From the NCBI GenBank assembly GCA_047975435.1, contig JBKEDN010000292.1, positions 18,513 to 82,512 on the forward strand: a stretch of DNA of 64,000 nt. Reading direction: 5' to 3'. A model generated the notes under the pieces. That model was not told where the DNA came from and did no database searches. It saw only the letters and a program-made list of their open reading frames with translations. The position numbers were made by a program, and so were the translations under genes. Shown here piece after piece: positions 1 through 64,000 of this stretch; position 1 is the stretch's first letter, and every line of letters starts with the position of its first letter. Origin of the DNA: Draconibacterium sp. (GTDB lineage: Bacteria; Bacteroidota; Bacteroidia; Bacteroidales; Prolixibacteraceae).

Positions 1-3000
1 CTACCCCGTCGGCGGCTTCGAGCACCTGAAACTCTTCGCTTAAATATCCGGCGATAAGCTCGCGCAGGTCGTTGTTGTCTTCCACCAGCAAAATACGTTG
101 TTTTTCGTCGGGCAGCAGGTTTTCTATGTCTTCCTCAAGCGGATCATCCTGCGCATCGATAGCATCAGCAGGCAGTTCCGCTTTCCCGGCCACGGGTGGT
201 GCCCCAAAACATTCAGGGGGGAAAATAGCTTTCGAAGTTGGCAGCGCCACCACTACGTCGGTTCCCATGCCCGGCTCGCTAAAAACGGTAATTTGCCCCT
301 TGTGCAGCAAAACCAGGCTTTTCACAAGCGCCAAACCAATTCCGGTGCCCAGTTGCGGACCGGAATTTCCGGAATCGTTGGTATAAAAACGTTCGAAAAC
401 GCGGGGCAGCGCTTCATCCGAAATGCCGGTACCATTATCCGAAATTACAAGCTGAACGGCGTCTGTAAGCGGATTCCGGGTATTGATCACACAAGAATTC
501 GAATACTGCGAAACAAACATTTCGCCGGCAGTATAAATTTTCACCGAAATCCGGCCTTTGTTTTGGGTCGATTTAAAGGCATTGTTCAGCAGATTCATCA
601 TCACCTTTTCAACGATCTTTTTATCGATCCACACCTCATCCGAAAGTTGCGGATCAGGAAAAATTTCATAGACAATGTTCCGCTGCCGCGCATAATCGGC
701 AAAACCCGATGCCACTTCTTCTACCAGCAGGTTCAGGTTGGCGGGCTGTAATTCCAGTTTCATTTTGCCGTTTTCCACGGTTCTGAAATCCATCAGTTCG
801 TTCACCAGGTTGAGCAGACGTTGTGCATTGCCATTCAAAATGCGATAATAATATTCCTTTAACCCTTCGCGGCGTAACTTTTGCAAAGCGGCGATAATCA
901 GCGAAAGCGGGGTTTTAAAATCGTGCGAGATGTTGGTAAAAAACTGCAGCTGCGACTCGTAAATGGCCTTGTTCTTTTGTTTCTCCACATTTTCGAGGTA
1001 CAGCTGAAGCTGAAGTTTTTTTCGTTCGGAATAATACCTCAGTATCAGCCCGGCAAGCAAAGCCGCCAAAACGGTATAGAGTAAATAAGCCGGCCAACTC
1101 AGCCAGGGCGCGGGTTTCCGAATTACCTTAATCCGTTTTGGAACTTCGTTCCAGATGCCGTCGTTGTTGGCAGCCAGCACTTCAAAATAATAAACACCGG
1201 GCGGCACCTTCGAATACATGGCCGTGCGGTTTGAAGCGTCGATCTCGATCCAACGGTCATCGTAGGCTTTCAGGCGGTATTTAAACCTGGTTTTTTGCGG
1301 AATAAGGTAATTATCCGACGAAAAACGAAATCCAAAATTTGTTTGGTTGTACTTCAGGGTAACTTCCGCAACGTTTTCCTGATTATCGCTCATTAAATCG
1401 AAAGCGGCAGTGGTTTGCCCGATCAGAAATTCGGATATGATAACACGGGGCGCCTTCGTATTAAAGGTAAGCGATTTTGGATCGACAATCGTAAAACCCT
1501 TTGTTCCACCAAAATACAGATTCCCATCGGTATTTTTCATGACTGCCAGCGGATAATATACATCGCCCTGCGTACCATCGTGCTTGTCGTATCTGAAATA
1601 AGTTTTATCGCCGATGTTGTACCTGATCAGGCCGTTATCGGTGCCCAGCCACAAACTCCCTTCGCTGTCGTAACAAATATTAAAAACCGAGAAAATACCG
1701 TATTTCTCCATGTCGTTGAAACGTGTAAAAGTGCCCGAATACGGATTGTATTTTACAATACCGTTACTTAAAGTACCGAGCCACAAGTTCCCCGAGTCGT
1801 CGAGACAAAAGGTACGAAAATTCATAAAAGTAGAATCGGGCGGTACAATTTCGGCTACTTCCTTTGTTTTAACGTTCATCCGAAAAATGCGGTTGCTGCT
1901 GATCATCCACAGCAGATTTTCGCCTTCGCGGATGGCATCGAAAATGTAATGCTCGGTATCTTCGCCGCCAAGTTCGAAATGGCTGAAGCTTTCATCGCTA
2001 AACGACAAATAGGATATTTCCTGCCTGCGGCGCTGATAAATAATCCACAGTCCAGAGTCGCTTTCCAGCACAAGTTTGCGAATGTCGTCTGAAATTAGTT
2101 CGTCGGGGTTTTCAGCCAGAAAATGTTTGAATTCTGCCTTGCCGGGCGTGTATTTATTGAGGCCGCCCGAATAGGTACCGATCCACAAATTCTGGTTTTT
2201 ATCGAGCACCATCGATTTTACATTGTTGTGCGACAAGCTGTTTGCCTGCTCCGTATGCGACAGGTAGGCGAATTCGCCACTCGCTTTGTCCATGCGGTTA
2301 ATTCCGGCTCCCTCGGTGGCAATCCACAAAAACTGTTCGCCTGAAGCAAAACCACTTACCGGAATATAGTTCAGTTTTCCGGGCTGCGGAATGTATGATT
2401 TTATGGGATTTTTTTCGTCGAGGTGAACGTAGCTAACCGCACCGGCGTAAGTTCCGATCCAGATGTTTTGCTGCGCATCTTCGCTGATGGTCCAGATTGA
2501 ATTGTTGGGAATGCTGAACTTATCGGTTCGCGAATGTTTAAAATGCTGGTATTGTTCAGTTTCGGCATTCATTACAAATAAGCCATTCATGGTGCCCAGC
2601 CACAACATGTCGTTTTTGTCAATATGAAACGACCGCACATTATCTTCACTTAAAACAGCAGCAAAATCGATGTGCTTATCGAGTGTAAACGAAGCCAGAT
2701 CGATGCAATACAAACCGTAATCCCTCACCAATACCCACAATTTTCCCTTATGTGCTTTTGCATCCAGTACCAGACCATCTGGCTCGGGCAGGGTTGTGCA
2801 CAGGGTAAAATCATTTTTGGTGTAGTTGTAACGGTAAATGCGGCCAAAGTTGCTAAAGAGGTACAAATCCTTGTTGTACGTGCAAAAAACGGGGCTGATA
2901 TACGAAAGGTTTTTCCCATGAAACGTCGCCGTTTTAAAGGTATTTGCTTTGCGATCATACAAATGCCACCTTTTGTTCTTTCTTATCCAGATGTTATTCC

Positions 3001-3391
3001 GGCTATCAATTTTTACACGTTCAACCCGCCCCTTTTCCAGGAGCATGAAATCATCCAGTTTTCGGTTATAAAGGTGAAGGCCATTATTTGTGGCTACATA
3101 AAGCTGCCCGTCGTGATCAACATCGGTATTCAGAAATTCCCATTCTTTGGTTTGATCGGTAGTTGCAAATTTGCTGAAGTAACGTTTATAAGCATAGCCA
3201 TCGAAACGGTACAGTTCGTTCTCCATCAAAATCCAGATAAAACCATCCTTGTCTTGCTGAATGGATTTTACGCCGTCGTAATAAAAACCACCTTCGGGCG
3301 ATACGGTACGAAAGCGATAGTCGATGCCGGCCCTGACTTGCAGAACCTGCACGAAAAACAAAAAAATAAAAATCAGGAATTTATACTTCAT
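1..3391 (-). CDS. Hybrid two-component system sensor/regulator (HTCS-like: repeat-rich periplasmic sensor + HisKA + HATPase + receiver); 3' end runs off the window
   Basis: Absent from the ORF track because it has no stop inside the window. My minus-strand translation starts at ATG 3391 with MKYKFLIFIFLFFVQVLQV (signal/TM), followed by a long repeat-rich sensor. Then come the H-box QLQFFTNISHDFKTPLSL (about nt 900-950), the ATPase boxes VISDNGTGISDEALPR and GTGIGLALVKSLV (about nt 330-470), and the receiver RILLVEDNNDLRELIAGYLSEEFQVLEAADG (nt 1-110). It lies beside SusC/SusD. Confidence 0.85.
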   Translation of the reverse strand, partial: MKYKFLIFIFLFFVQVLQVRAGIDYRFRTVSPEGGFYYDGVKSIQQDKDGFIWILMENELYRFDGYAYKRYFSKFATTDQTKEWEFLNTDVDHDGQLYVATNNGLHLYNRKLDDFMLLEKGRVERVKIDSRNNIWIRKNKRWHLYDRKANTFKTATFHGKNLSYISPVFCTYNKDLYLFSNFGRIYRYNYTKNDFTLCTTLPEPDGLVLDAKAHKGKLWVLVRDYGLYCIDLASFTLDKHIDFAAVLSEDNVRSFHIDKNDMLWLGTMNGLFVMNAETEQYQHFKHSRTDKFSIPNNSIWTISEDAQQNIWIGTYAGAVSYVHLDEKNPIKSYIPQPGKLNYIPVSGFASGEQFLWIATEGAGINRMDKASGEFAYLSHTEQANSLSHNNVKSMVLDKNQNLWIGTYSGGLNKYTPGKAEFKHFLAENPDELISDDIRKLVLESDSGLWIIYQRRRQEISYLSFSDESFSHFELGGEDTEHYIFDAIREGENLLWMISSNRIFRMNVKTKEVAEIVPPDSTFMNFRTFCLDDSGNLWLGTLSNGIVKYNPYSGTFTRFNDMEKYGIFSVFNICYDSEGSLWLGTDNGLIRYNIGDKTYFRYDKHDGTQGDVYYPLAVMKNTDGNLYFGGTKGFTIVDPKSLTFNTKAPRVIISEFLIGQTTAAFDLMSDNQENVAEVTLKYNQTNFGFRFSSDNYLIPQKTRFKYRLKAYDDRWIEIDASNRTAMYSKVPPGVYYFEVLAANNDGIWNEVPKRIKVIRKPAPWLSWPAYLLYTVLAALLAGLILRYYSERKKLQLQLYLENVEKQKNKAIYESQLQFFTNISHDFKTPLSLIIAALQKLRREGLKEYYYRILNGNAQRLLNLVNELMDFRTVENGKMKLELQPANLNLLVEEVASGFADYARQRNIVYEIFPDPQLSDEVWIDKKIVEKVMMNLLNNAFKSTQNKGRISVKIYTAGEMFVSQYSNSCVINTRNPLTDAVQLVISDNGTGISDEALPRVFERFYTNDSGNSGPQLGTGIGLALVKSLVLLHKGQITVFSEPGMGTDVVVALPTSKAIFPPECFGAPPVAGKAELPADAIDAQDDPLEEDIENLLPDEKQRILLVEDNNDLRELIAGYLSEEFQVLEAADGV

Positions 3392-3555
3392 CTGAAAACC
3401 GGAATGACTATTTCAAACTAATTCAACTTCCACAAAGTTGTTGATACAAGGAATTTCGATTACTGTTTCGTCCCAAAAACGGCTGGCAAAAATAGGGGTC
3501 TTTTATTTTTTTGCGCCTGCCAAAACTCATAAACAGGTGAAAATGAATGTCCAAA

Positions 3556-3590
3556 ATGCAAAAAGATTGCCCGGAAAACCCGGACAATCT
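3556..3590 (-). terminator. Rho-independent terminator candidate after the SGBP-like gene
   Basis: Imperfect hairpin agattgcccgg-aaaa-cccggacaatct, followed on the minus strand by a T-rich run (tttttgcatttt). Confidence 0.4.
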
Positions 3591-3611
3591 TTTAAAACAA
3601 ATAATTAATCG

Positions 3612-4814
3612 TTATTCAACTATGTATTTCCCCAAACCAAATTCGGCTATCTGCATGGTACTTCCGCTTCCGGTATTCCACGAGGTAAGTTCCACTTTCA
3701 CATAGCGGAAATTGTAACCCTCGGGACTTGCAGTCAGCGGATCGGGCAGTTCGAGTAATGGAATATGATAGACATTCTCGTCTTTCTTATGCGGTGCTGT
3801 TGCCCCGGTATTTGGTATCTCAACATTTTCTTTGATTACGGTCCATGTTGTTCCGTCGTTACTCCCCGAAATGGTGAAAGTGTAAGGACGCAGGAATGAA
3901 TAAATGTTGGTGCTGCGGTGCTGCCAAATCACATAATCGAAGTTTTGCGACGATTGCAAATCCACTGTAAAATAGCATTCGGTATAAGTTGTACCGTCGT
4001 ACGAACCGTAAGTTTTCCCGGGTTTTACCATCGCCAGGTAAGTTGCCTGATCCAGGTCGAGAAGATCTTCGGGTTTACCGGTGCTGCCATCGGTAACGTA
4101 ATTGTTTCCGTCGGAATATGAAACAGAAGTGCTCACGGTCCAGGCCGTACGTTCCAGATCAATTTCGCGTTTTACCAGGTTGAGAACGGTTACATTGCAA
4201 TCGCGCGAAATGTTGCTGCCATCGGTGGTTGAAACCGTTACAACAGCCTGTCCAACACTCACCGGAGAAACAGCTCCGTCTTCATTTACCGTAACCACGT
4301 TCTCATCCGACGACTGGTAAGCAAGCGACGGATCCCAGGTATCTTCGGGTAAAACCGTAATGTATTGTGCCAGTTCAAAGGGTGCTGCACCAATTTTCAG
4401 CTCAATATTACTGGCTTCGGCGGCAATTACAATTCCGGTTGCTTTTACCATGTGGTCGGTAATGTTTACACGGTACGAAGTATGAATATCCGATCCGTCA
4501 ACAGAACTAACCGTAATGGTATCGAAACCGATGGCTTTTGGTGTCAGCAAACCTTCGGGGCTAATGCTCAGCATCTCCGGATTGTTATTTGAATAAACAA
4601 CTCCTTTGTTGTCGGCATTTTGGGGCATAATAAAAGGGTTGAGTTGCAGAGTGGCGTTGTCTTTTAGCGAAATCTGCATGTTGTTGTCAACGTATTCGGC
4701 TTCTAGCAAAGTAACGGCGGCCACCTTTATATCATCCTCTTCGGTGCACGACGAGAAAAACAGTGCAAAAGCCAAAAGCAGAATGCTTAATTTTTGATAA
4801 TGTATTGTCTTCAT
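3612..4814 (-). CDS. Surface lipoprotein with Ig-like (Big_2-like) repeats and a C-terminal discoidin/F5-8 type C-like domain (SGBP-like)
   Basis: Lipoprotein signal MKTIHYQKLSILLLAFALFFSSC. There are two repeated Ig-like segments (ITVSSVDGSD / VVTVSTTDGSN). It sits immediately downstream of SusD. Domain names are by-eye assignments. Confidence 0.65.
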   Translation of the reverse strand: MKTIHYQKLSILLLAFALFFSSCTEEDDIKVAAVTLLEAEYVDNNMQISLKDNATLQLNPFIMPQNADNKGVVYSNNNPEMLSISPEGLLTPKAIGFDTITVSSVDGSDIHTSYRVNITDHMVKATGIVIAAEASNIELKIGAAPFELAQYITVLPEDTWDPSLAYQSSDENVVTVNEDGAVSPVSVGQAVVTVSTTDGSNISRDCNVTVLNLVKREIDLERTAWTVSTSVSYSDGNNYVTDGSTGKPEDLLDLDQATYLAMVKPGKTYGSYDGTTYTECYFTVDLQSSQNFDYVIWQHRSTNIYSFLRPYTFTISGSNDGTTWTVIKENVEIPNTGATAPHKKDENVYHIPLLELPDPLTASPEGYNFRYVKVELTSWNTGSGSTMQIAEFGLGKYIVE

Positions 4815-4914
4815 TCGATTTATATTTTTTATTTATCAGGCAGGCTCTGAAACACATCCCAACTTCCCGGGACGCATTTCAGGCCCTTCTTTAATCCTAA
4901 ATTATTTTGAACAT

Positions 4915-6882
4915 TTAGCGCTCAATATCTTCCCATCCGGGCGATTGTGTAAGGTTTTTGTTCAGGGTAAGCTGATCGAAAGGAATCGGCCAGTAGTAGC
5001 GTTTGTCGCTCCAGGGCAAGGTACCATTGCTTAATCGCGGATCGCGTGGATAAGCAATCAGGAATCCGTCAGCATCTACCCAAACTTCTTTACCAATGCT
5101 GGCTTTTTTGGCGCTCCAGGTAGCCGGATCGGTTACCGCTTCGTGTGTTCCGTCGTACATGGCTTGTTTTTCTTCCGTAAATTTCATTCCCCTGAGCGGA
5201 ACAGTGAATAATTTACCGGCTTTCCAGCGCATCAGGTCTTCATAACGCAAACCTTCGAGCACCAGTTCCACACGACGTTCTCTTCTGATTTCGCGGATAA
5301 GCGGCGAAACAGGGTAATCAAGTTTTTCGGCATAAATTTTATCCAGGCGCGGATCGTCGGGCAAATTCGAAATACTGAATTTTGAATTCGGGTAAGTAAC
5401 AAAATCAAAACCGGCACGCTCGCGCAGTTTATTGATGGTGCGGTCGGCATCTTCCTGGGTAAATGTTCCAAGTTCGGCTTTTGCTTCGGCCAGCATCAGC
5501 AGCACTTCGCCATAACGGAAGAGCACGGCAGTTTGCGTTCCGTTTGTAACGGCATTGTATTCTTCGAAATCGCAAACCCAGTGCTTGCAAAACATGTATC
5601 CGGTTACCGTAGAGCCGTTTGCACGGGCATAATTGTAGGCAATTGACGGGTACCTGATACCGTATTTCTCCACATTCATATCGCCGGCACCGGCAGGAGA
5701 AATGGTTTGAAATTCGCCGGGACGGGCAATGGTTTGCCGCAAACGCGGATCGCGGTTTTCGAGTTCGGTCCACAGGCCGTCGTAACCCAGAAAGTTCGGG
5801 TTCTTTTCGTAGCTTCCTTCGCTTCCGCCGGTGTAAATCGGGCGTCCGTCGATACACAGGTATTCGTCAACCAAGCCTCTTGTGGCGCCTTTACTGTAGC
5901 GGCCGCCGGCACCACCGTTGTTCTGATCGAAATAACGCTGCGTGGCATGGCCAATTTTGTCGCCATCGTAAACGCGTGCAAGAATGGCTTCGGTATTGCC
6001 ATCGCTCGCCGGGTTTTTCTGAAAGCTGAATATTTTCCAGTACGGATCGGTGCCTTCGCTGTACAGGCTGTAACGGCCACCGGCAATAATTTCTTCGCAG
6101 GCGGTAACACACTCCTTCAGAAATTTATCGGCACTTGATTCGAGTCCGATTTCGCTGTGGTATTTACGAAATGTACCTTCAAACAAACAAATACGGGCTT
6201 TCAGAAAATTCGCCATGTCGCGGTTGATACGGCCGTCGGGGTTGCCACCCTCTTTCATATTTTCGACGGCAAAATTAATGCTCCAAAGTACCGAGTCCAT
6301 TAATTCAGCTCGCGGCGTACGTGGCGCATAGAGTTCTTCCGAATCAACATTCAAATCGCTTACAAACCATGGAACTTCGCCAAACGCTACCACTTTTTTG
6401 TAGTAGTCCCAGGCTTTAAAAAAATAAGCTTCTGCCGCCCACTTGTTAAGTTCCGACGGATCGTTTACCGAACCTTCGGCCATTTTATAATTCCGCAAAA
6501 AATAATTCACCCTGCGCAGGCTCGACCAGCTCCAGCCTTCGCGTGTACCGCTTTGTGGCACAATATAGGTTTCGTTTAAGCGGCTACTTGCATTTCCGGT
6601 TTTCACCATGTTATCCGAAAACAAATCGGAATAAATAATGGGGCTTCCCTGTACATCGTAAAACGGGGCAACATGACTGTAGGCCCAGCCATTTTGATGT
6701 CCGACAATGTAATCGTTATAAACCTGGTTCAGAAACAAAGGCAAATCACCTTCATTTTTCAGGAAAGCACCTTCGGCCAGTTCCTGAATTGGATCTTGTT
6801 GCAGAAAATCGTCGTTGCACGCGCTGAACAGAATGCCCCCGGCCAGACAAAGTGCAACTATATAATATTTTAGCTTCTTCAT
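4915..6882 (-). CDS. susD: SusD/RagB family nutrient-binding outer membrane lipoprotein
   Basis: Lipoprotein signal MKKLKYYIVALCLAGGILFSAC. The 655-aa product is encoded directly downstream of the SusC-like gene, the canonical PUL pairing. Confidence 0.9.
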   Translation of the reverse strand: MKKLKYYIVALCLAGGILFSACNDDFLQQDPIQELAEGAFLKNEGDLPLFLNQVYNDYIVGHQNGWAYSHVAPFYDVQGSPIIYSDLFSDNMVKTGNASSRLNETYIVPQSGTREGWSWSSLRRVNYFLRNYKMAEGSVNDPSELNKWAAEAYFFKAWDYYKKVVAFGEVPWFVSDLNVDSEELYAPRTPRAELMDSVLWSINFAVENMKEGGNPDGRINRDMANFLKARICLFEGTFRKYHSEIGLESSADKFLKECVTACEEIIAGGRYSLYSEGTDPYWKIFSFQKNPASDGNTEAILARVYDGDKIGHATQRYFDQNNGGAGGRYSKGATRGLVDEYLCIDGRPIYTGGSEGSYEKNPNFLGYDGLWTELENRDPRLRQTIARPGEFQTISPAGAGDMNVEKYGIRYPSIAYNYARANGSTVTGYMFCKHWVCDFEEYNAVTNGTQTAVLFRYGEVLLMLAEAKAELGTFTQEDADRTINKLRERAGFDFVTYPNSKFSISNLPDDPRLDKIYAEKLDYPVSPLIREIRRERRVELVLEGLRYEDLMRWKAGKLFTVPLRGMKFTEEKQAMYDGTHEAVTDPATWSAKKASIGKEVWVDADGFLIAYPRDPRLSNGTLPWSDKRYYWPIPFDQLTLNKNLTQSPGWEDIER

Positions 6883-6947
6883 ATTTTGTTGTTATTAATA
6901 ATTAGAAAATTGAATCCCTTTGAATGTGCTATTCAATTTTAATGCTG

Positions 6948-9900
6948 TTAAAAGCCTACCTGCACACCAAAGGATACGGTTCTTTTGGCGGGGTAAGCAT
7001 CCGAAATCTGATCAGGATCGAATACGCCCGGGATGTCGGTCACTTCAAACAGGTTGTAAGCAGCAACATGGAAACGCAAGCGGTCGATTCCTGCTTTTTG
7101 GGTTAATTCATGTGGCAGGGTGTAGCCCAGCATCACTTGTTTTAGCCGCAGATAAGCGCCGTTCAGCAGGTAGCCCGTTTGAGTGCTAACACCTGAGGTG
7201 TACATCGGAAATTTGGCATCGGTACGTTCCGGTGTCCACGAGCGATCGTACATCCATTGCGAACCGGCACCGCCTCCCCAGTAGGCCGAGCTGCCGGTCC
7301 AGATGTCGCGTTTTGCAATGCCCTGAAAGAAAATGCTGAAATCGATTCCTTTGTAGCCCACATTACCGGTAGCGCTGTAGCGGTAGCGGGGAGTACTGTT
7401 TCCGATAATTCTGCGGTCGCCTGAATCGTCAACGGTATTGTTGCCGCTGCTGATTTTTCCGTCGCCGTTAATATCGCGGTACCACATGTAGCCCGGATAA
7501 AGGTTTCCGGAATGATACGGGCCATTAAAAGTGTAACCCGTTCCCGATTCGTTCTTCACCAGGTCTTCTTCCTGTAAAATCCCGCCGGTTTCGTAGCCCC
7601 AGATTGCACCGGTGTAAGCACCGTCGTATAAATAACTTATGTTTTTGCTTGGGTTGGCAGCGTAGTGTAGCACTTTGGTCCGCGAATCGTAAACGGATAG
7701 TTCAACACCATAACGCAGGCCGTTTTTCAACTGTTCGTTCCATTTAAGCACCAGCTCCCAGCCATATGCTTTAATCGAACCCGAGTTTTCAAGCGGTGCG
7801 CCGGCTCCGAGTACCGAAGGATAAGCCACATCGCCGTTGGTAAGAATATCGGTTGTTTTACGCTCGAAAATATCCAGGTTCATATTCAGTTTATTACTAA
7901 AGAAACCGGCATCGAGCCCGAAGTTGGTAGTAGCTGCTTTTTCCCAGGTTAAGGTTGGCGCAACCAGTCCGGGCACGTTAACCGTTGAAACATAAACGCC
8001 ATCGATGAGCATGCCTGCACTTCCCGAACTCATAACCGCCTGGTAAGGATAGTAACTTCCGGGCTGACTACCGAGTTTACCCCACGAAGCCCTTAATTTC
8101 AGGTTTGAAAGCCAGTTTTGTGTATTGGCCATAAAAGCTTCTTCGGTAATTCGCCATCCGAGCGAGAAAGAAGGAAAGAAAAAGTAACGTTCGTTGGGTG
8201 TAAAACGCGAACTTCCATCGTAGCGGCCGTTCATTTCCACCAGGTAGCGCTCTTTGTAGTTGTAACCTACCCGGCCAAATACTGCGCGCCCGGTACGTTT
8301 CTGAGCGCCGGTTTCGAGGGTATGAAGCGTGATGTCTTCCGCCGCACCCGGTTTTTGAATGTCGGGCGAAAAAAGTCCACGCAAATTACCGGTGAGCGAA
8401 CCGTAAGTAACACTTTCCTGGCTAAAACCTACAATGGCAGAAACATTGTGTGCGGCGCCAAAGGTTTTGTTAAAATCGGCGTAGGTATTTATCAGGTAAG
8501 CATCAACCGAACTTCTTGATAAACGCGCCCTGTTGTCCTGTGCTTCCGATTGTTCAGAAACAGGATTGCTCCAGCTAACGGTAATGTATTCGTGTTGCGG
8601 ACTGTGGCGGTTATACACCGTGGTTTGCGGCAAATACGATAAATCGGCTTTCAGTTTCAACGTTTTTGGAATCACAATAATTTCGGGCGAAATGGCCAGC
8701 GATGTTGACGTTGAAATCGTGCTGCTGCGTGCACCGTACGACAGCCACGCCAGAATATTATCGGTATAAGCACCGGGAACCGGATCGTTTGGCCCGGTTT
8801 GAATCGGCATATTTATGTTTTTACCGGTTTCGTTGCGCATGGCCGACCACAGGTTGCCTTTGCCGCCAACCAGGTAAGGCGCATCGTAAGTGGTTTTATT
8901 GTAGTTGAATTTGGCCTCAATATTAAACCACTTCTTGATTTTACCGTTAATGCGTGCGCTGGCGTTGTAACGTTTATACTCGTCGGTATTGATGTTGTAC
9001 ATTCCTTCCTGGTCCTGATAACCAAGCGATACGTAGTACGAAATCCTGTCGGTACCGTCGGTAAAACTCAGGTTGTGTTTTTGTGTGGGTGTCCAGTTTC
9101 TTACCACTGTTTTGTAGGGATTCATGTTTCCCACCCAAATAATCGAGTTCCCGTCCATGTAATAAGCATTTTCAGGAATTGGATTGTCGATGTACTTTTG
9201 CATGGCCTCCAGCTTTTTCTGGGTGGCATCGCCCACCGAACCGCCGGTCCACACGGTTTTGTCCATCCCGGCTTTTTGAATGGTATATGAATCAAGAATA
9301 TCGGGCAGTGCCGACGGTGTATCCCAGGAAATATCGTAGCTGTAGCTGATTTTTCCATCCTGGTTAAATTTCCCCGTTTTGGTTGTAATCAGAATTACAC
9401 CAAAGGTTGCTTTTGTTCCGTAAATGGCAGCTGCCGAAGCATCTTTAATCACACTCATGCTCTCAATGTCGTTGGGATTCATCTGGTTCAGCAGCGAGGC
9501 TGTCATTTCAATTCCATCCACAAGAATGAGCGGCGAGCCTGCTGTAACCACATACTTTCCGTTACTGTAGGTCATCGACGTTCCACCCCTGATATTGAAC
9601 GAAGGAGTAGTGTTTGGCGAACCGTTGCTGATGCTAACATTCAGGTTTGGGACAACGCCCTGCAGTGCCTGCCCGATATTGGCCACCGGCTTGTTCTCGA
9701 AAGTTTCGGCGGTAACGCTGCTTACGGCACCGGTTACGTTTACTTTCTTTTGGGTACCAAAACCAACCACCACAATTTCATCGATATTCTGCATATCTTC
9801 TAAAAGTGTAACCGTGATTGAGGTTTTGCCATCAAGTGCAATTGACTGTTTTTCGTAGCCAATCAACGAAATTTCGAGAATGGCATCGGGGCTTATCTCA

Positions 9901-10124
9901 TCGATCGTGAATTTTCCGTCGATGTTGGTAACCGTACCCTGCGTGGTACCTTTAATAATTACGTTTGCCCCCACTACCGGTTCATTGTTTTTATCCTTTA
10001 CCAAACCACTTACCTGCTGGGCTTGCGCAAAGAGTGTAAACGAAACCAATAGAAAAAACAGAATGGAAGAAGTCAGTTTTGGAGTAAGAAACTTCTCCAA
10101 AAAGATCTTGTTAGGTTGTTTCAT
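6948..10124 (-). CDS. susC: SusC-like TonB-dependent outer membrane transporter
   Basis: It has a signal peptide and a carboxypeptidase-regulatory-like N-domain (QVSGLVKDKNNEPVVGANVIIKGTTQGTVTNIDGKFTI). The plug region includes IDEIVVVGFGTQKK. The 1058-aa barrel ends ...SFGVQVGF with a terminal aromatic residue. Confidence 0.92.
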   Translation of the reverse strand: MKQPNKIFLEKFLTPKLTSSILFFLLVSFTLFAQAQQVSGLVKDKNNEPVVGANVIIKGTTQGTVTNIDGKFTIDEISPDAILEISLIGYEKQSIALDGKTSITVTLLEDMQNIDEIVVVGFGTQKKVNVTGAVSSVTAETFENKPVANIGQALQGVVPNLNVSISNGSPNTTPSFNIRGGTSMTYSNGKYVVTAGSPLILVDGIEMTASLLNQMNPNDIESMSVIKDASAAAIYGTKATFGVILITTKTGKFNQDGKISYSYDISWDTPSALPDILDSYTIQKAGMDKTVWTGGSVGDATQKKLEAMQKYIDNPIPENAYYMDGNSIIWVGNMNPYKTVVRNWTPTQKHNLSFTDGTDRISYYVSLGYQDQEGMYNINTDEYKRYNASARINGKIKKWFNIEAKFNYNKTTYDAPYLVGGKGNLWSAMRNETGKNINMPIQTGPNDPVPGAYTDNILAWLSYGARSSTISTSTSLAISPEIIVIPKTLKLKADLSYLPQTTVYNRHSPQHEYITVSWSNPVSEQSEAQDNRARLSRSSVDAYLINTYADFNKTFGAAHNVSAIVGFSQESVTYGSLTGNLRGLFSPDIQKPGAAEDITLHTLETGAQKRTGRAVFGRVGYNYKERYLVEMNGRYDGSSRFTPNERYFFFPSFSLGWRITEEAFMANTQNWLSNLKLRASWGKLGSQPGSYYPYQAVMSSGSAGMLIDGVYVSTVNVPGLVAPTLTWEKAATTNFGLDAGFFSNKLNMNLDIFERKTTDILTNGDVAYPSVLGAGAPLENSGSIKAYGWELVLKWNEQLKNGLRYGVELSVYDSRTKVLHYAANPSKNISYLYDGAYTGAIWGYETGGILQEEDLVKNESGTGYTFNGPYHSGNLYPGYMWYRDINGDGKISSGNNTVDDSGDRRIIGNSTPRYRYSATGNVGYKGIDFSIFFQGIAKRDIWTGSSAYWGGGAGSQWMYDRSWTPERTDAKFPMYTSGVSTQTGYLLNGAYLRLKQVMLGYTLPHELTQKAGIDRLRFHVAAYNLFEVTDIPGVFDPDQISDAYPAKRTVSFGVQVGF

Positions 10125-10579
10125 ATCAGAACTATTTTAATAAATAAATGTGTTTAACTGCTGCAATATTAGGTTTGAAGGCACAATTCGAATTACTCAA
10201 ATGATGCTATGTTTTACTCAACTTAAGCGGAATCGTGAAATCCGAATTTCTTAACAGCTCTGCGACAGAATACTACAAGCGGAGAAGATTATTGGGTTGA
10301 ATTGCCTGCCTGTTTAAGCGAAGGAATCAGCACCCGACATTTGCCGGAACAAGATGTTCGGATTTTTCGTGGTATCATTCAAAAGCAATTCTATTTTCGT
10401 TTAATAAGTATGTTGAAGGAATGGCCCGAAAACAAAAGAAAGTGTCAGGAAATTTGTTTTTTGAGAATTACAATCGCTATTGCCCACTAAACTTGCCCCA
10501 GATTTCTCACCCAAATCCTTGGGAAGGTAATACAATGAAGCGAAACCTGTCGGCCTGCGAGGCGGAGAATCCTCTTCAG

Positions 10580-10645
10580 AAAAAAGCGGCAAGCCATCCT
10601 GAAGAAAGGTCTATCGCCGTTTCTTCATTCAGGCTTGCCGCCGCT
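10580..10645 (-). terminator. Long-hairpin rho-independent terminator after the M60-like gene
   Basis: On the minus strand, gcggcaagcctgaatgaagaaa ... tttcttcaggatggcttgccgc is followed by tttttt. It separates the M60 gene from the susC transcript. Confidence 0.5.
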
Positions 10646-10670
10646 TACTTAAAAAACACCTAGTATTAAC

Positions 10671-13217
10671 TTACTTTACAATTAACTTCTGCTGCATTAT
10701 ACCTTTGTCCGACTTCAGTTTTAAAACATAAACACCTGCTGTGGAAATATAAAACGATCCACGATTGGCTGTTACCGGTACTTCCTGAATTTTATGTCCG
10801 GAAATGTCATACACCAAAATGGACTGATTTTCTTGTTGTGTGCTATTCTCTAATTCCACATAAACGGGCTGATTGGTTTTTGCCGGATTTGGGAAAACCC
10901 TGAGTTGCGCTCCTGATTTTTTTTCATAAACTGCGGTTATTTCGGCAGCAGTGCGAACACAGCGAACCGAAGCATAGTGGCGCGAATTGCGGTTTTTACG
11001 CACCATCGACAAGGAGGAGGCGGTAAAAATCTGGTGGTACCAAACTGAAGAGGGATCAAAAAAGCTGGCCTTATTCCCTTTTTCATCGCCCTGATCGTAA
11101 GCCGATGTATTGATATTGTAAACACCTGCCGGCAAAATATTAAAACCAACCTGTTTCCTCAACTCGTTGGTGCCTTTTGAGCCCAATGCGCCTTTTTGCC
11201 ACAGTCCATCGCTGTCGATATCCTGATCGCCGCCACAAACAAGGCACGAAGCTACCTCATCTTCCGCCAACCCATATTCCGCTTTAATTGCCGCATACAA
11301 GTCAGACCAGTCTTGTTGGTTGGCAGCCCGCCAACCGTCGGGGCACCAATCACTTGCCATTTCGCGCGAAGCATAAGTAACATACATTCTTCCGAAGACT
11401 TCGCCGGTGGGATCTTTCTCGGTTTCGGGATAAATACTCAGCACATTTTTCGGCATGTTTGGATCGGATGGATTGTTGAGCCGCTCGTCAACATAATTCA
11501 GGTTTTCGGTAAACCAGTCGAGTTTGCCGTATTTTTTATAGAAATATGTTTTCCCGTCGCGCGCATCGGTAATGGTTCCGGTAGCGTTCGAATAGTCACA
11601 ATATTTCTTTTTGGCGGCTGCCCAGTCAATGTCAGCAATTTGTGTTACCACATCCGGGGTGGCTTCGCCAATCAACGGTAGCGGGCACCACTCGGGCAAA
11701 GCCTGACCCGTAATTTGTGTCAGTTCGATGGCCGAATGCGGAAGTTCCACCATTTTCCCGGCTTCCATTGCTTTGCTTATTTTCTGGTTTAAAGTCTGGA
11801 TATCGTAATCCGTAGTCAGGCGGATTCCCCACTGATTAAAAAACCCGCGCAAATCGTAACCCGTAATTTTTGAGGCTTTCCAGATCAGGTAAGCCCGTCT
11901 TTCGTTTTCGGTGCCACCGTTGGTGCCTTCTTCGCGGGTTACCCGGTGAAGTTGTTTGTAAAATTCGTCGCCAAAAGCCAGAAACAGCTGCTCCCAGGGC
12001 ATAAAACGCAATTCATTCACATCAAAACCGGTAATTGCTTTTAGCTGCTGGTCATCCATGTCGTAAATGCGTTGTTCCACCGGCAGTTTCAAATACGTAT
12101 TGTGAACTTGCTGCCAACGCTGACTACTGGTGCGGTTATAATCGAGATTACCCTTTTGGTGCTGAATACGGCGTTCTACCACATACGAATAAATATTTAC
12201 GGTTGACTCGGTAGCCTTATTTATTTTGTAAGCATTTTGCTGATGCTGGTGCCCCACCTCGTGGCCAATCATCCACGAGCGATCGTAAATGCCAGTATAA
12301 GTTAAGTAGCGCCAAACATGCCCCGCCGGATAACCGGTGTAACCCGCCGAACTGGCATGCGGATATGGACTTGCATTCTCGGTAAAAAGGTGGCGTACCT
12401 CGCCCGCATGCAAACGGTGGTGTATGGGATTGCTGTCGGCATTATCCAGACCGCTGATTTCATCTTCGGTTTCCAACAGCATGTGCAATGTCTCCATCCA
12501 TTTTTGCTTGTCTTCTTTTACCGACAAGGAAATGGCATTTGCCCGGGTTGCGAGCACCACGGCATAATCGGAATAAAACAGCACATCGGGCGTGGTATAT
12601 TGTTCCAGCATGCTTTCAAATTCGGCTTCGCCGGTAACTCCAAAAACATATTTTGGTGCCCTAACGTGCTCGCTTTCCGCCGCAAACTCAACTTTCACTT
12701 TGCCCTGCGGCTCAAAATCAGCTTTGTGGGTGATGTAACTCAAATAAACCAGACCGCCGCTGTGTTGGGTGCCATCAATTATATTTTTCCCGGTTTTTAG
12801 TTGAAAGTCTTTGGGCGAATTATCAATCATGCCAAGTGTACCAACCGTTAACACCGGCTTTCCGTCTTCTGAAGCGACCAGTTCTTCCACATTAACAACG
12901 AGTTTTTTACCCGGATACACATAAAATCCGGTAGGTTGGCGGTCGTACTTTTTTTGTGCATGTGCCAGCCGGATGCGTTCTTTTTCGGCACTGTTAATTT
13001 GCTTGAGTTCGATGGATGTGGGATAAGGTGTTTCTATTTCAGCAAGCAACAATCCTGCAGATTTAATTTCCTGCACATTTCCGCAGGATTCAGATGGTGA
13101 GGGTCGCCGATTTTCATGTTTGCTGCTTTTGGTTAATATCGTTGGAAGAGCAGCACTGGAAGCATTCCAGCTTATTACCAGTAGTAAAAGGAAGATGAAG
13201 CCCGGTTTCATTTGCAT
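10671..13217 (-). CDS. Secreted M60-like (enhancin-type) zinc metallopeptidase with FISUMP-like domain and T9SS C-terminal sorting domain
   Basis: Signal peptide present. The zinc motif HEVGH sits in WMIGHEVGHQHQQNAY. A FISUMP-like block runs ITDARDGKTYFYKKYGKLDWFTENLNY ... HYASVRCVR. The C-terminal region of about 80 aa (LRVFPNPAKTNQPVYVEL ... VYVLKLKSDKGIMQQKLIVK) is typical of Por/T9SS CTDs. Confidence 0.85.
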   Translation of the reverse strand: MQMKPGFIFLLLLVISWNASSAALPTILTKSSKHENRRPSPSESCGNVQEIKSAGLLLAEIETPYPTSIELKQINSAEKERIRLAHAQKKYDRQPTGFYVYPGKKLVVNVEELVASEDGKPVLTVGTLGMIDNSPKDFQLKTGKNIIDGTQHSGGLVYLSYITHKADFEPQGKVKVEFAAESEHVRAPKYVFGVTGEAEFESMLEQYTTPDVLFYSDYAVVLATRANAISLSVKEDKQKWMETLHMLLETEDEISGLDNADSNPIHHRLHAGEVRHLFTENASPYPHASSAGYTGYPAGHVWRYLTYTGIYDRSWMIGHEVGHQHQQNAYKINKATESTVNIYSYVVERRIQHQKGNLDYNRTSSQRWQQVHNTYLKLPVEQRIYDMDDQQLKAITGFDVNELRFMPWEQLFLAFGDEFYKQLHRVTREEGTNGGTENERRAYLIWKASKITGYDLRGFFNQWGIRLTTDYDIQTLNQKISKAMEAGKMVELPHSAIELTQITGQALPEWCPLPLIGEATPDVVTQIADIDWAAAKKKYCDYSNATGTITDARDGKTYFYKKYGKLDWFTENLNYVDERLNNPSDPNMPKNVLSIYPETEKDPTGEVFGRMYVTYASREMASDWCPDGWRAANQQDWSDLYAAIKAEYGLAEDEVASCLVCGGDQDIDSDGLWQKGALGSKGTNELRKQVGFNILPAGVYNINTSAYDQGDEKGNKASFFDPSSVWYHQIFTASSLSMVRKNRNSRHYASVRCVRTAAEITAVYEKKSGAQLRVFPNPAKTNQPVYVELENSTQQENQSILVYDISGHKIQEVPVTANRGSFYISTAGVYVLKLKSDKGIMQQKLIVK

Positions 13218-13435
13218 AATTTTAGGTTTGATTTGTAATTCAACAAAACAAAGAAACGGGCCTGCCGCGAAAAACGTTTACTCATTTTGGTCAGGGTTTT
13301 ACCCGGCAGAATTAAATGAGAAAAACGAGCGTTTATTTTTCTTCAAAATGCTTATTCCCCGGCTGAATCGGAAGCAAATGCCGGCTGAATACATTCAGTG
13401 TTGAATTTTGAGTTTAACCGGGCTACTGCTTTTTT

Positions 13436-14074
13436 TCAGCAATACGAGCGGATCAGCGCTTTCAGGTTAGCGTAGGTATTATTTAAAACTTCGTTCAGTG
13501 CGCTTGTTTTAAACCAGCGAATTTCGGTAATTCCTTCTTCGGTTTCCGGTAAGCCATCTTCGGCACCTTTATAGTCCATTTCGAACCAGTAAGTTTCCTT
13601 AAAAATCCATTCGCCCTTTGTTTTTTTGTAAGGCGACTGGTACAGGTGAAAAGTTGAAGGCAGTGTTTTTACAATTGAATGCCCTTTTATGCCACATTCT
13701 TCTTCCACCTCGCGCACGGCAGCTTCTTCTGCACGTTCTCCTTTATCGATTTTTCCTTTGGGCAAATCCCACTTTCCATTCCTGAAAATAAAGAGCATCC
13801 GGCCGTTTCGCTTTACAACTCCGCCTGCAGCATCAATATTTAAAAGTGCCGACCGGAAGAAAAGATAGGCCGCTTCGGGATTATCATGTTCTATAACAGC
13901 CTCGCTGTATTCCGATTGCCGCAGTTGATCAAGGAAGGCCAACACCGCTGCACCATCAGTAAAAGCGGGCAAAACAAGGCTTGTTTTATCTAATGTTATC
14001 ATCGCAGGCGAGGAAAACCGAATCCTCTTTTCATTCAAAAAAACTTTATACTTTTGCATCGAACAAAATTGCAT
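13436..14074 (-). CDS. Nudix hydrolase
   Basis: Nudix box GKIDKGERAEEAAVREVEEECGI. An alternative start at ATG 14059 (MQKYKVF) is equally possible. Confidence 0.8.
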   Translation of the reverse strand: MQFCSMQKYKVFLNEKRIRFSSPAMITLDKTSLVLPAFTDGAAVLAFLDQLRQSEYSEAVIEHDNPEAAYLFFRSALLNIDAAGGVVKRNGRMLFIFRNGKWDLPKGKIDKGERAEEAAVREVEEECGIKGHSIVKTLPSTFHLYQSPYKKTKGEWIFKETYWFEMDYKGAEDGLPETEEGITEIRWFKTSALNEVLNNTYANLKALIRSYC

Positions 14075-14079
14075 TTATC

Positions 14080-14712
14080 ATGGATTCAACTCAAATTGAA
14101 GTTACAAAACGACTCTTAGAAATCAACACCATAAAGATACAACCCAACAATCCTTTTACATGGGCTTCAGGCTGGAAATCGCCAATTTATTGCGATAACC
14201 GTAAGATTTTATCTTATCCTGAGACGCGTACTTTCATTCGCGACCAGTTTGTGAATGTGATTCGCGAAAAATATCCTAACGCCGAAGTTATTGCCGGAGT
14301 TGCCACAGGAGCTATCGCAATGGGTGTGTTGGTAGCCGAACAACTGGGATTACCTTTTATTTATGTTCGCTCTTCACCAAAAGGGCACGGTTTGGAAAAC
14401 CTGATTGAAGGCGACCTGAAACCTTTTCAGAAAGTAGTGGTGATTGAAGACCTGGTTTCTACCGGGATCAGTAGTTTAAAAGCTGCCGAAGCTGTAAATA
14501 ATTTTGGGGGCGATGTAGTTGGAATGGTTTCCATTTTTACCTACAATTTCCCGCATGCCAAAGAAAACTTCAAAAAAGCGGGCATCGAACTTACCTCGTT
14601 AAGCCGTTACCAAATTCTTATTGACCTGGCACTTGAAGAAGGAGAGATTACCAAAGACCAGGTTGATTCGCTGATGGAATGGCGTGAAGACCCGGCCAAC
14701 TGGGGGAAATAA
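14080..14712 (+). CDS. pyrE: Orotate phosphoribosyltransferase
   Basis: MDSTQIEVTKRLLEINTIKIQPNNPFTWASGWKSPIYCDNR, with the PRPP-binding loop VVVIEDLVSTGIS. I moved the start to the internal ATG at 14080, because the ORF-track extension overlaps the divergent Nudix gene. Confidence 0.9.
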   Translation: MDSTQIEVTKRLLEINTIKIQPNNPFTWASGWKSPIYCDNRKILSYPETRTFIRDQFVNVIREKYPNAEVIAGVATGAIAMGVLVAEQLGLPFIYVRSSPKGHGLENLIEGDLKPFQKVVVIEDLVSTGISSLKAAEAVNNFGGDVVGMVSIFTYNFPHAKENFKKAGIELTSLSRYQILIDLALEEGEITKDQVDSLMEWREDPANWGK

Positions 14713-14739
14713 TTTAGAACTTTATCACAAACAGATAGG

Positions 14740-14776
14740 TCCCGCTCCGGATAATAATCAGGGCGGGATTTTTTTC
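14740..14776 (+). terminator. Rho-independent terminator candidate after pyrE
   Basis: The stem tcccgc ... gcggga is followed by ttttttt. Confidence 0.5.
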
Positions 14777-14789
14777 AAAAAGCAGACAG

Positions 14790-15239
14790 ATGGGTGTTAA
14801 CAAATACGTAAGCGATGTAAAAACAATTGCACACAACCAGCAAATTGTATTTAATTATTTGTCGAATTTCGAGAACTTGGCAACTTATATGAATTCAGGA
14901 CTGATCGAACGAATCACTGAAAAAGTCCCGCAGATCAAAATCACCGAGTTTCAGTCAGACCATGATTCCTGCAAATTCAACATCACCGGGCTTGGAGTGG
15001 CCGAGATTAAAATTGTTAATCGCGAACCGTTTAAAACCATCAAAATTGAAAGTTCGGGCGGGCTACCGCTTAGTTTTACTTTTTGGATACAACTGATCCC
15101 GGTTGACGAATACAATACAAAAATGCGCCTTACCCTCCACGCCGACATGAGTATGATGATTAAAATGATGGTGGGCAACAAACTGGAAGAAGGGCTGAAT
15201 AACCTGGCTGACACACTTACCAGGCTACCTTATCAGTAG
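14790..15239 (+). CDS. Hypothetical protein, possibly SRPBCC-fold
   Basis: Clean 149-aa ORF in a housekeeping block. The fold assignment is only an impression from length and pattern. Confidence 0.45.
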   Translation: MGVNKYVSDVKTIAHNQQIVFNYLSNFENLATYMNSGLIERITEKVPQIKITEFQSDHDSCKFNITGLGVAEIKIVNREPFKTIKIESSGGLPLSFTFWIQLIPVDEYNTKMRLTLHADMSMMIKMMVGNKLEEGLNNLADTLTRLPYQ

Positions 15240-15368
15240 GAAGTTGGCAGTTTAGAAATGGGACAATGAATAAAAAACAACATAAACTTGACGCTTGTGG
15301 CTTGAAGCTAGTGGTTCACAGCGAATAACCTTTGTGTCTTTTAGTCTTCGTGTTCAATCGCAGTACCC

Positions 15369-16109
15369 CTAAAAAATATACTCCACTTCCTTAAACATGT
15401 ATTCTGTTATTTTCCCGGAGCGGCCTTCCAGTTGAAGTTGTCCAAATTCGCCAACTCCGGTAATTCTGGCATCAAAAACCTGATTAGATTTCCGGAAGTT
15501 TCTCCATTGGTTAAAACCAAAGAGATGATTCAGATAAGCCGAATCAATTTGCTGAAACTGTTCAGTTTGCAGCAACTGATACCATTTTCGGAAATAATTG
15601 AGGAATGCCTTTAATACATCCTGCGTATTATACAATTTTCCGTTAAGCTGCTGTAGCGAAACAGGATTTGGCGCATTGGATTGAAACTCCAACTGGTTCA
15701 GATTTAGCCCGATTCCGATAATCGAAAAATCGAGTGTTGAACCTTTTATCGAATTCTCAATGAGGATTCCGGCAACTTTTCGGTTCCCGATATAAATATC
15801 ATTGGGCCATTTTATTGAAACATTATCCACTTCAGCTTGTAAAAGCTCCAGTAATGAAAGGCTCACAATTTTTGAAACCAGAAACTGCCGCGCGGCATCT
15901 AAAAAAGTAGGATAAAGAATCACGCTGGTAAGCAGGTTCTTTTCTGCCTCACTTTCCCAGAAATTGCCAGGTTGACCCTTGCCCCGGGTCTGGAAATGTG
16001 CCAAAACGACAGTGCCATTTTCGGCCCCGTCAGAAACAAGTTGCTTGGCATAGTTGTTGGTACTGTCAACCTCGTCCAAAATGATGATATTTCGACCCGT
16101 TAAAAACAT
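15369..16109 (-). CDS. birA: Biotin-[acetyl-CoA-carboxylase] ligase
   Basis: Motifs GRNIIILDEVDSTNNY, QTRGKGQPGNFWES and KWPNDIYIGNRKVAGILIE. I trimmed the start to ATG 16109, because the ORF-track extension overlaps rsfS. Confidence 0.85.
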   Translation of the reverse strand: MFLTGRNIIILDEVDSTNNYAKQLVSDGAENGTVVLAHFQTRGKGQPGNFWESEAEKNLLTSVILYPTFLDAARQFLVSKIVSLSLLELLQAEVDNVSIKWPNDIYIGNRKVAGILIENSIKGSTLDFSIIGIGLNLNQLEFQSNAPNPVSLQQLNGKLYNTQDVLKAFLNYFRKWYQLLQTEQFQQIDSAYLNHLFGFNQWRNFRKSNQVFDARITGVGEFGQLQLEGRSGKITEYMFKEVEYIF

Positions 16110-16190
16110 TTGAAAATCAAAAGTAAACCATTCTTTCAAAAAATGGTTAATGGACAAAAAGATTATCTTTGTAGAGTTCAAGAATAATTT

Positions 16191-16559
16191 ATGAAGCAAA
16201 AAAAAGCAGAGACAGATAAACTTATTGAAGCAATCCTTGAAGGGATACAACGTTTAAAAGGTAAAAAAATAACAATCATCGACTTAGAAAGCATCAACCA
16301 CACCGAGTGTAGTTCTTTTATAATTTGTCACGGTACATCTTCAACACATGTTGATTCCATTGCTCATTCGGTGGAAGATACTGTTAAGGAAACTTTGGGT
16401 GAAGATGTTTGGCACAGGGATGGCTACCGGAATGCCATTTGGGTGTTACTGGATTATGGCGATGTGATGGTACATGTTTTTCAGGAAGAATCCCGTCAGT
16501 TTTATAACCTGGAGGGCCTTTGGGCCGATGCAAAATCAAGAACAATTGAAGAAGATTAA
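16191..16559 (+). CDS. rsfS: Ribosome silencing factor RsfS
   Basis: The 122-aa product carries FIICHGTSSTHVDSIAHSVED and WVLLDYGDVMVHVFQEESRQFYNLEGLW. Confidence 0.85.
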   Translation: MKQKKAETDKLIEAILEGIQRLKGKKITIIDLESINHTECSSFIICHGTSSTHVDSIAHSVEDTVKETLGEDVWHRDGYRNAIWVLLDYGDVMVHVFQEESRQFYNLEGLWADAKSRTIEED

Positions 16560-16568
16560 TTACGAATC

Positions 16569-18644
16569 ATGGCAGAAAACAATCAGAATAACAATCAAAA
16601 ACAACAAAACGGGAAGGATAATCCTTTCGGACGTCTGACTCCCAATAAAAAAGGCGATGGTAAACCGCCAAAATTTAATGCATACTGGATTTACGGGATT
16701 ATTGCAATCGTATTTCTGCTTGTTCAGTATTACATTAGTTACAGTCATGGCCCGGTTGACACCAATTGGGGCGATGTAAAACAGATGATTGAAAACGGTG
16801 ATGTAGAGAAAATTGAGGTAATCAACGAAAAAGATGCCAATGTTTATATTAAAAAAGACCGTTTAAAAAACTACGAAGACAAGTTTCAGGGTAATTTTTC
16901 GAGCCCCGCAGAAACAGGGCCGCACTTTACGTTTAAAACAGGCCCGATCGAGAAATTTGCTACCGACCTGGCAAATGCACAGGAAGGAAAACCGGATGAA
17001 ATTTTACCATCTTATAAAGATGAAAATAACTGGATACGTGACATTCTTCTTTCATTCGGGCCGTTCATTATCATTATTCTACTGTGGTGGTGGATTTTCC
17101 GCCGGATGAGCCGAGGTGGAGCAGGTGGCGGTGCCGGAGGTATTTTCAACGTAGGAAAGTCGCAGGCCAAAATATTTGACAAAGACCAACGTGTTTCCAC
17201 CACATTTAAAGATGTTGCCGGTTTGGCAGAAGCCAAGCAGGAAGTAGAAGAAATTGTCGAGTTCCTGAAAAATCCGTCAAAATATACCAAACTGGGAGGT
17301 AAAATTCCCAAAGGTGCTTTGCTGGTGGGCCCTCCCGGAACCGGGAAAACCCTGCTTGCCAAAGCTGTTGCCGGCGAGGCTAACGTACCTTTTTTCTCGA
17401 TGTCGGGTTCCGACTTTGTTGAAATGTTCGTAGGTGTTGGAGCATCGCGTGTGCGCGACCTCTTTAAACAAGCCAAGGAAAAAGCACCTTGTATCGTATT
17501 CATCGATGAGATTGATGCCATTGGCCGTGCGCGGGGAAGAAACCCAAATATGGGATCGAACGATGAGCGCGAAAATACCCTGAACCAGCTGTTGACCGAA
17601 ATGGATGGTTTTGATACCAACAGCGGGGTTATTATTCTGGCAGCCACCAACCGTGCCGATATTCTTGACCGTGCCTTGATGCGTGCCGGACGTTTCGACC
17701 GTCAGATACATGTGGAACTGCCCGATTTGAATGAACGCAGTGAGATTTTTAAAGTACACCTGCGTCCGTTAAAACTGAATGAAGACGTAAAAGTTGATTT
17801 TCTGGCCAAGCAAACTCCAGGATTCTCGGGTGCTGATATTGCCAATGTTTGTAACGAAGCCGCATTGATTGCTGCCCGTAAAAACAGGGATGCAGTTACC
17901 AAACAGGATTTTCTGGATGCGGTGGATCGTATTATTGGCGGGCTGGAGAAAAAGAATAAAATTATTTCGCAGGAAGAAAAGAAAACCATTGCTTACCACG
18001 AGGCAGGGCATGCTACCATTAGCTGGCTGCTGGAATATGCACATCCGCTGGTAAAAGTTACCATAGTTCCGCGTGGGAAAGCGCTTGGCGCCGCCTGGTA
18101 CCTGCCCGAAGAAAGATCAATTACCACAAAAGAACAGCTTTTGGATGAAATGTCTTCTGCATTGGGAGGCCGTGCTGCCGAAGAAATTGTTTTTGGAAAA
18201 ATTTCATCCGGAGCACAGAATGACCTGGAAAAAGTAACCAAGCAGGCTTATGCCATGGTAAGTATTTTTGGGATGAGTGAGAAAGTTGGAAATGTAAGTT
18301 ACTACGATTCCACCGGACAATCGGATTACTCGTTTACAAAACCTTACAGCGAAAAAACTGCTGAACTGATCGATGAAGAAGTAAAAATCCTGATCGACAG
18401 TCAATACGAAAGAGCAAAACAAGTGCTGCGTGATCATGCAGAAGGACATACCAAACTGGCTAACTTACTGCTTGAGCGCGAAGTTATTTTCAGCGAAGAC
18501 CTGGAAGAAATATTTGGGAAACGTCCGTGGGAAAAGAAACACCTGATTGGAGACAACGGTAACGGCGATACTAAAACGCCGGAGGTTTCCATCGACGAAC
18601 CCAAAACGGTACAGGATTCGGAAAAAGAAACATTACCGGAATAG
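16569..18644 (+). CDS. ftsH: ATP-dependent zinc metalloprotease FtsH
   Basis: Two N-terminal TM segments, Walker A GPPGTGKT, Walker [10 protein letters not shown], and the zinc motif HEAGHA. Confidence 0.95.
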
Positions 18645-18645
18645 A

Positions 18646-19263
18646 ATGACTTCGGCCCGGGAGGAAATATTAAAGCGGCTAAAACAAGCCACTCATCCGC
18701 AACCGGACGAAATACCTGATTTTGACACTCCCGTTTATTTTCCCATCGGTCAGCCGTTGGAACTGGCTTTCAAAGAAAACCTGGAGAAAATAAGCGGGAA
18801 TGTTTTTTTATGTGCATCTGAAAAAGAACTGTTCAGCCAACTCAAAAGACTGCTGGAAAGCTTCTCTCCGGAGAAAGTCTATTGCAACGAAACTGCACTT
18901 CAGAAAAGCTTGCAAGAAAATGAAATTAATTTTTCGTCTGCCCCCGAACTGCCATCTGATTTAGAGGCAGGAATCACCAGTTGCGAATTTCTAATCGCTC
19001 ACACCGGATCAGTAATGGTGAGCTCGGCCATCGAAGGCGGCCGCCAAATGTTTGTTTTTCCACCGGTCCACATTGTTATTGCGCAAAAGAATCAGCTGGT
19101 TGCATACCTCGGTGAAGCATATTCCGGCATACAAAAAAAATACAAGGACCAATTACCATCACACATTGCATCAATAACCGGGGCTAGCCGCACTGCCGAC
19201 ATCGAAAAAACACTGGTAATGGGCGCACACGGGCCGCGAGCCATCTACGTGTTTGTGGTTTAA
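18646..19263 (+). CDS. LUD-domain (LutC/YkgG-like) protein
   Basis: The start ATG at 18646 lies 1 nt after the ftsH stop. The product begins MTSAREEILKRLKQA. The family call is by eye. Confidence 0.6.
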   Translation: MTSAREEILKRLKQATHPQPDEIPDFDTPVYFPIGQPLELAFKENLEKISGNVFLCASEKELFSQLKRLLESFSPEKVYCNETALQKSLQENEINFSSAPELPSDLEAGITSCEFLIAHTGSVMVSSAIEGGRQMFVFPPVHIVIAQKNQLVAYLGEAYSGIQKKYKDQLPSHIASITGASRTADIEKTLVMGAHGPRAIYVFVV

Positions 19264-19308
19264 TCGATGCATTTATCCTGCATTGCCATATTTTCTTAAC
19301 TTTACGCC

Positions 19309-19521
19309 ATGGAAAAAGGATGGACTCAAGTTTATATGACGGCTGTTGAATACGAAGCTGAAATGGCCAAAGATATTTTGTCCAATGCCGGAATTCAATC
19401 CGTTATACTCAATCAACACGATACAGCTTATCAGTCATTTGGAGAGCTCAAACTATTTGTTTCAGAAAGAGATTATGAAAAGGCTGTTGAGTTGCTCAAA
19501 AATCTAAAGGAAGGTGAGTAA
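19309..19521 (+). CDS. Small DUF2007-like protein
   Basis: 70-aa ORF with compact spacing ahead of cdsA. The family call is tentative. Confidence 0.5.
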   Translation: MEKGWTQVYMTAVEYEAEMAKDILSNAGIQSVILNQHDTAYQSFGELKLFVSERDYEKAVELLKNLKEGE

Positions 19522-20344
19522 TTTAACAATACGATCGATATGGGGGCTAATCTATGTAATTGTTATGATGGGCGGTCTCTTGTTTCACCCCATCGCATTT
19601 GCGGTAGTGTTCGGAACACTTTTATTCTTCACACAATATGAATTTTATGCAATGGTGGAAGGCGCCGGTCATAAAATATCAAGGCTCCCCGGTACATTAA
19701 TGGGTGTTACCTATTTTCTGGTTTGTTTTGGAGTAGCCAATACCGTTCTCCCCAAATCTTTGGTTTTCATTTGTGTCCCTATTATTCTTTTAATGTTTAT
19801 CATTGAGCTGTTTCGCAGTAACCAGAATACTTTGGAACGCAGCGGACTTACCATCCTGGGTTTTATTTACATCGCCGTTCCATTCTCGCTTATAAATTTT
19901 ATTGTCAGCAGTTCGATAAACGGACAGCCCAACATTTATTACCCATGGATTATGGCCGGCATTTTCCTTATCATGTGGACAAATGATTCCTTTGCCTACC
20001 TGATAGGAACACAGTTTGGGAAACACAAAATGTGCACAAGAATATCACCTGCCAAGTCGTGGGAAGGACTAATCGGCGGTGCAGTTTTTGGCATTGTTAT
20101 GGGAATTCTGAATTCCGTTATGTTTCAGGCAGTAGATATGCTAAACTGGATTATTATTGCTGTTTTGACGGTTGGGTTTGGGACATTGGGTGATCTCTTT
20201 GAATCAAAAATAAAACGCGAAATAGGGGTGAAAGATTCGGGAAATATTCTGCCCGGACACGGAGGTTTTCTCGATCGGCTCGACAGCCTGCTTTTTGCAA
20301 TCCCAGCCGTATTTATCTGGTTAATGCTTTCAGGAAACTTTTAA
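19514..20344 (+). CDS. cdsA: Phosphatidate cytidylyltransferase
   Basis: Motifs SWEGLIGG and GDLFESKIKREIGVKDSGNILPGHGGFLDRLDS. The GTG start overlaps the previous ORF by 8 nt. Confidence 0.88.
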   Translation: MSNLTIRSIWGLIYVIVMMGGLLFHPIAFAVVFGTLLFFTQYEFYAMVEGAGHKISRLPGTLMGVTYFLVCFGVANTVLPKSLVFICVPIILLMFIIELFRSNQNTLERSGLTILGFIYIAVPFSLINFIVSSSINGQPNIYYPWIMAGIFLIMWTNDSFAYLIGTQFGKHKMCTRISPAKSWEGLIGGAVFGIVMGILNSVMFQAVDMLNWIIIAVLTVGFGTLGDLFESKIKREIGVKDSGNILPGHGGFLDRLDSLLFAIPAVFIWLMLSGNF

Positions 20345-20347
20345 AAC

Positions 20348-21094
20348 ATGCGAACCATTATTCGACAAATACCCAATGTTATTACATTGATGAACCTGTC
20401 TTCGGGAGTTCTAGCCACCATTTTTGCGATCGACGGACACCTGATCTGGGCCGGAATTTTTATCTGTCTTGCTTCGGTTTTCGATTTTATGGATGGTTTT
20501 GCAGCACGGCTTTTAAAGGCTTATTCTGAAACGGGCAAAGAGCTCGACTCTTTATCTGATGTGGTTTCGTTTGGCGTAGCGCCCGGAGCGATTCTTTTTA
20601 CACTGCTCGAATTTTCACTTTTCGGGAAAAACCAAGCCATTTATGAAATCAGTGCAAGCTGGTACCAGTGGATCATTCTTTTTTCAGCACTGTTGCTTCC
20701 CATCTTTGGCGCCATTCGTTTGGCACGGTTTAATGTTCTCTCAAGCGACGAACCCTTTTTTCGCGGCTTGCCCATCCCTTCCAACGGAATTTTTTGGGCT
20801 TCGCTGGGATTGATGCTTGAATTCCCGAAATACCACGAGTATTTCGAAATGATATATTCTACAAAAAACCTGGTAATACTGGGGCTTTTTATGGCAGGGA
20901 TGATGGTAATTAACCTGCCAATGTTCTCGCTCAAAATGAAAAACCTGAAATGGAGTTATAACTGGTACCGTTATGTTTTTGTTCTACTGGCGGCTGTCCT
21001 CTTAATTGCATTTAACGTATATGGGCTGGCATTAACCATTCTTCTTTACATTTTACTGAATGTGATCTTCTATCTTTTCAAAGTTGAGTTTTAA
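20348..21094 (+). CDS. pssA: CDP-diacylglycerol--serine O-phosphatidyltransferase
   Basis: DGFAARLLKAYSETGKELDSLSDVVSFGVAP matches the CDP-alcohol phosphatidyltransferase pattern D-G-x2-A-R-x8-G-x3-D-x3-D. The protein is multi-TM. Confidence 0.85.
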   Translation: MRTIIRQIPNVITLMNLSSGVLATIFAIDGHLIWAGIFICLASVFDFMDGFAARLLKAYSETGKELDSLSDVVSFGVAPGAILFTLLEFSLFGKNQAIYEISASWYQWIILFSALLLPIFGAIRLARFNVLSSDEPFFRGLPIPSNGIFWASLGLMLEFPKYHEYFEMIYSTKNLVILGLFMAGMMVINLPMFSLKMKNLKWSYNWYRYVFVLLAAVLLIAFNVYGLALTILLYILLNVIFYLFKVEF

Positions 21095-21125
21095 GGCCGA
21101 CAGGCTTATTCTTTGTTGATTTTCA

Positions 21126-21229
21126 GAAAAAGAAAAAGCCTCTGAAAACGGAAGAAATATTTTCCCGAGGGAAAGATTAATAATACGCCATGACAAATTG
21201 ACTTCCGAAACCAGAGGCTAGTATTTTTA
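21126..21229. terminator. Long compound hairpin between convergent genes (bidirectional terminator candidate)
   Basis: gcctctgaaaacggaag (21138-21154) pairs with cttccgaaaccagaggc (21202-21218) and encloses a small hairpin, tttccc-gag-ggaaa. T-rich runs flank it on both strands. Confidence 0.4.
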
Positions 21230-21325
21230 TACAATACGCTTAAATAAGCGCCATTTTCAGCACTTGTACATTAGTTAACAACAAAGGGGAAAAGTTGTTT
21301 TTAAATCAGAAAATAAATTGATTTT

Positions 21326-22489
21326 TTATTTCAAAGGCGCTGCAAATTTTAATACATCTGCTTCTGTAATTTCATTATTGCAAAGGATAATCAACCGCTC
21401 AATTACGTTTCTGAACTCACGGATATTACCCGTCCAGTTAATCTTTTGCAATTCGGCAATCGCGTTCTCCGTTATTGATTTTGCCGGCATTCCGTATTCG
21501 TTGCATATTTGCTGAATAAAATGGTTGGCCAATAAGGGAATATCCTCCAGCCGCTCGTTTAGTGCCGGAACTTTAATCAAAATTACGCTTAAACGATGAT
21601 ACAGGTCTTCGCGAAAATTGTTTTGCTCAATTTCTTCCGAAAGATTTTTATTGGTAGCTGCCACCACACGTACATCTACTTTAATGGCTTTATCGCCCCC
21701 TACCCTGCTGATTTCGTTTTCCTGTAAAGCACGCAGCACCTTTGCCTGTGCCGAAAGGCTCATATCGCCAATTTCGTCGAGAAACAAAGTGCCGCCGTGG
21801 GCTTGTTCAAACTTTCCTTTGCGTTGTTTTACGGCCGATGTAAAAGCGCCTTTTTCGTGGCCAAACAATTCGCTCTCGATCAACTCCGAAGGGATGGCAG
21901 CACAGTTCACTTCCACAAACGGACCGGAAGCGCGGTTGCTTTGCTCGTGAATTCGGCGGGCAACCAGTTCTTTCCCCGAGCCGTTTGCACCGGTAATCAG
22001 CACACGCGCATCGGTTGGAGCTACGCGGTCGGCCATATCCAGAATTTCGGAAATAGCTTTTGATTCACCTACTATCTCGTATTTTTTACTGACTTTCTTT
22101 TTCAGAATTTTGGTTTCGCTTACCAGGTTCGATTTGTCCATGGCATTGCGGATGGTAATCAGCAAACGGTTCAGATCGAGCGGTTTCTCGATATAGTCGA
22201 AAGCTCCTTTTTTTATCGAATCCACCGCAGTATCAATATTTCCGTGGCCCGAAATCATCACAATCGGCGAATCGGGCGCCAATACCACAGCACGTTCCAG
22301 CACTTCAATACCATCAAGACCGGGCATTTTTATATCACACAGTACAACATCGTATTCTGCTGAGCGGATCATTTCAACTCCCTTGTTCCCGTCTTCAGCC
22401 AGGTCAACCTCATATTTTTCGTATTCCAGAATGTCTTTTAAGGTGTTCCGGATACTTCTCTCATCATCTATTACCAGGATCTTTGACAT
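21326..22489 (-). CDS. Sigma-54-dependent response regulator (receiver + AAA+), apparently without a C-terminal HTH
   Basis: Start trimmed to MSKILVIDDE (ATG 22489). The receiver has DVVLCDIKMPGLDG. The AAA+ domain has Walker A GANGSGKE, a GAFTSA loop (a GAFTGA variant) and Walker B LFLDEIGDM. The protein ends ...NVIERLIILCNNEITEADVLKFAAPLK, shortly after the AAA+ core. Confidence 0.85.
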   Translation of the reverse strand: MSKILVIDDERSIRNTLKDILEYEKYEVDLAEDGNKGVEMIRSAEYDVVLCDIKMPGLDGIEVLERAVVLAPDSPIVMISGHGNIDTAVDSIKKGAFDYIEKPLDLNRLLITIRNAMDKSNLVSETKILKKKVSKKYEIVGESKAISEILDMADRVAPTDARVLITGANGSGKELVARRIHEQSNRASGPFVEVNCAAIPSELIESELFGHEKGAFTSAVKQRKGKFEQAHGGTLFLDEIGDMSLSAQAKVLRALQENEISRVGGDKAIKVDVRVVAATNKNLSEEIEQNNFREDLYHRLSVILIKVPALNERLEDIPLLANHFIQQICNEYGMPAKSITENAIAELQKINWTGNIREFRNVIERLIILCNNEITEADVLKFAAPLK

Positions 22490-22672
22490 GTGAATTTTCT
22501 TTATTTGAGACTCTAAAAATAACAGTAGTTGGCAGTAATCAAAAATGATTCCAAACAATAATTACGATGAATATTTCTTCGGGGTGCGCGTGGTCTTTTT
22601 AATATTGTTCGCTTAAAAAAAGTGCAAACAGGTTGTTTTCTGCGTAAATCAACAAAATCAGTGGTACCCGAA

Positions 22673-23049
22673 GGATGTCATCTTTTCGGAGAGATGACAT
22701 CCCCGGGGGCTAATAAACCACGGTTACACCCCACAGAAAGGTCCCGGTTTCCAATAGGAACCAGCGGGCTTACAGACCTTCAAGGTTTCGAAAACCTTCA
22801 AGATCTGATAAAGGACCAGAATCCTGAGGATTCGGATGTTTATAGCAGCAAACATGTTCAATGGGCAATTCGACTCCGGCAGGAGTCGCACCCCCTTGCC
22901 GGTGGATTCGGATGCTATAAACATGCAATCCCTCCGGGATTATTGGATGGGTGAACTAGGGATGTCACCTTTTCGAAAGATGACATCCCTGGCGCAAACA
23001 CCAAAAGGGCTCCATTACAAAGCGAAACCAGCAGGATTACCAGACCTTT
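22673..23049. repeat. Mosaic structured repeat, copy A
   Basis: Hairpin ggatgtcatct-N8-agatgacatcc at 22673-22702, and a ggaaccagcggg module. The main module of about 130 bp, cagaatcc...gggattattgg (about 22817-22946), is shared with copies C and D. A second hairpin, agggatgtca...tgacatccct, lies at 22958-22990. Confidence 0.75.
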
Positions 23050-23056
23050 AACTCAG

Positions 23057-23287
23057 GAAACAACTGCTTTAACCGGAGAAATAAGCACTTGAACCCAGGA
23101 AATGACTGCTCAAGGTGGCGAAATAAGCGCTTCAAGTCAGGAAATGGCCACTTGATCTCAAGAAATATGCGCTTAAGGTTGCGAAATAAGCACTTGAACT
23201 TAAGAAATAAGTCCTTTAAGTGAAGAAATGACCACTTCAGGTCGAGAAATAAGTACTTCGACTCAAGAAATGAGGACTTAAGATGAA
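23057..23287. repeat. Tandem array of 11 units of exactly 21 bp
   Basis: Units start at 23057, 23078, 23099, 23120, 23141, 23162, 23183, 23204, 23225, 23246 and 23267. Each begins GAAA(T/C) and has a near-palindromic core such as AAGCGCTT, AAGTACTT or AAGCACTT. Sequence is degenerate, but there are no indels. A partial 12th unit follows. Confidence 0.9.
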
Positions 23288-23313
23288 GAAATCTGTTTTT
23301 AACTTAGTTAGCA

Positions 23314-23321
23314 TAAGTTTG
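23314..23321 (+). promoter_or_regulatory. Candidate Bacteroidota -7 promoter box (TAAGTTTG)
   Basis: Matches TAnnTTTG 54 nt upstream of ATG 23375. I saw no clear -33 TTTG. Confidence 0.3.
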
Positions 23322-23374
23322 CTTTTTTGGCTATAAAGTGCTAAATAGCAGTATCATTTCTAAATTCTCAGACC

Positions 23375-24022
23375 ATGAATAAAAATCAAATCAACAAAAA
23401 AGAGATGTACGATGCAGTATCGTCGTACCTCGACAGCAAGTCGGCCCTTTGGGCATCCATTCCTAAAGTTGGCGAGTTTAAAAATCAGTTTTCGGCAGTA
23501 ATTGCGCAAATAGAAACGGTGCAGTATGCGCAACAAGAGGCGCAGGTATTTTTGGGTAAAACAAAAACACAAATTAAAAGTGTGGTGGCACAAAAGGCCG
23601 ATATCCTGAACGACAGCCTTGAAGCTTTTGCCCTGGTTACCGGCGACGAAAAACTCAGGGTTAAAATGAGCACCTCCTACTCTGATTTGTACAAGCTGCG
23701 CAACGCCGATTTTGGCCCGGCAGTGCAGGCCATTGTTGCAGCCGCCGAAGAAAACATGGAGGTTTTAACGGCCGAATACGGTGTTACCGCCGAACAGGTG
23801 GAAGGTTTAAAGGCCGATTTAGACGAATTTTTGGCCATTAACGGCCAGCCACGCGCCTACAAAGTGGCATCGGTAGAGGCTACCAAAAGCCTGGAGCTGC
23901 TGTTCGACGAGGCCGACGAAATCCTGAATAACAAACTGGACAAAATAATGAGCTTGTTTAAGCGTCGCGACCCGGGGTTTTACAACGGATACCTCGCTGC
24001 ACGCGTTATTGTGGACAGTTAA
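23375..24022 (+). CDS. Hypothetical, predicted all-helical protein
   Basis: Clean 215-aa ORF followed by a strong terminator. I recognised no motif. Confidence 0.6.
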   Translation: MNKNQINKKEMYDAVSSYLDSKSALWASIPKVGEFKNQFSAVIAQIETVQYAQQEAQVFLGKTKTQIKSVVAQKADILNDSLEAFALVTGDEKLRVKMSTSYSDLYKLRNADFGPAVQAIVAAAEENMEVLTAEYGVTAEQVEGLKADLDEFLAINGQPRAYKVASVEATKSLELLFDEADEILNNKLDKIMSLFKRRDPGFYNGYLAARVIVDS

Positions 24023-24052
24023 TGGTTATATTTTTAAAAGTTGATAATTGAA

Positions 24053-24078
24053 GGGCCCGGTTTTCCGGGCCTTTTGTT
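24053..24078 (+). terminator. Rho-independent terminator
   Basis: ggcccgg-tttt-ccgggcc followed by ttttgtt. Confidence 0.7.
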
Positions 24079-24193
24079 GAGAAAGTATTAAATAGTAGTG
24101 TCAAAATAGCATGGAATGCCGATCTGCGTCAGCGGAAAGCATTTTGAGATACAAGAAACTTTTATATTTAACTAATTAGAAGCATTCCAAAAG

Positions 24194-24952
24194 ATGAATT
24201 CTCAAAAATTTGAAAGTTGGTTAATTACCCATAAAAATTATAGCATAAAAACAATTCAAAACAGAATTTCCAATTGCAGGAATGTCGAAAGACATGAAGG
24301 TGATTTAGACAATCATTTTGCAAACGATGAAGGAAGATCACTTCTGGAAAGATTGTCTTATTCAACCGAAAACCAATTGAATAGTGACATCCCAAATCAC
24401 AAAGTGCCAATACATGGAGATCTGAGAGAAGGTTCAGCTACATTAAAATATGCCGTCAAACTCTATATGAGTTATAAAAATTCAGCTCAACCAGACCGAA
24501 AAAAATTAATTGAAAAAACAGAAAAATTAATTTTAACAAAAAAATTAACTGAATCTGAAAAAACCGTTCTTACAAAATACAGAATTGGACAATCTTTTTT
24601 CAGAAACCAGTTAATCGACTTATGGAATGGTTGCTGTTCTATTTCTGGATTTCGCAAAACTGAATTATTAATTGCTTCTCATATAAAACCCTACAACAAG
24701 TGTAAGGAAAATGAAAAATATGATATTTATAATGGACTATTATTAACTCCTAATTATGACAGATTGTTTGATAGGTTTCTAATAAGTTTTGATAAAAATG
24801 GAAAAATATTAATTTCAAGTACACTTTTAAAAACTGATTTAAAAAAACTAAATATTAAGAAAAATGCTACTATCAAACTTAATGAGAAACATGAACCATA
24901 CATGAAATATCACAGAAAAATATTCTTTAAAAAACTTAAAAAGCTAGCTTAA
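24194..24952 (+). CDS. HNH nuclease (HNH_2-like C-terminal domain)
   Basis: The C-terminal block RIGQSFFRNQLIDLWNGCCSISGFRKTELLIASHIKPYNKC...NGLLLTPNYDRLFDRFLISF resembles the restriction-associated HNH_2 pattern. The gene is visibly AT-rich. Confidence 0.7.
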   Translation: MNSQKFESWLITHKNYSIKTIQNRISNCRNVERHEGDLDNHFANDEGRSLLERLSYSTENQLNSDIPNHKVPIHGDLREGSATLKYAVKLYMSYKNSAQPDRKKLIEKTEKLILTKKLTESEKTVLTKYRIGQSFFRNQLIDLWNGCCSISGFRKTELLIASHIKPYNKCKENEKYDIYNGLLLTPNYDRLFDRFLISFDKNGKILISSTLLKTDLKKLNIKKNATIKLNEKHEPYMKYHRKIFFKKLKKLA

Positions 24953-25222
24953 TATATGTATAAAATTATTCTGCCTCAATTAAATCCCGTATACAAAGAT
25001 GAGATAAATCCGTTGGATTGATTTTGGAAGTTGTGTCTCAGGCTGTAAGACTGAAAGTGGCAAAAACAGAGTTTTGTTTGTAACAAAAAATTTGATTACA
25101 AACCGAAATCAGTGAGTGACCATTTTATGCTGCCACTGGATTAAAGTGATGTCGGATGGTGAAATTGGTTTTATTTTTTAATTCGTTATTTTAGGAGATT
25201 AGATTTTTAAACCGTTTAATTT

Positions 25223-26140
25223 ATGAGTACAAACACAGAACTACTAACTTCAAATGACTTGGTTAATTATTTTAGAGTAATGCACCATGCGGATTATATC
25301 CTGAAGTATCGGGACGATTATAAGTTATTTGCCAATAATATATTACAAGTTGTTACAACAGAAAAGTATCTTAAAGCAATTCCTGATAAAATTTTCATAG
25401 ATGCAATTTCTTTCCATTTTAATGCAATAAGGCTTGTATTTGGAAGATCCTCTAAAAGGTTTCAACAACTTCTTCCAGAAATACCATCCAGTATACAGAT
25501 TAAGTTTCTGTCAGATGCCATTAGTATGGGAGATATTTCTTATAGTTTTGATGAAGATCCAGAAAGTCTTGAGGATATTTATGACGAAGAATTTTTTGAT
25601 TGGCTAGTTCAACTGAAAGAAAGTGTGGCAAAAATTGAGGATTATTTTAATTCTAAGGAATATTTAAATCATAAGCTATCCATGCAAGAATTTATAAATT
25701 GGAAAAATAATGATGGAAAAATTTTTGTTTTTATATGGTTTGAAACAATAAAAGAGCTTAGTAAAATTAAATTAAACGAAAAGGATATCACCAAAGAAGC
25801 AATTCAAGATGCATGGGATCTTTACAACAAGTACTCTCCGAATACAAAGAAGTTCTCAATTCCCATACATAAAAAAACAAAGATTCCTCTTTATATGTTC
25901 TTGGTAGCATTGGAATATATAGCTGCTTTGCATGATAATAAGTTGCTTAAACAACTACCGTATACAGAGGTTCCCAACCAACATAATTTATTAAAACAAT
26001 CAATCCCCCAAAAAGCATCTACTCCTAAAAAGAAGAAGGCTAAACCCCAAAAAAGTCCATATACGTACATGTCGAAAATACCTGGGAAATATCTACCAAT
26101 AACAACTTCAAGTTCCATATGGACGGTAAGAAATAGGTGA
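25223..26140 (+). CDS. Hypothetical protein with Lys-rich C-terminus
   Basis: 305-aa AT-rich ORF with the tail PQKASTPKKKKAKPQKSPYTY. I recognised no family. Confidence 0.5.
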   Translation: MSTNTELLTSNDLVNYFRVMHHADYILKYRDDYKLFANNILQVVTTEKYLKAIPDKIFIDAISFHFNAIRLVFGRSSKRFQQLLPEIPSSIQIKFLSDAISMGDISYSFDEDPESLEDIYDEEFFDWLVQLKESVAKIEDYFNSKEYLNHKLSMQEFINWKNNDGKIFVFIWFETIKELSKIKLNEKDITKEAIQDAWDLYNKYSPNTKKFSIPIHKKTKIPLYMFLVALEYIAALHDNKLLKQLPYTEVPNQHNLLKQSIPQKASTPKKKKAKPQKSPYTYMSKIPGKYLPITTSSSIWTVRNR

Positions 26141-26145
26141 TTCCC

Positions 26146-26262
26146 CCGCTGGCGCGATTTTGTAAATCGTGCCTCAGCCGGCAAGGCTAAAAAAATAAGC
26201 CAGCGGTTTTTTGTTTGTATAAAAAGGTCCCGATTACAAATCGGAACCAGCGAGGGCAAGCT
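26146..26262. repeat. Mosaic structured repeat, copy B (terminator-like)
   Basis: The module ctggcgcgattttgtaaatcgtgcctcagcc is shared with copies C and D. The outer stem ccgctggc ... gccagcgg is followed by tttttt. A hairpin ccgatt-aca-aatcgg and a ggaaccagcgagg module follow. Confidence 0.65.
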
Positions 26263-26293
26263 AGTTCGGCAATAATTATAAAAAACCAAAAAC

Positions 26294-27154
26294 ATGAAAC
26301 AAACACTATTTTTATTACTTATGACAATTATCCTTTTGTCATGTAAAAAAGAGGAAGAAATTCCAATGGAGATAAAAGCTTGTTTTTCGTTTAATTACAA
26401 TGGAGTAATAAATGACGGAGAAATTCAATTTTTAAATTGTTCAGAAAATGCTACTAATTTTCTTTGGGATTTTGGAGATGGACAAACCTCCACCGAAAAA
26501 GAACCTTTGCATCTTTTTGAAAGTATAAATGGCGTGTTTCCTTATTTTGTTACTTTAATTGCTTACAATGGAAATGAGACGGACACTATAAAAAGATCAA
26601 TTTTTGATGATATTCATACAGAAAAACCAAACATATACATCTATCCAGATTCTCAACTAAATCTTTGTTTAAAAATTAATTTTCCTATCGGTGGAAATAT
26701 TGTGAAATCAATTCCGGAATATGGAGATGGATGGTGTTTTAACGTTGATAAAAATGGAATTATTGACAATCAATATACCTATCTATTTTATGAAAGCATA
26801 CAACCAGATATTTACCAATATGAAAAAGGATGGTGTATAAAAAAGGATTCTTTATCTTCTTTTTTTAAACAAAATATGAAAATGTATAATTTTTCAAATG
26901 CTGAAATTCAAGACTTTATTGATTATTGGATTCCATTATTGAATAAAGCGGATTATTATAAAATTTATCCTCAAACAAATAAAATTATCGACAACATAAT
27001 TCAATTAGATTTTTCAGAAAAACCAGATAATGTATATCGTTTATTTTATGGGATTGTTGAAACAGACAAATATTATGAATTAGAAAAACCAACAATTCTC
27101 GCATTTAATCGAAACGGATTTTATGTTGTTGAATGGGGAGTATTTAGAAAATAA
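26294..27154 (+). CDS. Lipoprotein with PKD-like domain
   Basis: Lipobox MKQTLFLLLMTIILLSC. The PKD-like signature is FLWDFGDGQTSTEKEP. The gene is AT-rich. Confidence 0.65.
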   Translation: MKQTLFLLLMTIILLSCKKEEEIPMEIKACFSFNYNGVINDGEIQFLNCSENATNFLWDFGDGQTSTEKEPLHLFESINGVFPYFVTLIAYNGNETDTIKRSIFDDIHTEKPNIYIYPDSQLNLCLKINFPIGGNIVKSIPEYGDGWCFNVDKNGIIDNQYTYLFYESIQPDIYQYEKGWCIKKDSLSSFFKQNMKMYNFSNAEIQDFIDYWIPLLNKADYYKIYPQTNKIIDNIIQLDFSEKPDNVYRLFYGIVETDKYYELEKPTILAFNRNGFYVVEWGVFRK

Positions 27155-27202
27155 CTATTGCTTAGGAAGTACATATTGCAGGGCGGGGTTCGGTGGTAGG
27201 CT

Positions 27203-27412
27203 GCTGGCGCGATTTTGCAAATCGTACCTCAGCCTGCGAGGCTGAAAAAATAACTGCAATCTTTAGAAATGGTTTTGAGAACAGAATCCAGCGGATTCGG
27301 ATGTTTATAGCAGCAAACGTATTTAATGGGCAATTCGACTCCAACAGGAGTCGTACCGTTGTTGGTGGAATTAGATGCTATAAACATGCAATCCCTCCGG
27401 GATTATTGGGAT
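27203..27412. repeat. Mosaic structured repeat, copy C (full main module)
   Basis: Runs ctggcgcgattttgcaaatcgtacctcagcctgcgaggctga ... cagaatccagcggattcggatgtttatagcagc ... cgactccaacaggagtcg ... tgctataaacatgcaatccctccgggattattggg. It aligns closely with copies A and D. Confidence 0.8.
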
Positions 27413-27555
27413 AATGACTGAAAAAGCGAAGATGTATGGATTGTCTTTGGATACCCGAAGATATCCCCCCGTTGGTGCGCGATTCCATCGCGTTCCGTTC
27501 ACAAATAAAATAGTGCACAACTCACAAATAGTAATAAAAACTTAAACCCGAACCC

Positions 27556-28806
27556 ATGAGCCGAATACGAAAAAAGAAAAAACCTAACAGCAAACAACTG
27601 GAGGCTGAAAAACGAAATCATTTTCTCAGGCATATAAAACATATTTTTATTGAAAGTGGTTGCGGGCAGGTTTATCGCGTGCTAACACCAAGGGTTATGC
27701 AAGCATTATATACGATTAAAGACAGCTCGTTAAAAATACGCCCGGGATATTGCCCGTGTTTAAGCAACAGCGAAATCAGGCACCTTAAACAGCTGATTGA
27801 TAAGGAAGCGCAGCACACCCAAGTAACCATTAAAAACAGTGGTTATACCATGTCGATGAAAGTGTTTTACACTTACGGGCTGAGTTTGTATAGTTTGCAG
27901 GGATGGTTTGCCGAGCAGGAAGGACCGGAAATGCAAGAGGCTTATTCCATAATGAAAGAGCGGTTGGATATTATACAGGCTGAAACGGATTTCAGATCGC
28001 GTTTGTTGGCATTTTGCAGTACTTTTTCAATGATCGCATCGGAGCTGAATAAGTTTCAGGTACATGTAAAACCGAAAATTATCACCGAAACCTCGGGACG
28101 TGTAAAAGGGCTGGAATTCGAAATTAATGCATATCCCTGTGAGCAAAAGAAATTTCGAATAGATGGACATACCCGGCCTGCTTTCCGGGTTGGTTCTTAT
28201 GCCTATTATAAGGTTTATCCTGAATGGATACTGGTAAAACGGTCATCATTTGAAAAACCAACACCTTTCAACAATATCGAAATTCCGGTTTACATTCAAA
28301 TGCATGCACTGAATAGGCTAAGTGAACGAATAGATACACTCAGCCGCGATTGTGTGGAACTGTATGTATATCTTTCTTTTCAAAACCCGGTTATTACATT
28401 CTTCCGCGGAAAAATACTTGTTGATTATGTGTACGCACAAACAAAATTGGGTTATTTGCTGGTAGAAATAGTAGATAATGTTTTGTTGATAAAAACATTT
28501 CTACTTCTTACCAACCAGGCCACTCCCGAGGGGGAAAAACTTAAAGCCTTAACCGGGTTATCGAAAATTGATATGCAATACTGGAATATCGACCGTTTAA
28601 GTACCTTTCAAAAAACCGATATTGAAGAAAATGAGGAACTAAAATTGATTTTTAGTACGGCAGGATGTGGCAAGTTGTTTAGCAAGGCCGTTAATTTTCT
28701 TGAAGACGAAGACAAGGAACACAAGCATATTGCCGAAAATATTCTGAAATATTGCCTCAAGGAAGAAGATGAGCCGGGTTCTCCATCCAATGGCGCAATT
28801 TTGTAA
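27556..28806 (+). CDS. Hypothetical protein
   Basis: 416-aa ORF with a basic N-terminus, MSRIRKKKKPNSK. I recognised no motif. The last few codons and the stop lie inside repeat copy D. Confidence 0.5.
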   Translation: MSRIRKKKKPNSKQLEAEKRNHFLRHIKHIFIESGCGQVYRVLTPRVMQALYTIKDSSLKIRPGYCPCLSNSEIRHLKQLIDKEAQHTQVTIKNSGYTMSMKVFYTYGLSLYSLQGWFAEQEGPEMQEAYSIMKERLDIIQAETDFRSRLLAFCSTFSMIASELNKFQVHVKPKIITETSGRVKGLEFEINAYPCEQKKFRIDGHTRPAFRVGSYAYYKVYPEWILVKRSSFEKPTPFNNIEIPVYIQMHALNRLSERIDTLSRDCVELYVYLSFQNPVITFFRGKILVDYVYAQTKLGYLLVEIVDNVLLIKTFLLLTNQATPEGEKLKALTGLSKIDMQYWNIDRLSTFQKTDIEENEELKLIFSTAGCGKLFSKAVNFLEDEDKEHKHIAENILKYCLKEEDEPGSPSNGAIL

Positions 28807-29095
28807 ATCGTACTTCAGCTGGCGCGATTTTGCAAATCGTGCCTTAGCCTACGAGACTGAAAAAATAACTGCAATCTTTAGAAATGGTTTTGAGAACAGA
28901 ATCCGGCGGATTCGAATGTTAATAGCAGCAAACGTAGTTAATGGGCATTCCGACGACAGGAGTCGCACTCCCTTGCCGGTAGATTCGGATGCTATAAACA
29001 TGCAATCCCTTCGGGATTATTGGGATTGGTAAACGAGGGATGTTATCTTTTGAAAAGATGATTACAAACAGGAACCAGCGGGAGCAACCAAGTGG
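28791..29095. repeat. Mosaic structured repeat, copy D
   Basis: The tggcgc(a/g)attttg(t/c)aaatcgt module is duplicated. The full main module runs to gggattattggg. It is followed by the hairpin gggatgttatctttt-gaaaagatgat and a ggaaccagcggg module. Confidence 0.8.
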
Positions 29096-29195
29096 TAGCC
29101 TCACTCGGAGTGAGATCACTAAGTTGCGGTGCTGATCCCGAAAATCATTCGGTGCTAATCGGCATAATTGGCGAGCTATTTCTTTTCAGCAAAAT

Positions 29196-29227
29196 CAAAA
29201 AAAATCCCGATGAAAAACTCACCGGGA
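29196..29227 (-). terminator. Rho-independent terminator closing the psr-yeeE-rhodanese operon
   Basis: On the minus strand, tcccggtga-gtttt-tcatcggga (one mismatch) is followed by tttttttt. Confidence 0.55.
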
Positions 29228-29256
29228 CTTTCAGAAATATATACTTGTATGGTTTT

Positions 29257-29916
29257 TTAGCAACCTCCGGCAGCAACGTTCGATTTTTGACGGCGCTGAA
29301 CCTGAACCGGTTTCTTTACTACTTGTGCTGCTTCGCTTCCGTCTTTTGGGGCGGCCATTTCAGCATAATTAAAACGGGCAATACCCTTTTTAAAGGAGTC
29401 ATCGTTTTGGGTAGTTGCCAGATTATCTTTGTGTTCGAAATAATAGCTATAACCACCCAACAGCAACTTTACATTGCTAAACCCCACCTGGCGAAACAAC
29501 ATCCACGGCCCGTTGGCCTGTAATTCGTCTTCGCCATAAAGGACAACAGTGGTTCCATTATCGCGCAATTCTTTTAAACGCTCTATGTTTTCTTCGCGTG
29601 TGAGGTTATTGGCCGACATATTTTCTGCACCCGGAATATGTCCCTGCCCAAAAACAAAATTATCGCGAATATCGAACAGCACAATGTTTTCAGGCTTGTT
29701 ACTGATTACATCTTCCAACTGCCAGGGATAGAAATAAGCGTCAGAATCGTCAAGCGCTGCTACGCTTTCGCTCATGCTTTTCTCGAAAGTAAGCAGCGGT
29801 TTGTGCACGGTTAAGAAACCAACAATCAGAAGAACCACAAAAGCAGAAAGGGCAATAAGTGTTCTCCACGGATTTAATTCATGTATATGCATGGTATTGA
29901 TTTTTTCAAGTTTCAA
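29257..29916 (-). CDS. Membrane-anchored rhodanese-like protein lacking the catalytic Cys, with C-terminal ...KSNVAAGGC
   Basis: It has a TM anchor (LIALSAFVVLLIVGFL) and the rhodanese pattern VLFDIRDNFVFGQGHIPGAEN ... TVVLYGEDELQANGPWMLFRQVGF. Gly occupies the usual active-site Cys position. The TTG start at 29916 may be replaced by ATG 29892. Confidence 0.75.
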   Translation of the reverse strand: MKLEKINTMHIHELNPWRTLIALSAFVVLLIVGFLTVHKPLLTFEKSMSESVAALDDSDAYFYPWQLEDVISNKPENIVLFDIRDNFVFGQGHIPGAENMSANNLTREENIERLKELRDNGTTVVLYGEDELQANGPWMLFRQVGFSNVKLLLGGYSYYFEHKDNLATTQNDDSFKKGIARFNYAEMAAPKDGSEAAQVVKKPVQVQRRQKSNVAAGGC

Positions 29917-30531
29917 TTAACAACCACCGGCTGCCACATTCGATTTCTCTCTTCGTTGCACCTGAACTTCCACTTTCGAAACATCGGAAGGTTCGGCACT
30001 TGCCCCCGTAAAATACATTTGTGCTCCTTTTCTGAATGTGTAGGTTTCCTGGTCGGCATACGGAGCATCGCCCGAAGGTTGCTGCGGATCGATAATGGTC
30101 TGTATCCAGCCGTTTAACCCTCCCCGCATAACATATGTTCCTTTGTAACCCAGCCTTTTGGTAAGTACCCACATTTGGTCGGCCTTAATATCGTCGTCGG
30201 ATACAAACACTACTTTGGTTCCCTTAATTCCGAAGTAAGAAAGATTTCCCGGGCTCAACAGGCTGTCGAGCGGAATATTAACAGAACGTGGCAACGAATA
30301 ATTTTGAAAATCTTCTTCATTTCTCACATCTACCAGCATCAGCGAAGGATCACCTTTGATAATCATTTTTGCGACCTGGTCGGTAGTTACATACCTTGTT
30401 GGCTGAATAATTTCCTGAAGCAGAATTTCGGGATCAACCTGGTTGGGTTCATCGTTCATTTTCAGGAAAAGGGTTCCAACGGCCAAAACAAGCATTAGTA
30501 TGGTTAGAAAAATATAATTTCTGTTCATCAT
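29917..30531 (-). CDS. Membrane-anchored rhodanese-like protein lacking the catalytic Cys, with C-terminal ...KSNVAAGGC
   Basis: It has a TM anchor (IFLTILMLVLAVGTLFL) and the pattern LMLVDVRNEEDFQNYSLPRSVNIP ... KVVFVSDDDIKADQMWVLTKRLGY. Ser occupies the active-site Cys position. It is a paralogue of the adjacent gene. Confidence 0.75.
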   Translation of the reverse strand: MMNRNYIFLTILMLVLAVGTLFLKMNDEPNQVDPEILLQEIIQPTRYVTTDQVAKMIIKGDPSLMLVDVRNEEDFQNYSLPRSVNIPLDSLLSPGNLSYFGIKGTKVVFVSDDDIKADQMWVLTKRLGYKGTYVMRGGLNGWIQTIIDPQQPSGDAPYADQETYTFRKGAQMYFTGASAEPSDVSKVEVQVQRREKSNVAAGGC

Positions 30532-30532
30532 T

Positions 30533-31135
30533 TTAGAATTTATATTGTTTCATATTCTTACGAACACGTTTTTCGATAAACATGGTTACCCAGAAAGCAG
30601 CCAGCGCAACAACCGTAAAGGCCAACGCAAAATAGGATGCCGGGATTCCGGTAACATCGGTAAGTGTTACATTTCCGAGCGAGCCACTATTGTAAAAGTT
30701 CTCGAACAGCGGGAAAGCCAGCGAAAAACCGAAAATTCCGACGTACAAGCCAATTGTAAAAAACAAGGCATCGAGCTTGCCAATGGCCACACCGGTAAAA
30801 CTGGTTCCCGGGCAATAACCGCCTATTATAAAGCCAAATCCCATGATAATTCCACCAACGATCATCGGCCCTAAATAAGTAGGAAGTATAAATATTTTGG
30901 AAAGATCGAGCCAGCCCAGGTAATCAAAATACATGATGCCCACCATGGCAACGATAAGTGCGGTAAAAAATACGCGAAGTACAACAAAGTTATAGCCATA
31001 AAATACTCCGGCCAGATTTCTTGACGACGAGAATCCGGAGGCTTCCAGAATAAACCCGAAAGCAATTCCGATTAAAATAGCGATTAAAAAATCCCAGCCT
31101 TCGCCAATTATACCGTTAGGAATTAAAGGTCCCAT
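30533..31135 (-). CDS. YeeE/YedE family sulfur-compound transporter, half-size subunit
   Basis: Polytopic 200-aa protein with the motif GGYCPGTS. Confidence 0.8.
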   Translation of the reverse strand: MGPLIPNGIIGEGWDFLIAILIGIAFGFILEASGFSSSRNLAGVFYGYNFVVLRVFFTALIVAMVGIMYFDYLGWLDLSKIFILPTYLGPMIVGGIIMGFGFIIGGYCPGTSFTGVAIGKLDALFFTIGLYVGIFGFSLAFPLFENFYNSGSLGNVTLTDVTGIPASYFALAFTVVALAAFWVTMFIEKRVRKNMKQYKF

Positions 31136-31232
31136 ATTTTATTGTTTTTGAATGTTCTGTTATTATTTTAGTCTCAGTGTTCAGTAAATTAATCTTGCGA
31201 ACTGATTCCTGTAAACTGCGACTGTCAACTTT

Positions 31233-31769
31233 CTATATCCACAATTTTCTAAAGAAGTAGGCGATGATGTACCCGGTTCCAAAAATGCCGAACATGACAA
31301 TTACACCTCCCAGTGCAAACGTTGAAGTTCCGCTAAGTGCGGCGCCACTTGTACATCCACGCCCGAACTGGCTGCCAAGGCCAAACAATGCTCCTCCGAT
31401 GATCGCCAGAATCCAGCGTTTTTTACTGCTTATTTGCGGGCCATGATCGGTTCTGAATTTACCAACACGGCCAAAAATTAACCCGGAAAGCAGACCACCA
31501 ATCAACACACCTAGCGACTCGAAAACCAACCAGGTGTACATCGGTGAATGATCGTCGCTGACAAACTTGCCCATGTAATTATTGGCTTTTGTAGCCGTTG
31601 GGGCAATTGTATTCGAGGTAGTTACCACAGCACTTTTGATGGCGCCGCTGGCTCCAAGCCCTCTGCCTGTAATATAAACTGTTGCAAGTATCAGCAGCCC
31701 CAGCAATACTCCTCCCAGGTAGGGATTGATATATTTGGGCTGACTCCCAATGCTATTATTTACGTTCAT
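31233..31769 (-). CDS. YeeE/YedE family sulfur-compound transporter, half-size subunit
   Basis: Polytopic 178-aa protein with the motif GRGCTSGA. Confidence 0.8.
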   Translation of the reverse strand: MNVNNSIGSQPKYINPYLGGVLLGLLILATVYITGRGLGASGAIKSAVVTTSNTIAPTATKANNYMGKFVSDDHSPMYTWLVFESLGVLIGGLLSGLIFGRVGKFRTDHGPQISSKKRWILAIIGGALFGLGSQFGRGCTSGAALSGTSTFALGGVIVMFGIFGTGYIIAYFFRKLWI

Positions 31770-31788
31770 GTTTATGATTTTTTTTGAT

Positions 31789-32730
31789 TTAGTACAAATA
31801 GCGTGTTATCTGGCCGGCCTCTACCATGATAAAGCGGAACATTAAACCGCCAATCAGAATCATTACCGGAGGCAACCACTTTGGTACATGAAACCCCCAA
31901 AGTTCAAGTGTTTCCATAATTGCCGGGAACACCAGTCCGAGAATAACCACAAATACCCAGAAACTTACGGTAAATGGACCACCTAGGAACAAATTAGCTG
32001 CTTCTATTGCCGTTTGTGATCCGGCCTTGAAACCCATAAAAAGGTGAACGATTAAAAAGAGTTCGATCACAATAAAAATCAAATCGATCCGGCTCAGTTT
32101 TTTACGTTCCTTTTCATCTTTACTGATCCAGATAATGGTTGCCAAACCAGTTGAGAATCCAGAAACCAGGAACAATGGCCCTAAAATAGAAGTGTTCCAA
32201 AGCGGGCGGGCATTAAAGGCCGACAACAAAATACCGGTATAAACACCAAGAATAATAGCGTAGATCATCATTGCCCATGCAAAATATTTCCGGTTTTTGA
32301 TTACCCACGCTTCAAATTGTTCCAGCAAACTAAATTTCCAGTTCCACCCGGGAACCAGTTCTTTCATGTAACTGGCTACCCAAATAAAAGAGAGTGGCGA
32401 AATTACCATCAACGTCCACGCTCCCCAACTCATCGGAGATTCCAGCCTTACAGTTGTATATAACTGCCAGAAAAACAGTTTGTGTTTCAGATCGAGAAAC
32501 AGCGCAAACAAACCCAGCACCAGCGCAATAGGTGCAATAATGGGAGCCCACTTTACCGTTGCCTGCATTTGTTTTTCTTTTCCACGAACCACATAAAATC
32601 CGGCAAAGAAAAGAATACCGGCTGCCAAACCTCCTAAAAACAAATAGAGAGGAATTTGCCAATGCCAGATATTGAGGTATGGATCAATATTCGGAATATT
32701 ACGTCCGCTTACAAATAATTCTTCCTTCAT
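31789..32730 (-). CDS. NrfD/PsrC-type quinol-interacting membrane subunit
   Basis: 313-aa polytopic membrane protein encoded directly after the 4Fe-4S subunit. Confidence 0.8.
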   Translation of the reverse strand: MKEELFVSGRNIPNIDPYLNIWHWQIPLYLFLGGLAAGILFFAGFYVVRGKEKQMQATVKWAPIIAPIALVLGLFALFLDLKHKLFFWQLYTTVRLESPMSWGAWTLMVISPLSFIWVASYMKELVPGWNWKFSLLEQFEAWVIKNRKYFAWAMMIYAIILGVYTGILLSAFNARPLWNTSILGPLFLVSGFSTGLATIIWISKDEKERKKLSRIDLIFIVIELFLIVHLFMGFKAGSQTAIEAANLFLGGPFTVSFWVFVVILGLVFPAIMETLELWGFHVPKWLPPVMILIGGLMFRFIMVEAGQITRYLY

Positions 32731-32742
32731 AAATTTTGTTTT

Positions 32743-33276
32743 TTAGGTAAGAAAATACAATTGAGGTTTTGTACCGGCTTCGGGTGCCAGCACTTTCCAT
32801 TTACGGTCTTTGATGGCCAGTGAAACATCACTGTTTGGATCGTCGAGATCACCAAAATGCAAACACCGCGTTGGACAAACATCCACACAGGCCGGGTTTT
32901 GTCCTTTCTGAACACGGTGTAAACAAAAGGTACATTTATCCACATAACCATCCGGGTGCGAATAACGCGCATCGTACGGGCACGACTGAATACAGGCACC
33001 GCAGCCAATACATTTATCGTGGGTAACGGTTACAATCCCGCCTTCCTCGATGTGGCTGGCGCCGGTAGGACAGCAACGTACACAAGGAGAATTATCGCAA
33101 TGATTACAACGTTCGGAACGAAACTCCAGGCTGATGCTTGGATACGTTCCGTCCACACTTTCCACAATCCAGTCGCGGCAATAGCCATGAGGCACATTAT
33201 TTTCTGTTTGACAGGCTACTACACAGTCGCCACATCCGACACACTTTTTGGTGTCAATTGCCATTGCATATCTCAT
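32743..33276 (-). CDS. 4Fe-4S ferredoxin-type electron transfer subunit (PsrB/PhsB/DmsB-like)
   Basis: Cys clusters CVGCGDCVVAC, CNHCDNSPCVRCCP, CIGCGACIQSCP and CTFC...CVDVCP. Its start overlaps the stop of the catalytic subunit (ATGA). Confidence 0.88.
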   Translation of the reverse strand: MRYAMAIDTKKCVGCGDCVVACQTENNVPHGYCRDWIVESVDGTYPSISLEFRSERCNHCDNSPCVRCCPTGASHIEEGGIVTVTHDKCIGCGACIQSCPYDARYSHPDGYVDKCTFCLHRVQKGQNPACVDVCPTRCLHFGDLDDPNSDVSLAIKDRKWKVLAPEAGTKPQLYFLT

Positions 33277-35528
33277 GCTTTAACCTCCTTTCCTTCACGC
33301 GCAGGTTCTTCTGTTAAAAAAGTTATAAAGTTTCCTCTCATACCGGTTCCTCCCATTACCGGATCAACTGCCACGTTAGTGATCATTTCAGTATCGGCTG
33401 CGCCGCGCCCGAATGCCCTCGACAGTTTTTTGTTATTGTGCCCAAACCCGTGAACCATGTAAACCGAATCCCAGCGAATCCGTTCTGTTACACGCACCTT
33501 CACCGGAAACGATGTTATAGCGCCATCCTGGTTTTTCAGCCACACTTTCTGGTCTTTTTTCAAGCCCCACAAATCAGCCACTTTTGGGTTTACCCAAACA
33601 CTGTTTTCACTCATCAAATCCGAAAGGTTTGGATTGTTTGACGTACGGCTGAACGTGTGCATTGGCGCACGGCCGTAAATGAGGCGGTAGAAATTCTGCG
33701 GTGGTTCCGGGTGCCTGGTATATTTTGGCATCGGATCAAAACCGTGGTCGGCAAAATCAGTGGAATACAATTCTACTTTACCGGTATTTGTATTGAACGT
33801 GAAGTCTTCCCCGTCGCCCAGGTACAACGGGCCACTTTTCCTCGGGAACTTCTTTATCCCAATCTTTTTCATTTCTTCGAGCGAGGTACCCAGCTTTTTC
33901 AGCTGCCAGTCGATCACTTCTGCATAATCATCGTAATTGAAGTAATCATGCAAACCGAGGCGTTCGCCAATTTGTTTGGCAATCCACCAACCCGGTTTCG
34001 AGTCGTATTTTGGCTCGATGGCCGGCATTCGCAAAGCAATGTTGGGTTCGCGGTTTGCTGCCGAACGAATTACATCGTATCGTTCCAGGTAAGTTGCTTC
34101 CGGAAATACCACATCAGCATAACCTGTTATATCCATTGGCATTGTATCCATAACTGCTATAAATTCTACTGCTGCGGCAGCTTCTTTAAACAGCGGTTTA
34201 TCCGGCATCGACAGTGGCAAATTGGTTCCTGCCACCAGCCATGCTTTTACCTGGTGCTCGTAATTATATCGCGGGATTGATGCTTTCAACAGCTCGGTGG
34301 TAATCCCCATTGTTGCCAGCGGATATTTTCCGTAATTCAGGTTCTTCCAGGTCCATTCCGGCTCGGGATATTCCGGTTGCGGAAATTCCGGGATTGAAAC
34401 ACCTTCGGGCATGTACAAGCTTCCACGTTTCCCCCAGGCGCCCAACAAGGCCGAAAGAATGGCCATTGCACGTTCGCGCTGGGTATCGTCACCATACCAA
34501 ACCACATGACGCCCCGGATGAATGACTACTGCCGGCGCTGCTCCCGCCATTTCGCGGGCTGTCCTGCGAATCTGTTCCGGCTCAATGGTGGTAATTCCGT
34601 ATGCCCATTCGGGAGTCATGCTTTTCACATGCTCTTTCAGATAATCAAAACCGAATGTATATTTTTCAACAAATTCCTTGTTGTAGAGCCCTTCGTAAAT
34701 CAACACATGTATCCAGGCCATCAGCAAGGCAATATCAGTTGCCGGCTTAATCGGGAGCCAGTAACTTGAATGTGCGGCTGCCGTTGATAAACGGGGGTCA
34801 ACTGTAATAATGGTTGCACCATTATCAATTGCTTCCGACATTTCCTGTACCTGCGAATTGTGCATGTTCTCACCAATGTGCGAACCGATCAGAACCAAAC
34901 AACGGGTATCCCGGATGTCGGTTGACTCAGGAGAACCAACATACGCACCAAAAGTTGAATAATAGGCAGAAGAACGTGGTCCGCGACAATTGGCAAAAGC
35001 TGGTTCAGCATTGCTTTCAGAACCATAGGCACGCAAAAGATGATGGAAGTGGCCGCCCGGAGTACCGTGATTAAATAACCCAAAAGCTTCCGGCCCGTAT
35101 TTCTCTTTTACCTCTTTCATTTTGCCGGCTACCAAATCCAGCGCTTCTTCCCAGCTTGCTTCCCGGAAATACTGGCTGCCGTCTTTTTTTGTTTCCCTGA
35201 TCAGCGGTGTTTTCAAACGGTCTTCGTCGTAAACCATCCCAACACCGCCTGTTCCTCTCGGGCATAAACGACCGTTACAATGCGGATCTTCCTTATTCCC
35301 AATCACTTTCCTGATTCGGCCATTCTTATCAACGTAGGCCCATCCGGCGCATTTCCAGAAACAAACTTCACAGTAAGTAGGATACGGAGTCAGGTCTTCG
35401 TCACTCACGGGCCCGTCCGATTCCGATTTGAACAAGCCAAACCCGTTCGAACCAAAAGCTTTCAAGCTTAAAGCTGCCGCCCCGGTACCAACTGCTGAAA
35501 TTTTGATAAAATCCCGTCTTGTTTTCAT
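33273..35528 (-). CDS. Tat-exported molybdopterin oxidoreductase catalytic subunit (Psr/Phs/Ttr/Arr-type; substrate unresolved)
   Basis: Start trimmed to MKTRRDFIKISAVGTGAAA, which carries a twin-arginine motif. The N-terminal FeS cluster is CEVCFWKCAGW...CNGRLCPRG. The mature protein is about 750 aa. Confidence 0.88.
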   Translation of the reverse strand: MKTRRDFIKISAVGTGAAALSLKAFGSNGFGLFKSESDGPVSDEDLTPYPTYCEVCFWKCAGWAYVDKNGRIRKVIGNKEDPHCNGRLCPRGTGGVGMVYDEDRLKTPLIRETKKDGSQYFREASWEEALDLVAGKMKEVKEKYGPEAFGLFNHGTPGGHFHHLLRAYGSESNAEPAFANCRGPRSSAYYSTFGAYVGSPESTDIRDTRCLVLIGSHIGENMHNSQVQEMSEAIDNGATIITVDPRLSTAAAHSSYWLPIKPATDIALLMAWIHVLIYEGLYNKEFVEKYTFGFDYLKEHVKSMTPEWAYGITTIEPEQIRRTAREMAGAAPAVVIHPGRHVVWYGDDTQRERAMAILSALLGAWGKRGSLYMPEGVSIPEFPQPEYPEPEWTWKNLNYGKYPLATMGITTELLKASIPRYNYEHQVKAWLVAGTNLPLSMPDKPLFKEAAAAVEFIAVMDTMPMDITGYADVVFPEATYLERYDVIRSAANREPNIALRMPAIEPKYDSKPGWWIAKQIGERLGLHDYFNYDDYAEVIDWQLKKLGTSLEEMKKIGIKKFPRKSGPLYLGDGEDFTFNTNTGKVELYSTDFADHGFDPMPKYTRHPEPPQNFYRLIYGRAPMHTFSRTSNNPNLSDLMSENSVWVNPKVADLWGLKKDQKVWLKNQDGAITSFPVKVRVTERIRWDSVYMVHGFGHNNKKLSRAFGRGAADTEMITNVAVDPVMGGTGMRGNFITFLTEEPAREGKEVKA

Positions 35529-36097
35529 ATAAGAAATATTTTTTAGCAGTAAGGGTAAAATGTTTACCATCCCACTATTCCATTCATCTTACAATATGTA
35601 TATCTAAATATTTATATTTCTAGATATCGTCGCAAATATATAAAGGTTTTGGTAGAAGAAAGCTGTCAGTTGATAATTTGAAACCATTAAAAATAAGCAA
35701 TTTAGATCAATTTTAACCAAGAGCAAAATAAAATACATATGATTATTTCAATATATATCTAATACCTGTAAAACAATTGATTACATCACATTATTTGCAT
35801 TATATTTAGTTAAAAACAAAACACCTTTACGTATTTTATTAAGAACAAATGGCACAATAATATCAAAATACTAAACAACATAAGTTCAATAACTAATTAT
35901 TGGGAATATCCTCTAAACCAAAGACATCTAACTCAATTGTACTGTTTGCAGAAGCATAAAAAAAGACAGACGGTTTCAATTTGTTCCAAATTATCTCATA
36001 TTTGCCAAACCAATAGGAGTAGTGTGTCTGCCAAAACAAGATTTAATGATGTTTAATAAAGACACATAATCCGGGTTTCAAACAAAAATATTAGCAG

Positions 36098-36484
36098 ATG
36101 AACAACAGAAGGACATTTCTGAAAATAGCCATTACCGGAATCGTTGCTTTTTTTGTGTTTATCTGGAACAAGCTAACCTTAACCCATTTGGAGGTTTCGC
36201 GGCAAAAAGAAAGTACCCTTCCATTTAATAAGAATAAGGAAGTTTCGTTTGCCGAGCACTATATTATTGTTACACAAAATAATTCCACCACCGTTTTTTC
36301 GGCACATTGCACACACCTGGGGTGCAAAATTGACAAATCGGAAGGCGACCGCCTGGTTTGTCCCTGTCATGGTTCGGAATACGATTTACAGGGAAAAGTA
36401 CAAAAAGGCCCGGCCTACAAAAACCTGGAGGTTTTACCTTCGCGAATTTCTGACGATGGAAAAAATATCATAATCGGAGCCTGA
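36098..36484 (+). CDS. Rieske [2Fe-2S] protein with Tat signal
   Basis: MNNRRTFLKIAITG, then CTHLGCKI ... CPCHGSEY. Confidence 0.85.
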   Translation: MNNRRTFLKIAITGIVAFFVFIWNKLTLTHLEVSRQKESTLPFNKNKEVSFAEHYIIVTQNNSTTVFSAHCTHLGCKIDKSEGDRLVCPCHGSEYDLQGKVQKGPAYKNLEVLPSRISDDGKNIIIGA

Positions 36485-36485
36485 G

Positions 36486-39185
36486 ATGACCAAAAAGAAC
36501 AACAAAACAACCTTTGGCACTTTGGCGCTGGCCATGTTTTGGCTGGTGGTCCTTTCGGGTGTTGCTTTGGCTATTCCGTTCGATGTAAAAAATCCGTACC
36601 TGAGCATCAGCAACATAATGGTTGTCAATCCATGGGCTTCGTTTACCCGGAATTATCATTACTGGAGTTCCCAGTTTTTTCTGATTTTCAGCCTCATCCA
36701 TTTTTACGAGCATTATCATTACAAGGAAAAAATCGGGTTCAAAAAAGGCATTTCGTTTCGTCTGAGTTTAGCGGTGTTGATTATTTTTTTAGCTATGATC
36801 ACAGGCTTTCTGTTAAAGGGCGATGCCGACAGTCAGCAAGCCCAGCAGATACTGCAAACACTTGCAGAACGTTTGCCACTAATTGGAAAATCGCTGGCCT
36901 TTTCATTGTTAGGCGATCCGGAAAGCTACCAGTTGATTTATGTACACCACATTGCCACCTTCACCATTTTTATAACCATTGCCATGGTGGAACACGGTCG
37001 CAAATTCTGGCCTCCGGCATTGGATTTTGTTGCATCGGCAGCAGGGCTTCTCATCTTAAGTTATCTTTTAAGCGCTCCGCTTCACGACAATCTGAACCCG
37101 GCAGTAAAAGGCCCCTGGTACTTTGTAGGTTTTCAGGAAATACTGCACTGGCTCAAACATCCCGAATGGTCGCTTTTGATCTTTCTGGCGGTGCTTGTAT
37201 TGGTTTATCTCGCCAATTCGACAAGAGGCAAAACCATGTTTTTGAGTAAACGATCATTACTTATTTTTGTCGGTTTGTATTCCATCCTCACCATTGTCGG
37301 ACTATTTTTCAGGGGACAGAACTGGAAGTGGACAACACCGTGGAGCCCGGAATACAAATTTGAAGTGCTTCATAATTTCAGAACGCCAAGGGTAAATTTT
37401 TCACCCGATTTTGAATTGAATGAAGCCATTGCATCTCCGGTAATCCAGGGAAGAAAAGAAAGTTGCCTGGCCTGCCACTCCGGAACACATGGTTTTACCG
37501 ATTCGCACCGGGCCGAAGCAATCGGCTGTATTTCCTGTCATGCCGGAAACCCGTTTGCCACGGGAAAAGAGCAGTCGCACCGTAACATGATCCTTATTCC
37601 GGGAAACCTGGCAAGCGCCCGACAGTCGTGCGGGACCACACAATGCCATCCGCAAATTACAGAGCGGGTACCTACCGGATTAATGGCTACTTTAAGTGGC
37701 ATGATCAGCGTAAACCGTTTTGTTTTTAATGAACAGGATAATCCTGATGAACCGGCACATGTCAGCCAGTTAGGGAATTCTGCTGCTGATGAACATTTAC
37801 GAAACCTGTGTGTGCGCTGTCACCTCGGAAATCCCAAAACCGAAGCGGGGCCGGTAAACGAGTTTAGCCGTGGCGGAGGATGTCTGGCCTGTCATTTAAA
37901 CTACAGTGCTGAAGCGGAAAAAGAACTGGCGGAAAACAACGACGAAATCATGCGGGCACATCCTGAAATAAGCCTGAAAATCACGAACAAGCATTGCTTT
38001 GGCTGCCACAGCCGCTCGGGACGGATTTCGACCAATTACGAAGGCTGGCACGAAACCACACTTACCAAAAACGAAATGCCCGACTCGGTGAATTACCGGC
38101 TGATTGAAGATGAACGTGTATTTGTGAAAAAACAGGAAGATGTACACCACAAATTGGGGCTGGAATGCATCGATTGCCATCATTCGTACGAACTGATGGG
38201 CGATGGCAATCATTATGCACACCAGGAAAACCAGCAGGATGTTCAGTGCTCGGATTGCCACATTAACGGGGAGCCGCGGACCATTGCTGCTGAAGATATG
38301 GACAATGAATCGGCGGTTATTGCTGCACTTCGATTTGGAAATATTGCCGGGAAAAAATTATTGTTGACCGAAAAACACAAGCGGGCGCTAATCAACACTT
38401 TTGTGGAAAACGACTCGGTGTATTTTATCACCAAAAACAGCGGTGTGAAAATGACGATGCGGGCGCCGGCAGCAGTTTGTTCCCGAAACGAGGCCCATTC
38501 CAGCCTGGCATGTTCCAGTTGTCACACTTCGTGGGCACCTACCTGTATTGGCTGCCACAATGCTTACGATTCCAACGAACGCGGATACAACATGATTGAA
38601 AACCGGGAGCAAAAAGGCACCTGGGTGGAATACATCGGGCAATACGAGGCCAAACTCCCGACACTGGGCGTTCGAAAGTCAAAAGACAAAACAGAAGTAG
38701 TTCCGGTAATCCCGGGAATGATTATGACCATTGATATGAAATCATATTCAGGCAACGAAAATGATCCCGAAATTTTCCATCGTTTGTTTGCTCCTGCTTC
38801 TCCACACACCACTTCAGCTAAAGGAAGAAGCTGCGTAAGTTGCCACAACGACCCGGTGGCATTGGGCTACGGAGAAGGCGAGCTTAACTATATGATTATA
38901 AACGGAAAAGGAACCTGGGAATTCAGCTCGCAATATGCAGCTGACCCGCACGACGGACTACCGGCCGACGCCTGGATCGACTTCCTGAAAACCCGTACTG
39001 AAAAGGTGGCCACCCGCTCCGATCTTTTCCCTTTCGACGAGCAACAACAGCAACGCATTCTCACTGTGGGCGCTTGTCTTACCTGTCATGATGAGAAATC
39101 GGCTGTGATGCAACAGAGTTTGAATCATTTTGATGAACTTCTCAAAACCCGGAGCCAGCAGTGTATTCTTCCTGAGTGGAAGTAA
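36486..39185 (+). CDS. Cytochrome b (b6 + subunit IV-like) fused to a multiheme cytochrome c
   Basis: The N-terminal TM region has His pairs H-x13-H (NYHYWSSQFFLIFSLIH) and H-x14-H (HHIATFTIFITIAMVEH), plus a PEWY-like GPWYFVGFQEIL. The C-terminal ~600 aa has 11 CxxCH motifs (CLACH, CISCH, CVRCH, CLACH, CFGCH, CIDCH, CSDCH, CSSCH, CIGCH, CVSCH, CLTCH) and one CGTTQCH. Its start is 1 nt after the Rieske stop. Confidence 0.85.
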   Translation: MTKKNNKTTFGTLALAMFWLVVLSGVALAIPFDVKNPYLSISNIMVVNPWASFTRNYHYWSSQFFLIFSLIHFYEHYHYKEKIGFKKGISFRLSLAVLIIFLAMITGFLLKGDADSQQAQQILQTLAERLPLIGKSLAFSLLGDPESYQLIYVHHIATFTIFITIAMVEHGRKFWPPALDFVASAAGLLILSYLLSAPLHDNLNPAVKGPWYFVGFQEILHWLKHPEWSLLIFLAVLVLVYLANSTRGKTMFLSKRSLLIFVGLYSILTIVGLFFRGQNWKWTTPWSPEYKFEVLHNFRTPRVNFSPDFELNEAIASPVIQGRKESCLACHSGTHGFTDSHRAEAIGCISCHAGNPFATGKEQSHRNMILIPGNLASARQSCGTTQCHPQITERVPTGLMATLSGMISVNRFVFNEQDNPDEPAHVSQLGNSAADEHLRNLCVRCHLGNPKTEAGPVNEFSRGGGCLACHLNYSAEAEKELAENNDEIMRAHPEISLKITNKHCFGCHSRSGRISTNYEGWHETTLTKNEMPDSVNYRLIEDERVFVKKQEDVHHKLGLECIDCHHSYELMGDGNHYAHQENQQDVQCSDCHINGEPRTIAAEDMDNESAVIAALRFGNIAGKKLLLTEKHKRALINTFVENDSVYFITKNSGVKMTMRAPAAVCSRNEAHSSLACSSCHTSWAPTCIGCHNAYDSNERGYNMIENREQKGTWVEYIGQYEAKLPTLGVRKSKDKTEVVPVIPGMIMTIDMKSYSGNENDPEIFHRLFAPASPHTTSAKGRSCVSCHNDPVALGYGEGELNYMIINGKGTWEFSSQYAADPHDGLPADAWIDFLKTRTEKVATRSDLFPFDEQQQQRILTVGACLTCHDEKSAVMQQSLNHFDELLKTRSQQCILPEWK

Positions 39186-39223
39186 TATCAGTTGAAGAAC
39201 GTCCTACATTCGGTGCATCTCAT

Positions 39224-39255
39224 AAAAAAACCTTGAAGATTTTGATTCCTCAAGG
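39224..39255 (-). terminator. Rho-independent terminator after the lipocalin-like gene
   Basis: On the minus strand, accttgagg-aatcaaaat-cttcaaggt is followed by ttttttt. Confidence 0.5.
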
Positions 39256-39308
39256 TCAATAAGTTTATGATATAAACCGAATTTCTGGTAAAACCAAAGA
39301 AAGTCCGC

Positions 39309-39755
39309 TTAATCCATTCGAACATATTTTTCGATGTTGCAATTGTTTTTATCATAATTACCATTTTTGTCAAGTGGAGAAAACAGGTAAACCTGATAAA
39401 GTGTGTCTCCCTTTATTTCGAGATACTGTTGCACTTTCTTTCCCAGAAAGTTGGGAACATTGTGATAGAGCACTTCTTCTGTATAAACATGCCCGGATAA
39501 ATCGTAAGTCCCTCCTCCGTAATTGTTGATAAGTTGCCCACCATTGACACTTTTGCCAACAAACATAAAATATTTATCTGACCAGGTTTTGAGTTGTTCG
39601 CCATTGGCCTGATCCAGGATTGAGATTCTACTTTGTCCGTTTCGGACTAATTCCTGACTGATAAGTTTCCATGTTCCGTTGAGTTTTGTTTTATCGCTTT
39701 TAAAGCTGAAAAGAGCAAAAACTACTGCTAGTAAAATAAGTGTTTTGAGTCTCAT
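39309..39755 (-). CDS. Secreted lipocalin-like small protein (DUF4488-like impression)
   Basis: Signal peptide MRLKTLILLAVVFALFSF, then LNGTWKLIS. The family call is tentative. Confidence 0.5.
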   Translation of the reverse strand: MRLKTLILLAVVFALFSFKSDKTKLNGTWKLISQELVRNGQSRISILDQANGEQLKTWSDKYFMFVGKSVNGGQLINNYGGGTYDLSGHVYTEEVLYHNVPNFLGKKVQQYLEIKGDTLYQVYLFSPLDKNGNYDKNNCNIEKYVRMD

Positions 39756-39852
39756 AATAATATTAAGTTAGATAATTATTTGGTTGGCTTGAAGATAGGT
39801 TTTATTTTTTGTTAATCACAGGTTATATAACATATAAGGCCGCTTTATCTTC

Positions 39853-39887
39853 ACAACAAAAAGCAGCCTCCGAAATACAGAGGCTGC
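39853..39887 (-). terminator. Rho-independent terminator closing the efflux operon
   Basis: On the minus strand, gcagcctc-tgtatttcg-gaggctgc is followed by tttttgttgtg. Confidence 0.6.
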
Positions 39888-39960
39888 AGCATTTCTCATC
39901 GCGTCCTTTTACAGGTTCCGGAAATTAACATCGGTAAACGGGATGAGATATCTAACCTAA

Positions 39961-40680
39961 CTAAACAAATTTTTCGCGTTTTTGCAGATTAAACAAACCA
40001 TAGAGAGTAAACACCAACATACCGATTGCAAGGAAAATCCTGTTCTTCCGGATGGTGCCTTCCCAAATTACTTCGTTCAGGTTGTTGGGAATATCAAAAG
40101 GGTTCAGAAAAGGATTCCACTGCATATTCCGAATAGAATCCTGCAAAATCAGTATTGCAACTCCGATAAGTACCATTGTTACAGCAGTTCCGTTACCATT
40201 TTTTACCACTGTGGAAAACATAAATGCCATGGATCCAAGAAAAACGATCGGAAACATTAACTGATACGCCATCTCCATTATATTCACTTTGTATAACAAT
40301 ACGGAGGCTAAACCCGAGAACAAACCGATAATTAAAAATACCAGTGTGTAAATCATTACCAACCGTACCAGCCATACTTTGTACCGGTAATTAGGTATTC
40401 CAAACAGAATTTCGAGCATCCGGGAATCGTCATCGTTTTGAATCCCGAAAACTGACGGATAAAAGATGAGCAATATTCCGGGAAAAATCAGCAATTCATA
40501 AACTGTTCCATCGGTAATTGTATTGTTTTCCAATACCCGGGTAACGGCAACAAAAAGGAAAAATGCCAAAGCTGCCAGCAAAAACCAGATAAAGCGGTTT
40601 GCAAAAATGATCTTCAGATTGTAACGGATCATCTTAATCAGGATAAATAACCTGTTTTTTATATTGAATTTTGAAGCCAT
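39961..40680 (-). CDS. ABC-2 type membrane permease
   Basis: About 6 hydrophobic helices. Start trimmed to MASKFNIK (ATG 40680), 1 nt after the stop of the RND-ABC fusion gene. Confidence 0.6.
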   Translation of the reverse strand: MASKFNIKNRLFILIKMIRYNLKIIFANRFIWFLLAALAFFLFVAVTRVLENNTITDGTVYELLIFPGILLIFYPSVFGIQNDDDSRMLEILFGIPNYRYKVWLVRLVMIYTLVFLIIGLFSGLASVLLYKVNIMEMAYQLMFPIVFLGSMAFMFSTVVKNGNGTAVTMVLIGVAILILQDSIRNMQWNPFLNPFDIPNNLNEVIWEGTIRKNRIFLAIGMLVFTLYGLFNLQKREKFV

Positions 40681-40681
40681 T

Positions 40682-43600
40682 TTAAACAAAATCTTTAAGT
40701 AAGCATAAATAAGCATCTTCCAGATGAGGAGAAACATTTACCGCATCGGGGGTTGGTTTGTCTTTTGCCAGGCAGCGGACTTTTATATTTTCTCCGTCGC
40801 GCATGTGGTGAACAATCATTTGCTTATTGGCCATGTTATCAAATTCTTTTGCCGGAACCGAAAATTGCCATACAAATTTGTTTCCCATATTAACCATATC
40901 GCTAGGTGTCCCGAAATACTTCAGGTCTCCACGGTTAATTACGGCAACCTGGTTACATGAGCTCGAAATATCTTCGATAATATGCGTTGAGAAGATTACA
41001 ATTCTCTCGCGGCTGAGTTCTACCAAAAGGTTACGGAAACGGATACGTTCGCGCGGGTCGAGGCCAGCTGTTGGCTCATCAACAACCAAAATACGCGGCA
41101 AATTCAATAATATTTGTGCAATTCCGATTCGTTGTTTCATACCCCCTGAGAAGGATCCGATTTTATCATTCCGGCGTTCGTACATATGCACGTTTTTCAG
41201 TACATAGTCCAAACGCTCGTTTCTTACTTTGGTATCCTTTATTCCTTTTAGGATTGCCTGGTAATCGAGAAATTCCCATGCCGACATGTTTTCGTAAGTT
41301 CCGAAAGCCTGTGGCAGATAGCCGATCAATCCCTGCAACTCCTCCCGATACTTTTGTGTATCAAGTCCGTTGATCCAGATTTTCCCGTAGCTCTGTTCCA
41401 GAATACCAGTAATAATTCGCATCATGGTTGATTTTCCGGCCCCGTTTGGCCCCAGTAGCCCAAACATTCCGGTTTTTATTTCAAGCGAAACTCCGTTTAG
41501 CGCCCTGAAAGGTTTCTTACGTTTACCAACCACCGGTATCTGGCGTATCATTGTAAAATAGGCACGGCGCAAACCACCAAGCCGTCCTTCAATACGGGCA
41601 ATGTTCAGGTTCTTTTTCTGAATGTATTCGGCCGAGCTGTAAATAATCAGCAGGATGTACCAGATGATACCTACAAAAATCACCATTCCGAGGTTATCCC
41701 AGTTTTTGAAGAAAACGAAAAGAAAGACTGCCGGAACTCCCCAGAAAATCAGGTTATAAATCCACTTGTTCAATTTCAGGTACAGGTTTTTCCCACTTGC
41801 TTCGTGTTTATTAATAAGCACCTGCTGTACCGGAATCCGTAAGAACATAAGAAAGAAAAATACACCATGAGAAAGAATCCACATCCAAAGCCCGCTTTCC
41901 AGGTAAAAGAATGTAAAATAGACCAGGAATCCGAAAAGAGGCAGTTGCCAAACCATATCGTAAAAATCGCGCAGATGTTTGTAATCGTTTGTTAATCCGG
42001 CACGTTCCCTTATTTTAATTCCCGATTTCCACTCGCGAACAAAACGAGAGTCGCGGTCATAAATCTTTACCAGTTTTTGTACTTTGATCCGGATTGGCTC
42101 ATTTTCGTCGATTACCTTTTCATTGGCTTGGCGAAGGCTTGTCATTACAAATGCAACAACACCCGGCACCAGAATAATGAGGAGCATAAAATCGAGTAAT
42201 TGCCAGAGAAAACTATCTACTTCGAAGTAAACCAGCACTGCACCAACAACAAAAACAGTCAGCATTCCGGCCTTTAAACCCCAATGCAACGATTTTATCC
42301 AGTTTAGCGAATTTTCAAGCCCTGCATAAAGCGTTGGAATAAACACCAGTGTAAGTATTGTACTTAACGAAAGGCCCCCAATTACGGTAATGGCAAACGG
42401 TGCCCCAATAGCGCCAACATATTCAGCCTGTCCCATTGCCAGCGGGAATAAAGCTACAATGGTTGTAATGGCGGTAATAAGAATCGGGCGTACACGCGAA
42501 AGTCCTGCTGTCATTAATGCCCTTGACTTTCGGAAGCCACGTTTTCGAAGAATATTGGTATAATCGATCAGTATAATACCATTGTTTACCACCACCCCAA
42601 TCAGAATAATAAAACCCATTAAAGTGTTGGCATTGAAAAGACTGTTCCCGGTAAAAATAAGTGCCAGGAAAGAACCGATGGCTGCCAGCGGAATCGAGAA
42701 CATCAGTACAAATGGTGTTGAAAGCGATTCGAAAACCGAAGCCAGAATCATCAGGATCAGAATAAAGGCGGCGGCAATCAGAAATTTGAATTCGGAGTAC
42801 TGGTCTTCTTCATGTATAACCTGTACCGCCACTCCCGGAGGCAATTTGTATGCCCCGATAATGTCGTCGATTTCAAGCCGGTAAGCCTCCAGCAGATCTT
42901 TTGAATCTTCTGCTTCACTCACAAAACGGTAATTCAGTTCGATCTGTTTTTCCTGGTTTACACGTGTTATACTGGCCATTCCCTGGGCATATACCAGGTC
43001 TGCCAGGTCCTGCAATTCATAAGTGGCCCCCTGGTTATTACTAATTTGCAGGCGGCGCAAGTCTTCAATTCCTTTTTGCGAATTATCTTCTTCTTCCTCC
43101 CCTTCCGGAAGCTTCTCCTTTATTACAATTTCATATTCTTCTGTTCCTTGTTTGAAATTTACTCCCGAAGTAAATTCACTTGTAAAAGTTCGAAGGTCGG
43201 ATGAGATATTATTTAGTGTAACTCCGTATTCAGTAAGTAAAAGCTGATTAAAAAAGAGGTGCACTTCGGGCCGGTTCCGCGATACACTCACATTGGCCCG
43301 GCGGATTGATTCGAGATCTTCGATGTAATAAAGCAAATCTTCAGCAACGCCTTTCATTACGTCAAAGTTTTCTCCTTTGATAACAATGCGTTCCTGGTTA
43401 CTTCCAATTCCCATAAACTGGGCAAATCCCTGTGATCCGGAGCGTCCTCCTCCGCCACCACCTCCGCCACCGCGGAAACTGGAGCTGGAAGTAGGCGCCT
43501 CCAGGCTAATCTCTGCCTGTGAAATACCTTTTACACGATCTTCCACATCTTTCTTTATTTCGGCAATGCTACGGTCGTCAATGTCTTTGTAATCGTCCAC

Positions 43601-45415
43601 CAGAATAAAGGTCAGAATTGCTTCTTCTTCCTCAATCTTTGAAATCAGGTCTTTCTTTTCCTTTACATCTTCCAACCGGCTTTCCACCTCGGCAACAACC
43701 TTGTCGGTTGCTTCGAGTGTTGAACCGGTGGGCATGGTAACATACACCGAGAATTGTGTTTCTTCCACTTCGCTCAGGTTGTTTACACTTACTGCCAGCA
43801 CAATAAATACGGTTAGGAAGAATACAACGATTGCCCCGATAATGGTTTTTCCCGGAACACGCATACTTGCTTTCAGTAATAAAATGTAAATCTGAATGAT
43901 GCGGTTATTCGTCGTTACTTTCTCGTAAAATATGTTGTGCTGCCGTTTGCCTTTTAAGAGCAAATGTGCGCCCATTGGTATTAGCAACAGGGCAACAAAC
44001 AGCGAAACCATGAGCGTTGAAATAATGGAAACCCCCACATGATTTCCCAGCAGTTTTACCATGTAATCGGTAGAGAATACAAAAGGCAGAAAAACAGTGA
44101 TGGTGGTAAGCGTAGCAGCTAAAATAGAACGCCATACTTCCTGAGTTCCCTGTGTAACAGACTTTTCGGGGCTCATGTGATTCCCCGATAAGCGATAAAT
44201 GTTCTCCAGTACCACAACACTGTTGTCGAGCAGCATCCCGATTGCCAAAACCAAGCCTACCAGTGTTAAGCTGTTCAGCGAAATATTAAAAGCATAAAAC
44301 AGGTTGAAGGCAGTAAAAACCGAGATGGGCATTGCCAGCGCAATAAACGATACAATTCGCATGTTTTTGAGGAACATCCACAAAACAAAAATTGCAAGTA
44401 AACCACCCACCAATGCCAGGTTAATAATCTGATCGATATTTTTCTCCATCGTTTCGGCCAGGTTAGTTTGCACTACAATCTCCACATCTTTTGATGCCAG
44501 CTTTTCATTCAATGCCGCTATCTGGTCCTGTACTTTATGCGACAAATCGATAAGATTGGCCTGCGAGTCGCTTACCAATAACATCGAAACCGCATCGAGC
44601 CCGTTTATACGACTAATGGAAGTCTCTTCCTTTACACCAAAAAACACATCGGCAACATCTTTTAAAAAGATCGGACCGTCGGCCACCACAATATTTTCGA
44701 TGTCTGAAACATTGTCGTACTCTGCCGTTACATGTACAAAGTATTTCTTATCCGACTCGTGCAAATAACCTGCAAAAGTGCGGTTTTGCGAGTTTCCGGA
44801 AATAGCACTACTAATTTGCGCCGGGGTGATTCCGTAGGCTTCGCAGGCAGCAGCATCGTAGGTAACTTCTATCGAGCGCTCTTTCCCTCCGTAAACCGAA
44901 ACAGAGGCTACTCCGTCAACATTTTCGATTTCTGAAGTTATTTCCTGGTCAACAATATTACGAACGCGGTCAACACCACCACTCCCTCGAACCTGCAATT
45001 CCATAAACTGGTTGGTGAGTTGCTCAATATCCACTTTGTTAACCACCACAACAAAATTATCGTCAAGACTGGCACTTGCCATGTCAATCTTTTCCTGCAA
45101 TTTCAGGAATGTATATTTAAAGTTGACGTTTTGTTTGAAATTAACCTGAATGGAAGCCGACTGATTATTAATAAACGACTCCATGCTTTCAATGCCTTCC
45201 ATGGTGCCAATGGCACCTTCAATCGGGATCACTGCCTGGTTTTCCATGTATTTTGGATCTACCTGGGTGCGCGACTGAATCTGCACATAAAGCATGGGCA
45301 GTTCGGCATTGGGCATTAATTCCACCGGAAGCCTTTTATAGGAGATATAACCAAGCATGGTTAACCCTAAAAAGAGCATACTGATGAATATTTTTCTATG
45401 TATGATGAATTTCAT
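40682..45415 (-). CDS. RND (AcrB-type) efflux permease covalently fused to an ABC transporter ATP-binding domain
   Basis: Single 1577-aa ORF. The N-terminal ~1075 aa have RND topology and the TM4 motif IGMLLDNSVVVLENI. The C-terminal part has Walker A GLLGPNGAGKST, a Q-loop (YLPQ), the signature FSGGMKQR, Walker B LVVDEPTAGLD and an H-loop (FSTHII). Confidence 0.85.
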   Translation of the reverse strand: MKFIIHRKIFISMLFLGLTMLGYISYKRLPVELMPNAELPMLYVQIQSRTQVDPKYMENQAVIPIEGAIGTMEGIESMESFINNQSASIQVNFKQNVNFKYTFLKLQEKIDMASASLDDNFVVVVNKVDIEQLTNQFMELQVRGSGGVDRVRNIVDQEITSEIENVDGVASVSVYGGKERSIEVTYDAAACEAYGITPAQISSAISGNSQNRTFAGYLHESDKKYFVHVTAEYDNVSDIENIVVADGPIFLKDVADVFFGVKEETSISRINGLDAVSMLLVSDSQANLIDLSHKVQDQIAALNEKLASKDVEIVVQTNLAETMEKNIDQIINLALVGGLLAIFVLWMFLKNMRIVSFIALAMPISVFTAFNLFYAFNISLNSLTLVGLVLAIGMLLDNSVVVLENIYRLSGNHMSPEKSVTQGTQEVWRSILAATLTTITVFLPFVFSTDYMVKLLGNHVGVSIISTLMVSLFVALLLIPMGAHLLLKGKRQHNIFYEKVTTNNRIIQIYILLLKASMRVPGKTIIGAIVVFFLTVFIVLAVSVNNLSEVEETQFSVYVTMPTGSTLEATDKVVAEVESRLEDVKEKKDLISKIEEEEAILTFILVDDYKDIDDRSIAEIKKDVEDRVKGISQAEISLEAPTSSSSFRGGGGGGGGGRSGSQGFAQFMGIGSNQERIVIKGENFDVMKGVAEDLLYYIEDLESIRRANVSVSRNRPEVHLFFNQLLLTEYGVTLNNISSDLRTFTSEFTSGVNFKQGTEEYEIVIKEKLPEGEEEEDNSQKGIEDLRRLQISNNQGATYELQDLADLVYAQGMASITRVNQEKQIELNYRFVSEAEDSKDLLEAYRLEIDDIIGAYKLPPGVAVQVIHEEDQYSEFKFLIAAAFILILMILASVFESLSTPFVLMFSIPLAAIGSFLALIFTGNSLFNANTLMGFIILIGVVVNNGIILIDYTNILRKRGFRKSRALMTAGLSRVRPILITAITTIVALFPLAMGQAEYVGAIGAPFAITVIGGLSLSTILTLVFIPTLYAGLENSLNWIKSLHWGLKAGMLTVFVVGAVLVYFEVDSFLWQLLDFMLLIILVPGVVAFVMTSLRQANEKVIDENEPIRIKVQKLVKIYDRDSRFVREWKSGIKIRERAGLTNDYKHLRDFYDMVWQLPLFGFLVYFTFFYLESGLWMWILSHGVFFFLMFLRIPVQQVLINKHEASGKNLYLKLNKWIYNLIFWGVPAVFLFVFFKNWDNLGMVIFVGIIWYILLIIYSSAEYIQKKNLNIARIEGRLGGLRRAYFTMIRQIPVVGKRKKPFRALNGVSLEIKTGMFGLLGPNGAGKSTMMRIITGILEQSYGKIWINGLDTQKYREELQGLIGYLPQAFGTYENMSAWEFLDYQAILKGIKDTKVRNERLDYVLKNVHMYERRNDKIGSFSGGMKQRIGIAQILLNLPRILVVDEPTAGLDPRERIRFRNLLVELSRERIVIFSTHIIEDISSSCNQVAVINRGDLKYFGTPSDMVNMGNKFVWQFSVPAKEFDNMANKQMIVHHMRDGENIKVRCLAKDKPTPDAVNVSPHLEDAYLCLLKDFV

Positions 45416-45481
45416 TTTTCTTCGTTTTGCGGAAGTTTTTAAGTAAAAACAGTAAGACTTCCCTTTCTTACATTCATCAAC

Positions 45482-48400
45482 CTATTCAGTAACTTCGGCC
45501 GCCGGTCTATCTTCCGGCTTTACAAACATTTCCCTTACGCGGTCGAGCACATCGTACACACAAGGAATTACAACCAATGTTAACAGCGTTGATGTAACCA
45601 AACCTCCTACAACTGCCAGGGCCATTGGTGAGCGCAACGAGGCGCTTTCGCCAAAACCAACTGTAAGCGGTAGCAAAGCAAGAATAGTGGTTAAACTGGT
45701 CATGATAATTGGGCGGATACGTTGTTGCCCCGCCTGCAGGATTGCCTGTACACGGTCCATTCCGTCTTTTCGCAACTGGTTAATCCGGTCCACCAAAATA
45801 ATGGAGTCGTTTACCGCTATCCCCACCAGCATAATCACCCCAATAATTGCCATTATATTGATGGTTTTCCCGAGGATGAAAAAGATGAGGATTGTTCCTA
45901 CAACCGCAAGTGGAATGGTAAGCAGAATTGTAAACGGATGTATCAGCGACTCGAACTGGGAAGCCAACACCATATACACCAAAATAATTGACAACAGAAG
46001 CGCAAAGGCCAGGTTATCCAGCGATTCCTGTCTTTTTTCTTCTTCACCGGTTACCATAATCCGATAATTGGGCTGTAAGTCGATACCGGCAGTAGCTTCT
46101 CGAATTTCTTTTGAAACATGGTCGAGTGCAAAGCCATTCTCCATCTGAGCAGTTACTTTTCCCAGCCGGTTTTGGTTTCTGCGAATAATTTCTTTAGGCG
46201 AAACACCGTAAGAAATATCGGCGATTTCATTTAAACGAAATACCTGATCGCCCGAGGTGATAAGAAATGAATTTATCTCATCAATCCCTTTTTCGGGAAC
46301 CTTAATGGTAATGTCCTGCATTTCGCCGTTTCTTTCCAGTTCACCGGCTTCTTTTCCTTCCAGTTGTTCCTGTATTTGGCTGATAACGGTAGCGATGTTG
46401 ATCCCGTAAATTCCGGCACGCATCCTGTCCACTTTTATTTCCACTTCCGGCGCGCCGTCTTCAATCGATGTTTTTATGTTGAAAAGACCATTGATTCCCT
46501 GCATTTTTTCTTTTACCTGGTTCACAACGCTTTCAATTTCATCCATTTCTTCACCCCGTACTTCTACAACCACCGGAGCATCTTCTGTTCCCAGTATGGA
46601 TTGTAGCGCACTCTCTTCCTGAGAGAAACTAAGTTCCAGCCCTTCGATATTGGCGGTAAGATTATCGAGTGTTTTTACAATACTTTCGGTAGATACTGTG
46701 GCATCGTTTTTCAGAATAACTTTTAATTCTGCCGTATTTTCACCCTGGAAAACAGTACTTGCATCGCCTGTAATTCCGGTTGACGGGCCTGCCTGCGAAT
46801 ATATCGTTGCCAGATTTTCACCCAGATAATCGATCAGTATATTCTCAATATTTTTAACGGTTGACTCCGTACGTTCCAGTTTTGTACCCTCCTGCAATTT
46901 CAATTCAACCGTTAACTCGCGGGTTTCGGTTTTTGGCATAAACTCGGTCCCGATAAATGGAATCAGCAAGGCCGATGCGGCTATTGAAGCAGTTGTAATA
47001 ATAATAACCAACCATTTTGCTTTTAGTACTTTTTCGAGAAAACGCCCGTAACCTCCCATTTTTATGGATTTGGCCTTTAGAGGCGCTTTTTTGTTCCGGT
47101 AAAAACGATGGTACATCATCGGTATCAGAAAAATGGCAACTACCAGCGACGAGATCAAAGAGAAAGCTACTGTCCATGCCTGGTCTTTAAATAATTCGCC
47201 CGATGCACCGTGCAGATATACGATGGGCAGGAATACAATAATGGTAGTAAGTGTTGATGCGGTAATTGCTCCTCCCACCTGTGCTGTTCCGGAAATGGCC
47301 GCTTCGCGCACACTCATCCCGTTTTCGTGGTTTCGGAAGATATTCTCCATAACAACAATGGCGTTATCTACCAGCATACCGGCGCCCAGTGCAAGCCCGC
47401 CCAAAGTCATAATATTGATGGTGAGGTGGTTAAAGTACATCAGGTTGAAAGTGGCAATAATCGATATCGGAATTGCAACACTTACAATTAATGTGGTTCC
47501 AACTCTTCTCAGGAAAAGGAAAAGAATAAAAACTGCCAATAAAATACCGATGAGTGCTGTTTCCTGCACTTCGCCGATGGCGCTGCTGATAAAACGTCCC
47601 TGGTTGGTTACCACCGTTAGTTTATAACCGGGCAATGCTTTTTCGATGGAAACCAAAGCTTCGTTGATCTGCTCCACCGATTTTACGGTATTGTATTTTG
47701 TTTCTTTAAAGATTGACAGGCCCACACAGCGTTCTCCGTTAATGTGTACAATGTTGGTGGGCTTTTTATTTCCTACATAAACCCGGGCTACATCTTTCAA
47801 ATAAACCGGGGCCATCTCACTGCTTGAATTTTGCCCGGTTGTTTCACTTGAAACAGCTTTGTAGCCTACAATCAGGTTTTCAAAATCTTCGATCGACTGC
47901 AACATCGAAACCCCTTTTACAATGTATTGGGTTCCCATATCAGTAATACGGCCTCCGGAAACATTCCGGTTGAAATTCTCAATCCGGCTCGAAACTTCGT
48001 CCATCGTAAGTCCCTGTGCTTCTAAACGATACGCATCGGTTTCAATAATTATTTCGCTTTCTTCCTGGCCCGATAGTTCTACTTCGGCAACACCTTCCAA
48101 ACGCACCAATTCGTTACGGATGTAGTTTTCGGCTACCTTCCGTATTTCATTCATATCGGTAATTTCATTGTGTGTAAGGCCAATGAGCATCACCGGAGTA
48201 GTATTCGGGTCGTGTTGGGTAATCTTCAGTTCGTCTATTTCTGAATTTTGGGTAAGTGTATTCAGCGCTTTTTGCAGGTCGAGAAAAGCCTCGTCCATAT
48301 CTTTGTTCCATGCATATTCCACGGTAATTTGTGCCGAGCCAACGCGCGAAACGGAAGTTACCTGAATCACATCAGACTGGCGGATTGCCAAGGCTTCGAT

Positions 48401-48601
48401 GTTCTCCACAAACTGTTTTTCCATTTCTTCGGGCGGCCTTTCACCCGAAGTCACTTCCACAAAAATGCGGGGAGAATTCAGGTCCGGGAAAAGGTCAACT
48501 CCCAGTTTATCGTACGAAATATAGCCCAGGAGTACAACTCCCAATACTACCATCAGCACGGTAACCGGATAGTTAACAGAAAATTGAGTTAATTTCTTCA
48601 T
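45482..48601 (-). CDS. RND (AcrB/AcrD/AcrF family) efflux permease
   Basis: 1039 aa with 12-TM RND architecture and the TM4 motif GAGMLVDNAIVVMENI. Confidence 0.92.
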   Translation of the reverse strand: MKKLTQFSVNYPVTVLMVVLGVVLLGYISYDKLGVDLFPDLNSPRIFVEVTSGERPPEEMEKQFVENIEALAIRQSDVIQVTSVSRVGSAQITVEYAWNKDMDEAFLDLQKALNTLTQNSEIDELKITQHDPNTTPVMLIGLTHNEITDMNEIRKVAENYIRNELVRLEGVAEVELSGQEESEIIIETDAYRLEAQGLTMDEVSSRIENFNRNVSGGRITDMGTQYIVKGVSMLQSIEDFENLIVGYKAVSSETTGQNSSSEMAPVYLKDVARVYVGNKKPTNIVHINGERCVGLSIFKETKYNTVKSVEQINEALVSIEKALPGYKLTVVTNQGRFISSAIGEVQETALIGILLAVFILFLFLRRVGTTLIVSVAIPISIIATFNLMYFNHLTINIMTLGGLALGAGMLVDNAIVVMENIFRNHENGMSVREAAISGTAQVGGAITASTLTTIIVFLPIVYLHGASGELFKDQAWTVAFSLISSLVVAIFLIPMMYHRFYRNKKAPLKAKSIKMGGYGRFLEKVLKAKWLVIIITTASIAASALLIPFIGTEFMPKTETRELTVELKLQEGTKLERTESTVKNIENILIDYLGENLATIYSQAGPSTGITGDASTVFQGENTAELKVILKNDATVSTESIVKTLDNLTANIEGLELSFSQEESALQSILGTEDAPVVVEVRGEEMDEIESVVNQVKEKMQGINGLFNIKTSIEDGAPEVEIKVDRMRAGIYGINIATVISQIQEQLEGKEAGELERNGEMQDITIKVPEKGIDEINSFLITSGDQVFRLNEIADISYGVSPKEIIRRNQNRLGKVTAQMENGFALDHVSKEIREATAGIDLQPNYRIMVTGEEEKRQESLDNLAFALLLSIILVYMVLASQFESLIHPFTILLTIPLAVVGTILIFFILGKTINIMAIIGVIMLVGIAVNDSIILVDRINQLRKDGMDRVQAILQAGQQRIRPIIMTSLTTILALLPLTVGFGESASLRSPMALAVVGGLVTSTLLTLVVIPCVYDVLDRVREMFVKPEDRPAAEVTE

Positions 48602-48672
48602 AATAAAAAGTTAGAAGTTGGAAGCATGAAGTTGGAAGTGTTGACGCTTCTCTGTTCCGGCTTCCGGCTTTA

Positions 48673-49749
48673 TTATAAAATCACTTTTACTTTCGAGTTA
48701 TCGCGGAGTGTTTCGTAGCCTTTAATGATCAAACGATCGTTTGGAGCAAGTCCTTCCACAATCTCAATTTCATCCTGGTTGGAAATTCCGGTGGTAATAC
48801 GGCGGTCGTCGGCAGAACTGTTGCGGCCAACTACAAAAACATATTTTCCGCGCGAACCCGACATGATTATATTTTTTGGAATAACGACTACACTGTCTTT
48901 TTGTGCTGTAATAATGTTTGCTTTTATAAACATTCCCGGACGAAGTTTCAATTCCGGATTATCGATCTGCAGTTTTCCGGCAAAGGTGCGTGTTTCGTCG
49001 CTGATTACCGGCGACAATTCGCTAACGTGCCCCTGTAAAGTATCTTCGGTGAGGGTGTAATTGGTGATCAGCACATTCTGTCCCACTTCTATTTCTGATA
49101 TATTTTTTTCCGGAAGATTTATTTCCACGTACATCTGGTCGTAACTCATCAGTTTTACCATCGATTGTCCCGATGCAACACGTACACCTTCAGTATAATA
49201 TGGGAGTTCAACAATAACCCCGGCAAAAGGAGCAACAACCTTCATTTTGGCCAACTGAATCTGAGCATTCTCGTAACTGTTTTGTGCATCGATCGACGAA
49301 ACTTCCGAATTTCTCAACTCGCGAAGCGTAACACCGCCTTTTTCGTACAGCGATTTTTGTTTGTCGTATTCCTGCTGAGAAATTTCAAGATTGAGTTTTT
49401 TCGATTCGAGCGAAAGTCCGTTCAGGTACTCTTCATTTTCGAATTTAATAATCGCCTGTCCTTTTTCAACACGGTCGCCTAATTTGAATTTACGCCCAGT
49501 TTTGGGGTTCACCTGCAATTTATAATCTCCCTGAATTTCGGAAGTAAGTTCGGTTTCCGACTTTGCTTTGGCAGTACCCGTGGTAGTTATAAATTGCTGA
49601 ATGCTTTTTAACTTGATACCCTCAACTGAAACCGGAACAGCAAGGTCGCTGCTCTCAGACGATGGCTGATTGTTACACGAAATGGCGCTTACAACAATAA
49701 AAGCCAGGTAAAGTAATTTTATATTCTTCATTTTTCTACGTTTTTTCAA
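48673..49749 (-). CDS. Efflux periplasmic adaptor (membrane fusion protein), lipoprotein
   Basis: Lipobox VVSAISC, a coiled-coil hairpin region, and position between the TolC-like and RND genes. The start may be the internal MKNIKLL (ATG 49731). Confidence 0.88.
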   Translation of the reverse strand: MKKRRKMKNIKLLYLAFIVVSAISCNNQPSSESSDLAVPVSVEGIKLKSIQQFITTTGTAKAKSETELTSEIQGDYKLQVNPKTGRKFKLGDRVEKGQAIIKFENEEYLNGLSLESKKLNLEISQQEYDKQKSLYEKGGVTLRELRNSEVSSIDAQNSYENAQIQLAKMKVVAPFAGVIVELPYYTEGVRVASGQSMVKLMSYDQMYVEINLPEKNISEIEVGQNVLITNYTLTEDTLQGHVSELSPVISDETRTFAGKLQIDNPELKLRPGMFIKANIITAQKDSVVVIPKNIIMSGSRGKYVFVVGRNSSADDRRITTGISNQDEIEIVEGLAPNDRLIIKGYETLRDNSKVKVIL

Positions 49750-49752
49750 TGG

Positions 49753-51258
49753 TTATTTTTTGTTCTCGGTGAGATAAAGTTCGGCGGGTAAAATTCGTTC
49801 TCCTTTTTCAAAATCGTACAACGACTGGATTTTCAGGTTTAGCAATTCAATTTTATAATTGATAAGCGCCTGGCTAAAAGAGATCTTTTTTTCCGACAAC
49901 TGTGTTTGATACAGATTCAAATCCATACCGGTCAGGTCGCCGTTTTCGTAACGCTCCAGGTTAATCTCGTAGGTTAACTGTGCGTTGCGTTCGTTTTGCT
50001 TGGCAATATCAATTTGTGTTAGCTGGTTTTGTAAGTTGCGATACACCTGGCGTATATCAACAACAATCTGCTTTTTCTCTTCCGAAAGGTTGAGTTCCTG
50101 CGAACGGATCGATGCTTCGGCAGCGGCAATACGTGCTTTCTTTTCTCCCCAGTCGAAAATCGGGATATTAAAGCTCACACCTACCGACGGGCTTTTGGTT
50201 GGGTTTTGGTAAATATTACCCAGCTTTTTGTTGTCGCCGGTAATCCCGAAACGCAGGTTCATTTCACCTTTAAATTCGTTTAAGGCTTTGGTTTCAATTA
50301 AGCTGAACTGACTATTTTCCACATCAATTTCGCGCTGACGAAGTTCCATCCTCGAATCCAGTCCGTTTTGAATAGCCAGGTCGAGATCAATTTTTACAGG
50401 ATTGGCACTGATGTCGGTCAGAATCATAATATCCTGGTACAAATCCATACCCAGGTAAAGCTTTAACTGATCTTTGGCATTTTCGAAACTTACCTCATCG
50501 TTTTGTACACTCGATTTGGCCGTTGAAAGGTTCAACTCTGCCTGGTATTGTTCTTCTTTGGCCGCTAATCCTGCATTTACTTTATTAACAATAATATCGT
50601 AGCTTTTCTGGGTATTTGTAAGCTCTTCTTTTGCAATGTTCAGGTTCATTTGCGCCATGTAAACATTGTAGAAATACTGGGTTACATTTCGCTCCAGGTT
50701 TAATCGCTGAATGGCATAACTGATGTTGGCATTTTCAAGGTTCAACTCCAGTTGTTTGAGCTCCATCTTTAAACGGTTATAGGTAAAAAGCGGCTGATTC
50801 AGGTTCAAATACAGGTTGTTAAAAAATACTTCGCTCCTGTTTTCGTCGGCAGAAAGGGTTGACTTACTGCTCGACCAGCCAAACTCGTTGGTAAGAGAGA
50901 TGGTTCCATCGGTTGGAAGAATAGGTTGAGAAATGGTAAACAAGGTGTTTGACTCAATATTCTCGTTGGTGTACCATTCCGAAAAACGGCTGTCGAACCG
51001 GCGTTGGTTACTGTAGTTTACCGGATTTACTTCGAGCGAGAACCGTGATTTTAATGCTGCACGCTGTGCTTCCAAACTCTTCTGATAGCGCTCCAGGTTT
51101 AGCAACGAAAGTTGAAGGTCGGGGCTGCCCGTTTCGGCTATACTCAAAGCTTTTGCAAGGGTAAGCGCTTCCTGCGCCCGGCTTGTAAAAACACTCGTTG
51201 CCAGAAACAGCAGCAAAAGAATGATTTTCTGAAATTGTTTAATTTTGATTTTTTTCAT
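49753..51258 (-). CDS. TolC family outer membrane efflux protein
   Basis: About 500 aa with duplicated coiled-coil repeats and a signal peptide. Start trimmed to MKKIKIKQF (ATG 51258) to avoid overlap with the upstream gene. Confidence 0.85.
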   Translation of the reverse strand: MKKIKIKQFQKIILLLLFLATSVFTSRAQEALTLAKALSIAETGSPDLQLSLLNLERYQKSLEAQRAALKSRFSLEVNPVNYSNQRRFDSRFSEWYTNENIESNTLFTISQPILPTDGTISLTNEFGWSSSKSTLSADENRSEVFFNNLYLNLNQPLFTYNRLKMELKQLELNLENANISYAIQRLNLERNVTQYFYNVYMAQMNLNIAKEELTNTQKSYDIIVNKVNAGLAAKEEQYQAELNLSTAKSSVQNDEVSFENAKDQLKLYLGMDLYQDIMILTDISANPVKIDLDLAIQNGLDSRMELRQREIDVENSQFSLIETKALNEFKGEMNLRFGITGDNKKLGNIYQNPTKSPSVGVSFNIPIFDWGEKKARIAAAEASIRSQELNLSEEKKQIVVDIRQVYRNLQNQLTQIDIAKQNERNAQLTYEINLERYENGDLTGMDLNLYQTQLSEKKISFSQALINYKIELLNLKIQSLYDFEKGERILPAELYLTENKK

Positions 51259-51280
51259 TTCTATGCTTGATTTAATTGAC

Positions 51281-54200
51281 TTACTGTTCAACAATTTTCA
51301 CCGCATCGGCAAACACCATTCTTAGCTGTGATTTATTTGTTAATTCAATTTTTGCGGTGTCGGGCGAAAAATAAAAGGTTCCCAAATGGTTCCAGCCCGC
51401 CTCGGCATTTTGATAATCCAGTGCAGCTTCTTCCGTTCCGTCGTCGGCGTGAATATTAAAATTGTAGTTTCCTTTTTCCTCATTCCGGTCGCGGCCACGC
51501 ATCCGTGTTTTATACAAATGAAAATACACATCGTAATAGCCTGCTTTTGCAACCGGCACATTCCATGTTGCCACCTGGTCGCCTTCACCACCTTTTATGT
51601 AATATCCCGAGCGGATGTACTCACCATAAAATTCGTCGTTTGTTACGGCAGTCCAACTGGTATTTGGCCTCCACCAGTTAACTCCCTGGTATCTGCGGGT
51701 TTGCTCTTTTTCTTTCACAATCAGCTTTTCGAGTAAACTTACCTGCTCGTTCCTGGTAACCGAGAATTCGGGATCTTCGTTATCTACCACTATTTCGTTT
51801 GGCAGTTTAAACTGAACCGGTACATCGGTAACAAGCTCTTTTTCTTCGGGCCTTGCTTTTGGATCTTCCTCAATCTCGCGGAAAAACTCCATCATGGTTT
51901 GCGGAATATTTTTCGAGGTCATAGTATTGATTATAACCATTCTTGGGTCTCCTTCAAAAAGGTAACTCAAATCTTTGGTTTGATGTGCTTCGAGGAAAAC
52001 AAGTTTGGTGATCGCATCGTCGCTACCGCCGCCCCGGGGGCCAAAACCTCCGCCTCCTCCCAGTCGGAACGTAAGTTTTACCATTCCATCCACATCCGAA
52101 AAGTTGGTTATTTTGGTACTGATCATTGTTTGCATGGCTTCACCACTTTTAGCCTTTACCGCCTTTACCGGGGCAATTAAATAACCCGGAAGCGATTTGG
52201 CTTTAAACCAGTCGTCCATAATCGGCACCAGCTGAATACCAAAAGCTTCGTTAATTTGCTTGTCAAATTCTTCAAAACTAATGTTCTTGAATTTGTTCTC
52301 AGCCAGAATTTTGCGCAGAAAATCTTCAAATTCGGTTTGCCCGGCCTTCCACTGTATCTGTGAGAAAAGTACATCACCTTTTAACTTAATAACATTGTCA
52401 ACAATATCTTGCTGATCCGGATCGGCCAGTACCTGTTCAAAAGTTTCGTCCTGCAGCGCAATATTGGCCAGCACATCTTCACTTTCACCATTCATATTCC
52501 CCATAAAGATGGAGCGCATATCAAGGTTTTGGCTTTTCAGGTAGGCTTCAAATACCCGGTTGGTAATTGGCCATCTGTCAGATTGGATATTGTTTTGAAA
52601 GTTGTATAGCATCGGGAAAATGTAATACGGGTTTCCCGTCTGTTGTACGGTCATTTCTCCCCTTCTGAAATTGCGGTTATCTTCCGTTTCCTCGGTAAAC
52701 TTTCTAAGAAATCCGTGCAACGACTGAATCTCTTTATCCTGATCGGTCATGTCATTTCCTCTTCCGCCCGGGCCGCCCCAGCGCCCCATAAATTCTTTTT
52801 GTTTTTTGAAGTCGGCTTCACGCATCATAAAACCTTTTTCGGCAATAAAAACCTGTTCGGGCTGAACTGCCTCCTGAATTGATGACCACATGCGACCATA
52901 GGTTTTAAACTGGGCCGGAACTTCTACAACTGACAGCCTTTTTTCGCTAAACTCCAGGTTATAGGTTCTTACAAAATCTTCGAAGCGCTCTTTTATAACC
53001 GCCGGAATTGTATCTTTTGACTCTTTAAACTCTTGCGAAAAATAATCGTGCCCGTCAATATACCAAAGGCCGAATTCTACCTTATCCCCTTCTATTTTCT
53101 TTTGTTTGTAATTCCCAATGGTTAGTGAAACCTGTGTTAGCGGATTTTCATTTTCAAAATTAAATTCTCCGGCCGAAACTTCGTTGATTACTCCCTGCGA
53201 TATCGCTTTCAGTCCGGGTGTTGTTTTTACTTTCAGTTCAAAACGGGTAAACTGTGGCTGATGCCAGCTCACATTCGTTGAACTATAGGTAACACCTGCT
53301 TTGGGATACCAGTTTGCCTCTTTGGTGAGCAACACGTATTCGGGCTCAATAAAAGCATAACGCTTGTCAACATTCAGCACAAACTTTCCATATTTTTGCA
53401 TCCGGGTTTCTTCGTCAATATCAAGGTAGCAGTAGGTTTCATCGATCGATCCTGAATAAGTAAAATCAATCAAGGTACTGTCGCCGGGCAATAGATTTAT
53501 TTTGTCAGAAATAATTACAAGTTGTTTGTCGCGCAGAAACGGCGTTGTTGTTCCGTTTATTTTAAGGTCCGAAATATCAAGCCCGCCGTTCAAACTAAAT
53601 ATCAGCTTATGAATGGGCTTTTTCGTATCGTTTAAAACCTTCATGTCAGAGCTCACCTCAATCGTTTTTCCTTTATGCGTAACATTTAATGCATTTGAAA
53701 CGACCGAAACTGAGGGCTCACTTACATATTTATTGTTGAGTTCAACAACCTCGCCCCTTATTTTCTCTGCATTTTTAAAATAATGAATATGATTAAATGC
53801 CAGGTAACCGGCACTACCAATAAAAATAACACCAAAGATTAACGAAAACCAGGTCATTGATTCGGATTGTGGCAGCCTTTTCAGCAGAAATATGGTTAGA
53901 AAAATAAAGCCGGCACCAAGTCCAAAATAGATTCCGCGATGGGCCAGAATTACCGCCAGGTTACCAAATCCAACTATATCGGAGCTCAACATCGGGATGT
54001 TAAAAGCCATATAATCGAAGATGTAGTAAAACTTATCCTGAATAAGAAAGAGGGTTATTCCGATGTAGCCAAGCACCAGTACAAATGTGATGGCTTGGTT
54101 GCGGATTAAAATCATAAACAGAAACGACAAGCCCATAATAAAAACCAGTGTAGGCACACTGATCAAAAGCAGATAAAATACATAGGCTGCCCAGTTTACA

Positions 54201-54622
54201 ACTGTTCCTTCGGTAAGCATATTAAAAACCAGCGCCAGAATAACCACTGCAATATTCAGCACCATAAAAACCTGCATATTGCCAAGTGTTTTCCCAATTA
54301 CGTATTCACCGTTGGTCATCGAACGCATATAAATCACTTCCGTGGTATCAAGTTTTTTATCGCGCTTTAAAAAATCGGATGCAAGAAAAACAGCAATTAC
54401 CGCCTGTGCCACGTTCAGGATCAACAGGTTGAAATAAGGGATAGCACTGGGAATGGCACGAATAGCCCATCCCTGGTCTCCACCTCCCTGGATAACCATC
54501 CCGAAGTTCATTCCGAATAAAACCACCAAAGAGAGTACGCTAAAAATCCGGAAAAACCAGCTGCGAAACAGTGTTTTTCGCTCGTACTTTGCAATAGAAA
54601 AAATATTGTGTAGCGATATCAT
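51281..54622 (-). CDS. ABC-2-like permease (about 7 TM) fused to a soluble domain of about 830 aa and unknown function
   Basis: The N-terminal ~280 aa are polytopic. The rest is hydrophilic, with Gly-rich stretches (GRWGGPGGRGND, LGGGGGFGPRGGGSDD). I found no HEXXH. The gene lies directly downstream of an ABC ATPase gene. Confidence 0.6.
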   Translation of the reverse strand: MISLHNIFSIAKYERKTLFRSWFFRIFSVLSLVVLFGMNFGMVIQGGGDQGWAIRAIPSAIPYFNLLILNVAQAVIAVFLASDFLKRDKKLDTTEVIYMRSMTNGEYVIGKTLGNMQVFMVLNIAVVILALVFNMLTEGTVVNWAAYVFYLLLISVPTLVFIMGLSFLFMILIRNQAITFVLVLGYIGITLFLIQDKFYYIFDYMAFNIPMLSSDIVGFGNLAVILAHRGIYFGLGAGFIFLTIFLLKRLPQSESMTWFSLIFGVIFIGSAGYLAFNHIHYFKNAEKIRGEVVELNNKYVSEPSVSVVSNALNVTHKGKTIEVSSDMKVLNDTKKPIHKLIFSLNGGLDISDLKINGTTTPFLRDKQLVIISDKINLLPGDSTLIDFTYSGSIDETYCYLDIDEETRMQKYGKFVLNVDKRYAFIEPEYVLLTKEANWYPKAGVTYSSTNVSWHQPQFTRFELKVKTTPGLKAISQGVINEVSAGEFNFENENPLTQVSLTIGNYKQKKIEGDKVEFGLWYIDGHDYFSQEFKESKDTIPAVIKERFEDFVRTYNLEFSEKRLSVVEVPAQFKTYGRMWSSIQEAVQPEQVFIAEKGFMMREADFKKQKEFMGRWGGPGGRGNDMTDQDKEIQSLHGFLRKFTEETEDNRNFRRGEMTVQQTGNPYYIFPMLYNFQNNIQSDRWPITNRVFEAYLKSQNLDMRSIFMGNMNGESEDVLANIALQDETFEQVLADPDQQDIVDNVIKLKGDVLFSQIQWKAGQTEFEDFLRKILAENKFKNISFEEFDKQINEAFGIQLVPIMDDWFKAKSLPGYLIAPVKAVKAKSGEAMQTMISTKITNFSDVDGMVKLTFRLGGGGGFGPRGGGSDDAITKLVFLEAHQTKDLSYLFEGDPRMVIINTMTSKNIPQTMMEFFREIEEDPKARPEEKELVTDVPVQFKLPNEIVVDNEDPEFSVTRNEQVSLLEKLIVKEKEQTRRYQGVNWWRPNTSWTAVTNDEFYGEYIRSGYYIKGGEGDQVATWNVPVAKAGYYDVYFHLYKTRMRGRDRNEEKGNYNFNIHADDGTEEAALDYQNAEAGWNHLGTFYFSPDTAKIELTNKSQLRMVFADAVKIVEQ

Positions 54623-54633
54623 CTTTTATTGAA

Positions 54634-55527
54634 TTAGGCGTTCGACCATTGATTTAATTTGTTTTCCATGAAATGAACATAGGCGTGTTCCAGGTTCGGG
54701 GCAATTGGTTTACCCTGGTAACCGTTAATGTCGTTGGCTACCACCTGAACCTCCCACCCTCCATCGATCGGAATGGTAGAGATTACCGGGTATTTTTCAT
54801 TTATTTCGAGGTATTCGTGTTCGGTGGCCTCAATCTGCCACACATTGCCTTCTGCTTCTTTAATCAGCTGTTCGGGCGAACCGGTAAATGCAAGTTTCCC
54901 TTGGTTAAGCAACGCCATATTGTCGCAGGTACTCGAAATATCTCCTACAATGTGCGTGGAAAGAATGATGATAACATCGCGTGTACTAATGGTCGAAAGC
55001 AGGTTGCGGAAACGGATACGTTCTTCGGGGTCGAGACCGGTTGTGGGCTCATCTACAATAATAACCTGAGGGTCGTTAATCAGCGCCTGAGCAATTCCCA
55101 GCCGCCGTTTCATACCTCCTGATAGTTTGTTGGCATTCCGGTCGCGGGCTTCAAAAAGCCCCACTTCTTCCAGCATCTGATCAACTGCCGTGCGGCGTGC
55201 TGCTCCGTTTTTCATTCCCGATAACCGAGCGGTATAATCCAGAAACTCATAAGTTTTCAACTTCGAAAAAAAGGCAAAATCCTGCGGAAGATAGCCCAGC
55301 ATCGAACGGATCTCCCTTCTGTTTTTTGACAACTCCAGATCGTTAAAAAACACTTTGCCGTTGGTTGGTTTCATCAAGGTAACCAATATTCGCATCAGGG
55401 TTGACTTCCCGGCTCCGTTGGGGCCCAGCAACCCGAACATCCCGTTGGGGATATCCAGATTCAGATTTTTAATGGCGTAGCTGCCACCTTTATAGATCTT
55501 GTTCAGATTTTCGATTCGTATTTGCAC
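54634..55527 (-). CDS. ABC transporter ATP-binding protein
   Basis: Walker A GLLGPNGAGKST, signature LSGGMKRR, Walker B IIVDEPTTGLD. It is a paralogue of the NBD fused to the RND protein. Confidence 0.92.
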   Translation of the reverse strand: MQIRIENLNKIYKGGSYAIKNLNLDIPNGMFGLLGPNGAGKSTLMRILVTLMKPTNGKVFFNDLELSKNRREIRSMLGYLPQDFAFFSKLKTYEFLDYTARLSGMKNGAARRTAVDQMLEEVGLFEARDRNANKLSGGMKRRLGIAQALINDPQVIIVDEPTTGLDPEERIRFRNLLSTISTRDVIIILSTHIVGDISSTCDNMALLNQGKLAFTGSPEQLIKEAEGNVWQIEATEHEYLEINEKYPVISTIPIDGGWEVQVVANDINGYQGKPIAPNLEHAYVHFMENKLNQWSNA

Positions 55528-55832
55528 AGCACTATCATAAGGTTAATAACTTGGTCTTTGACTGTAGAAGCCTACAATCGTTTAATCATGTTAGTCGAGA
55601 AAGGTGATTAAAATTACATTCAGAGGTCATTGAATGATTGATTATCTTTTCTCTATTCTCTAAATCATTGCTATCCGGTTAAAAGGAGAGATTACTTCGC
55701 TCTACTCTTTATCGGACAACAGGGAGATTTTACAGAAAATACAATCAGGCTATGACTATAAGCTGTAAACATGTTTGCGGTGCTAACGTTAAAGTACTTT
55801 CAGAAAAAGAAAACAGAAACTCCTGAAAAAAC

Positions 55833-56435
55833 TTAACGTTTCATAATCCCGTAGCAAATAATTTTCAGGATAATATCAACGCTCCGTTCCAGGTTAACAT
55901 CGCCATAATAACCGGCAGTAAGCGGCATTTCAAGGCCTTTGATAGCGGTTGTAATCCCAATTGCCGCTAAGTTAAAATCATAAATCTCGAACTCGTTTTT
56001 ACGAACACCTTCAATCAGAATTCGTTTGATCATCCTGATTTCATCCTGCTCGTATTTTATCTTTACTTCGTCGATAAAACCTACCGCTGTAATGTCGTTT
56101 TCGATGGCATGATAAAAATTAGCCAGGTTACGAAAGGTGGCCAGCTTTGTAAGAATATAGTCGCGCAGTTTATCTACCGGGTCGGTATTACGGTTGATCA
56201 CAATTTCAAGCTCATGAGCCAGAATTTCAACCTCTTTCATTATTACTGCCTGAAAAAGGTCTTCTTTACTTTTGAAATAGTAATACAACGAACTTTTCCC
56301 CTTACGCACTGCATTCGCAATATCGTCGAGTGTCGTTTTTTTAAAACCGTATTTACTGAAAATTTCGCGAGCGATTTTTAGGATGTTCTCGCGATTAGCA
56401 TCTCTTTTGTTCCCGTTTTTGCCAAGATCGTGCAT
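55833..56435 (-). CDS. TetR/AcrR family transcriptional regulator
   Basis: N-terminal HTH region ILKIAREIFSKYGFKKTTLDDIANAVRKGKSSLYYYFKSKEDLF. 200 aa, located upstream of the efflux genes. Confidence 0.85.
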   Translation of the reverse strand: MHDLGKNGNKRDANRENILKIAREIFSKYGFKKTTLDDIANAVRKGKSSLYYYFKSKEDLFQAVIMKEVEILAHELEIVINRNTDPVDKLRDYILTKLATFRNLANFYHAIENDITAVGFIDEVKIKYEQDEIRMIKRILIEGVRKNEFEIYDFNLAAIGITTAIKGLEMPLTAGYYGDVNLERSVDIILKIICYGIMKR

Positions 56436-56563
56436 TGCCTGTTATTTAACGAAAAATATCAACAAATATAATTATTTATTTTGCCGGAAGAACTTTTTAG
56501 AATTTTAAAATCGAAAAGACGATAAAATACCCAACTCTCTCAAAACCCCTATTTTATTCATTT

Positions 56564-58750
56564 TTATGGAGTTGATTTTTCGAAAGTGTCGGGCATCTCG
56601 TTTTTTGCCAAACGAAAATCGAGTTGTTTACGTTCCAGGTTGGTTCTCCACACCTTAACATTTATCGCTTCTCCCAGTTGGTAAGTATTATGCGAATGAC
56701 GCCCAACGAGCATATAGTTACGTTCGTCAAAAATATAGAAATCGTCATCCAACTCTGAAATCGGGATCATTCCTTCAATTTTGTTTTCCAGCTCTACATA
56801 AATCCCCCAGTCGGTAACGCCCGATATTGTTCCCGCATATACTTTCCCCAAATGATCCTGCATAAATTCTACCTGCTTGTATTTAATTGAAGAACGTTCG
56901 GCATTGGCTGCTTTCGATTCCATATCGGATGAATGCTTGCAGAGGTCTTCGTATTTCTGTTCGTTGGCCGATCGTCCGCCGGCCAGGTACTTTTCGAGTA
57001 AACGGTGCACCATCATATCGGGATAACGACGGATTGGGGATGTGAAATGTGTATAATATTCAAAAGAAAGTCCGTAGTGCCCGATGTTTCGGGTAGAATA
57101 GGCCGCTTTTGCCATGGAGCGTATCGCCAGGGTTTCAACCACATTTTGCTCGTTTCTGCCTTTAACGGTATTAAGCAAATTATTTAACGAAGTAGCAATG
57201 GCTTTAGGCGTTGTTAACTGAATGCCATATCCAAATCGTTTTATAAAAGTATTGAATGAAACCAGTTTGTCGGGGTCGGGTTTATCATGAATACGATAAA
57301 CAAAGGTTTTGGCTTTGTTTTTATCTGAAACCTTTCCGATAAATTCGGCTACTCTTTTGTTGGCCAACAACATAAAGTCCTCAATCAGCTTATTGGCCTC
57401 TTTTGCTTCTTTAAAATAAACCGACAAAGGCTTTCCTTTTTCATCGATGTTGAATTTTATTTCAACCCGGTCAAAAGCAATTGAGCCGGATTTAAACCGT
57501 TCTTCCCGAAGTTTTACTGCCAGTTCGTTCATTTTCAGCAATTCTTCCGAAAAATCGCCAGTCCCGGTTTCTATAATCTCCTGCGCTTCTTCGTAGGCAA
57601 AACGACGGTCGGAATATATCACCGTTTTACCAAACCACTCTTTTCTGATTTCTGCATTTTCGTTAAGCTCAAAAACCGCTGAAAAACACAACTTTTCTTC
57701 GTTTGGCCGAAGTGAGCAAACACCGTTCGAAAGCCTTTCGGGCAACATCGGCACAACCCGATCGACCAGATAAACCGAGGTGGCACGGCTCCGTGCTTCA
57801 TCTTCAATAATGGTATTGGGGCGTACATAATGTGTTACATCGGCAATGTGGACACCTACCTCCCAGTTTCCGTTACTGAGCTTTTTTAGGGAGAGTGCAT
57901 CGTCAAAATCTTTGGCATCAACAGGGTCGATGGTAAAAGTGGTGGTTTTTCGAAAATCGCGCCGCTTTTTAATTTCTTCCTCCGGAATCTCCAGCGGAAT
58001 TTTCTCGGCTGCTTTGTCAACATTCTCCGGAAATTTATGGGGAAGTTCAAATTCAGCCAGTATGGCGTGCATTTCTGCATCGTTATCACCGGTGTCTCCG
58101 AGCACCTCTTTTATTTCGCCAAAAGGATTTCGTGCATTTGCCGGCCAGTCACTAATTTCGGCAATGGCCTTTTGTCCGTCTCTGGCACCGTTTAATTTTG
58201 CCTTCGGAATAAAAATATCAAAACCCACTTTCCCGGTTGGAGTCAGGAAGGCAAAATTTCTGGATACCTGAACCGTTCCAACAAATACTGACTTGGCGCG
58301 TTCAACAATCTCTTTTACCTCGCCTTCATAATCATGCTTTTTACGGCGGGCAAACACATGCACCTGCACTTTATCACCTTCCATCGCGTGGTTCAGGTTA
58401 CGCGAAGTAACAATTACCGGGCGGTCGAGCTCGTCGCTCACCACATAGGCAAATCCCTGCGGCTGCATTTCAACCTTTCCGCAAACTGTACCGGTACGGG
58501 CTTTAAACTTATATTTTCCACGTGCTACCAAATCCAGGTAATCATCATCGGCCAGCTCTTGTAAAACAATATTTACCAGTTTACGAGTTTCCGGATCCCG
58601 GATTCCGAGCGAACCCGATATTTGACGATAATTTACTGTTTTCCCGGGATCTTCATATAAACCGGAAAGGATAACACTTTTTAGTTTTTTCTTATTGAAA
58701 GTAGTGGTTTTCCGCTGTTTGTTGCGTTGGTTCTTTTTTTTCTTTGCCAT
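56564..58750 (-). CDS. rnr: Ribonuclease R
   Basis: Basic N-terminus, an RNB catalytic region (TIDPVDAKDFDDALS, HYGL...YTHFTSPIRRYPD) and a C-terminal S1 domain (GTISGVTDWGIYVEL). Confidence 0.92.
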   Translation of the reverse strand: MAKKKKNQRNKQRKTTTFNKKKLKSVILSGLYEDPGKTVNYRQISGSLGIRDPETRKLVNIVLQELADDDYLDLVARGKYKFKARTGTVCGKVEMQPQGFAYVVSDELDRPVIVTSRNLNHAMEGDKVQVHVFARRKKHDYEGEVKEIVERAKSVFVGTVQVSRNFAFLTPTGKVGFDIFIPKAKLNGARDGQKAIAEISDWPANARNPFGEIKEVLGDTGDNDAEMHAILAEFELPHKFPENVDKAAEKIPLEIPEEEIKKRRDFRKTTTFTIDPVDAKDFDDALSLKKLSNGNWEVGVHIADVTHYVRPNTIIEDEARSRATSVYLVDRVVPMLPERLSNGVCSLRPNEEKLCFSAVFELNENAEIRKEWFGKTVIYSDRRFAYEEAQEIIETGTGDFSEELLKMNELAVKLREERFKSGSIAFDRVEIKFNIDEKGKPLSVYFKEAKEANKLIEDFMLLANKRVAEFIGKVSDKNKAKTFVYRIHDKPDPDKLVSFNTFIKRFGYGIQLTTPKAIATSLNNLLNTVKGRNEQNVVETLAIRSMAKAAYSTRNIGHYGLSFEYYTHFTSPIRRYPDMMVHRLLEKYLAGGRSANEQKYEDLCKHSSDMESKAANAERSSIKYKQVEFMQDHLGKVYAGTISGVTDWGIYVELENKIEGMIPISELDDDFYIFDERNYMLVGRHSHNTYQLGEAINVKVWRTNLERKQLDFRLAKNEMPDTFEKSTP

Positions 58751-58929
58751 TGTTTCACAATAATTTCACCAATCCAAGTTAATATAATTCTGCGATAAGC
58801 ACTATTTCCTCAAAGTTTAGTTCTAAAAATTTTTCAGACAATTGATTTCAGTTACACCCCGGGTTAAATTAATAAAGCTTAACATCAAGAGTGAACAGGA
58901 ATTTGTATGTTTGTAGCCAATTTCAACAC

Positions 58930-60867
58930 ATGAAGCTGAAAGGGAAAATACCACTTATTATTATAGCCGGCCTTGCATGGGTCGTTGTTATTTCGTCGTG
59001 TGCAAACATAGGAATGCCTGAAGGCGGGCCAAGGGATTCGGTCCCTCCGGTGTTACTGGAAACAAACCCCAACCTTAGAGAGCTGAATTACAAGGGTAAA
59101 GATGTGCGTTTTACTTTTAACGAATACATTATGCCCGATGAGATATCGGAATCGCTGGTTATTTCGCCCCCATTAAAAAAACGGCCGATTATACGTACCA
59201 AATCGAAAACCCTGATTGTTCAGTTTAATGAAGAACTGAAAGACAGCGCTACCTATTCGCTCGATTTTAAAAACTCGATTGTTGACAACAACGAAAAAAA
59301 CCCAATGGAGAACCTGCGTTTTTCGTTTAGTACCGGCCCTGTGTACGACTCGCTGCGAGTAGCCGGCCGGGTGGTTAACTCGTTTAATATGGAGCCCATC
59401 GAAAAGGGACTTGTATTATTGCAAAGCAACCTGCATGATTCGGCAGTTTTTAAAGTAATTCCGGATTATATTGCCAAGACCGACGAAAACGGGTTGTTTA
59501 TGATTGATAATATTGCACCCGGCTCTTATCACCTTTTTGCAATAAACGACCAGAATAACAATATGCTGTATGACGAAGGGGCTGAAGAAATTGCTTACCA
59601 TAACGAAGTACTGGTTCCGCGCTCCGAATTTCATGCAGAAAAAGATACAATTGCAAACGCAGTAGATTCGTTGCTAATTTTAGGGCATACACAATTTTAC
59701 CCCGAGCCGGTCTATCTGAACTACTTTATGGAAGACATATTTGAGCAGTACCTCGATAAAACAGAAAGAAGCAACGCTTATAAATGTTCTTTTATTTTTA
59801 ACGAATCGGTAGAAGATACATTTGCAGTTCGTTTAATCGATTACGATGTAAGTAACTGGTACCAGCTGGAGTACAACCGAAATATGGACTCGATTGACCT
59901 TTGGATAACAGACACTACACTGGCAAAAGAAGATTCGCTTTACATGGAGCTATCGTATTTTATACTCGATTCTACTGCGGTGCCTTACGTTTTTCACGAC
60001 ACACTTTTGATGCAATACTCCAAGCCTGTAGTAGAAACAAAAAAGAAAAGGAAAAAAGACGACAAAGAAGAAGGCCCGCCTCCGGTGCAACAGTTTAACT
60101 GGGCTACCAATCTCAGTTCGACCATGGAGCTTAACGGAGCAATACGCCTAACATCGCCATCGCCGGTAGCATCGTTCGATAGCACAAAAGTTATACTTTA
60201 CCTTAGCGACGATACGCTGAAAACACCGTTAAACATAAAGTTTCAAAAAGCCCCAAATATCTGGAGAACCTATGTTATTTCGTACGACTGGGAACCTGAA
60301 ACAAAATATTCGCTAAGCATTGACTCGGCGGCCTGCTGGAATATTTATGGTATTTCGAGCATGGAGCTAACCAAAAGTTTCCAGACCCGCGAAGAAGATT
60401 ATTACGGCTCCTTTATTTTTGATTTCAGCAATGTTCCCGGACCAATGATCGTTCAGCTTCTGAAAAACAACAAAGAAGAAGATGTGTTGCGGCAGGCATT
60501 TTTTGATAAAGACGGTGAAGTGACATTTGAGTTGATGCCTCCGGAAAAATACAAGATCAAGATTATTTACGACACCAACGGAAACAGGAAATGGGACAAT
60601 GGAAGTTACCAGGACAAGATTCAACCCGAGTTGGTTTCGTATTTACCCGAGCTTATCAAATTACGGTCGAACTGGAGCGAAAAGCGGATTTGGGATGTTA
60701 CTCCTAATTCCGAATTCATAAAAAATATAGTTGACCAGGAAGCCGAAGAACAAAAACGAAAAGCAGCTGAAGAAAAAGCCCGGAAAGAAAAGAACAACGA
60801 ACGAAGCAATAGTAATTTCAGTCCGGGAAGCAGTGGTTCCAACCTACTCAGGGGCGGAGGTTTTTAA
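58930..60867 (+). CDS. Lipoprotein with N-terminal Ig-like (SbsA-type) domain and Lys/Glu-rich C-terminus
   Basis: Start trimmed to MKLKGKIPLIIIAGLAWVVVISSC (lipobox). It continues PEGGPRDSVPPVLLETNPN. The domain call is by eye. Confidence 0.55.
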   Translation: MKLKGKIPLIIIAGLAWVVVISSCANIGMPEGGPRDSVPPVLLETNPNLRELNYKGKDVRFTFNEYIMPDEISESLVISPPLKKRPIIRTKSKTLIVQFNEELKDSATYSLDFKNSIVDNNEKNPMENLRFSFSTGPVYDSLRVAGRVVNSFNMEPIEKGLVLLQSNLHDSAVFKVIPDYIAKTDENGLFMIDNIAPGSYHLFAINDQNNNMLYDEGAEEIAYHNEVLVPRSEFHAEKDTIANAVDSLLILGHTQFYPEPVYLNYFMEDIFEQYLDKTERSNAYKCSFIFNESVEDTFAVRLIDYDVSNWYQLEYNRNMDSIDLWITDTTLAKEDSLYMELSYFILDSTAVPYVFHDTLLMQYSKPVVETKKKRKKDDKEEGPPPVQQFNWATNLSSTMELNGAIRLTSPSPVASFDSTKVILYLSDDTLKTPLNIKFQKAPNIWRTYVISYDWEPETKYSLSIDSAACWNIYGISSMELTKSFQTREEDYYGSFIFDFSNVPGPMIVQLLKNNKEEDVLRQAFFDKDGEVTFELMPPEKYKIKIIYDTNGNRKWDNGSYQDKIQPELVSYLPELIKLRSNWSEKRIWDVTPNSEFIKNIVDQEAEEQKRKAAEEKARKEKNNERSNSNFSPGSSGSNLLRGGGF

Positions 60868-60930
60868 GCCTGAAATGTTCGGTGGATTTCTCTAAATTTC
60901 GTATGTTTAATCAACTTTTATCAAATTATT

Positions 60931-61227
60931 ATGGCAAGTGTTAGAAATCTGAAAAAAGACATCGACCTGATCATGTCGCTCGCACTAAGTGATTGCTTTT
61001 ATGTACTGGAATACAACAGCAAGATCGACGAAGAAGCCGTGTATGAAATTGCAGGTGAAGTTGTTCAGAAACATCGCGAGTTAAGGCTTCGTGCCATTCA
61101 TCCTGACGGGAAAGATAACCCCAAATTAGTAAAGGAATATTACAAAAGCCTGGTACAAGATATGCTAAAAGCTGCCGACACTGCCCTTGAGAAGCTGTCG
61201 AAGGAAGTAAAAAAAGTAGCGAATTAG
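60931..61227 (+). CDS. Small hypothetical protein
   Basis: 98-aa ORF with no recognised motif. Confidence 0.4.
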   Translation: MASVRNLKKDIDLIMSLALSDCFYVLEYNSKIDEEAVYEIAGEVVQKHRELRLRAIHPDGKDNPKLVKEYYKSLVQDMLKAADTALEKLSKEVKKVAN

Positions 61228-61234
61228 CAAACAG

Positions 61235-61618
61235 TTATTTCAGAAGAAATACTTTGTTGGCTACCACTTTACCGTCATACCAGGTGGTTAGTTCCCATTT
61301 ACCCCGCTTATCTTCCAAAGGCTCCCAGATACAATCGCCCAGATAAAATTCAAAATCATTGGTACGGATAAACTGTTCTCCGGTAAAAGGCGGGCTGATT
61401 TGTCCTTTATCATTCATAAAAGGAGGATGGTCGATCTGAAACTGTACGGTTTCGCCTTTCCCGTTTTTTATGTGCAAAACATACCCAAATTCCGTTCCGA
61501 TGGAAGCTTTTATATCGGTAGAAAAATCAATAATCTTTGGTATTTCCTTGCTCTCACGCTTCCATTTCGAGTACTCTCCGTAGCTGTACATTTTAAAGGT
61601 GGGTCTTCGTTTTGCCAT
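61235..61618 (-). CDS. Hypothetical protein (DUF3859-like impression)
   Basis: 127-aa ORF, convergent with the previous gene at 7-nt spacing. Confidence 0.4.
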   Translation of the reverse strand: MAKRRPTFKMYSYGEYSKWKRESKEIPKIIDFSTDIKASIGTEFGYVLHIKNGKGETVQFQIDHPPFMNDKGQISPPFTGEQFIRTNDFEFYLGDCIWEPLEDKRGKWELTTWYDGKVVANKVFLLK

Positions 61619-61702
61619 CGTTAATTTTACACTAAAGTAATTATTCTTCCTTATTTAGATTAAATTAAAATTCTACTTTTGTAAGCTCATTTATCATGAA
61701 CT

Positions 61703-62062
61703 GTGGAGTTTATCAGAAGACATAGCAAGTTGTGGTTTACGTTGATGTTGCCGGTATATTTATATATTGTCAACAACTCAATTCAAAATAAACACACGCA
61801 CTTTTATGCCAACGGAATGGTGGTGACTCATGCCCACCCCATGCATCCGGCAAAAGGTGAACCAGCAAATCATCACAACCATTCCAAAACAGAAATATGC
61901 TTTTTCAGCACACTTCATTTTGATATTGCCGAGCTTCCGTCTTACATAAACACCATTGCAAAATTACAGGAAATTCATCATGAATACTTTGTAAAGAATG
62001 ATGTTTTACGGATTTCGGCAAAAAATCTGAAATCAAATCCCCGTGCGCCTCCGGTCGGATAA
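61703..62062 (+). CDS. Small His-rich membrane protein
   Basis: One TM (LWFTLMLPVYLYIV), then HTHFYANGMVVTHAHPMHPAKGEPANHHNHSK. It uses a non-ATG start and lies directly upstream of a TonB-dependent receptor. Confidence 0.4.
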   Translation: MEFIRRHSKLWFTLMLPVYLYIVNNSIQNKHTHFYANGMVVTHAHPMHPAKGEPANHHNHSKTEICFFSTLHFDIAELPSYINTIAKLQEIHHEYFVKNDVLRISAKNLKSNPRAPPVG

Positions 62063-62120
62063 TGTCAACTCTCAATCTCTTTTAGTTACGACATTATTAT
62101 TTACCTGATCATTATTTATC

Positions 62121-64000
62121 ATGAAAAACATAATGGCACTTTTTGTGCTTTTATTCAGCTTTTGTGGTGTAAAAGCTGTATCTATCAACGACGACGACGA
62201 AAAAAAAACAAAAACCGATGCCATGTTATTTGGCGATGTAAAATCGGGCGATGACCACATCCCTTTTGCAACCATAACAATTAAAGGAACCACCGTTGGG
62301 ACAGCTGCGGATGCTACGGGGCATTTTAAAATGACAAACATCCCGCTTGGAAAACAAGTAGTTTTGGTTTCAGCCATTGGATACAAACCCTATGAAAAAG
62401 AATTGCTTTTTGAATCGAAAAAAAGTGTTACACTTTTGGCACAACTCGAATCTGACAACATTGGGCTGGAGCAGGTGGTAGTTTCTGCGGACCGGAATGC
62501 CAAAAGCAGAAAAGAAACAGCTACCATCGTAAGCAGCATTAATCCAAAATTATTCGACAGGGTGCAGAGTGTGACCCTTAGCGAAGGGCTAAACTTTTCT
62601 CCCGGCTTACGCATGGAAAACAACTGCCAAAACTGTGGTTTTACGCAGGTTCGTATGAACGGGTTGGAAGGACCGTATTCGCAGATCCTAATCAATTCGA
62701 GACCGGTGTTTAGTGGATTGGCCGGAGTTTACGGACTGGAGTTAATTCCGGCAAATATGATTGAACGCGTAGAAGTAATCCGAGGTGGTGGTTCTTCGAT
62801 GTACGGTAGTAATGCCATTGCCGGAACCATTAACCTGATCACAAAAGACCCGGTGGCAAACAATTTTGAAGGAGCATTTTCGAACAGTACAGTTGGCGTT
62901 GGTTTAAACGGAGAGGCAGCCAACGATTACAATGTAAACATGAACGGTTCTTATGTAACCGACGACTACCGTACCGGGATGAGCATTTTCGGCTTTCACC
63001 GGAAAAGAGATGGTTTTGATGCCAACAGCGATGGCTTTACAGAACTGGCAAAAATAAAGAACCTCACATTGGGCGGAAGGTTATACCAACGCATTGCCAA
63101 CCGTGCCAAAATAACGGTTGACTATTTTAATATTTATGAATTTCGCAGAGGAGGTAACCGTTTTGATTTGCCAATGCACGAAGCCGATGTTACCGAAAGT
63201 GTCACGCACCGTATTAATTCGGGAGCTTTGAACTTCGATCAGCTCTTGCGCGAAAGTGATAAGTTTTCAGCTTTCCTTTCTTTGCAGGGTGTACACCGCG
63301 ATTCGTATTACGGTGCCAACCAGGATCTGTCGGCTTACGGGGAAACCAGCGACCTGACTTATTCGGCAGGTGCCCAGTATATTCGTGAAATAGACTACCT
63401 GATGTTTTCCCCGGCCACCTTAACAGCCGGGATCGAATCAAGCGGAAGTTCGATGGAAGATCAAAAACTAGGGTATTACGATCCTGAAACCAACCAGCAT
63501 TTTGACAATACACTTATTGCAGATCAGAAAATTGCAACCAATGCCGGTTTTTTGCAAGCGGAGTGGAAAACCGAGAAAGTGGTTTTTAGTACCGGTTTAC
63601 GTTACGATCATTACCGGATAACTGAGAAAACCGGTGGTGATGATGAAATTTCGGGGAATGTTGTTAGTCCCCGCGTGAGTGTGCTGTACAATCTGTCGCA
63701 TCACCTTCAGTTTCGTACCGGGTTTGCACGGGGATTTCGCGCTCCCCAGATTTTTGACGAAGATTTACACATCGAGACTTCGGGATCCCGAAAAGTAATT
63801 CATAAAAACGCTCCGGATCTGAAGCAGGAGTCTTCCAACAGTCTGACGGCTTCGCTCGATTTTAGTGAAGAAGTTGGGAAGTGGCAGTTCCAGTTATTAC
63901 TCGAAGGTTTTTATACCCACCTCAATAATCCGTTTGCCAACGAATACGGCACTCCGGATGAAGACGGAACCGTAATTTATACAAGAGTGAATGCCGAAGA
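62121..64000 (+). CDS. TonB-dependent receptor; 3' end runs off the window
   Basis: Absent from the ORF track because it has no stop in the window. My translation from ATG 62121 gives MKNIMALFVLLFSFCGVKA. It continues with a CarboxypepD_reg-like segment, GDVKSGDDHIPFATITIKGTTVGTAADATGHFKMTNIP. The plug includes LRMENNCQNCGFTQVRMNGLEG and IERVEVIRGGGSSMYGSNAIAGTINLITK, followed by barrel strands. Confidence 0.85.
   Translation, partial: MKNIMALFVLLFSFCGVKAVSINDDDEKKTKTDAMLFGDVKSGDDHIPFATITIKGTTVGTAADATGHFKMTNIPLGKQVVLVSAIGYKPYEKELLFESKKSVTLLAQLESDNIGLEQVVVSADRNAKSRKETATIVSSINPKLFDRVQSVTLSEGLNFSPGLRMENNCQNCGFTQVRMNGLEGPYSQILINSRPVFSGLAGVYGLELIPANMIERVEVIRGGGSSMYGSNAIAGTINLITKDPVANNFEGAFSNSTVGVGLNGEAANDYNVNMNGSYVTDDYRTGMSIFGFHRKRDGFDANSDGFTELAKIKNLTLGGRLYQRIANRAKITVDYFNIYEFRRGGNRFDLPMHEADVTESVTHRINSGALNFDQLLRESDKFSAFLSLQGVHRDSYYGANQDLSAYGETSDLTYSAGAQYIREIDYLMFSPATLTAGIESSGSSMEDQKLGYYDPETNQHFDNTLIADQKIATNAGFLQAEWKTEKVVFSTGLRYDHYRITEKTGGDDEISGNVVSPRVSVLYNLSHHLQFRTGFARGFRAPQIFDEDLHIETSGSRKVIHKNAPDLKQESSNSLTASLDFSEEVGKWQFQLLLEGFYTHLNNPFANEYGTPDEDGTVIYTRVNAE

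Follow-up and report, generated by a model that had tools for sequence, protein, structure and literature searches.

How could two tandem rhodanese-like proteins serve sulfur metabolism when neither retains a cysteine in its active-site loop and each carries its only cysteine as the very last residue? The two proteins, termed Rhd1 and Rhd2, are encoded at the end of an operon for a Psr-like reductase and a split YeeE/YedE channel. We analyzed this operon within a Draconibacterium sp. stretch of 64,000 nucleotides (the window) and compared it with related loci.

Rhd1 and Rhd2 close a conserved seven-gene operon

The operon and its surroundings comprise the following features.

33273..35570, (-) strand: psrA-like molybdopterin catalytic subunit with TAT signal, periplasmic (Pfam Molybdopterin, Molydop_binding, Molybdop_Fe4S4, TAT_signal)
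32743..33276, (-) strand: psrB-like 4Fe-4S electron-transfer subunit (Pfam Fer4_11 and related; NrfC/ArrB/DsrO/TtrB-like NCBIfam models)
31789..32730, (-) strand: psrC-like NrfD-type quinol-interacting membrane subunit (Pfam NrfD, 154 bits)
31233..31769, (-) strand: YeeE_a, PmpA-like, the C-terminal half of YeeE/YedE (Sulf_transp 176-309 of 310; single Cys in GRGCTSG)
30533..31135, (-) strand: YeeE_b, PmpB-like, the N-terminal half of YeeE/YedE (Sulf_transp 4-159 of 310; single Cys in GGYCPGTS)
29917..30531, (-) strand: Rhd1, anchor helix, Cys-less rhodanese domain and C-terminal arm (Pfam Rhodanese, 50.0 bits)
29257..29892, (-) strand: Rhd2, anchor helix, Cys-less rhodanese domain and C-terminal arm (Pfam Rhodanese, 56.5 bits)
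29200..29232, (-) strand: intrinsic-terminator-like hairpin closing the seven-gene operon (15-pair stem, then the T-run TTTGATTTTG)
36098-36484, (+) strand: Rieske protein, divergent from psrA (Pfam Rieske)
36486-39185, (+) strand: cytochrome b / multiheme c fusion, divergent from psrA (Pfam Cytochrome_B, Cytochrom_c3_2/C7)
21326..22558, (-) strand: sigma-54-dependent response regulator (Pfam Response_reg, Sigma54_activat)

The first three genes display the PsrABC/PhsABC architecture, with a TAT-exported Mo-bisPGD PsrA homologue, a four-cluster FeS subunit and an NrfD subunit. The catalytic subunit matched Thermus thermophilus PsrA (2vpw) over its full length (E 4.8e-187); its best NCBIfam match was PhsA with 439 bits at a cut-off of 694, and no equivalog cut-off was reached. 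Candidate substrates of this PsrA-family enzyme are polysulfide, thiosulfate, tetrathionate and selenite. The two Sulf_transp halves with one Cys each correspond to the PmpA/PmpB-type split of YeeE/YedE, for which the halves and their Cys equivalences have been described (PMC11582611). YeeE_b has a basic carboxy-terminus, and its stop codon lies 1 nt ahead of the Rhd1 ATG. The Rieske and cytochrome b/multiheme c unit is a conserved operon companion, and about 45 related loci have it upstream of psrA. In relatives (e.g. L007, L006) the sigma-54 regulator directly follows Rhd2 with a gap of about 60-450 nt, whereas an insertion separates the two here. An Rfam search yielded no match in 22400-36200.

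Throughout 80 loci from Bacteroidota and relatives, which are biased toward the Draconibacterium clade as they were found via a 25-sequence subset that samples only Rhd2-type genes with NGPWM[LIV][LF]xQ, rhd1 and rhd2 always occurred in tandem, after psrABC and/or the split YeeE/YedE genes. The operon with psrABC was conserved in about 70 loci. Wherever the contig was long enough, the order psrA-psrB-psrC-yeeE_a-yeeE_b-rhd1-rhd2 was unchanged, even where Rhd2 identity fell to 29%. A co-occurrence with YeeE/YedE and NrfD-type reductase genes, suggested as a check in a preliminary description of the window, was thus found as a strictly conserved linkage to psrABC and split YeeE/YedE. The pair was also kept in all context variants, comprising loci with Psr only (L086), with YeeE only (L087) and with all seven genes (L088, L091). 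Since the pair is found with either one alone nearby, neither Psr nor YeeE is obligatory in cis, and the shuttling of sulfur between the two that the preliminary description had envisaged cannot be the whole story. In a further locus (L008, 14024-15223) YeeE_b is fused to a transmembrane helix, a Cys-less rhodanese domain and a tail ending in KKASGGCS, and this locus encodes one tailed protein only. The islands in which related loci are found also encode Porin_O_P, cytochromes and a number of ordinary rhodaneses, as is typical of sulfur respiration.

Membrane-anchored rhodanese domains with degenerate active-site loops

Within the two proteins we delineated the following elements.

30463..30516, (-) strand: amino-terminal signal-anchor helix of Rhd1 (residues 5-22), unusually conserved among orthologues
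30175..30213, (-) strand: degenerate active-site loop of Rhd1, VVFVSDDDIKADQ, acidic, with Ser at the catalytic Cys position (alignment to PspE/GlpE)
29920..29973, (-) strand: tail of Rhd1, VEVQVQRREKSNVAAGGC, with the sole Cys as last residue (codon 29920-29922, then TAA)
29509..29547, (-) strand: degenerate active-site loop of Rhd2, VVLYGEDELQANG, with Gly at the catalytic Cys position (GlpE Cys65 column)
29260..29310, (-) strand: tail of Rhd2, PVQVQRRQKSNVAAGGC, with the sole Cys as last residue (codon 29260-29262, then TAA)

Both proteins belong to the rhodanese homology domain by their α/β fold and by their Pfam Rhodanese (PF00581) scores, which exceed the cut-off of 22.2 bits. They share 29% identity by BLASTP (24-29% overall). 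For Rhd2, the ATG at 29892 (MHIHELNPW..., 211 aa), as in orthologues, is a likelier start than the TTG at 29916, to which the open reading frame reaches in a longest-ORF listing; the database start of Rhd1 is the second ATG, at 30528, giving 203 aa. Both genes end in TAA, so selenocysteine or read-through fusing the two in-frame ORFs is ruled out. Database searches returned 492 homologues of Rhd1 and 603 relatives of Rhd2 among 50%-cluster representatives; multi-repeat rhodanese matches (P0160 and similar) were ordinary Cys-containing repeats and were set aside as irrelevant. Pfam identified Rhodanese alone, no NCBIfam model reached its cut-off, and the TsoB model (rhodanese/DsbD-type, NCBIfam) showed a weak resemblance in the amino-terminal part. 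A literature search gave no account of a Cys-less rhodanese that ends in a Cys, and no curated family either.

The AF2 model of Rhd1 comprises a helix at residues 3-24 and a core with pLDDT above 90, with values of 32-37 for residues 178-203. Similarly, the Rhd2 model has a mean pLDDT of 91.9 and no secondary structure past residue 181 up to the last residue, 211. A confidently predicted rhodanese core is thereby followed in both models by a tail of 26-31 residues predicted to be unstructured. The best Foldseek matches were single-domain rhodaneses (e.g. 3o3w, E 1.5e-6), and the Foldseek and PDB searches returned generic rhodaneses alone, with no tail-specific match.

The amino-terminal anchor belongs to a well-conserved segment, with column conservation values of 0.77 and 0.67 in the first 20 positions. 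The net charge is +1.76 ahead of the anchor and +0.15 behind it, corresponding to a positive-inside pattern. Lipobox variants of the Rhd proteins exist among relatives, and the L008 fusion has a basic loop ahead of its anchor. Lipobox variants, charge pattern and fusion topology together indicate that the domains face the periplasm, which answers the choice between periplasm and cytoplasm left to a topology prediction in the preliminary description.

The position that aligns with Cys65 of GlpE and the catalytic Cys of PspE is occupied by Gly in Rhd2 (VVLYGEDELQ) and by Ser in Rhd1 (VVFVSDDDIK). The substitution extends to the families of both proteins. Among the Rhd2-type sequences, the GlpE Cys65 column contains Gly in 109 of 129 and Cys in a single one, the loop Cys thus missing in 128/129. 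For the Rhd1-type sequences (n=84) the equivalent column comprises 66 Ser, 10 Ala, 4 Cys, 3 Gly and 1 Asp, the loop Cys thus missing in 80. The loop Cys within a CxxGxR[ST]-like motif and the positive cradle that characterize active sulfurtransferase-type rhodaneses are therefore lacking in Rhd1 and Rhd2, and the annotation of matches of this type as active sulfurtransferases is unwarranted. Both degenerate loops are rich in acidic residues (SNDDIKADQ; GxDQLEANG), which makes it unlikely that the domains stabilize anionic sulfur.

An invariant terminal cysteine on paired tails

Rhd1 and Rhd2 contain exactly one Cys each, at the final position. The ending GGC was present in 118 of the 120 closest Rhd1 homologues, and the ending GC in 82 of 84 Rhd1-type sequences from the loci. 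Full-length 50%-cluster representatives number about 133; 127 of them end in GC and two more in GGCS or GGCG. The residue before the terminal Cys is invariably Gly, mostly as Gly-Gly; in a set chosen for ending in GC (A1), G210 and C211 of Rhd2 are invariant. Related loci totaling 1.44 Mb contain 1273 ORFs with a length of 150 aa or more. Of these ORFs, 174 have a GC ending, 171 of which are these rhodaneses, and two of the other three belong to another rhodanese family. These counts confirm that the terminal Cys is far beyond chance. With about 130 cluster representatives and the 80 loci from Bacteroidota and their relatives taken together, practically every protein ends in Gly-Cys and hardly any has a Cys in the loop. 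The linker is the least conserved part of the proteins, and conservation climbs again in the tail. The tail charge varies, being basic (RRKK...GGC) in the Draconibacterium clade and acidic (EEEEEGC) in others, which is hard to reconcile with a single conserved docking site.

The last 16 residues of the two proteins are identical at 15 positions (VQVQRREKSNVAAGGC vs VQVQRRQKSNVAAGGC). The preliminary description had read from the window alone two anchored rhodanese-type proteins without a loop Cys, whose only Cys ends near-identical tails presumed to be flexible. All of these points hold: the ORFs lie on the minus strand with Pfam scores above cut-off, the loop lacks Cys family-wide by profile and multiple alignment, the tail is predicted to be unstructured, and the terminal GC persists in orthologues down to 29% identity. 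Two objections that the preliminary description had raised against its own reading, a loop Cys revealed by profile alignment and a tail motif lost in orthologues, are clearly contradicted.

The similarity of the tails is a property of the pair within each genome. At positions -14 to -4, paralogues from the same genome share 71% identity as compared to 43% across genomes (permutation p < 1/2000), the remainder of the Rhd1 and Rhd2 proteins being 24% identical. Recent gene conversion was rejected as the source of this likeness, as codon identity at identical residues amounted to 42% within genomes and 40% across, and the two tails in the window share 6/16 codons. An old conversion followed by synonymous saturation could, strictly speaking, still have contributed. 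Based on the co-variation of the tails without a codon-level sign of gene conversion, both were probably selected to fit one shared partner.

A further rhodanese family, termed Rhd3, has the same ending. Rhd3 is a lipoprotein of about 171 aa with a canonical CKKGxRS loop, ending in ...EVGGC, and the GGC was present in all 120 members. It occurs in the same lineages and the same compartment as Rhd1 and Rhd2 and adjoins respiratory redox genes, its gene following those for a multiheme cytochrome and a b-type cytochrome; unlike Rhd1 and Rhd2, it retains the catalytic loop Cys and is encoded by a solitary gene. None was found in the 64,000-nt window. The shared ending marks the tail as a module that recurs among periplasmic sulfurtransferases. 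Neither this family nor the obligate pairing of Rhd1 and Rhd2 nor the co-variation of their tails within genomes had featured in the preliminary description.

A putative sulfane-sulfur carrier with its thiol on a flexible arm

To our knowledge, delivery of insoluble or scarce sulfur to the buried active site of a polysulfide reductase or the feeding of YeeE/YedE from the periplasm is understood only for Sud (Psr) and for SoxY (Sox, perhaps SoxT). Sud of Wolinella succinogenes (1qxn) is likewise a periplasmic single-domain rhodanese fold with a single Cys and an association with PsrABC, and it hands sulfane sulfur to Psr, the role that we propose for Rhd1 and Rhd2. However, Sud is a soluble homodimer that has its Cys in the active-site loop and lacks a C-terminal tail with a Cys, whereas Rhd1 and Rhd2 are two diverged, membrane-anchored paralogues with the thiol at the end of a disordered arm, and their sequence similarity to Sud is only generic (profile E 1e-4). 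The heterodimeric, periplasmic SoxYZ has its carrier Cys on a Gly-rich flexible C-terminal arm, as we propose for the pair, and its intermediates are borne on this swinging-arm Cys (PMC5336275). SoxY differs in its β-sandwich fold, in the presence of the Cys in the SoxY subunit alone, in the two Gly following the Cys (GGCGG) and in its oxidative pathway; Rhd1 and Rhd2 combine a rhodanese fold with a terminal Cys in both subunits in a reductive Psr context. The GGC tail, disordered in the AF2 models, is similar in kind to the SoxY arm but different in motif, and Pfam gave no SoxY or SoxZ match in either protein. TsuB/YeeD and TusA are small single-Cys sulfur-relay proteins encoded beside a YeeE-family channel, and they are required for YeeE/TsuA function. 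They are, however, cytoplasmic proteins of the TusA fold with a CPxP Cys, whereas Rhd1 and Rhd2 are predicted to be periplasmic and have no TusA-like match in Pfam or NCBIfam. Flexible C-terminal tails with Gly-Cys-type endings that ferry substrate or electrons to or from a buried site are known from thioredoxin reductase (GCUG) and from MerA with its terminal Cys pair, which, unlike Rhd1 and Rhd2, are flavoprotein disulfide reductases whose tails act inside one enzyme and which show no homology to them.

We propose, with a probability of roughly one half, that Rhd1 and Rhd2 form a membrane-anchored, periplasmic heterodimeric carrier that bears sulfane sulfur on the terminal Cys, doing the job of Sud with a SoxY-like arm. 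The replacement of the loop Cys by Ser or Gly and the acidic loops suggest that the rhodanese domains would be catalytically dead scaffolds, and the working group would be the thiol of the final residue, at the tip of the unstructured arm (about 26-31 residues). Polysulfide, S0 or thiosulfate may supply sulfane sulfur, which the arms would take up as cysteine persulfide or polysulfide and insert into PsrA, the TAT-exported subunit, at its substrate funnel. There, electrons derived from menaquinol would release sulfide. Additionally or instead, the arms may insert the sulfane sulfur into the periplasmic mouth of the split, PmpAB-like YeeE/YedE channel near its conserved Cys. A common partner site that both arms have to fit would explain their likeness within each genome. 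In this model we infer persulfide loading, heterodimer formation, the docking sites and the direction of sulfur flow. Sulfur has been proposed to pass from the SoxY Cys along the channel Cys of the YeeE-like SoxT (PMC11582611), YeeE has a positively charged periplasmic indentation beside C293 (PMC7449682), and psr operons of Desulfurivibrio encode secreted rhodaneses alongside YeeE (PMC12142623).

More tentatively, and with more doubt than confidence, the reductive respiration of sulfur, or of selenium, in Bacteroidota and relatives may depend on a covalent carrier, as does the Sox pathway. The substrate of PsrA would then be a persulfide or polysulfide on the Cys of the dead-rhodanese heterodimer, the arms would also plug into the split YeeE at its periplasmic mouth and pass sulfur across the membrane, and the GGC tail would be a portable module of at least three rhodanese families.

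Alternative roles of the terminal thiols

The carrier model has to be weighed against a split redox pair, in which the two arms form an intermolecular disulfide/dithiol that reduces or resolves persulfides, polysulfides or the channel Cys of YeeE, the pair thus acting as a thiol:disulfide oxidoreductase and not as a carrier to Psr. The constant presence of two proteins with one Cys apiece would fit such a pair, as would the likeness of the tails inside a genome, yet the L008 fusion locus manages with one tailed protein and Rhd3 has the same GGC tail on a single protein with a catalytic Cys. SoxS/DsbA-type periplasmic proteins have been proposed to free SoxY sulfur for SoxT (PMC11582611), and the weak TsoB resemblance points in a similar direction; the operon, however, contains neither a thioredoxin-like or DsbD-like domain nor an electron source for a periplasmic dithiol. 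We consider this function unlikely, though it overlaps the carrier model and does not exclude it.

The confinement of the tail to these rhodaneses likewise bears on an improbable reading, in which the tail serves as a signal for processing, sorting, anchoring or metal binding, its Cys being lipidated, cross-linked, a metal ligand or removed, and the Cys-less domains are structural accessories of Psr or YeeE. With only three other GC-ending ORFs in 1.44 Mb, a general C-terminal sorting signal is unlikely, as is the removed sorting or lipidation signal that the preliminary description had named as an objection to its swinging arm. The extreme C-terminal site, the invariant small residue before the Cys and the polybasic or polyacidic stretch do recall known C-terminal signals, but we know of no such C-terminal Cys signal in Bacteroidota. 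One shared processing enzyme could explain the tail co-variation, yet no candidate for it is conserved in the neighborhood. An ArsP/HMA gene adjoins the operon in L091; on the other hand, the pairing of the tail with an intact catalytic Cys in Rhd3 indicates sulfur chemistry.

SrrA, a respiratory selenite reductase, falls into the PsrA/PhsA clade, and rhodanese genes are present in its operon. Least probable nevertheless is a selenium system, with PsrA as a selenite/selenium reductase, Se held by the two terminal thiols, a natural Se(II) ligand set, as selenotrisulfide (R-S-Se-S-R), and the YeeE/YedE pair as a Se transporter: although the YedE family has been tied to selenium metabolism and transport (PMC5322559; PMC11582611) and one metagenomic orthologue has TGA at the terminal Cys codon, the latter case comes from one contig of 916 bp on which no SECIS is evident, Thermus PsrA is closest to the PsrA found here, the islands around related loci resemble those of sulfur respiration, and the 64,000-nt window holds no sel genes.

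Occurrence in sediment Bacteroidota

If the carrier model is true, Rhd1 and Rhd2 represent a third solution to sulfur delivery, in which a rhodanese scaffold has traded its catalytic Cys for a terminal Cys on a long arm and which acts as an always co-evolving pair hard-wired to both Psr and the split YeeE. The family occurs widely among the Bacteroidota of sediments (Prolixibacteraceae, Marinilabiliales, Lentimicrobiaceae and others), organisms usually seen as polysaccharide fermenters, and this spread flags an overlooked capacity for sulfur respiration among them.

Gene organization and the two rhodanese-fold proteins

Rhd1 and Rhd2 are encoded by the last two of seven closely packed genes on the minus strand of the window, spanning 35570 to 29257, with the proteins identified by their Pfam profiles:

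33273-35570, minus, psrA, TAT-signal molybdopterin subunit
32743-33276, minus, psrB, four-cluster ferredoxin subunit
31789-32730, minus, psrC, NrfD membrane subunit
31233-31769, minus, yeeE_a, half-size YeeE/YedE protein (Sulf_transp profile positions 176-309)
30533-31135, minus, yeeE_b, half-size YeeE/YedE protein (Sulf_transp profile positions 4-159)
29917-30531, minus, Rhd1, rhodanese-domain protein
29257-29916, minus, Rhd2, rhodanese-domain protein, likely start ATG 29892
29232-29200, minus, hairpin and T-run closing the operon

The PsrA of Thermus thermophilus (2vpw) matched the catalytic subunit over its full length (E 4.8e-187), and the two YeeE halves are assigned to the PmpA/PmpB-type split described previously (PMC11582611). 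Both rhodanese genes use TAA as stop codon, the likely Rhd2 start lying 24 nt past the Rhd1 stop. Protein identity to the nearest genome, Maribellus sp. YY47, was 89-99% over the operon.

Divergently from psrA, the window encodes a Rieske protein and an 899-aa cytochrome b/multihaem cytochrome c fusion (36098-39185, plus strand). About 45 related loci also have this pair upstream of psrA, so it is probably part of the same respiratory module, in which it may act as a quinol oxidase feeding periplasmic haems.

Rhd1 and Rhd2 each comprise a hydrophobic N-terminal helix and a rhodanese domain (Pfam Rhodanese, 50 and 56.5 bits, respectively), and each contains exactly one cysteine, located at the last residue. 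Alignment to GlpE/PspE placed Ser (VVFVSDDDIK) at the catalytic position of Rhd1 and Gly (VVLYGEDELQ) at that of Rhd2. These data bear out the preliminary description of a membrane-anchored pair in which Gly and Ser replace the catalytic Cys, as well as the near-identity of the tails reported there: the two proteins are 29% identical overall (BLASTP), and their last 16 residues agree at 15 of 16 residues and 6 of 16 codons. Following the last strand of the domain, Rhd1 orthologues show the consensus GGLNCW, adding a second cysteine in most (two Cys in 72 of the 120 closest Rhd1 homologues). Since the window Rhd1 has Gly at this site (GGLNGW, residues 136-141, about 30106-30123), the additional Cys is not required in all lineages.

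Conservation of the terminal cysteine

Searching Rhd2 against 1.84 billion cluster representatives yielded 603 matches at E<=1e-3, of which 207 reached E<=1e-10. The top 150 included about 133 full-length matches; 127 of these ended in Gly-Cys, as either GGC or acidic EEEEGC, and two more in GGCS or GGCG. Likewise, a GGC end was found in 118/120 closest Rhd1 homologues and a GC end in 82/84 Rhd1-type sequences from the genomic loci. The catalytic column was occupied by Gly 109, Ala 6, Ser 5, His 5, Asp 2, Tyr 1 and Cys 1 in Rhd2 matches (n=129), and by Ser 66, Ala 10, Cys 4, Gly 3 and Asp 1 in the Rhd1-type sequences (n=84). Alignment thus revealed no conserved Cys in the active-site loop and a terminal motif conserved in orthologues, so two outcomes that would have spoken against the preliminary description did not occur, and the combination is a trait of the family rather than a peculiarity of this window. 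Pfam recognizes a generic rhodanese domain only, no NCBIfam model reaches its cut-off for either protein, and we found no description of such a pair in these curated models or in the literature.

One Rhd1-type protein (L087, 9196-9822) has a Cys at the loop position (LVFYCNDG) and no terminal GC (ending RPRVIQAV), its Rhd2 partner being Cys-less in the loop with an EEEEGC tail; we regard it as an anecdote pointing towards a thiol that moved. Loop Cys and GGC tail occur together in three other Rhd1 orthologues (L063, L064, L072). In a further Rhd1 orthologue (P0057, JGI metagenome contig L090, 757-771), TGA stands at the terminal Cys codon, followed by TAA (tcc ggt ggt tga taa), reflecting either a Cys-removing point change or sequencing error, or selenocysteine instead of Cys; no obvious SECIS hairpin was seen in the AT-rich sequence downstream in this single 916-bp contig.

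Co-variation of the two tails

We compared tail positions -14 to -4, leaving out the GGC itself, across 77 genomes. Rhd1 and Rhd2 tails of the same genome were 71% identical, compared with 43% for tails between genomes and 44% for orthologous tails, and 24% for Rhd1 and Rhd2 outside the tail. The own-genome paralogue ranked within the top 10% of tail matches in 61/77 genomes, and 0/2000 permutations reached the observed mean identity. Recent gene conversion does not explain this likeness, because identical tail residues shared the same codon at similar rates within (42%) and between genomes (40%). The likeness rather points to selection for a common sequence, most simply one binding site served by both arms. 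In orthologue alignments the linker was least conserved (0.29 in Rhd2 columns 181-190), with conservation climbing to 0.65 and then 1.0 towards the C-terminal end. That the two terminal cysteines form a split dithiol/disulfide redox pair seems unlikely to us, and this alternative overlaps the sulfur-carrier model.

Restriction of the tail to rhodaneses

We surveyed 1.44 Mb of loci plus the window for ORFs of 150 aa or longer; of 1273 such ORFs, 174 had a GC end, all but three being Rhd1 or Rhd2. Two of these three define a further family, Rhd3, whose members are lipoprotein rhodaneses of about 171 aa that retain a canonical CKKGxRS loop (LYCKKGKRS) and carry the tail EKNLDxxxHEEEEEVGGC, with a GGC end in 120/120 closest homologues. 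Rhd3 is absent from the window; its genes were found at:

L058, 43-558
L059, 1352-1870
L092/L093, 9001-9540
L094, 9001-9516

They lie downstream of a multihaem cytochrome c (PF11783) and a Ni_hydr_CYTB-type membrane cytochrome b, flanked by Crp-family regulators, and in one genome Rhd3 belongs to an island with Crp-type regulators, more rhodaneses, Porin_O_P, the Rieske/cytochrome b pair and psrABC. As Rhd3 shares the GGC tail with Rhd1 and Rhd2, the tail looks like a module of several periplasmic sulfurtransferases in respiratory systems. Its restriction to periplasmic rhodaneses argues for sulfur chemistry and against a general sorting signal, one form of the sorting or lipidation alternative raised in the preliminary description; a processing, anchoring or metal-binding signal is weakened by this restriction and by Rhd3, and we consider it rather improbable.

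Genomic context across lineages

Scanning a single genome for each species, we identified 80 loci in Prolixibacteraceae, Marinilabiliales, Lentimicrobiaceae, other Bacteroidales and MAGs labelled Chlorobiota and Neomarinimicrobiota, biased towards the clade of the window by the Rhd2-specific peptide used as seed. All loci of sufficient length kept the order psrA-psrB-psrC-yeeE_a-yeeE_b-rhd1-rhd2, even at Rhd2 identities as low as 29%. Distant family members looked up independently showed three arrangements: psrABC-rhd-rhd without YeeE (L086), yeeE_a-yeeE_b-rhd-rhd without Psr (L087), and all seven genes (L088, L091). Because all of these keep the tandem rhd pair, it is the constant element, with Psr and/or split YeeE as companions. 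A second locus in a Draconibacterium MAG (OY781971.1; L008, 12786-15223) lacks Psr and encodes a 399-aa fusion (14024-15223) in which the YeeE_b half is followed by an additional TM helix and a Cys-less rhodanese that ends in KKASGGCS; yeeE_a and a b-type cytochrome adjoin it. This fusion is a Rosetta-stone link of the channel to the tailed rhodanese.

Membrane topology and predicted structure

For the topology left undecided in the preliminary description, the prediction is that the rhodanese domains lie on the periplasmic side. A lipoprotein signal peptide replaces the anchor in about 6-10 family members, including both L086 proteins, and in members without it the net charge was +1.76 before the anchor helix and +0.15 over the 15 residues after. 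In the L008 fusion, a strongly basic stretch joins the last YeeE_b helix to the rhodanese anchor, which places the rhodanese domain outside. PsrA carries a TAT signal for export. The Rhd1 N-terminal helix is unusually conserved (column identity 0.77 and 0.67 over the first 20 positions), suggesting a retained anchor that packs on a membrane partner.

AlphaFold2 models showed confident rhodanese cores (mean pLDDT 91.9 for Rhd2 and 80.2 for Rhd1) and last 26-31 residues devoid of secondary structure, with pLDDT of 32-37 for Rhd1 residues 178-203 and a drop from 84 to 61 over Rhd2 residues 181-211. In the PDB, neither Foldseek nor profile searching turned up anything beyond generic rhodaneses; Sud (1qxn) was a weak match (E 1e-4).

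Proposed mechanism

In Sud, polysulfide sulfur is bound to the Cys and then passed on to Psr. SoxY carries pathway intermediates on a swinging-arm Cys (PMC5336275), and its sulfane sulfur has been proposed to move along channel cysteines of the YeeE-like SoxT (PMC11582611); YeeE itself has a positively charged periplasmic indentation beside its outer Cys (PMC7449682). For secreted rhodaneses of the psr operon in Desulfurivibrio, a role in supporting Psr and YeeE has been proposed (PMC12142623). We infer that Rhd1 and Rhd2 form a membrane-anchored periplasmic heterodimer, whose two arms would bear sulfane sulfur as terminal cysteine persulfide or polysulfide. The recipients would be PsrA, where sulfur entering the funnel would be reduced, and/or the split YeeE channel, which would be supplied at its mouth. 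Access to a narrow site that binds anions would be consistent with two traits of the arms: a small residue invariably precedes the Cys, and the Cys is almost always last, leaving its carboxylate free.

In role the pair is Sud-like and in device SoxY-like, but it lacks the loop Cys of Sud and differs in fold from SoxY; from TusA/TsuB it differs in fold and compartment. We rate it as a co-evolving pair of putative rhodanese-scaffold carriers with a relocated terminal carrier Cys. The family is widespread and unannotated, the comparative evidence unusually clean and the hypothesis easy to test. Four features sit awkwardly with the carrier model: the acidity of the degenerate loops, the basic/acidic tail switch across lineages, the Psr-only and YeeE-only contexts, and the conserved divergent Rieske/cytochrome b-multihaem genes. 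A selenium carrier binding Se as selenotrisulfide across the two thiols is improbable, even given the link of YedE-family proteins to selenium and the SrrA-type selenite reductases that belong to the PsrA clade.

An insertion beside the operon

In the window, about 6.7 kb (22559-29256) separate rhd2 from a sigma-54 response regulator (21326-22558), which in relatives starts about 60-450 nt past rhd2. This segment is a strain-specific insertion, with a GC content of 0.30-0.36 in part of it versus about 0.43 elsewhere. The 80 related loci contain no equivalent of its plus-strand ORFs, among them:

24194-24952, plus, HNH_2 endonuclease
26294-27154, plus, PKD-domain protein

An intergenic element of about 210 nt, without a match in Rfam, is present in three direct copies of 62-94% identity (22738-22946, 27203-27409, 28818-29023) at the insertion edges and inside it, and may represent a repeat element, a small RNA or the remnant of an attachment site.

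Follow-up and report, generated by a model that had tools for sequence, protein, structure and literature searches.

The closest described counterpart of the locus analysed here is Cbc6 of Geobacter sulfurreducens (GSU2930-2935; bioRxiv 10.1101/2021.04.15.440034), or ExtMNOPQ(S), which is part of the extHIJKLMNOPQS cluster and has been known in its unfused form since 2010 (PMC2825233). Its components include ExtM (12 hemes, 68 kDa), ExtO (14 kDa), ExtP (23 kDa) and ExtQ (17 kDa) (PMC5877670), and extM lies directly 3' of the polysulfide reductase MccSep, required for S0 respiration (bioRxiv 10.1101/2025.11.18.688581). A clade of cytochromes b with a GPWY Qo motif was described in 2014; it was listed for delta-Proteobacteria and Ignavibacteria as well as Nitrospinae but not for Bacteroidota, pairs with Mid+ to high-potential Rieske partners, and includes a cytochrome b from Ignavibacterium album "fused to a triheme cytochrome c7 domain" (Kao & Hunte 2014, PMC4122944). 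The usual quinol:cytochrome c oxidoreductase of Bacteroidota is alternative complex III (ActABCDEF), an unrelated protein family without a Rieske centre, cytochrome b or Q cycle, although it, too, connects the quinone pool with multiheme cytochromes in the periplasm and shares with the present locus its phylum and an NrfD-type neighbour. In the 64-kb stretch of Bacteroidota DNA analysed here (the window), a two-gene operon is predicted to encode a Rieske/cytochrome b complex that belongs to the GPWY / Cbc6(Ext) clade and has ExtP, ExtQ and ExtM fused, with the 12-heme domain placed by its predicted topology in the periplasm, where cytochrome c1 or f normally would sit.

The first gene (36098-36484, forward strand) encodes a 128 aa Rieske [2Fe-2S] protein, recognised by its Tat signal/anchor motif (RRTFLK), box I (CTHLGC) and box II (CPCHGSEY) with their disulfide cysteines and Ser-Tyr signature, a Pfam Rieske match (E = 4.7e-14), and top PDB sequence matches to the Rieske subunits of b6f and bc1 complexes; it is the counterpart of Geobacter ExtO. 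Its TGA stop (36482-36484) is followed by a single base and then by the fusion-gene ATG at 36486, in agreement with the initial annotation, which had reported a Tat-signal Rieske protein with CTHLGC and CPCHGS ending 1 nt before an 899 aa ORF. A Rieske homologue directly precedes the fusion gene in 70/80 loci, most of the remaining 10 being without upstream flank, and the boxes and the signature Ser are kept in 70/70 homologues, the second signature residue being Tyr or Phe.

The second gene (36486-39185, forward strand) encodes an 899 aa protein composed of an ExtP-like cytochrome b, an ExtQ-like subunit IV and an ExtM-like dodecaheme cytochrome c. Residues 1-175 (36486-37010) correspond to a b6-like, four-helix, di-heme cytochrome b, which is matched by NCBIfam ExtP (aa 9-170) and, in a PDB profile search, by cytochrome b6 (E = 1e-9); its b-heme ligands, His58/His72 (H-x13-H) and His155/His170 (H-x14-H), align with all four ligands of b6 (H86/H100/H187/H202). 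Residues 176-290 (37011-37355) form a subunit-IV-like part with three TM helices, assigned from NCBIfam ExtQ (aa 180-285, E = 6e-6), Foldseek, motif conservation, and the AF2 model, which supports the helices. The Qo motif is KGPWYF at aa 208-213 (nt 37107-37124), the GPWYF at aa 209-213 having been noted previously together with the two histidine spacings, all found as stated. A Pfam search, proposed at the outset as a check, recovered cytochrome b families on the 899 aa ORF, with both Cytochrome_B (E = 6.3e-8) and Cytochrom_B_N_2 exceeding their gathering cut-offs, and the top 50 Foldseek matches of the N-terminal part are without exception cytochrome b of bc1 complexes, with about 310-350 columns aligned to the whole of bc1 cytochrome b. 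The N-terminal domain is a true cytochrome b; a NapC/NrfH-type identity, which the initial annotation had named as an example of a finding that would overturn its reading, is ruled out by the b6 profile match and the bc1 Foldseek matches. In total seven TM helices are predicted, with Lys/Arg-rich loops alternating along the sequence, and this number places the C-terminus of the fusion in the periplasm.

In comparing the protein to b6f and Firmicute b6c-type complexes, the nearest solved structure of the N-terminal part is cytochrome b6, H-x14-H is present on helix D, and the 4 + 3 helices are equivalent to b6 plus subunit IV, giving 7 TM in total. However, the b6 and subunit IV parts are fused in the window, the Qo motif is GPWY rather than PEWY/PDWY, and a 12-heme domain replaces cytochrome f or the mono/di-heme cytochrome c; unlike in b6f, no Cys is found at the heme-cn position, as Cys35 of b6 aligns with an invariant Thr9. 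Judged from its motif and Rieske signature rather than from a tree, the window cytochrome b is a member of the published GPWY clade, with which it shares the invariant GPWY Qo motif, a Rieske partner with an S-Y or S-F signature (Mid+ to high potential), carriers among Ignavibacteria, and C-terminal fusion to a c-type cytochrome. Compared by description, it differs from the I. album fusion in carrying a 12-heme ExtM-type domain rather than a triheme one. As in Cbc6, the Rieske protein is small (~14 kDa), the cytochrome b is b6-like, a subunit-IV-like membrane protein and a cytochrome c with 12 hemes complete the set, and a rhodanese and a periplasmic sulfur-compound reductase are encoded alongside. 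The Geobacter proteins agree with the window components in size and heme count, and the complex is uncharacterised in both. NCBIfam ExtM, ExtP and ExtQ are the top-matching models for the fusion, although their scores are far under the equivalog cut-offs (247 vs 800, 51 vs 290, 26 vs 150). Further differences are the single polypeptide of ExtP, ExtQ and ExtM, the lack of ExtN (10-heme), ExtS, the ExtI porin and ExtKL/MccSep in the window, the molybdoenzyme nature of the neighbouring reductase, and a host from Bacteroidota instead of Desulfobacterota.

The predicted periplasmic ExtM-type dodecaheme domain (aa 321-899; 37446-39182) is supported by NCBIfam ExtM (E = 4.4e-73, profile positions 16-590 of 599), motif conservation and an AF2 model of high quality (mean pLDDT 93.4, pTM 0.91). 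The count of heme motifs proposed for the soluble C-terminal part is confirmed, with 11 CxxCH motifs at aa 327, 348, 442, 466, 504, 561, 588, 676, 687, 783 and 864 and a single CxxxxCH at aa 382. The C-terminal half of the domain is rich in beta strands, Pfam recognises only c7/c3 fragments within it, and no solved structure matches the AF2 model in a PDB fold search. A six-frame scan found CxxCH in this ORF alone across the 64-kb window, which encodes no other c-type cytochrome; together with the invariance of the motifs in homologues, this indicates that the fusion and its heme motifs are not due to chance. Across 39 homologues (59–79% identity) there is no variation in the 12 heme motifs, the four b-heme histidines or KGPWYF, exactly 11 CxxCH plus 1 CxxxxCH are present in 99/105 fused homologues, the orthologue count that had been suggested initially, and all 12 motifs are invariant or nearly so in 82 sequences of 27–77% identity.

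A protein 100% identical to the fusion is encoded in a Draconibacterium sp. MAG, with full-length homologues at 59–79% identity. Carriers available in culture include Maribellus comscasis (GM418_06260), Mangrovibacterium diazotrophicum and Draconibacterium spp. The view that such a fusion is unusual in Bacteroidota is not borne out, as it is full-length in 80/80 of the best species-level genome loci (from Prolixibacteraceae, Lentimicrobiaceae, other Bacteroidales and Ignavibacteria) and a relative is encoded in at least 539 genomes. Unfused three-gene versions occur in other genomes, where the Rieske, cytochrome b (~295 aa) and ExtM-like genes touch or overlap (L083, L084 and L085).

Divergent from the operon, on the reverse strand, is a PsrA/PhsA-type molybdopterin catalytic subunit with a Tat signal (33273-35570), identified by Pfam, NCBIfam PhsA (439 bits) and a full-length match to Thermus PsrA 2VPW (E = 5e-187). 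On the same strand, Pfam and NCBIfam identify a PsrB-type four-cluster Fe-S subunit (32743-33276), a PsrC/NrfD-type membrane quinol-binding subunit (31789-32730) and two YeeE/YedE-type "sulphur transport" half-proteins (31233-31769 and 30533-31135, spanning 30533-31769), one of which weakly matches the TsuA thiosulfate transporter. Two membrane-anchored rhodaneses (29917-30531 and 29257-29916, reverse strand, spanning 29257-30531) both terminate in NVAAGGC, and the C-terminal GGC is kept in 67/68 homologues. The AT-rich intergenic region of 527 bp shared with the Psr-like operon (35571-36097) contains a putative regulatory block (35600-35645), conserved in at least 70% of 29 Prolixibacteraceae loci, that includes the palindrome ATATCTAAATAT-n4-ATTTCTAGATAT (35600-35627). 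A hairpin with an 11-bp stem (39229-39257), found by consensus scan only, lies in the gap that separates the fusion gene from a convergent 148 aa gene; the two-gene operon probably ends there.

The count of neighbouring reductase clusters is confined to the 62 loci whose upstream flank extends for 4 kb or more; in 53–54 of them a cluster of Psr type and/or Otr type lies no more than 10 kb away, mostly directly divergent. The reductase cluster is PsrABC-type in the window and includes an Otr-type octaheme cytochrome in other loci; in other Bacteroidales this octaheme enzyme, which matches Shewanella Otr 1SP3 (E = 4e-130), lies beside the fusion with a cytochrome b561, rhodaneses and a porin, and Otr-type loci are flanked by Crp/Fnr-type regulators. 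Rhodaneses ending in Gly-Gly-Cys accompany both cluster types, and the two contexts are interleaved across the tree of fused proteins. Coupling to the divergent Psr-like reductase, raised initially as a possibility, gains support from this synteny, which recurs across deeply diverged homologues, and from a stand-alone ExtM-like protein (47% identical) encoded by the last gene of a co-directional PsrABC-YeeE-YeeE-rhodanese operon; another stand-alone copy adjoins a rhodanese. On balance, the complex is likely to be an electrogenic menaquinol oxidase feeding periplasmic sulfur-compound reduction.

Sulfur genes are missing from the neighbourhood of about 8/62 loci and of the unfused operon L083, which counts against this reading and would suit a general-purpose complex III feeding oxidases or nitrogen-oxide reductases, the sulfur neighbours being an accident of conserved gene order. 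The Rieske signature likewise predicts a potential typical of aerobic chains (PMC4122944), and nitrite and hydroxylamine are also reduced by Otr-type enzymes according to work cited in bioRxiv 10.1101/2025.11.18.688581. This is nevertheless improbable, as the association is seen repeatedly, with reductases of two unrelated types, in two orientations and in homologues down to 49% identity, and extends also to the heme protein alone and to Geobacter; no oxidase or nitrogen-oxide reductase genes were found in the window, and Bacteroidota are reported to use alternative complex III aerobically (PMC3362086).

No Rieske/cytochrome b gene is present in the PsrABC-YeeE-YeeE-rhodanese operon with the stand-alone ExtM-like gene, which shows that the heme protein is able to function where there is no Q cycle, and a protein of this type may have a role beyond that of a passive wire. 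The 12-heme domain could itself be catalytic or sulfur-handling, with Rieske/cytochrome b as only one of several electron inputs; examples would be redox of sulfane sulfur on the C-terminal Cys of the GGC-tailed rhodaneses, or reduction of tetrathionate, selenite or nitrite at a special heme. Consistent with this are the positions of the two stand-alone copies, the Gly-Cys end of all rhodaneses adjoining these cytochromes, the invariant CxxxxCH at one heme site, and the non-motif cysteines C665 and C893, which are invariant in 105/105 and 103/105 fusions. For the 12 hemes, the invariant residues that could act as distal ligands number only about 8 His and 3 Met, the large beta-rich part has no solved structural relative, and sulfur-converting cytochromes are typically His/Cys-ligated (TsdA, SoxAX, MccSep; bioRxiv 10.1101/2025.11.18.688581). 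However, C665 is substituted in about half of the stand-alone relatives, dedicated catalytic enzymes (Psr-type, Otr-type, MccSep) are already supplied by neighbouring genes, and catalysis in Geobacter is assigned to MccSep and not to ExtM; a catalytic domain is thus rather unlikely.

Multiheme cytochromes c also replace cytochrome f in the anammox Rieske/cytochrome b complexes of Kuenenia (Kuste4569-4574 and Kustd1480-1485; PMC12954380), where they are hexa/octaheme. These further resemble the window complex in having a b6-like cytochrome b with a subunit-IV-like protein, a high-potential Rieske protein in a menaquinone organism, and an association with octaheme enzymes, but in the window no NAD(P) oxidoreductase subunit is encoded, the heme protein is from another family (ExtM type, 12 hemes) and fused, and the context is sulfur instead of nitrogen. 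The Rieske/cytochrome b of Caldithrix abyssi, located in a nap-hao cluster (PMC5317091), and QcrABC of Campylobacter and Wolinella (PMC6195509) follow the same functional logic, in which a menaquinol-oxidising complex feeds periplasmic anaerobic reductases and renders their reactions electrogenic. Unlike the window fusion, they have either a di-heme cytochrome c or no c subunit of their own, belong to other clades with other Qo motifs and unfused subunits, and have nitrogen-oxide or TMAO reductases as partners.

Geobacter Cbc complexes are often assumed to serve extracellular electron transfer, and the window complex could by analogy be an inner-membrane quinol oxidase for Fe(III), Mn(IV) or electrodes. 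The homologous Cbc6 proteins are more abundant in Fe(III) growth (PMC5877670), and part of the periplasm could be bridged by a 12-heme chain. Against this, the 64-kb window has no outer-membrane conduit or porin-cytochrome genes and no further c-type cytochrome, the neighbours are soluble-substrate enzymes, and the ext cluster is now tied to sulfur and selenium reduction rather than metal oxides; nothing supports the extracellular acceptor that had been considered initially, and such a route is very improbable.

If the complex is a menaquinol oxidase serving sulfur-compound reduction, menaquinol would be oxidised at the Qo site of cytochrome b, the first electron passing from the Rieske cluster through the 12-heme chain to a periplasmic acceptor and the second through hemes bL and bH across the membrane to the Qi site (Q cycle). 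The partner would be the PsrABC/Phs-type molybdoenzyme with its YeeE-type transporter and two rhodaneses with C-terminal Gly-Gly-Cys in the window, the Otr-type octaheme enzyme set in other Bacteroidales, and the polysulfide reductase MccSep/ExtKL in Geobacter. A Psr homologue in Shewanella respires tetrathionate and thiosulfate (PMC12949373), the Campylobacter Rieske/cytochrome bc complex supplies periplasmic Nap and Tor, and the menaquinol to tetrathionate span of 273 mV permits electrogenic operation (PMC6195509). Since the Rieske Ser-Tyr signature predicts a high potential, moderately high-potential acceptors of the heme chain would fit better than polysulfide, such as tetrathionate/thiosulfate (+198 mV), or selenite/tellurite or nitrite; the compound reduced is probably of the tetrathionate/thiosulfate type. 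A high-potential Rieske protein is hard to square with low-potential polysulfide or thiosulfate cleavage. Each neighbouring reductase is also already provided with quinol binding by PsrC/NrfD or cytochrome b561, and there is therefore no obvious need for a second quinol oxidase.

The Qo motif is without the usual acidic residue (GPWY, not PEWY/PDWY), a further point against menaquinol oxidation. The non-acidic motif and the high-potential Rieske signature are shared with the APWY clade, proposed to operate in reverse (PMC4122944), and periplasmic sulfur oxidation, either thiosulfate to tetrathionate (Otr-type) or of sulfide/thiosulfate (Psr-like), could likewise pass electrons through the heme chain and Rieske protein to menaquinone by a reversed Q cycle that consumes proton-motive force; Otr/TsdA-type enzymes are described as bidirectional in PMC6195509 and its references. 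Such operation is doubtful at best, as the carriers, organoheterotrophic members of Bacteroidota and Ignavibacteria, have no evident need for electrons to flow uphill, the Crp/Fnr-type regulators beside Otr-type loci fit anaerobic respiration, and the Geobacter cluster is tied to S0, selenite and tellurite reduction (PMC5877670; bioRxiv 10.1101/2025.11.18.688581).

The fusion is common in Bacteroidota, yet unstudied in this phylum. To our knowledge no member of the family has been characterised biochemically or genetically, and the direction, partner and substrate of the complex consequently rest on gene neighbourhood. If menaquinol is oxidised as proposed, one electron of each pair would cross the membrane in the Q cycle, and reduction of the periplasmic acceptor would thereby build proton-motive force.

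The Rieske protein encoded at 36098-36484 (+) is 128 aa long and carries a twin-arginine motif (RRTFLK) together with the boxes CTHLGC and CPCHGSEY; it matches Pfam Rieske with E 4.7e-14, and bc1/b6f Rieske (iron-sulfur) subunits are its top matches among solved structures. It thus combines CxHxGC and CxCH boxes, including both disulfide cysteines, with Tat export and an N-terminal anchor helix. The boxes are kept in 70 homologues, and CPCHGS-x-Y/F is found in 70/70. A single base separates its TGA stop from the start codon (ATG) of an 899-aa ORF (36486-39185, +), and a Rieske gene lies directly upstream of the fusion in every one of the 80 related loci with the flank present. The two genes form an operon, limited on one side by a divergent Psr-like operon and on the other by a convergent gene, ahead of which a hairpin 3' of the fusion gene probably marks the operon end. 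A 255-codon stop-free stretch (36485-37249, +) that continues the Rieske frame past the TGA was considered as read-through or selenocysteine insertion and rejected: it lies over the cytochrome b gene in a different frame, and it is attributed to chance because translating it yields off-frame junk and the absence of stops is not shared even by a homologue whose fusion is 93% identical.

The membrane part of the 899-aa protein holds two histidine pairs, His58/His72 and His155/His170, separated by 13 and 14 residues respectively, and the sequence GPWYF at residues 209-213, and both Pfam Cytochrome_B and Cytochrom_B_N_2 exceed their gathering cut-offs in the fusion. When a profile of 13 homologues was searched, cytochrome b6 was the best solved relative (E 1e-9), with H58/H72 and H155/H170 aligned to the b6 heme ligands H86/H100 and H187/H202. 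These b-heme histidines (helices B and D; bL/bH) are kept in 101-105 of 105 fused homologues, as is the Qo motif G209-P210-W211-Y212 of the ef loop in the 105 fusions, with Y or F at the fourth position; among 39 homologues the four histidines, KGPWYF and every heme motif are invariant. The full-length AlphaFold2 model, built from 39 close homologues, was poor, with a mean pLDDT of 56 and a pTM of 0.43, and its membrane part alone was used, which shows seven long helices at moderate confidence. All 50 of the top 50 Foldseek matches of this part are full-length bc1 cytochrome b, over 310-350 columns with TM(target) of about 0.5.

Residues 1-290 of the fusion are therefore a complete cytochrome b, consisting of a b6-like four-helix bundle and three subunit-IV helices. 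H-x14-H on helix D and the 4 + 3 helix organization are those of the b6f/b6c group; however, the heme-cn cysteine of b6, Cys35, aligns with Thr9 (by ungapped extension of the b6 alignment), a residue that does not vary among the homologues, and so the Qi site is not of the b6f/b6c type. The single N-terminal helix and four hemes of NapC/NrfH/CymA proteins, which have no cytochrome b domain, are not what the fusion displays, and its matches to NrfA, ActA and DmsE-type proteins are local heme-motif matches, nothing more. The seven helices, the b-heme ligands and the bc1 fold matches thus dispose of a NapC/NrfH-like N-terminus, the case in which the initial annotation would have failed. The seven helices and the alternating Lys/Arg-rich loops place the C-terminus of the membrane part in the periplasm, where the heme domain occupies the place of cytochrome c1 or f.

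The C-terminal 570 residues contain 11 CxxCH motifs and one CxxxxCH, of which ten are invariant and two nearly so among 82 sequences of 27-77% identity; H65, H254, H371, H474, M100 and M271 (domain numbering) are likewise invariant in this set. Two non-motif cysteines, C665 and C893, are invariant or near-invariant in 105 fusions, and when they were tested for covariation or a swap with M745, C665 was found to be substituted in many stand-alone relatives and C893 to be kept. An AlphaFold2 model of the heme domain from 82 diverse sequences reached a mean pLDDT of 93.4 and a pTM of 0.91, and its C-terminal half is β-rich. Against solved structures, Foldseek of this model gave a best E of 0.2 and a TM of at most 0.07, and sequence and profile searches returned only local heme-motif matches to NrfA and ActA (E ≥ 7e-4), implying that ExtM-type cytochromes, to which the domain is homologous, are without a solved relative in the PDB. 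In a six-frame check of the 64-kb window, no CxxCH was found in any frame besides the fusion. An extracellular electron-transfer role for the complex is highly improbable, as the window holds no conduit genes and no other cytochromes. Judged from the sequence, the cofactor-binding sites and topology almost certainly describe a Rieske/cytochrome b complex with a periplasmic 12-heme domain, and the architecture set out in the initial annotation is confirmed in full by motifs, coordinates, heme counts, Pfam and homologue conservation.

NCBIfam splits the ORF into three models, ExtP, ExtQ and ExtM, all from one Geobacter sulfurreducens gene cluster. Residues 9-170 match ExtP with 51 bits against an equivalog cut-off of 290, residues 180-285 match ExtQ with 26.5 bits against 150, and residues 321-881 match positions 16-590 of the 599 in the ExtM profile (E 4.4e-73) with 247 bits against 800; by NCBI's criterion the ExtM-like part is, in sequence terms, a homologue and not an orthologue. 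Besides a weaker cytochrome b6 match (34 bits), ExtP and ExtQ are the only NCBIfam matches of the membrane part. In Geobacter the proteins are separate, with ExtM a 12-heme protein of 68 kDa, the Rieske protein ExtO of 14 kDa, ExtP of 23 kDa and ExtQ of 17 kDa (PMC5877670); the set is also known as Cbc6, GSU2930-2935 (bioRxiv 10.1101/2021.04.15.440034), and was flagged in 2010 as a putative, uncharacterised bc complex (PMC2825233). Unlike Geobacter ExtMNOPQS/Cbc6, the window has ExtP-, ExtQ- and ExtM-like parts in one fused polypeptide. The Geobacter ext cluster further includes the 10-heme ExtN, ExtS and the porin, rhodanese and MccSep genes ExtHIJKL; of all these, the window shares rhodaneses alone.

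The cytochrome b part was classified by profile matches and by the motifs and clades defined in the literature, where GPWY is an accepted variant of the Qo motif (PMC4122944). The GPWY clade of Kao and Hunte (2014), whose Rieske partners are predicted to be of mid-to-high potential, has among its members a cytochrome b of Ignavibacterium album described as "fused to a triheme cytochrome c7 domain" (PMC4122944). The GPWY motif and the Ser-Tyr Rieske signature of the window proteins match this clade at the sequence level. As Pfam detects just c7/c3 fragments in the present 12-heme domain, the 2014 "triheme" description is probably an under-count of the same fusion. The family is already known in unfused form (Cbc6/Ext) and as a cytochrome b clade. 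The window system differs from the anammox-type Rieske/cytochrome b complex, which has an NAD(P) oxidoreductase subunit, as the window operon is without one and no flavoprotein gene lies nearby; anammox Rieske proteins have been measured at +303 and +335 mV (PMC12954380).

Alternative complex III is what Bacteroidota and Ignavibacteria are generally said to depend on, and the fusion had been expected to be rare in Bacteroidota. This expectation was wrong: when one genome per species was scanned, at least 539 genomes proved to hold a relative, and each of the best 80 loci carries the fusion, in some cases truncated at a contig end, with 49-93% identity. Hosts of the best 80 are Maribellus, Draconibacterium, Mangrovibacterium, Sunxiuqinia and other Prolixibacteraceae, together with Lentimicrobiaceae, unclassified Bacteroidales and "Chlorobiota" MAGs. 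A protein that is 100% identical occurs in a Draconibacterium sp. MAG, and there are at least 850 homologues in 90% clusters, of which the best 120 are nearly all full-length (~900 aa), of 59-79% identity, and named "hypothetical" or "cytochrome b N-terminal domain-containing". Among 50%-identity representatives, about 35-40 fused clusters lie at 37-45% identity, Ignavibacteria being the most distant named ones. Stand-alone ExtM-like proteins (~600 aa, 31-48% identity) and stand-alone cytochrome b plus subunit-IV proteins (~300 aa) are also found, and at L083, L084 and L085/L086 the Rieske, cytochrome b (~295 aa) and ExtM-like genes form, in that order, unfused operons in which they touch or overlap, so the window gene represents the fused form of a three-gene module that is widespread. 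A literature search returned no study of the fusion in Bacteroidota; what is new here is the triple fusion, its presence in new phyla, its consistent sulfur context and a heme domain without structural precedent.

Across a 527-bp intergenic region upstream of the Rieske gene, on the opposite strand, lies the Psr-like operon of seven genes. These encode a Tat-exported PsrA/PhsA-type molybdoenzyme (Thermus PsrA, E 5e-187 over the full length), a PsrB-type Fe-S subunit, a PsrC/NrfD-type membrane subunit, two YeeE-type sulfur-transport half-proteins and two membrane-anchored rhodaneses (29917-30531 and 29257-29916), all on the minus strand. Context was counted at the 62 of the 80 related loci that have at least 4 kb upstream: a Psr-type operon is present at 37 (38 including one with a disrupted gene), extending to fusions just 49-51% identical to that of the window, and the suspected link to the divergent operon is thereby supported. 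An Otr-type octaheme cytochrome (Pfam PF11783; Shewanella Otr 1SP3, E 4e-130) is found instead at 14, accompanied by cytochrome b561, rhodaneses, a porin and Crp-type regulators; both cluster types occur at two loci and neither at about eight, and the two contexts are intermixed over the tree of fused proteins. That the complex is a general complex III whose position beside sulfur genes is coincidental has, set against these counts, only a small probability.

The Otr-type loci of relatives contain a porin and a rhodanese lipoprotein. At a set of Bacteroidales loci without a Psr-type neighbour (L049, positions 1148-9049; also L047, L050, L053, L056, L059, L075 and L079), the cluster comprises an Otr-type octaheme cytochrome, cytochrome b561, a rhodanese lipoprotein, a Porin_O_P porin, rhodaneses and two Crp/Fnr-type regulators, and parallels Geobacter extHIJKL in kind. 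At some Otr-type loci (L039, 5979-7508) the partner cytochrome b561 carries two fused PAS domains (509 aa), which points to a membrane cytochrome that senses redox state.

A stand-alone ExtM-like protein, 47% identical to the window heme domain, closes a co-directional PsrABC-YeeE-YeeE-rhodanese operon whose PsrA is 55% identical to that of the window, with no Rieske/cytochrome b gene within ~8 kb on either side; a second stand-alone ExtM-like gene lies between a rhodanese and a Crp regulator. Geobacter extM is directly downstream of extKL, which encodes MccSep, a periplasmic pentaheme polysulfide reductase required for S0 respiration (bioRxiv 10.1101/2025.11.18.688581). Through its Psr, Otr and MccSep neighbours, the ExtM-type cytochrome is thus linked to three unrelated sulfur-compound reductases, always with rhodaneses. 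All of the rhodanese types encoded beside ExtM-type cytochromes end in Gly-Cys, mostly Gly-Gly-Cys after a flexible or acidic tail: 67/68 at Psr-type loci, and 9/9 and 6/8 for two types at Otr-type loci. By the stand-alone cytochromes the tails read DEGC, DFGC and EEGC (L081:6812-7441, L081:7624-7902 and L082:23-709), and no NCBIfam family covers Gly-Cys-tailed rhodaneses. We take this tail to resemble the terminal-cysteine sulfur-carrier arm of SoxY. A catalytic or sulfur-carrier-handling role of the heme domain itself is unlikely.

Within the divergent intergenic region, two blocks (35600-35645 and 35676-35698) form a candidate operator, being shared by at least 70% of the 29 Prolixibacteraceae loci; the first holds the palindrome ATATCTAAATAT-n4-ATTTCTAGATAT, and the blocks also include, on the minus strand, a TAnnTTTG-like Bacteroidota -7 box just upstream of the psrA-like gene. 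For the FNR/Crp box TTGAT-n4-ATCAA, 62 matches were counted where 58 are expected, and the intergenic region showed nothing of note; a sigma-70 promoter scan was at chance level, as expected for promoters of Bacteroidota. A 148-aa downstream gene (39309-39755) was set aside, having no family match and adjoining the fusion in 2/80 loci, as were the efflux genes beyond it, which are unrelated to the finding. Among these, a 1577-aa ORF (40682-45415, -) combines an AcrB-type RND transporter (aa 2-1031) with an ABC-transporter ATPase domain (aa 1306-1450) and overlaps a downstream ABC-2 membrane protein gene (39961-40737). Such an RND-ABC fusion is uncommon; it may be genuine or reflect a missed stop. 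The stretch 45482-51294 then encodes a second RND pump, a membrane-fusion protein and an outer-membrane factor. At the end of the Psr-like operon abuts a low-GC island (~24000-29000; GC 0.30-0.36 against ~0.43 elsewhere), possibly acquired DNA, with ORFs for an HNH_2 endonuclease (24194-24952) and a PKD-domain protein (26294-27154) and two unannotated ones (25223-26140 and 27556-28806). Elsewhere, two typical kinds of Bacteroidota marker agree with the Prolixibacteraceae assignment: a SusC/SusD pair (6948-10124 and 4915-6882), and a peptidase of M60-like type that ends in a sorting domain for type-IX secretion (10671-13217).

Taken as a whole, the complex probably oxidises menaquinol through the heme chain to feed sulfur-compound reduction, the partner and direction being less sure. 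Menaquinol, the quinone of Bacteroidota, would be oxidised at the Qo site, with the first electron passing by the Rieske cluster to the heme chain and the second across the membrane through bL and bH. As a precedent, Campylobacter QcrABC supplies the periplasmic Nap and Tor reductases, making them electrogenic, and the menaquinol-to-tetrathionate span of 273 mV would permit electrogenic operation (PMC6195509). From the Ser-Tyr signature, the Rieske potential is predicted to exceed about +260 mV (PMC4122944), and thus the heme chain suits tetrathionate, selenite/tellurite or nitrite better than polysulfide. An Otr-type enzyme would fit such a moderately high-potential acceptor, as could a Psr homologue; one respires tetrathionate and thiosulfate in Shewanella (PMC12949373). 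In that case the YeeE-type transporter and rhodaneses would handle the thiosulfate formed. Three caveats apply: Psr- and Otr-type systems each own a quinol-binding subunit, an ExtM-like protein can accompany Psr without Rieske/cytochrome b, and GPWY lacks the acidic residue, like the APWY clade proposed to run in reverse. This last feature favors a complex that works in reverse during sulfur-compound oxidation, a reading that is quite improbable next to menaquinol oxidation feeding sulfur-compound reduction.

A more speculative proposal, on balance doubtful, is that the fusion, the Gly-Gly-Cys rhodaneses and the Psr or Otr enzyme are one undescribed respiratory system, widespread in Bacteroidota and Ignavibacteriota. 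Sulfur would then be carried, as on SoxY, in protein-bound form on the terminal cysteine of the rhodanese, the ExtM-type heme domain would act on or beside this carrier, and the Q cycle would make respiration of tetrathionate, thiosulfate or polysulfide energy-conserving. If true, the same logic would explain the Geobacter Cbc6/ExtMNOPQ complex.

Multiheme-partnered Rieske/cytochrome b complexes are poorly understood members of the bc superfamily, and the fused version is now seen to be common in sediment and anaerobic Bacteroidota and in Ignavibacteria. The family is testable in cultured strains of Maribellus, Draconibacterium and Mangrovibacterium, and the 12-heme domain, confidently modelled without a solved relative, is a worthwhile structural target. 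If menaquinol oxidation does feed sulfur-compound reduction, abundant polysaccharide degraders could add to their proton-motive force by respiring tetrathionate, thiosulfate or sulfur, which would be relevant to cryptic sulfur cycling in sediments and guts.

Follow-up and report, generated by a model that had tools for sequence, protein, structure and literature searches.

RND and ABC pumps, which run on the proton gradient and on ATP, respectively, are taught as alternative engines of tripartite efflux. MdtABC-TolC and MuxABC-OpmB are tripartite RND pumps with two RND paralogues, MdtB and MdtC forming an MdtB2C heterotrimer. In mycobacteria, export of the lipid PDIM needs both the RND protein MmpL7 and the ABC-2 exporter DrrABC. 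According to a 2021 review, inner-membrane transporters belong to the ABC, RND and MFS families, and a term search of its first 300,000 characters returned no hybrid pump. We found no paper describing the cassette presented here.

This work describes a gene cassette of Draconibacterium sp. located in a window of 64,000 nucleotides (the whole stretch of DNA that was analysed). The analysis placed the window in a Maribellus-like member of the family Prolixibacteraceae (Bacteroidota). As in MdtABC-TolC and MuxABC-OpmB, one adaptor and two adjacent RND genes occur with an outer-membrane factor. The cassette differs from MdtABC in having an ATPase as well as ABC-2 partners, and its RND1 and RND2 are only 27% identical and carry no equivalents of AcrB D408 and K940. 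As in MmpL7/DrrABC, one pathway would be shared by an RND protein and a DrrA-type ABC-2 transporter whose two permeases differ. The drrA model (TIGR01188) is in the top two NCBIfam matches of both cassette NBDs, which score 193 and 167 bits and do not reach its cut-off of 312. The mycobacterial proteins, however, are separate and operate without TolC or adaptor, and no biosynthetic genes are linked to the cassette.

Eight open reading frames (ORFs), all on the minus strand, span positions 39961-56435 (Table 1). The intergenic gaps, counted from the likeliest start codons and from the TetR side on, measure 305, 11, 22, 21, 71, 66 and 1 nt, the last one separating the RND2-NBD stop from the start of the small permease ABC2s. 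ORF coordinates and Pfam and NCBIfam domains agree with the gene list, strand and small gaps given in an earlier note on this DNA. The good terminator reported there was confirmed as the strongest terminator-like site across 39200-57000. The note had also considered that internal terminators might split the cluster; 17 terminator-like sites were found inside it against 18.5 expected from shuffles, which is no excess. The unit nevertheless consists of seven genes rather than eight, namely ATPase1, ABC2/M1, TolC, MFP, RND1, RND2-NBD and ABC2s.

Table 1. Features of the cassette and its surroundings (window coordinates).
Feature	Coordinates	Strand	Basis or remarks
Intrinsic terminator closing the cassette	39853..39887	-	10-bp stem with 7 G-C pairs at 39863-39887, then T run
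ABC2s, small six-TM ABC-2-type permease (weak assignment)	39961..40680	-	239 aa from ATG 40680; longest ORF to 40737
RND2-linker-NBD fusion, 1577 aa	40682..45415	-	ACR_tran and ABC_tran in one frame
RND body of the fusion, residues 1-1039	42299..45415	-	full-length PF00873 match
Two extra TM helices (hairpin) after RND TM12	42116..42298	-	AlphaFold model; conserved in alignment A1
First beta-strand of the fused NBD, IRIKVQKLVK	42059..42088	-	strand 71-80 in AlphaFold model
Insertion of ~170 aa with four TM helices, between NBD strands 1 and 2	41543..42046	-	AlphaFold model helices
Rest of the fused NBD and C-terminal regulatory-like domain	40685..41509	-	catalytic motifs, Foldseek matches
RND1 permease, 1039 aa	45482..48601	-	PF00873, E 7e-223
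Periplasmic adaptor (MFP), probably a lipoprotein	48673..49731	-	likely start ATG 49731; ORF to 49749; TIGR01730
TolC-like outer-membrane factor (OEP)	49753..51258	-	likely start ATG 51258; ORF to 51294; PF02321
ABC2/M1, seven-TM ABC-2 permease (weak assignment) with pseudo-M1-aminopeptidase and Golvesin_C, 1113 aa	51281..54622	-	Pfam, AlphaFold/Foldseek
ATPase1, stand-alone ABC-2-type ATPase, 297 aa	54634..55527	-	ABC_tran, E 6e-32
Conserved leader, probably the cassette's own promoter region	55528..55640	-	aligns upstream of ATPase1 in congeners
TetR-family gene, neighbour outside the cassette	55833..56435	-	TetR_N, E 9e-15

The gene left out is the TetR-family one. The earlier note had proposed an eight-gene operon under this regulator, and as a rival explanation TetR would repress a xenobiotic efflux operon from an operator in the 305-bp gap. 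TetR does lie on the same strand, 305 bp upstream; the gap holds a 10-bp palindrome (AAACATGTTT, 55767-55776), and a Bacteroidota-type -7 motif upstream of tetR (56463-56470) makes read-through possible. Such a palindrome is, however, expected about 0.3 times by chance in 305 bp (a rough estimate, not computed), and no significant TetR operator was found in the gap (55528-55832). An orthologue with 88-95% identity lies elsewhere in all 12 of 12 congeners, either on a different contig or 86-287 kb away from the cassette, and stays beside the RNase R gene, in genomes G596 and G598 together with RNase R and the right-hand flank. TetR is therefore a chance neighbour and not a cassette member. Nor was a TetR gene found upstream of the cassette in 14 loci of other families. 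Judging from these genome comparisons, a rearrangement brought TetR next to the cassette in this genome alone among 13 congeners. In G596 and G598, only the proximal ~110 bp of the gap aligns upstream of ATPase1; this leader is probably the promoter region of the cassette itself, with TAATTTTA as a near match to the Bacteroidota -7 motif. We regard control of the cassette by TetR as highly improbable.

The components of a tripartite pump, RND permeases encoded together with an adaptor and an outer-membrane factor, are all present. Both RND1 and RND2 cover the PF00873 profile at near full length. RND1 orthologues are 53-64% identical and always lie immediately upstream of RND2, and the nearest solved chains of the RND2 body are MdtB and MdtF, MdtB being the best. 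MdtB and MdtC models are among the best NCBIfam matches, far below their cut-offs (398/407 and 252/246 bits vs 1584/1774), and the RND_permease_2 cut-off is not reached either (624 and 434 bits vs 1250). The adaptor exceeds the TIGR01730 cut-off (189.5 vs 94.9 bits) and its N-terminus, MKNIKLLYLAFIVVSAISC, resembles a lipoprotein signal. The TolC-like protein has two PF02321 repeats (E 1e-44) and a signal-peptide-like N-terminus after M13. Only one adaptor and no more than one TolC are encoded for the modules as a whole.

RND2 continues into an ABC ATPase within one frame, with Pfam matches to ACR_tran at residues 2-1031 (E 2e-164) and to ABC_tran at residues 1306-1450 (E 2e-27). Fusions of 1550-1580 aa are common to more than 100 independent 90%-identity clusters in Prolixibacteraceae, and an open frame runs through the fusion in 25 of the 201 genomes that sample the order, across many families, so the fusion is no assembly error. 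More than 35 clusters are found at 50% identity, down to 31% identity, with source names beyond Bacteroidota (Latescibacterota, KSB1 and Gammaproteobacteria), and a distant clade adds 855 further fusion clusters. On this sequence record, the fusion is real and old. The RND body is followed by a two-TM hairpin (its helices take up residues 2-26 and 30-60 in the AlphaFold model) and by an NBD in which a four-TM insertion separates the first strand from the rest, an order with which the model agrees. The insertion helices are predicted at 118-132, 136-168, 172-199 and 203-228 and are flanked by amphipathic helices. The A-loop Tyr comes directly after strand 1 of the fused NBD, and L, V, K and Y do not vary among 12 orthologues. 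Across 23 sequences, some of them from the distant clade, there is no change in the Walker A, Q-loop, SGGMKQR signature, Walker B D-E or H-loop motifs, and Foldseek matches the remainder of the fused NBD to TM_1403, LptB, NosF and ABCA NBDs. The hairpin and insertion together would hold the ATPase at the membrane, next to the RND body. One orthologue (L020) has just two TM helices in the insertion region, and a fusion class of ~1390-1450 aa has an RND-NBD linker of ~100-140 aa, too short for the four-TM insertion.

The equivalents of AcrB D407 and R971 (TM4 Asp and TM11 Arg) are retained in every RND sequence. At the D408 position, every RND1 sequence and 14 of the 16 RND2 sequences have Asn, the remaining two RND2 sequences having Thr or Cys; at the K940 position (TM10), all 30 RND sequences have Asn. 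As read from these alignments, the canonical proton-relay set (D407, D408, K940 and R971) is incomplete in both RNDs. This could mean that the RND is driven or assisted by ATP: the fused NBD would dimerize with the second NBD and drive or gate RND2 through the TM linker, replacing or supplementing the proton relay, with the ABC-2 permeases as scaffolds and not as transport pathways. The absence of D408 and K940 equivalents from all RND1 and RND2 orthologues and the six TM helices that tie the NBD to the RND body in the AlphaFold model fit this account. The same D-N / N-N pattern is, however, present in another RND of this genome (C265: 12385-15804), which sits in a plain TetR-TolC-MFP-RND operon without ATPase. 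Since this ordinary pump shows it too, the loss of D408 and K940 is a subfamily trait. The conserved TM4 Asp and TM11 Arg likewise speak against an ATP-driven RND, and the variability or absence of the TM insertion in some relatives argues against precise mechanical coupling through it; we consider this explanation improbable.

Within the genome, no paralogue is closer to the fused NBD than ATPase1 (41% identity). That the two NBDs are paralogues with shared motifs, as had been noticed before, is borne out: both contain GLLGPNGAGKST and ERIRFRNLL, and both carry Walker A, Q-loop, signature, Walker B Glu and H-loop His. The two paralogues predate the split between the two clades. The nearest solved relatives of ATPase1 are the NBDs of ABCA1/7/4/3, TM_1403 and NosF, and by such matches both cassette NBDs resemble the NosDFY and ABCA-family (type V) transporters. 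As in ABCA proteins, a putative ABC-2-like membrane domain is joined to a large extracytoplasmic domain in ABC2/M1, and some databases name this large permease NosY-like. In contrast to NosDFY and ABCA, the periplasmic domain has an M1-aminopeptidase fold and neither the NosD beta-helix nor the ABCA extracellular domain, and the ABC part would be coupled to an RND pump. The ABC-2 assignment of both permeases is weak and relies on sub-threshold Pfam scores (ABC2_membrane_3 with 20.9 bits against 31.6 for ABC2s, ABC2_membrane_2 with 22.4 bits against 27.2 for ABC2/M1), and neither permease matches any PDB sequence. MacAB-TolC, too, combines an ABC ATPase with an adaptor and TolC in a system that spans the envelope, but MacB is a type VII (FtsX-fold) protein that contacts the adaptor itself, whereas the cassette would have an RND trimer; a MacAB-TolC type was rejected, as no FtsX or MacB_PCD match was found in the eight proteins at E ≤ 0.001. 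The GldAFG gliding-motility transporter was rejected as well (GldA TIGR03522, 186 and 175 bits vs a cut-off of 402.6).

The periplasmic part of ABC2/M1 matches Golvesin_C (E 1.5e-15), and its Peptidase_M1 score of 23.6 stays under the Pfam cut-off of 27.7. The AlphaFold model of residues ~300-950 matches IRAP, ERAP1, F3 and PepN in Foldseek (E 1e-17 to 1e-14), so that the predicted fold is shared with the M1 zinc aminopeptidases (PepN, ERAP1, IRAP and tricorn factor F3) over ~650 columns. ABC2/M1 differs from these enzymes in being 10-12% identical to them, in lacking GXMEN and a conserved HEXXH and in its fusion to a membrane permease. GXMEN occurs neither in the window protein nor in any of the 12 orthologues, and no HEXXH is conserved in the 13 ABC2/M1 sequences, a single unaligned HETKH occurring in one orthologue. 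As read from its motifs, the domain is non-catalytic, with a predicted M1-like fold that lacks both the HEXXH-(18)-E zinc site and the GXMEN exopeptidase motif.

The gene order ATPase1, ABC2/M1, TolC, MFP, RND1, RND2-NBD and ABC2s does not vary among the 14 loci fetched, which come from many families and whose components are only 33-76% identical; the conservation of order in relatives, which the earlier note had proposed to check, holds. The ~30%-identical distant clade keeps a six-gene order (ATPase, Golvesin_C protein, MFP, RND1, RND2-NBD and small permease) without TolC. Cultured carriers include Maribellus luteus, Draconibacterium mangrovi, Mariniphaga anaerophila DSM 26910 and Tangfeifania diversioriginum DSM 27063. 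Among 600 other Bacteroidota genomes, the fusion and ABC2/M1 occur together in 27 and are both absent from 573, with no discordant genome; as the sampled genomes are related, these counts overstate independence. RND2-NBD, ABC2/M1 and ABC2s are found in the same 25 of 201 genomes of the order sample (24 besides the window's own), and RND2-NBD and ABC2/M1 in the same three of 400 other genomes of the phylum sample. The search for ABC2s covered the order sample alone, where its orthologues are single-copy. We propose that the seven-gene cassette encodes one functional envelope export system, a reading drawn from comparative sequence data to which we assign a probability of about 0.55.

What co-occurrence and conserved order prove is that the parts are selected together, not that they form a physical complex, and both have to be weighed against separate pumps that are merely kept together: an ordinary tripartite pump of RND1 (or RND1/RND2) plus one or two independent homodimeric ABC-2 exporters, acting on the same substrate class or sequentially without forming a complex, the fusion only co-localizing or co-regulating two transporters. 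Each ATPase gene does lie next to a permease gene of its own, the arrangement of ordinary ABC-2 systems. In the closed genome G115, the cassette is spread over four loci ([ATPase1 + ABC2/M1], [TolC-MFP-RND1], [RND2-NBD] and [ABC2s]), a demonstration that separate transcription of the modules is possible, here in four transcription units, with TolC-MFP-RND1 remaining a complete classical pump. In two distant loci (L126 and L127), RND2-NBD and the small permease were the only parts seen within 10 kb, so this pair may work without the rest. Unlinked ABC and RND modules, which the earlier note held would refute a composite machine, were found this once; every cassette part in G115 nevertheless has an intact frame, and the dispersal thus favours a functional set instead of speaking against it. 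Independent pumps would moreover be expected apart somewhere, and among the 600 genomes none is discordant; covalent fusion conserved to ~30% identity implies that proximity itself is selected, and only a single adaptor and no more than one TolC are available to all modules. Separate pumps are therefore an unlikely explanation, though one that retains some weight. Of the earlier choice between one composite machine and two adjacent pumps, the one-system part is upheld by order and co-occurrence; assembly into a single machine is what we infer, and lipid or polymer export, which the earlier note suggested, would be a further putative trait.

For one export system, we likewise infer a physical complex, its stoichiometry, direction, substrate and energy coupling, as follows. 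The core would be a TolC/adaptor/RND tripartite pump whose divergent paralogues RND1 and RND2 may form a heterotrimer, by analogy with MdtB/MdtC only and in view of their adjacent genes and the one adaptor. Beyond TM helix 12, RND2 leads through the hairpin into an ABC-2-type ATPase with intact catalytic motifs, and the small six-TM ABC-2 permease, the second, paralogous ATPase and the seven-TM ABC2/M1 permease would be obligatory companions. Powered by ATP, the ABC-2 part would extract or flip an amphiphilic substrate located in the cytoplasm or inner leaflet, perhaps also moving the periplasmic domain of ABC2/M1, and would pass the substrate to the tethered RND trimer, which, driven by the proton gradient, would expel it via adaptor and TolC.

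More tentatively, and with the odds against it, all seven proteins may build one supercomplex with an RND1(2):RND2(1) trimer, the fused NBD paired with ATPase1 and the permeases as a heterodimeric type V membrane domain. Given this trimer, each complex would contain a single fused NBD. The supercomplex would explain why the ABC modules are always found with the fusion, why the NBD paralogues are old and why the parts are kept when scattered.

A covalent RND-ABC fusion thus sits in a cassette conserved from Bacteroidota to ~30%-identical clades, and the predicted pseudo-aminopeptidase on its putative ABC-2 permease is a further unexplained periplasmic module. If the supercomplex is true, ATP would serve substrate extraction and proton-motive force expulsion through TolC, making it a dual-energy efflux pump of a hitherto undescribed class. 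Should the parts assemble, the cassette would show how inner-membrane substrate extraction is physically coupled to outer-membrane expulsion, and it would be a natural setting in which to study the cooperation of two energy sources.

The region behind the TetR gene of Draconibacterium sp. holds a compact cassette that reads, on the minus strand, ATPase1, large permease, TolC-like factor, adaptor, RND1, RND2-NBD (an RND transporter fused to an ABC nucleotide-binding domain, NBD) and small permease. All eight open reading frames described in the earlier note, TetR included, were recovered on this strand at the proposed coordinates. Pfam and NCBIfam support each part as TetR_N, ATPase1, large permease, TolC-like, adaptor, RND1, RND-ABC fusion and small permease, respectively. 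The successive intergenic gaps, starting from TetR and assuming the likeliest start codons, measure 305, 11, 22, 21, 71, 66 and 1 nt. The good terminator suggested behind the cassette was found again and is the best of the region, and terminator-like sites inside the cassette showed no enrichment. Hits of a sigma-70 promoter scan did not exceed those in shuffled sequences, with the scan being ill-suited to Bacteroidota. The two motifs quoted as shared by both NBDs are indeed common to them, at an NBD-NBD identity of 41%. The nearest named relatives are Maribellus spp. (Prolixibacteraceae). In the left flank, a Rieske / cytochrome b-multihaem fusion was observed, whose adjacency to the cassette is not kept in other genomes.

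Features of the cassette, its surroundings and related loci, with their coordinates
Feature	Sequence	Position	Likeliest start	Description
Rieske / cytochrome b-multihaem fusion	window	36098-39185		left flank
Terminator	window	39863-39887		behind cassette
Small permease	window		ATG 40680	weak ABC-2 match
RND2-NBD	window	40682-45415		one 1577-aa ORF; complete RND body, then ABC ATPase domain
Gly/Ser-rich insertion	window	~43420-43500		~19 aa, RND2 periplasmic loop
Adaptor	window		ATG 49731	RND adaptor, score exceeds curated cut-off
TolC-like factor	window		ATG 51258	
Gly-rich loop	window	~52020-52065		large permease
Large permease	window			1113 aa; ABC-2 weak, Peptidase_M1 weak, Golvesin_C clear
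ATPase1	window			297 aa; ABC ATPase
Rearrangement breakpoint	window	between ~55640 and 55832		
TetR gene	window	55833-56435		
RNase R gene	window	56564-58750		RNB, CSD2, S1 domains; syntenic with TetR in congeners
Plain TetR-TolC-MFP-RND operon	G000 (window's own genome), contig C265	9193-15804		
Second large-permease copy	G105, contig C37	14331-17651		one in-frame TAA
Called fusion protein	L128	10001-15631		1876 aa; Sigma70_r4-like N-terminal extension
Selfish-looking inserts	L025	12491-13585; 18543-19178		between cassette genes
Selfish-looking insert	L028	12020-13015		between cassette genes

For a comparison of loci, 18 were fetched and the proteins of the window were mapped onto each. The gene order proved to be conserved: 14 loci of different families display the identical seven-gene order from ATPase1 to the small permease, with tight spacing despite protein identities of just 33-76%. 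Three loci of a distant clade (~30% identical) retain the gene order, running from an ATPase through a Golvesin_C protein, the adaptor, RND1 and RND2-NBD to the small permease, with the TolC gene missing. Two genome samples were used for co-occurrence. In the order sample, RND2-NBD and the large and small permeases match in the same 24 of the 200 other genomes (25 including that of the window), and in the phylum sample, RND2-NBD and the large permease match in the same three of the 400 other genomes, without a single discordant genome in either sample. The two genes are separated by the cassette distance in the phylum sample. In the distant loci L126 and L127, the small permease and RND2-NBD are the sole cassette genes seen in a 10-kb range, which counts against full interdependence. 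No biosynthetic or regulatory gene has a conserved position beside the cassette. The extra genes in two loci, L025 and L028, were rejected as cassette parts, as they were judged by eye to be selfish insertions (PDDEXK/YhcG-like, RhuM-like and REP-transposase-like); the cassette genes around them are undisrupted.

Relatives carrying the modules at unlinked positions had been put forward as a refutation of a composite machine. One such case was found, namely the closed genome G115, where the cassette is spread over four loci. One holds ATPase1 and the large permease, another TolC-adaptor-RND1, and the other two consist of RND2-NBD by itself and the small permease by itself. All parts are intact. 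From these sequences, we read G115 as a set that is retained though dispersed, and also as a map of natural sub-modules.

The proposal of an eight-gene operon including TetR does not hold, as the cassette consists of seven genes and TetR lies apart from it in all 12 congeners. Each of these encodes both the cassette and a TetR orthologue (81-95% identical), the latter located on another contig or 86-287 kb from the cassette and adjacent to it in none, and no TetR gene is found upstream of the cassette in the 14 loci of different families. Two congeners retain TetR beside the RNase R gene and the remaining right-hand flank of the window, and have a different gene upstream of the cassette. When the 305-bp gap is compared to the upstream regions of the congeners, only the proximal ~110 bp can be aligned, which indicates that TetR was brought here by a rearrangement with its breakpoint within the distal part of the gap. 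The cassette seems to have a leader of its own. A search for the TetR operator expected in the gap yielded only a palindrome of 10 bp plus inverted repeats that are weak; by our estimate, chance alone would produce as much.

The RND-ABC fusion is a real protein architecture. The C-terminal 538 residues of the fusion retrieved over 100 independent clusters, with proteins of 1550-1580 aa and an identity of at least 79%. In the order sample (201 genomes, very many families represented), the linker and NBD lie in open frames in 25 genomes, and the fusion is ~1550-1640 aa long wherever the contig spans the entire gene. An exhaustive profile-free search identified more than 35 clusters (50% identity level) with the same architecture and identities as low as 31%; source names of their members include Latescibacterota, KSB1 and Gammaproteobacteria. 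One such member, taken as the seed of another search, added 855 more clusters. A plasmid search with the fusion linker gave zero matches. An apparent triple fusion of RND2-NBD with the small permease (1762 aa, locus L033) was discarded as an artefact, with a run of N spanning the junction.

Within the fusion, RND TM12 is followed by two TM helices and by IRIKVQKLVKIY, a typical first strand of an NBD. A stretch of ~170 residues that includes four TM helices separates this strand from strand 2 and Walker A. In the AlphaFold model, for which 23 sequences were used (mean pLDDT 78.5), the elements follow in the same order, and all NBD catalytic motifs are invariant across 23 sequences, the distant clade included. 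The TM insertion is variable, with two helices rather than four in one orthologue. RND-NBD fusions of another class, ~1390-1450 aa long (P0170, P0188 and P0196), have an RND-NBD linker of only ~100-140 aa, insufficient in length for the four-TM insertion. Foldseek with the linker-NBD model matched NBDs only, and the six TM helices gave nothing informative. The Gly/Ser-rich insertion of RND2 is found across all RND2 orthologues with varying sequence and is absent from RND1; the large permease has a comparable Gly-rich loop, which lacks conservation beyond the family. The extended fusion protein at locus L128 has Planctomycetota-type neighbours (PSD and PSCyt domains), and two additional genes, one with a Golvesin_C domain, stand between large permease and adaptor. 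Either a gene-call artefact or another variant may account for this arrangement.

Within the genome, no paralogue is closer to the fused NBD than ATPase1. In an NBD tree, ATPase1 of the Bacteroidales clusters with that of the distant clade (support 93/83, rooting unreliable), which implies that both NBD paralogues are older than that split. The tree was rooted with the other ATPases of the genome, which have very long branches, and exclusive sisterhood of the two NBDs is not claimed. The nearest solved structures are the NBDs of lipid-transporting ABCA proteins, a Thermotoga ABC-2 ATPase and NosF. Judged by eye, both permeases display the ABC-2 pattern of TM1, TM2 and a cytoplasmic E-x-T-x-E-like coupling segment; the similarity between them is marginal and their ABC-2 Pfam scores stay under the cut-offs. 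On its periplasmic side, the large permease has a predicted M1-aminopeptidase-like fold (model pLDDT 71), with Foldseek matches to IRAP, ERAP1, factor F3 and PepN (E 1e-17 to 1e-14, ~650 columns), followed by beta-sandwich domains of which Golvesin_C is the last. GXMEN occurs in none of 13 large-permease orthologues and HEXXH is limited to an unaligned HETKH found in just one of them, so the M1-like domain is read as a pseudo-enzyme. Genome G105 has an intact large permease besides its interrupted copy, and G131 encodes two more-distant paralogues (25-29% identical).

In both RNDs and every orthologue, the TM4 Asp (AcrB D407) and TM11 Arg (R971) are kept. The position of AcrB D408 is occupied by Asn in all RND1 and 14/16 RND2 sequences (with Thr or Cys in the remaining two), and that of K940 by Asn in 30/30 sequences. 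These residues could point to a weakened proton relay offset by ATP, but they were rejected as specific evidence for it, since an ordinary 1139-aa RND on contig C265 of the same genome has the identical D-N / N-N pattern, which marks this pattern as a trait of the subfamily rather than evidence for ATP drive.

The best-supported reading is that the cassette forms a single functional export system, in which an inner-membrane ABC-2 part would be tethered to an RND pump connected with TolC. The searched literature, including a comprehensive 2021 review, yielded no account of an RND-ABC fusion, which appears to be new to that literature. An attractive candidate is a supercomplex of RND1(2)RND2(1) with a heterodimeric transporter (ATPase1-NBD2 / large-small permease) which, if true, would account for both ABC modules being obligate.
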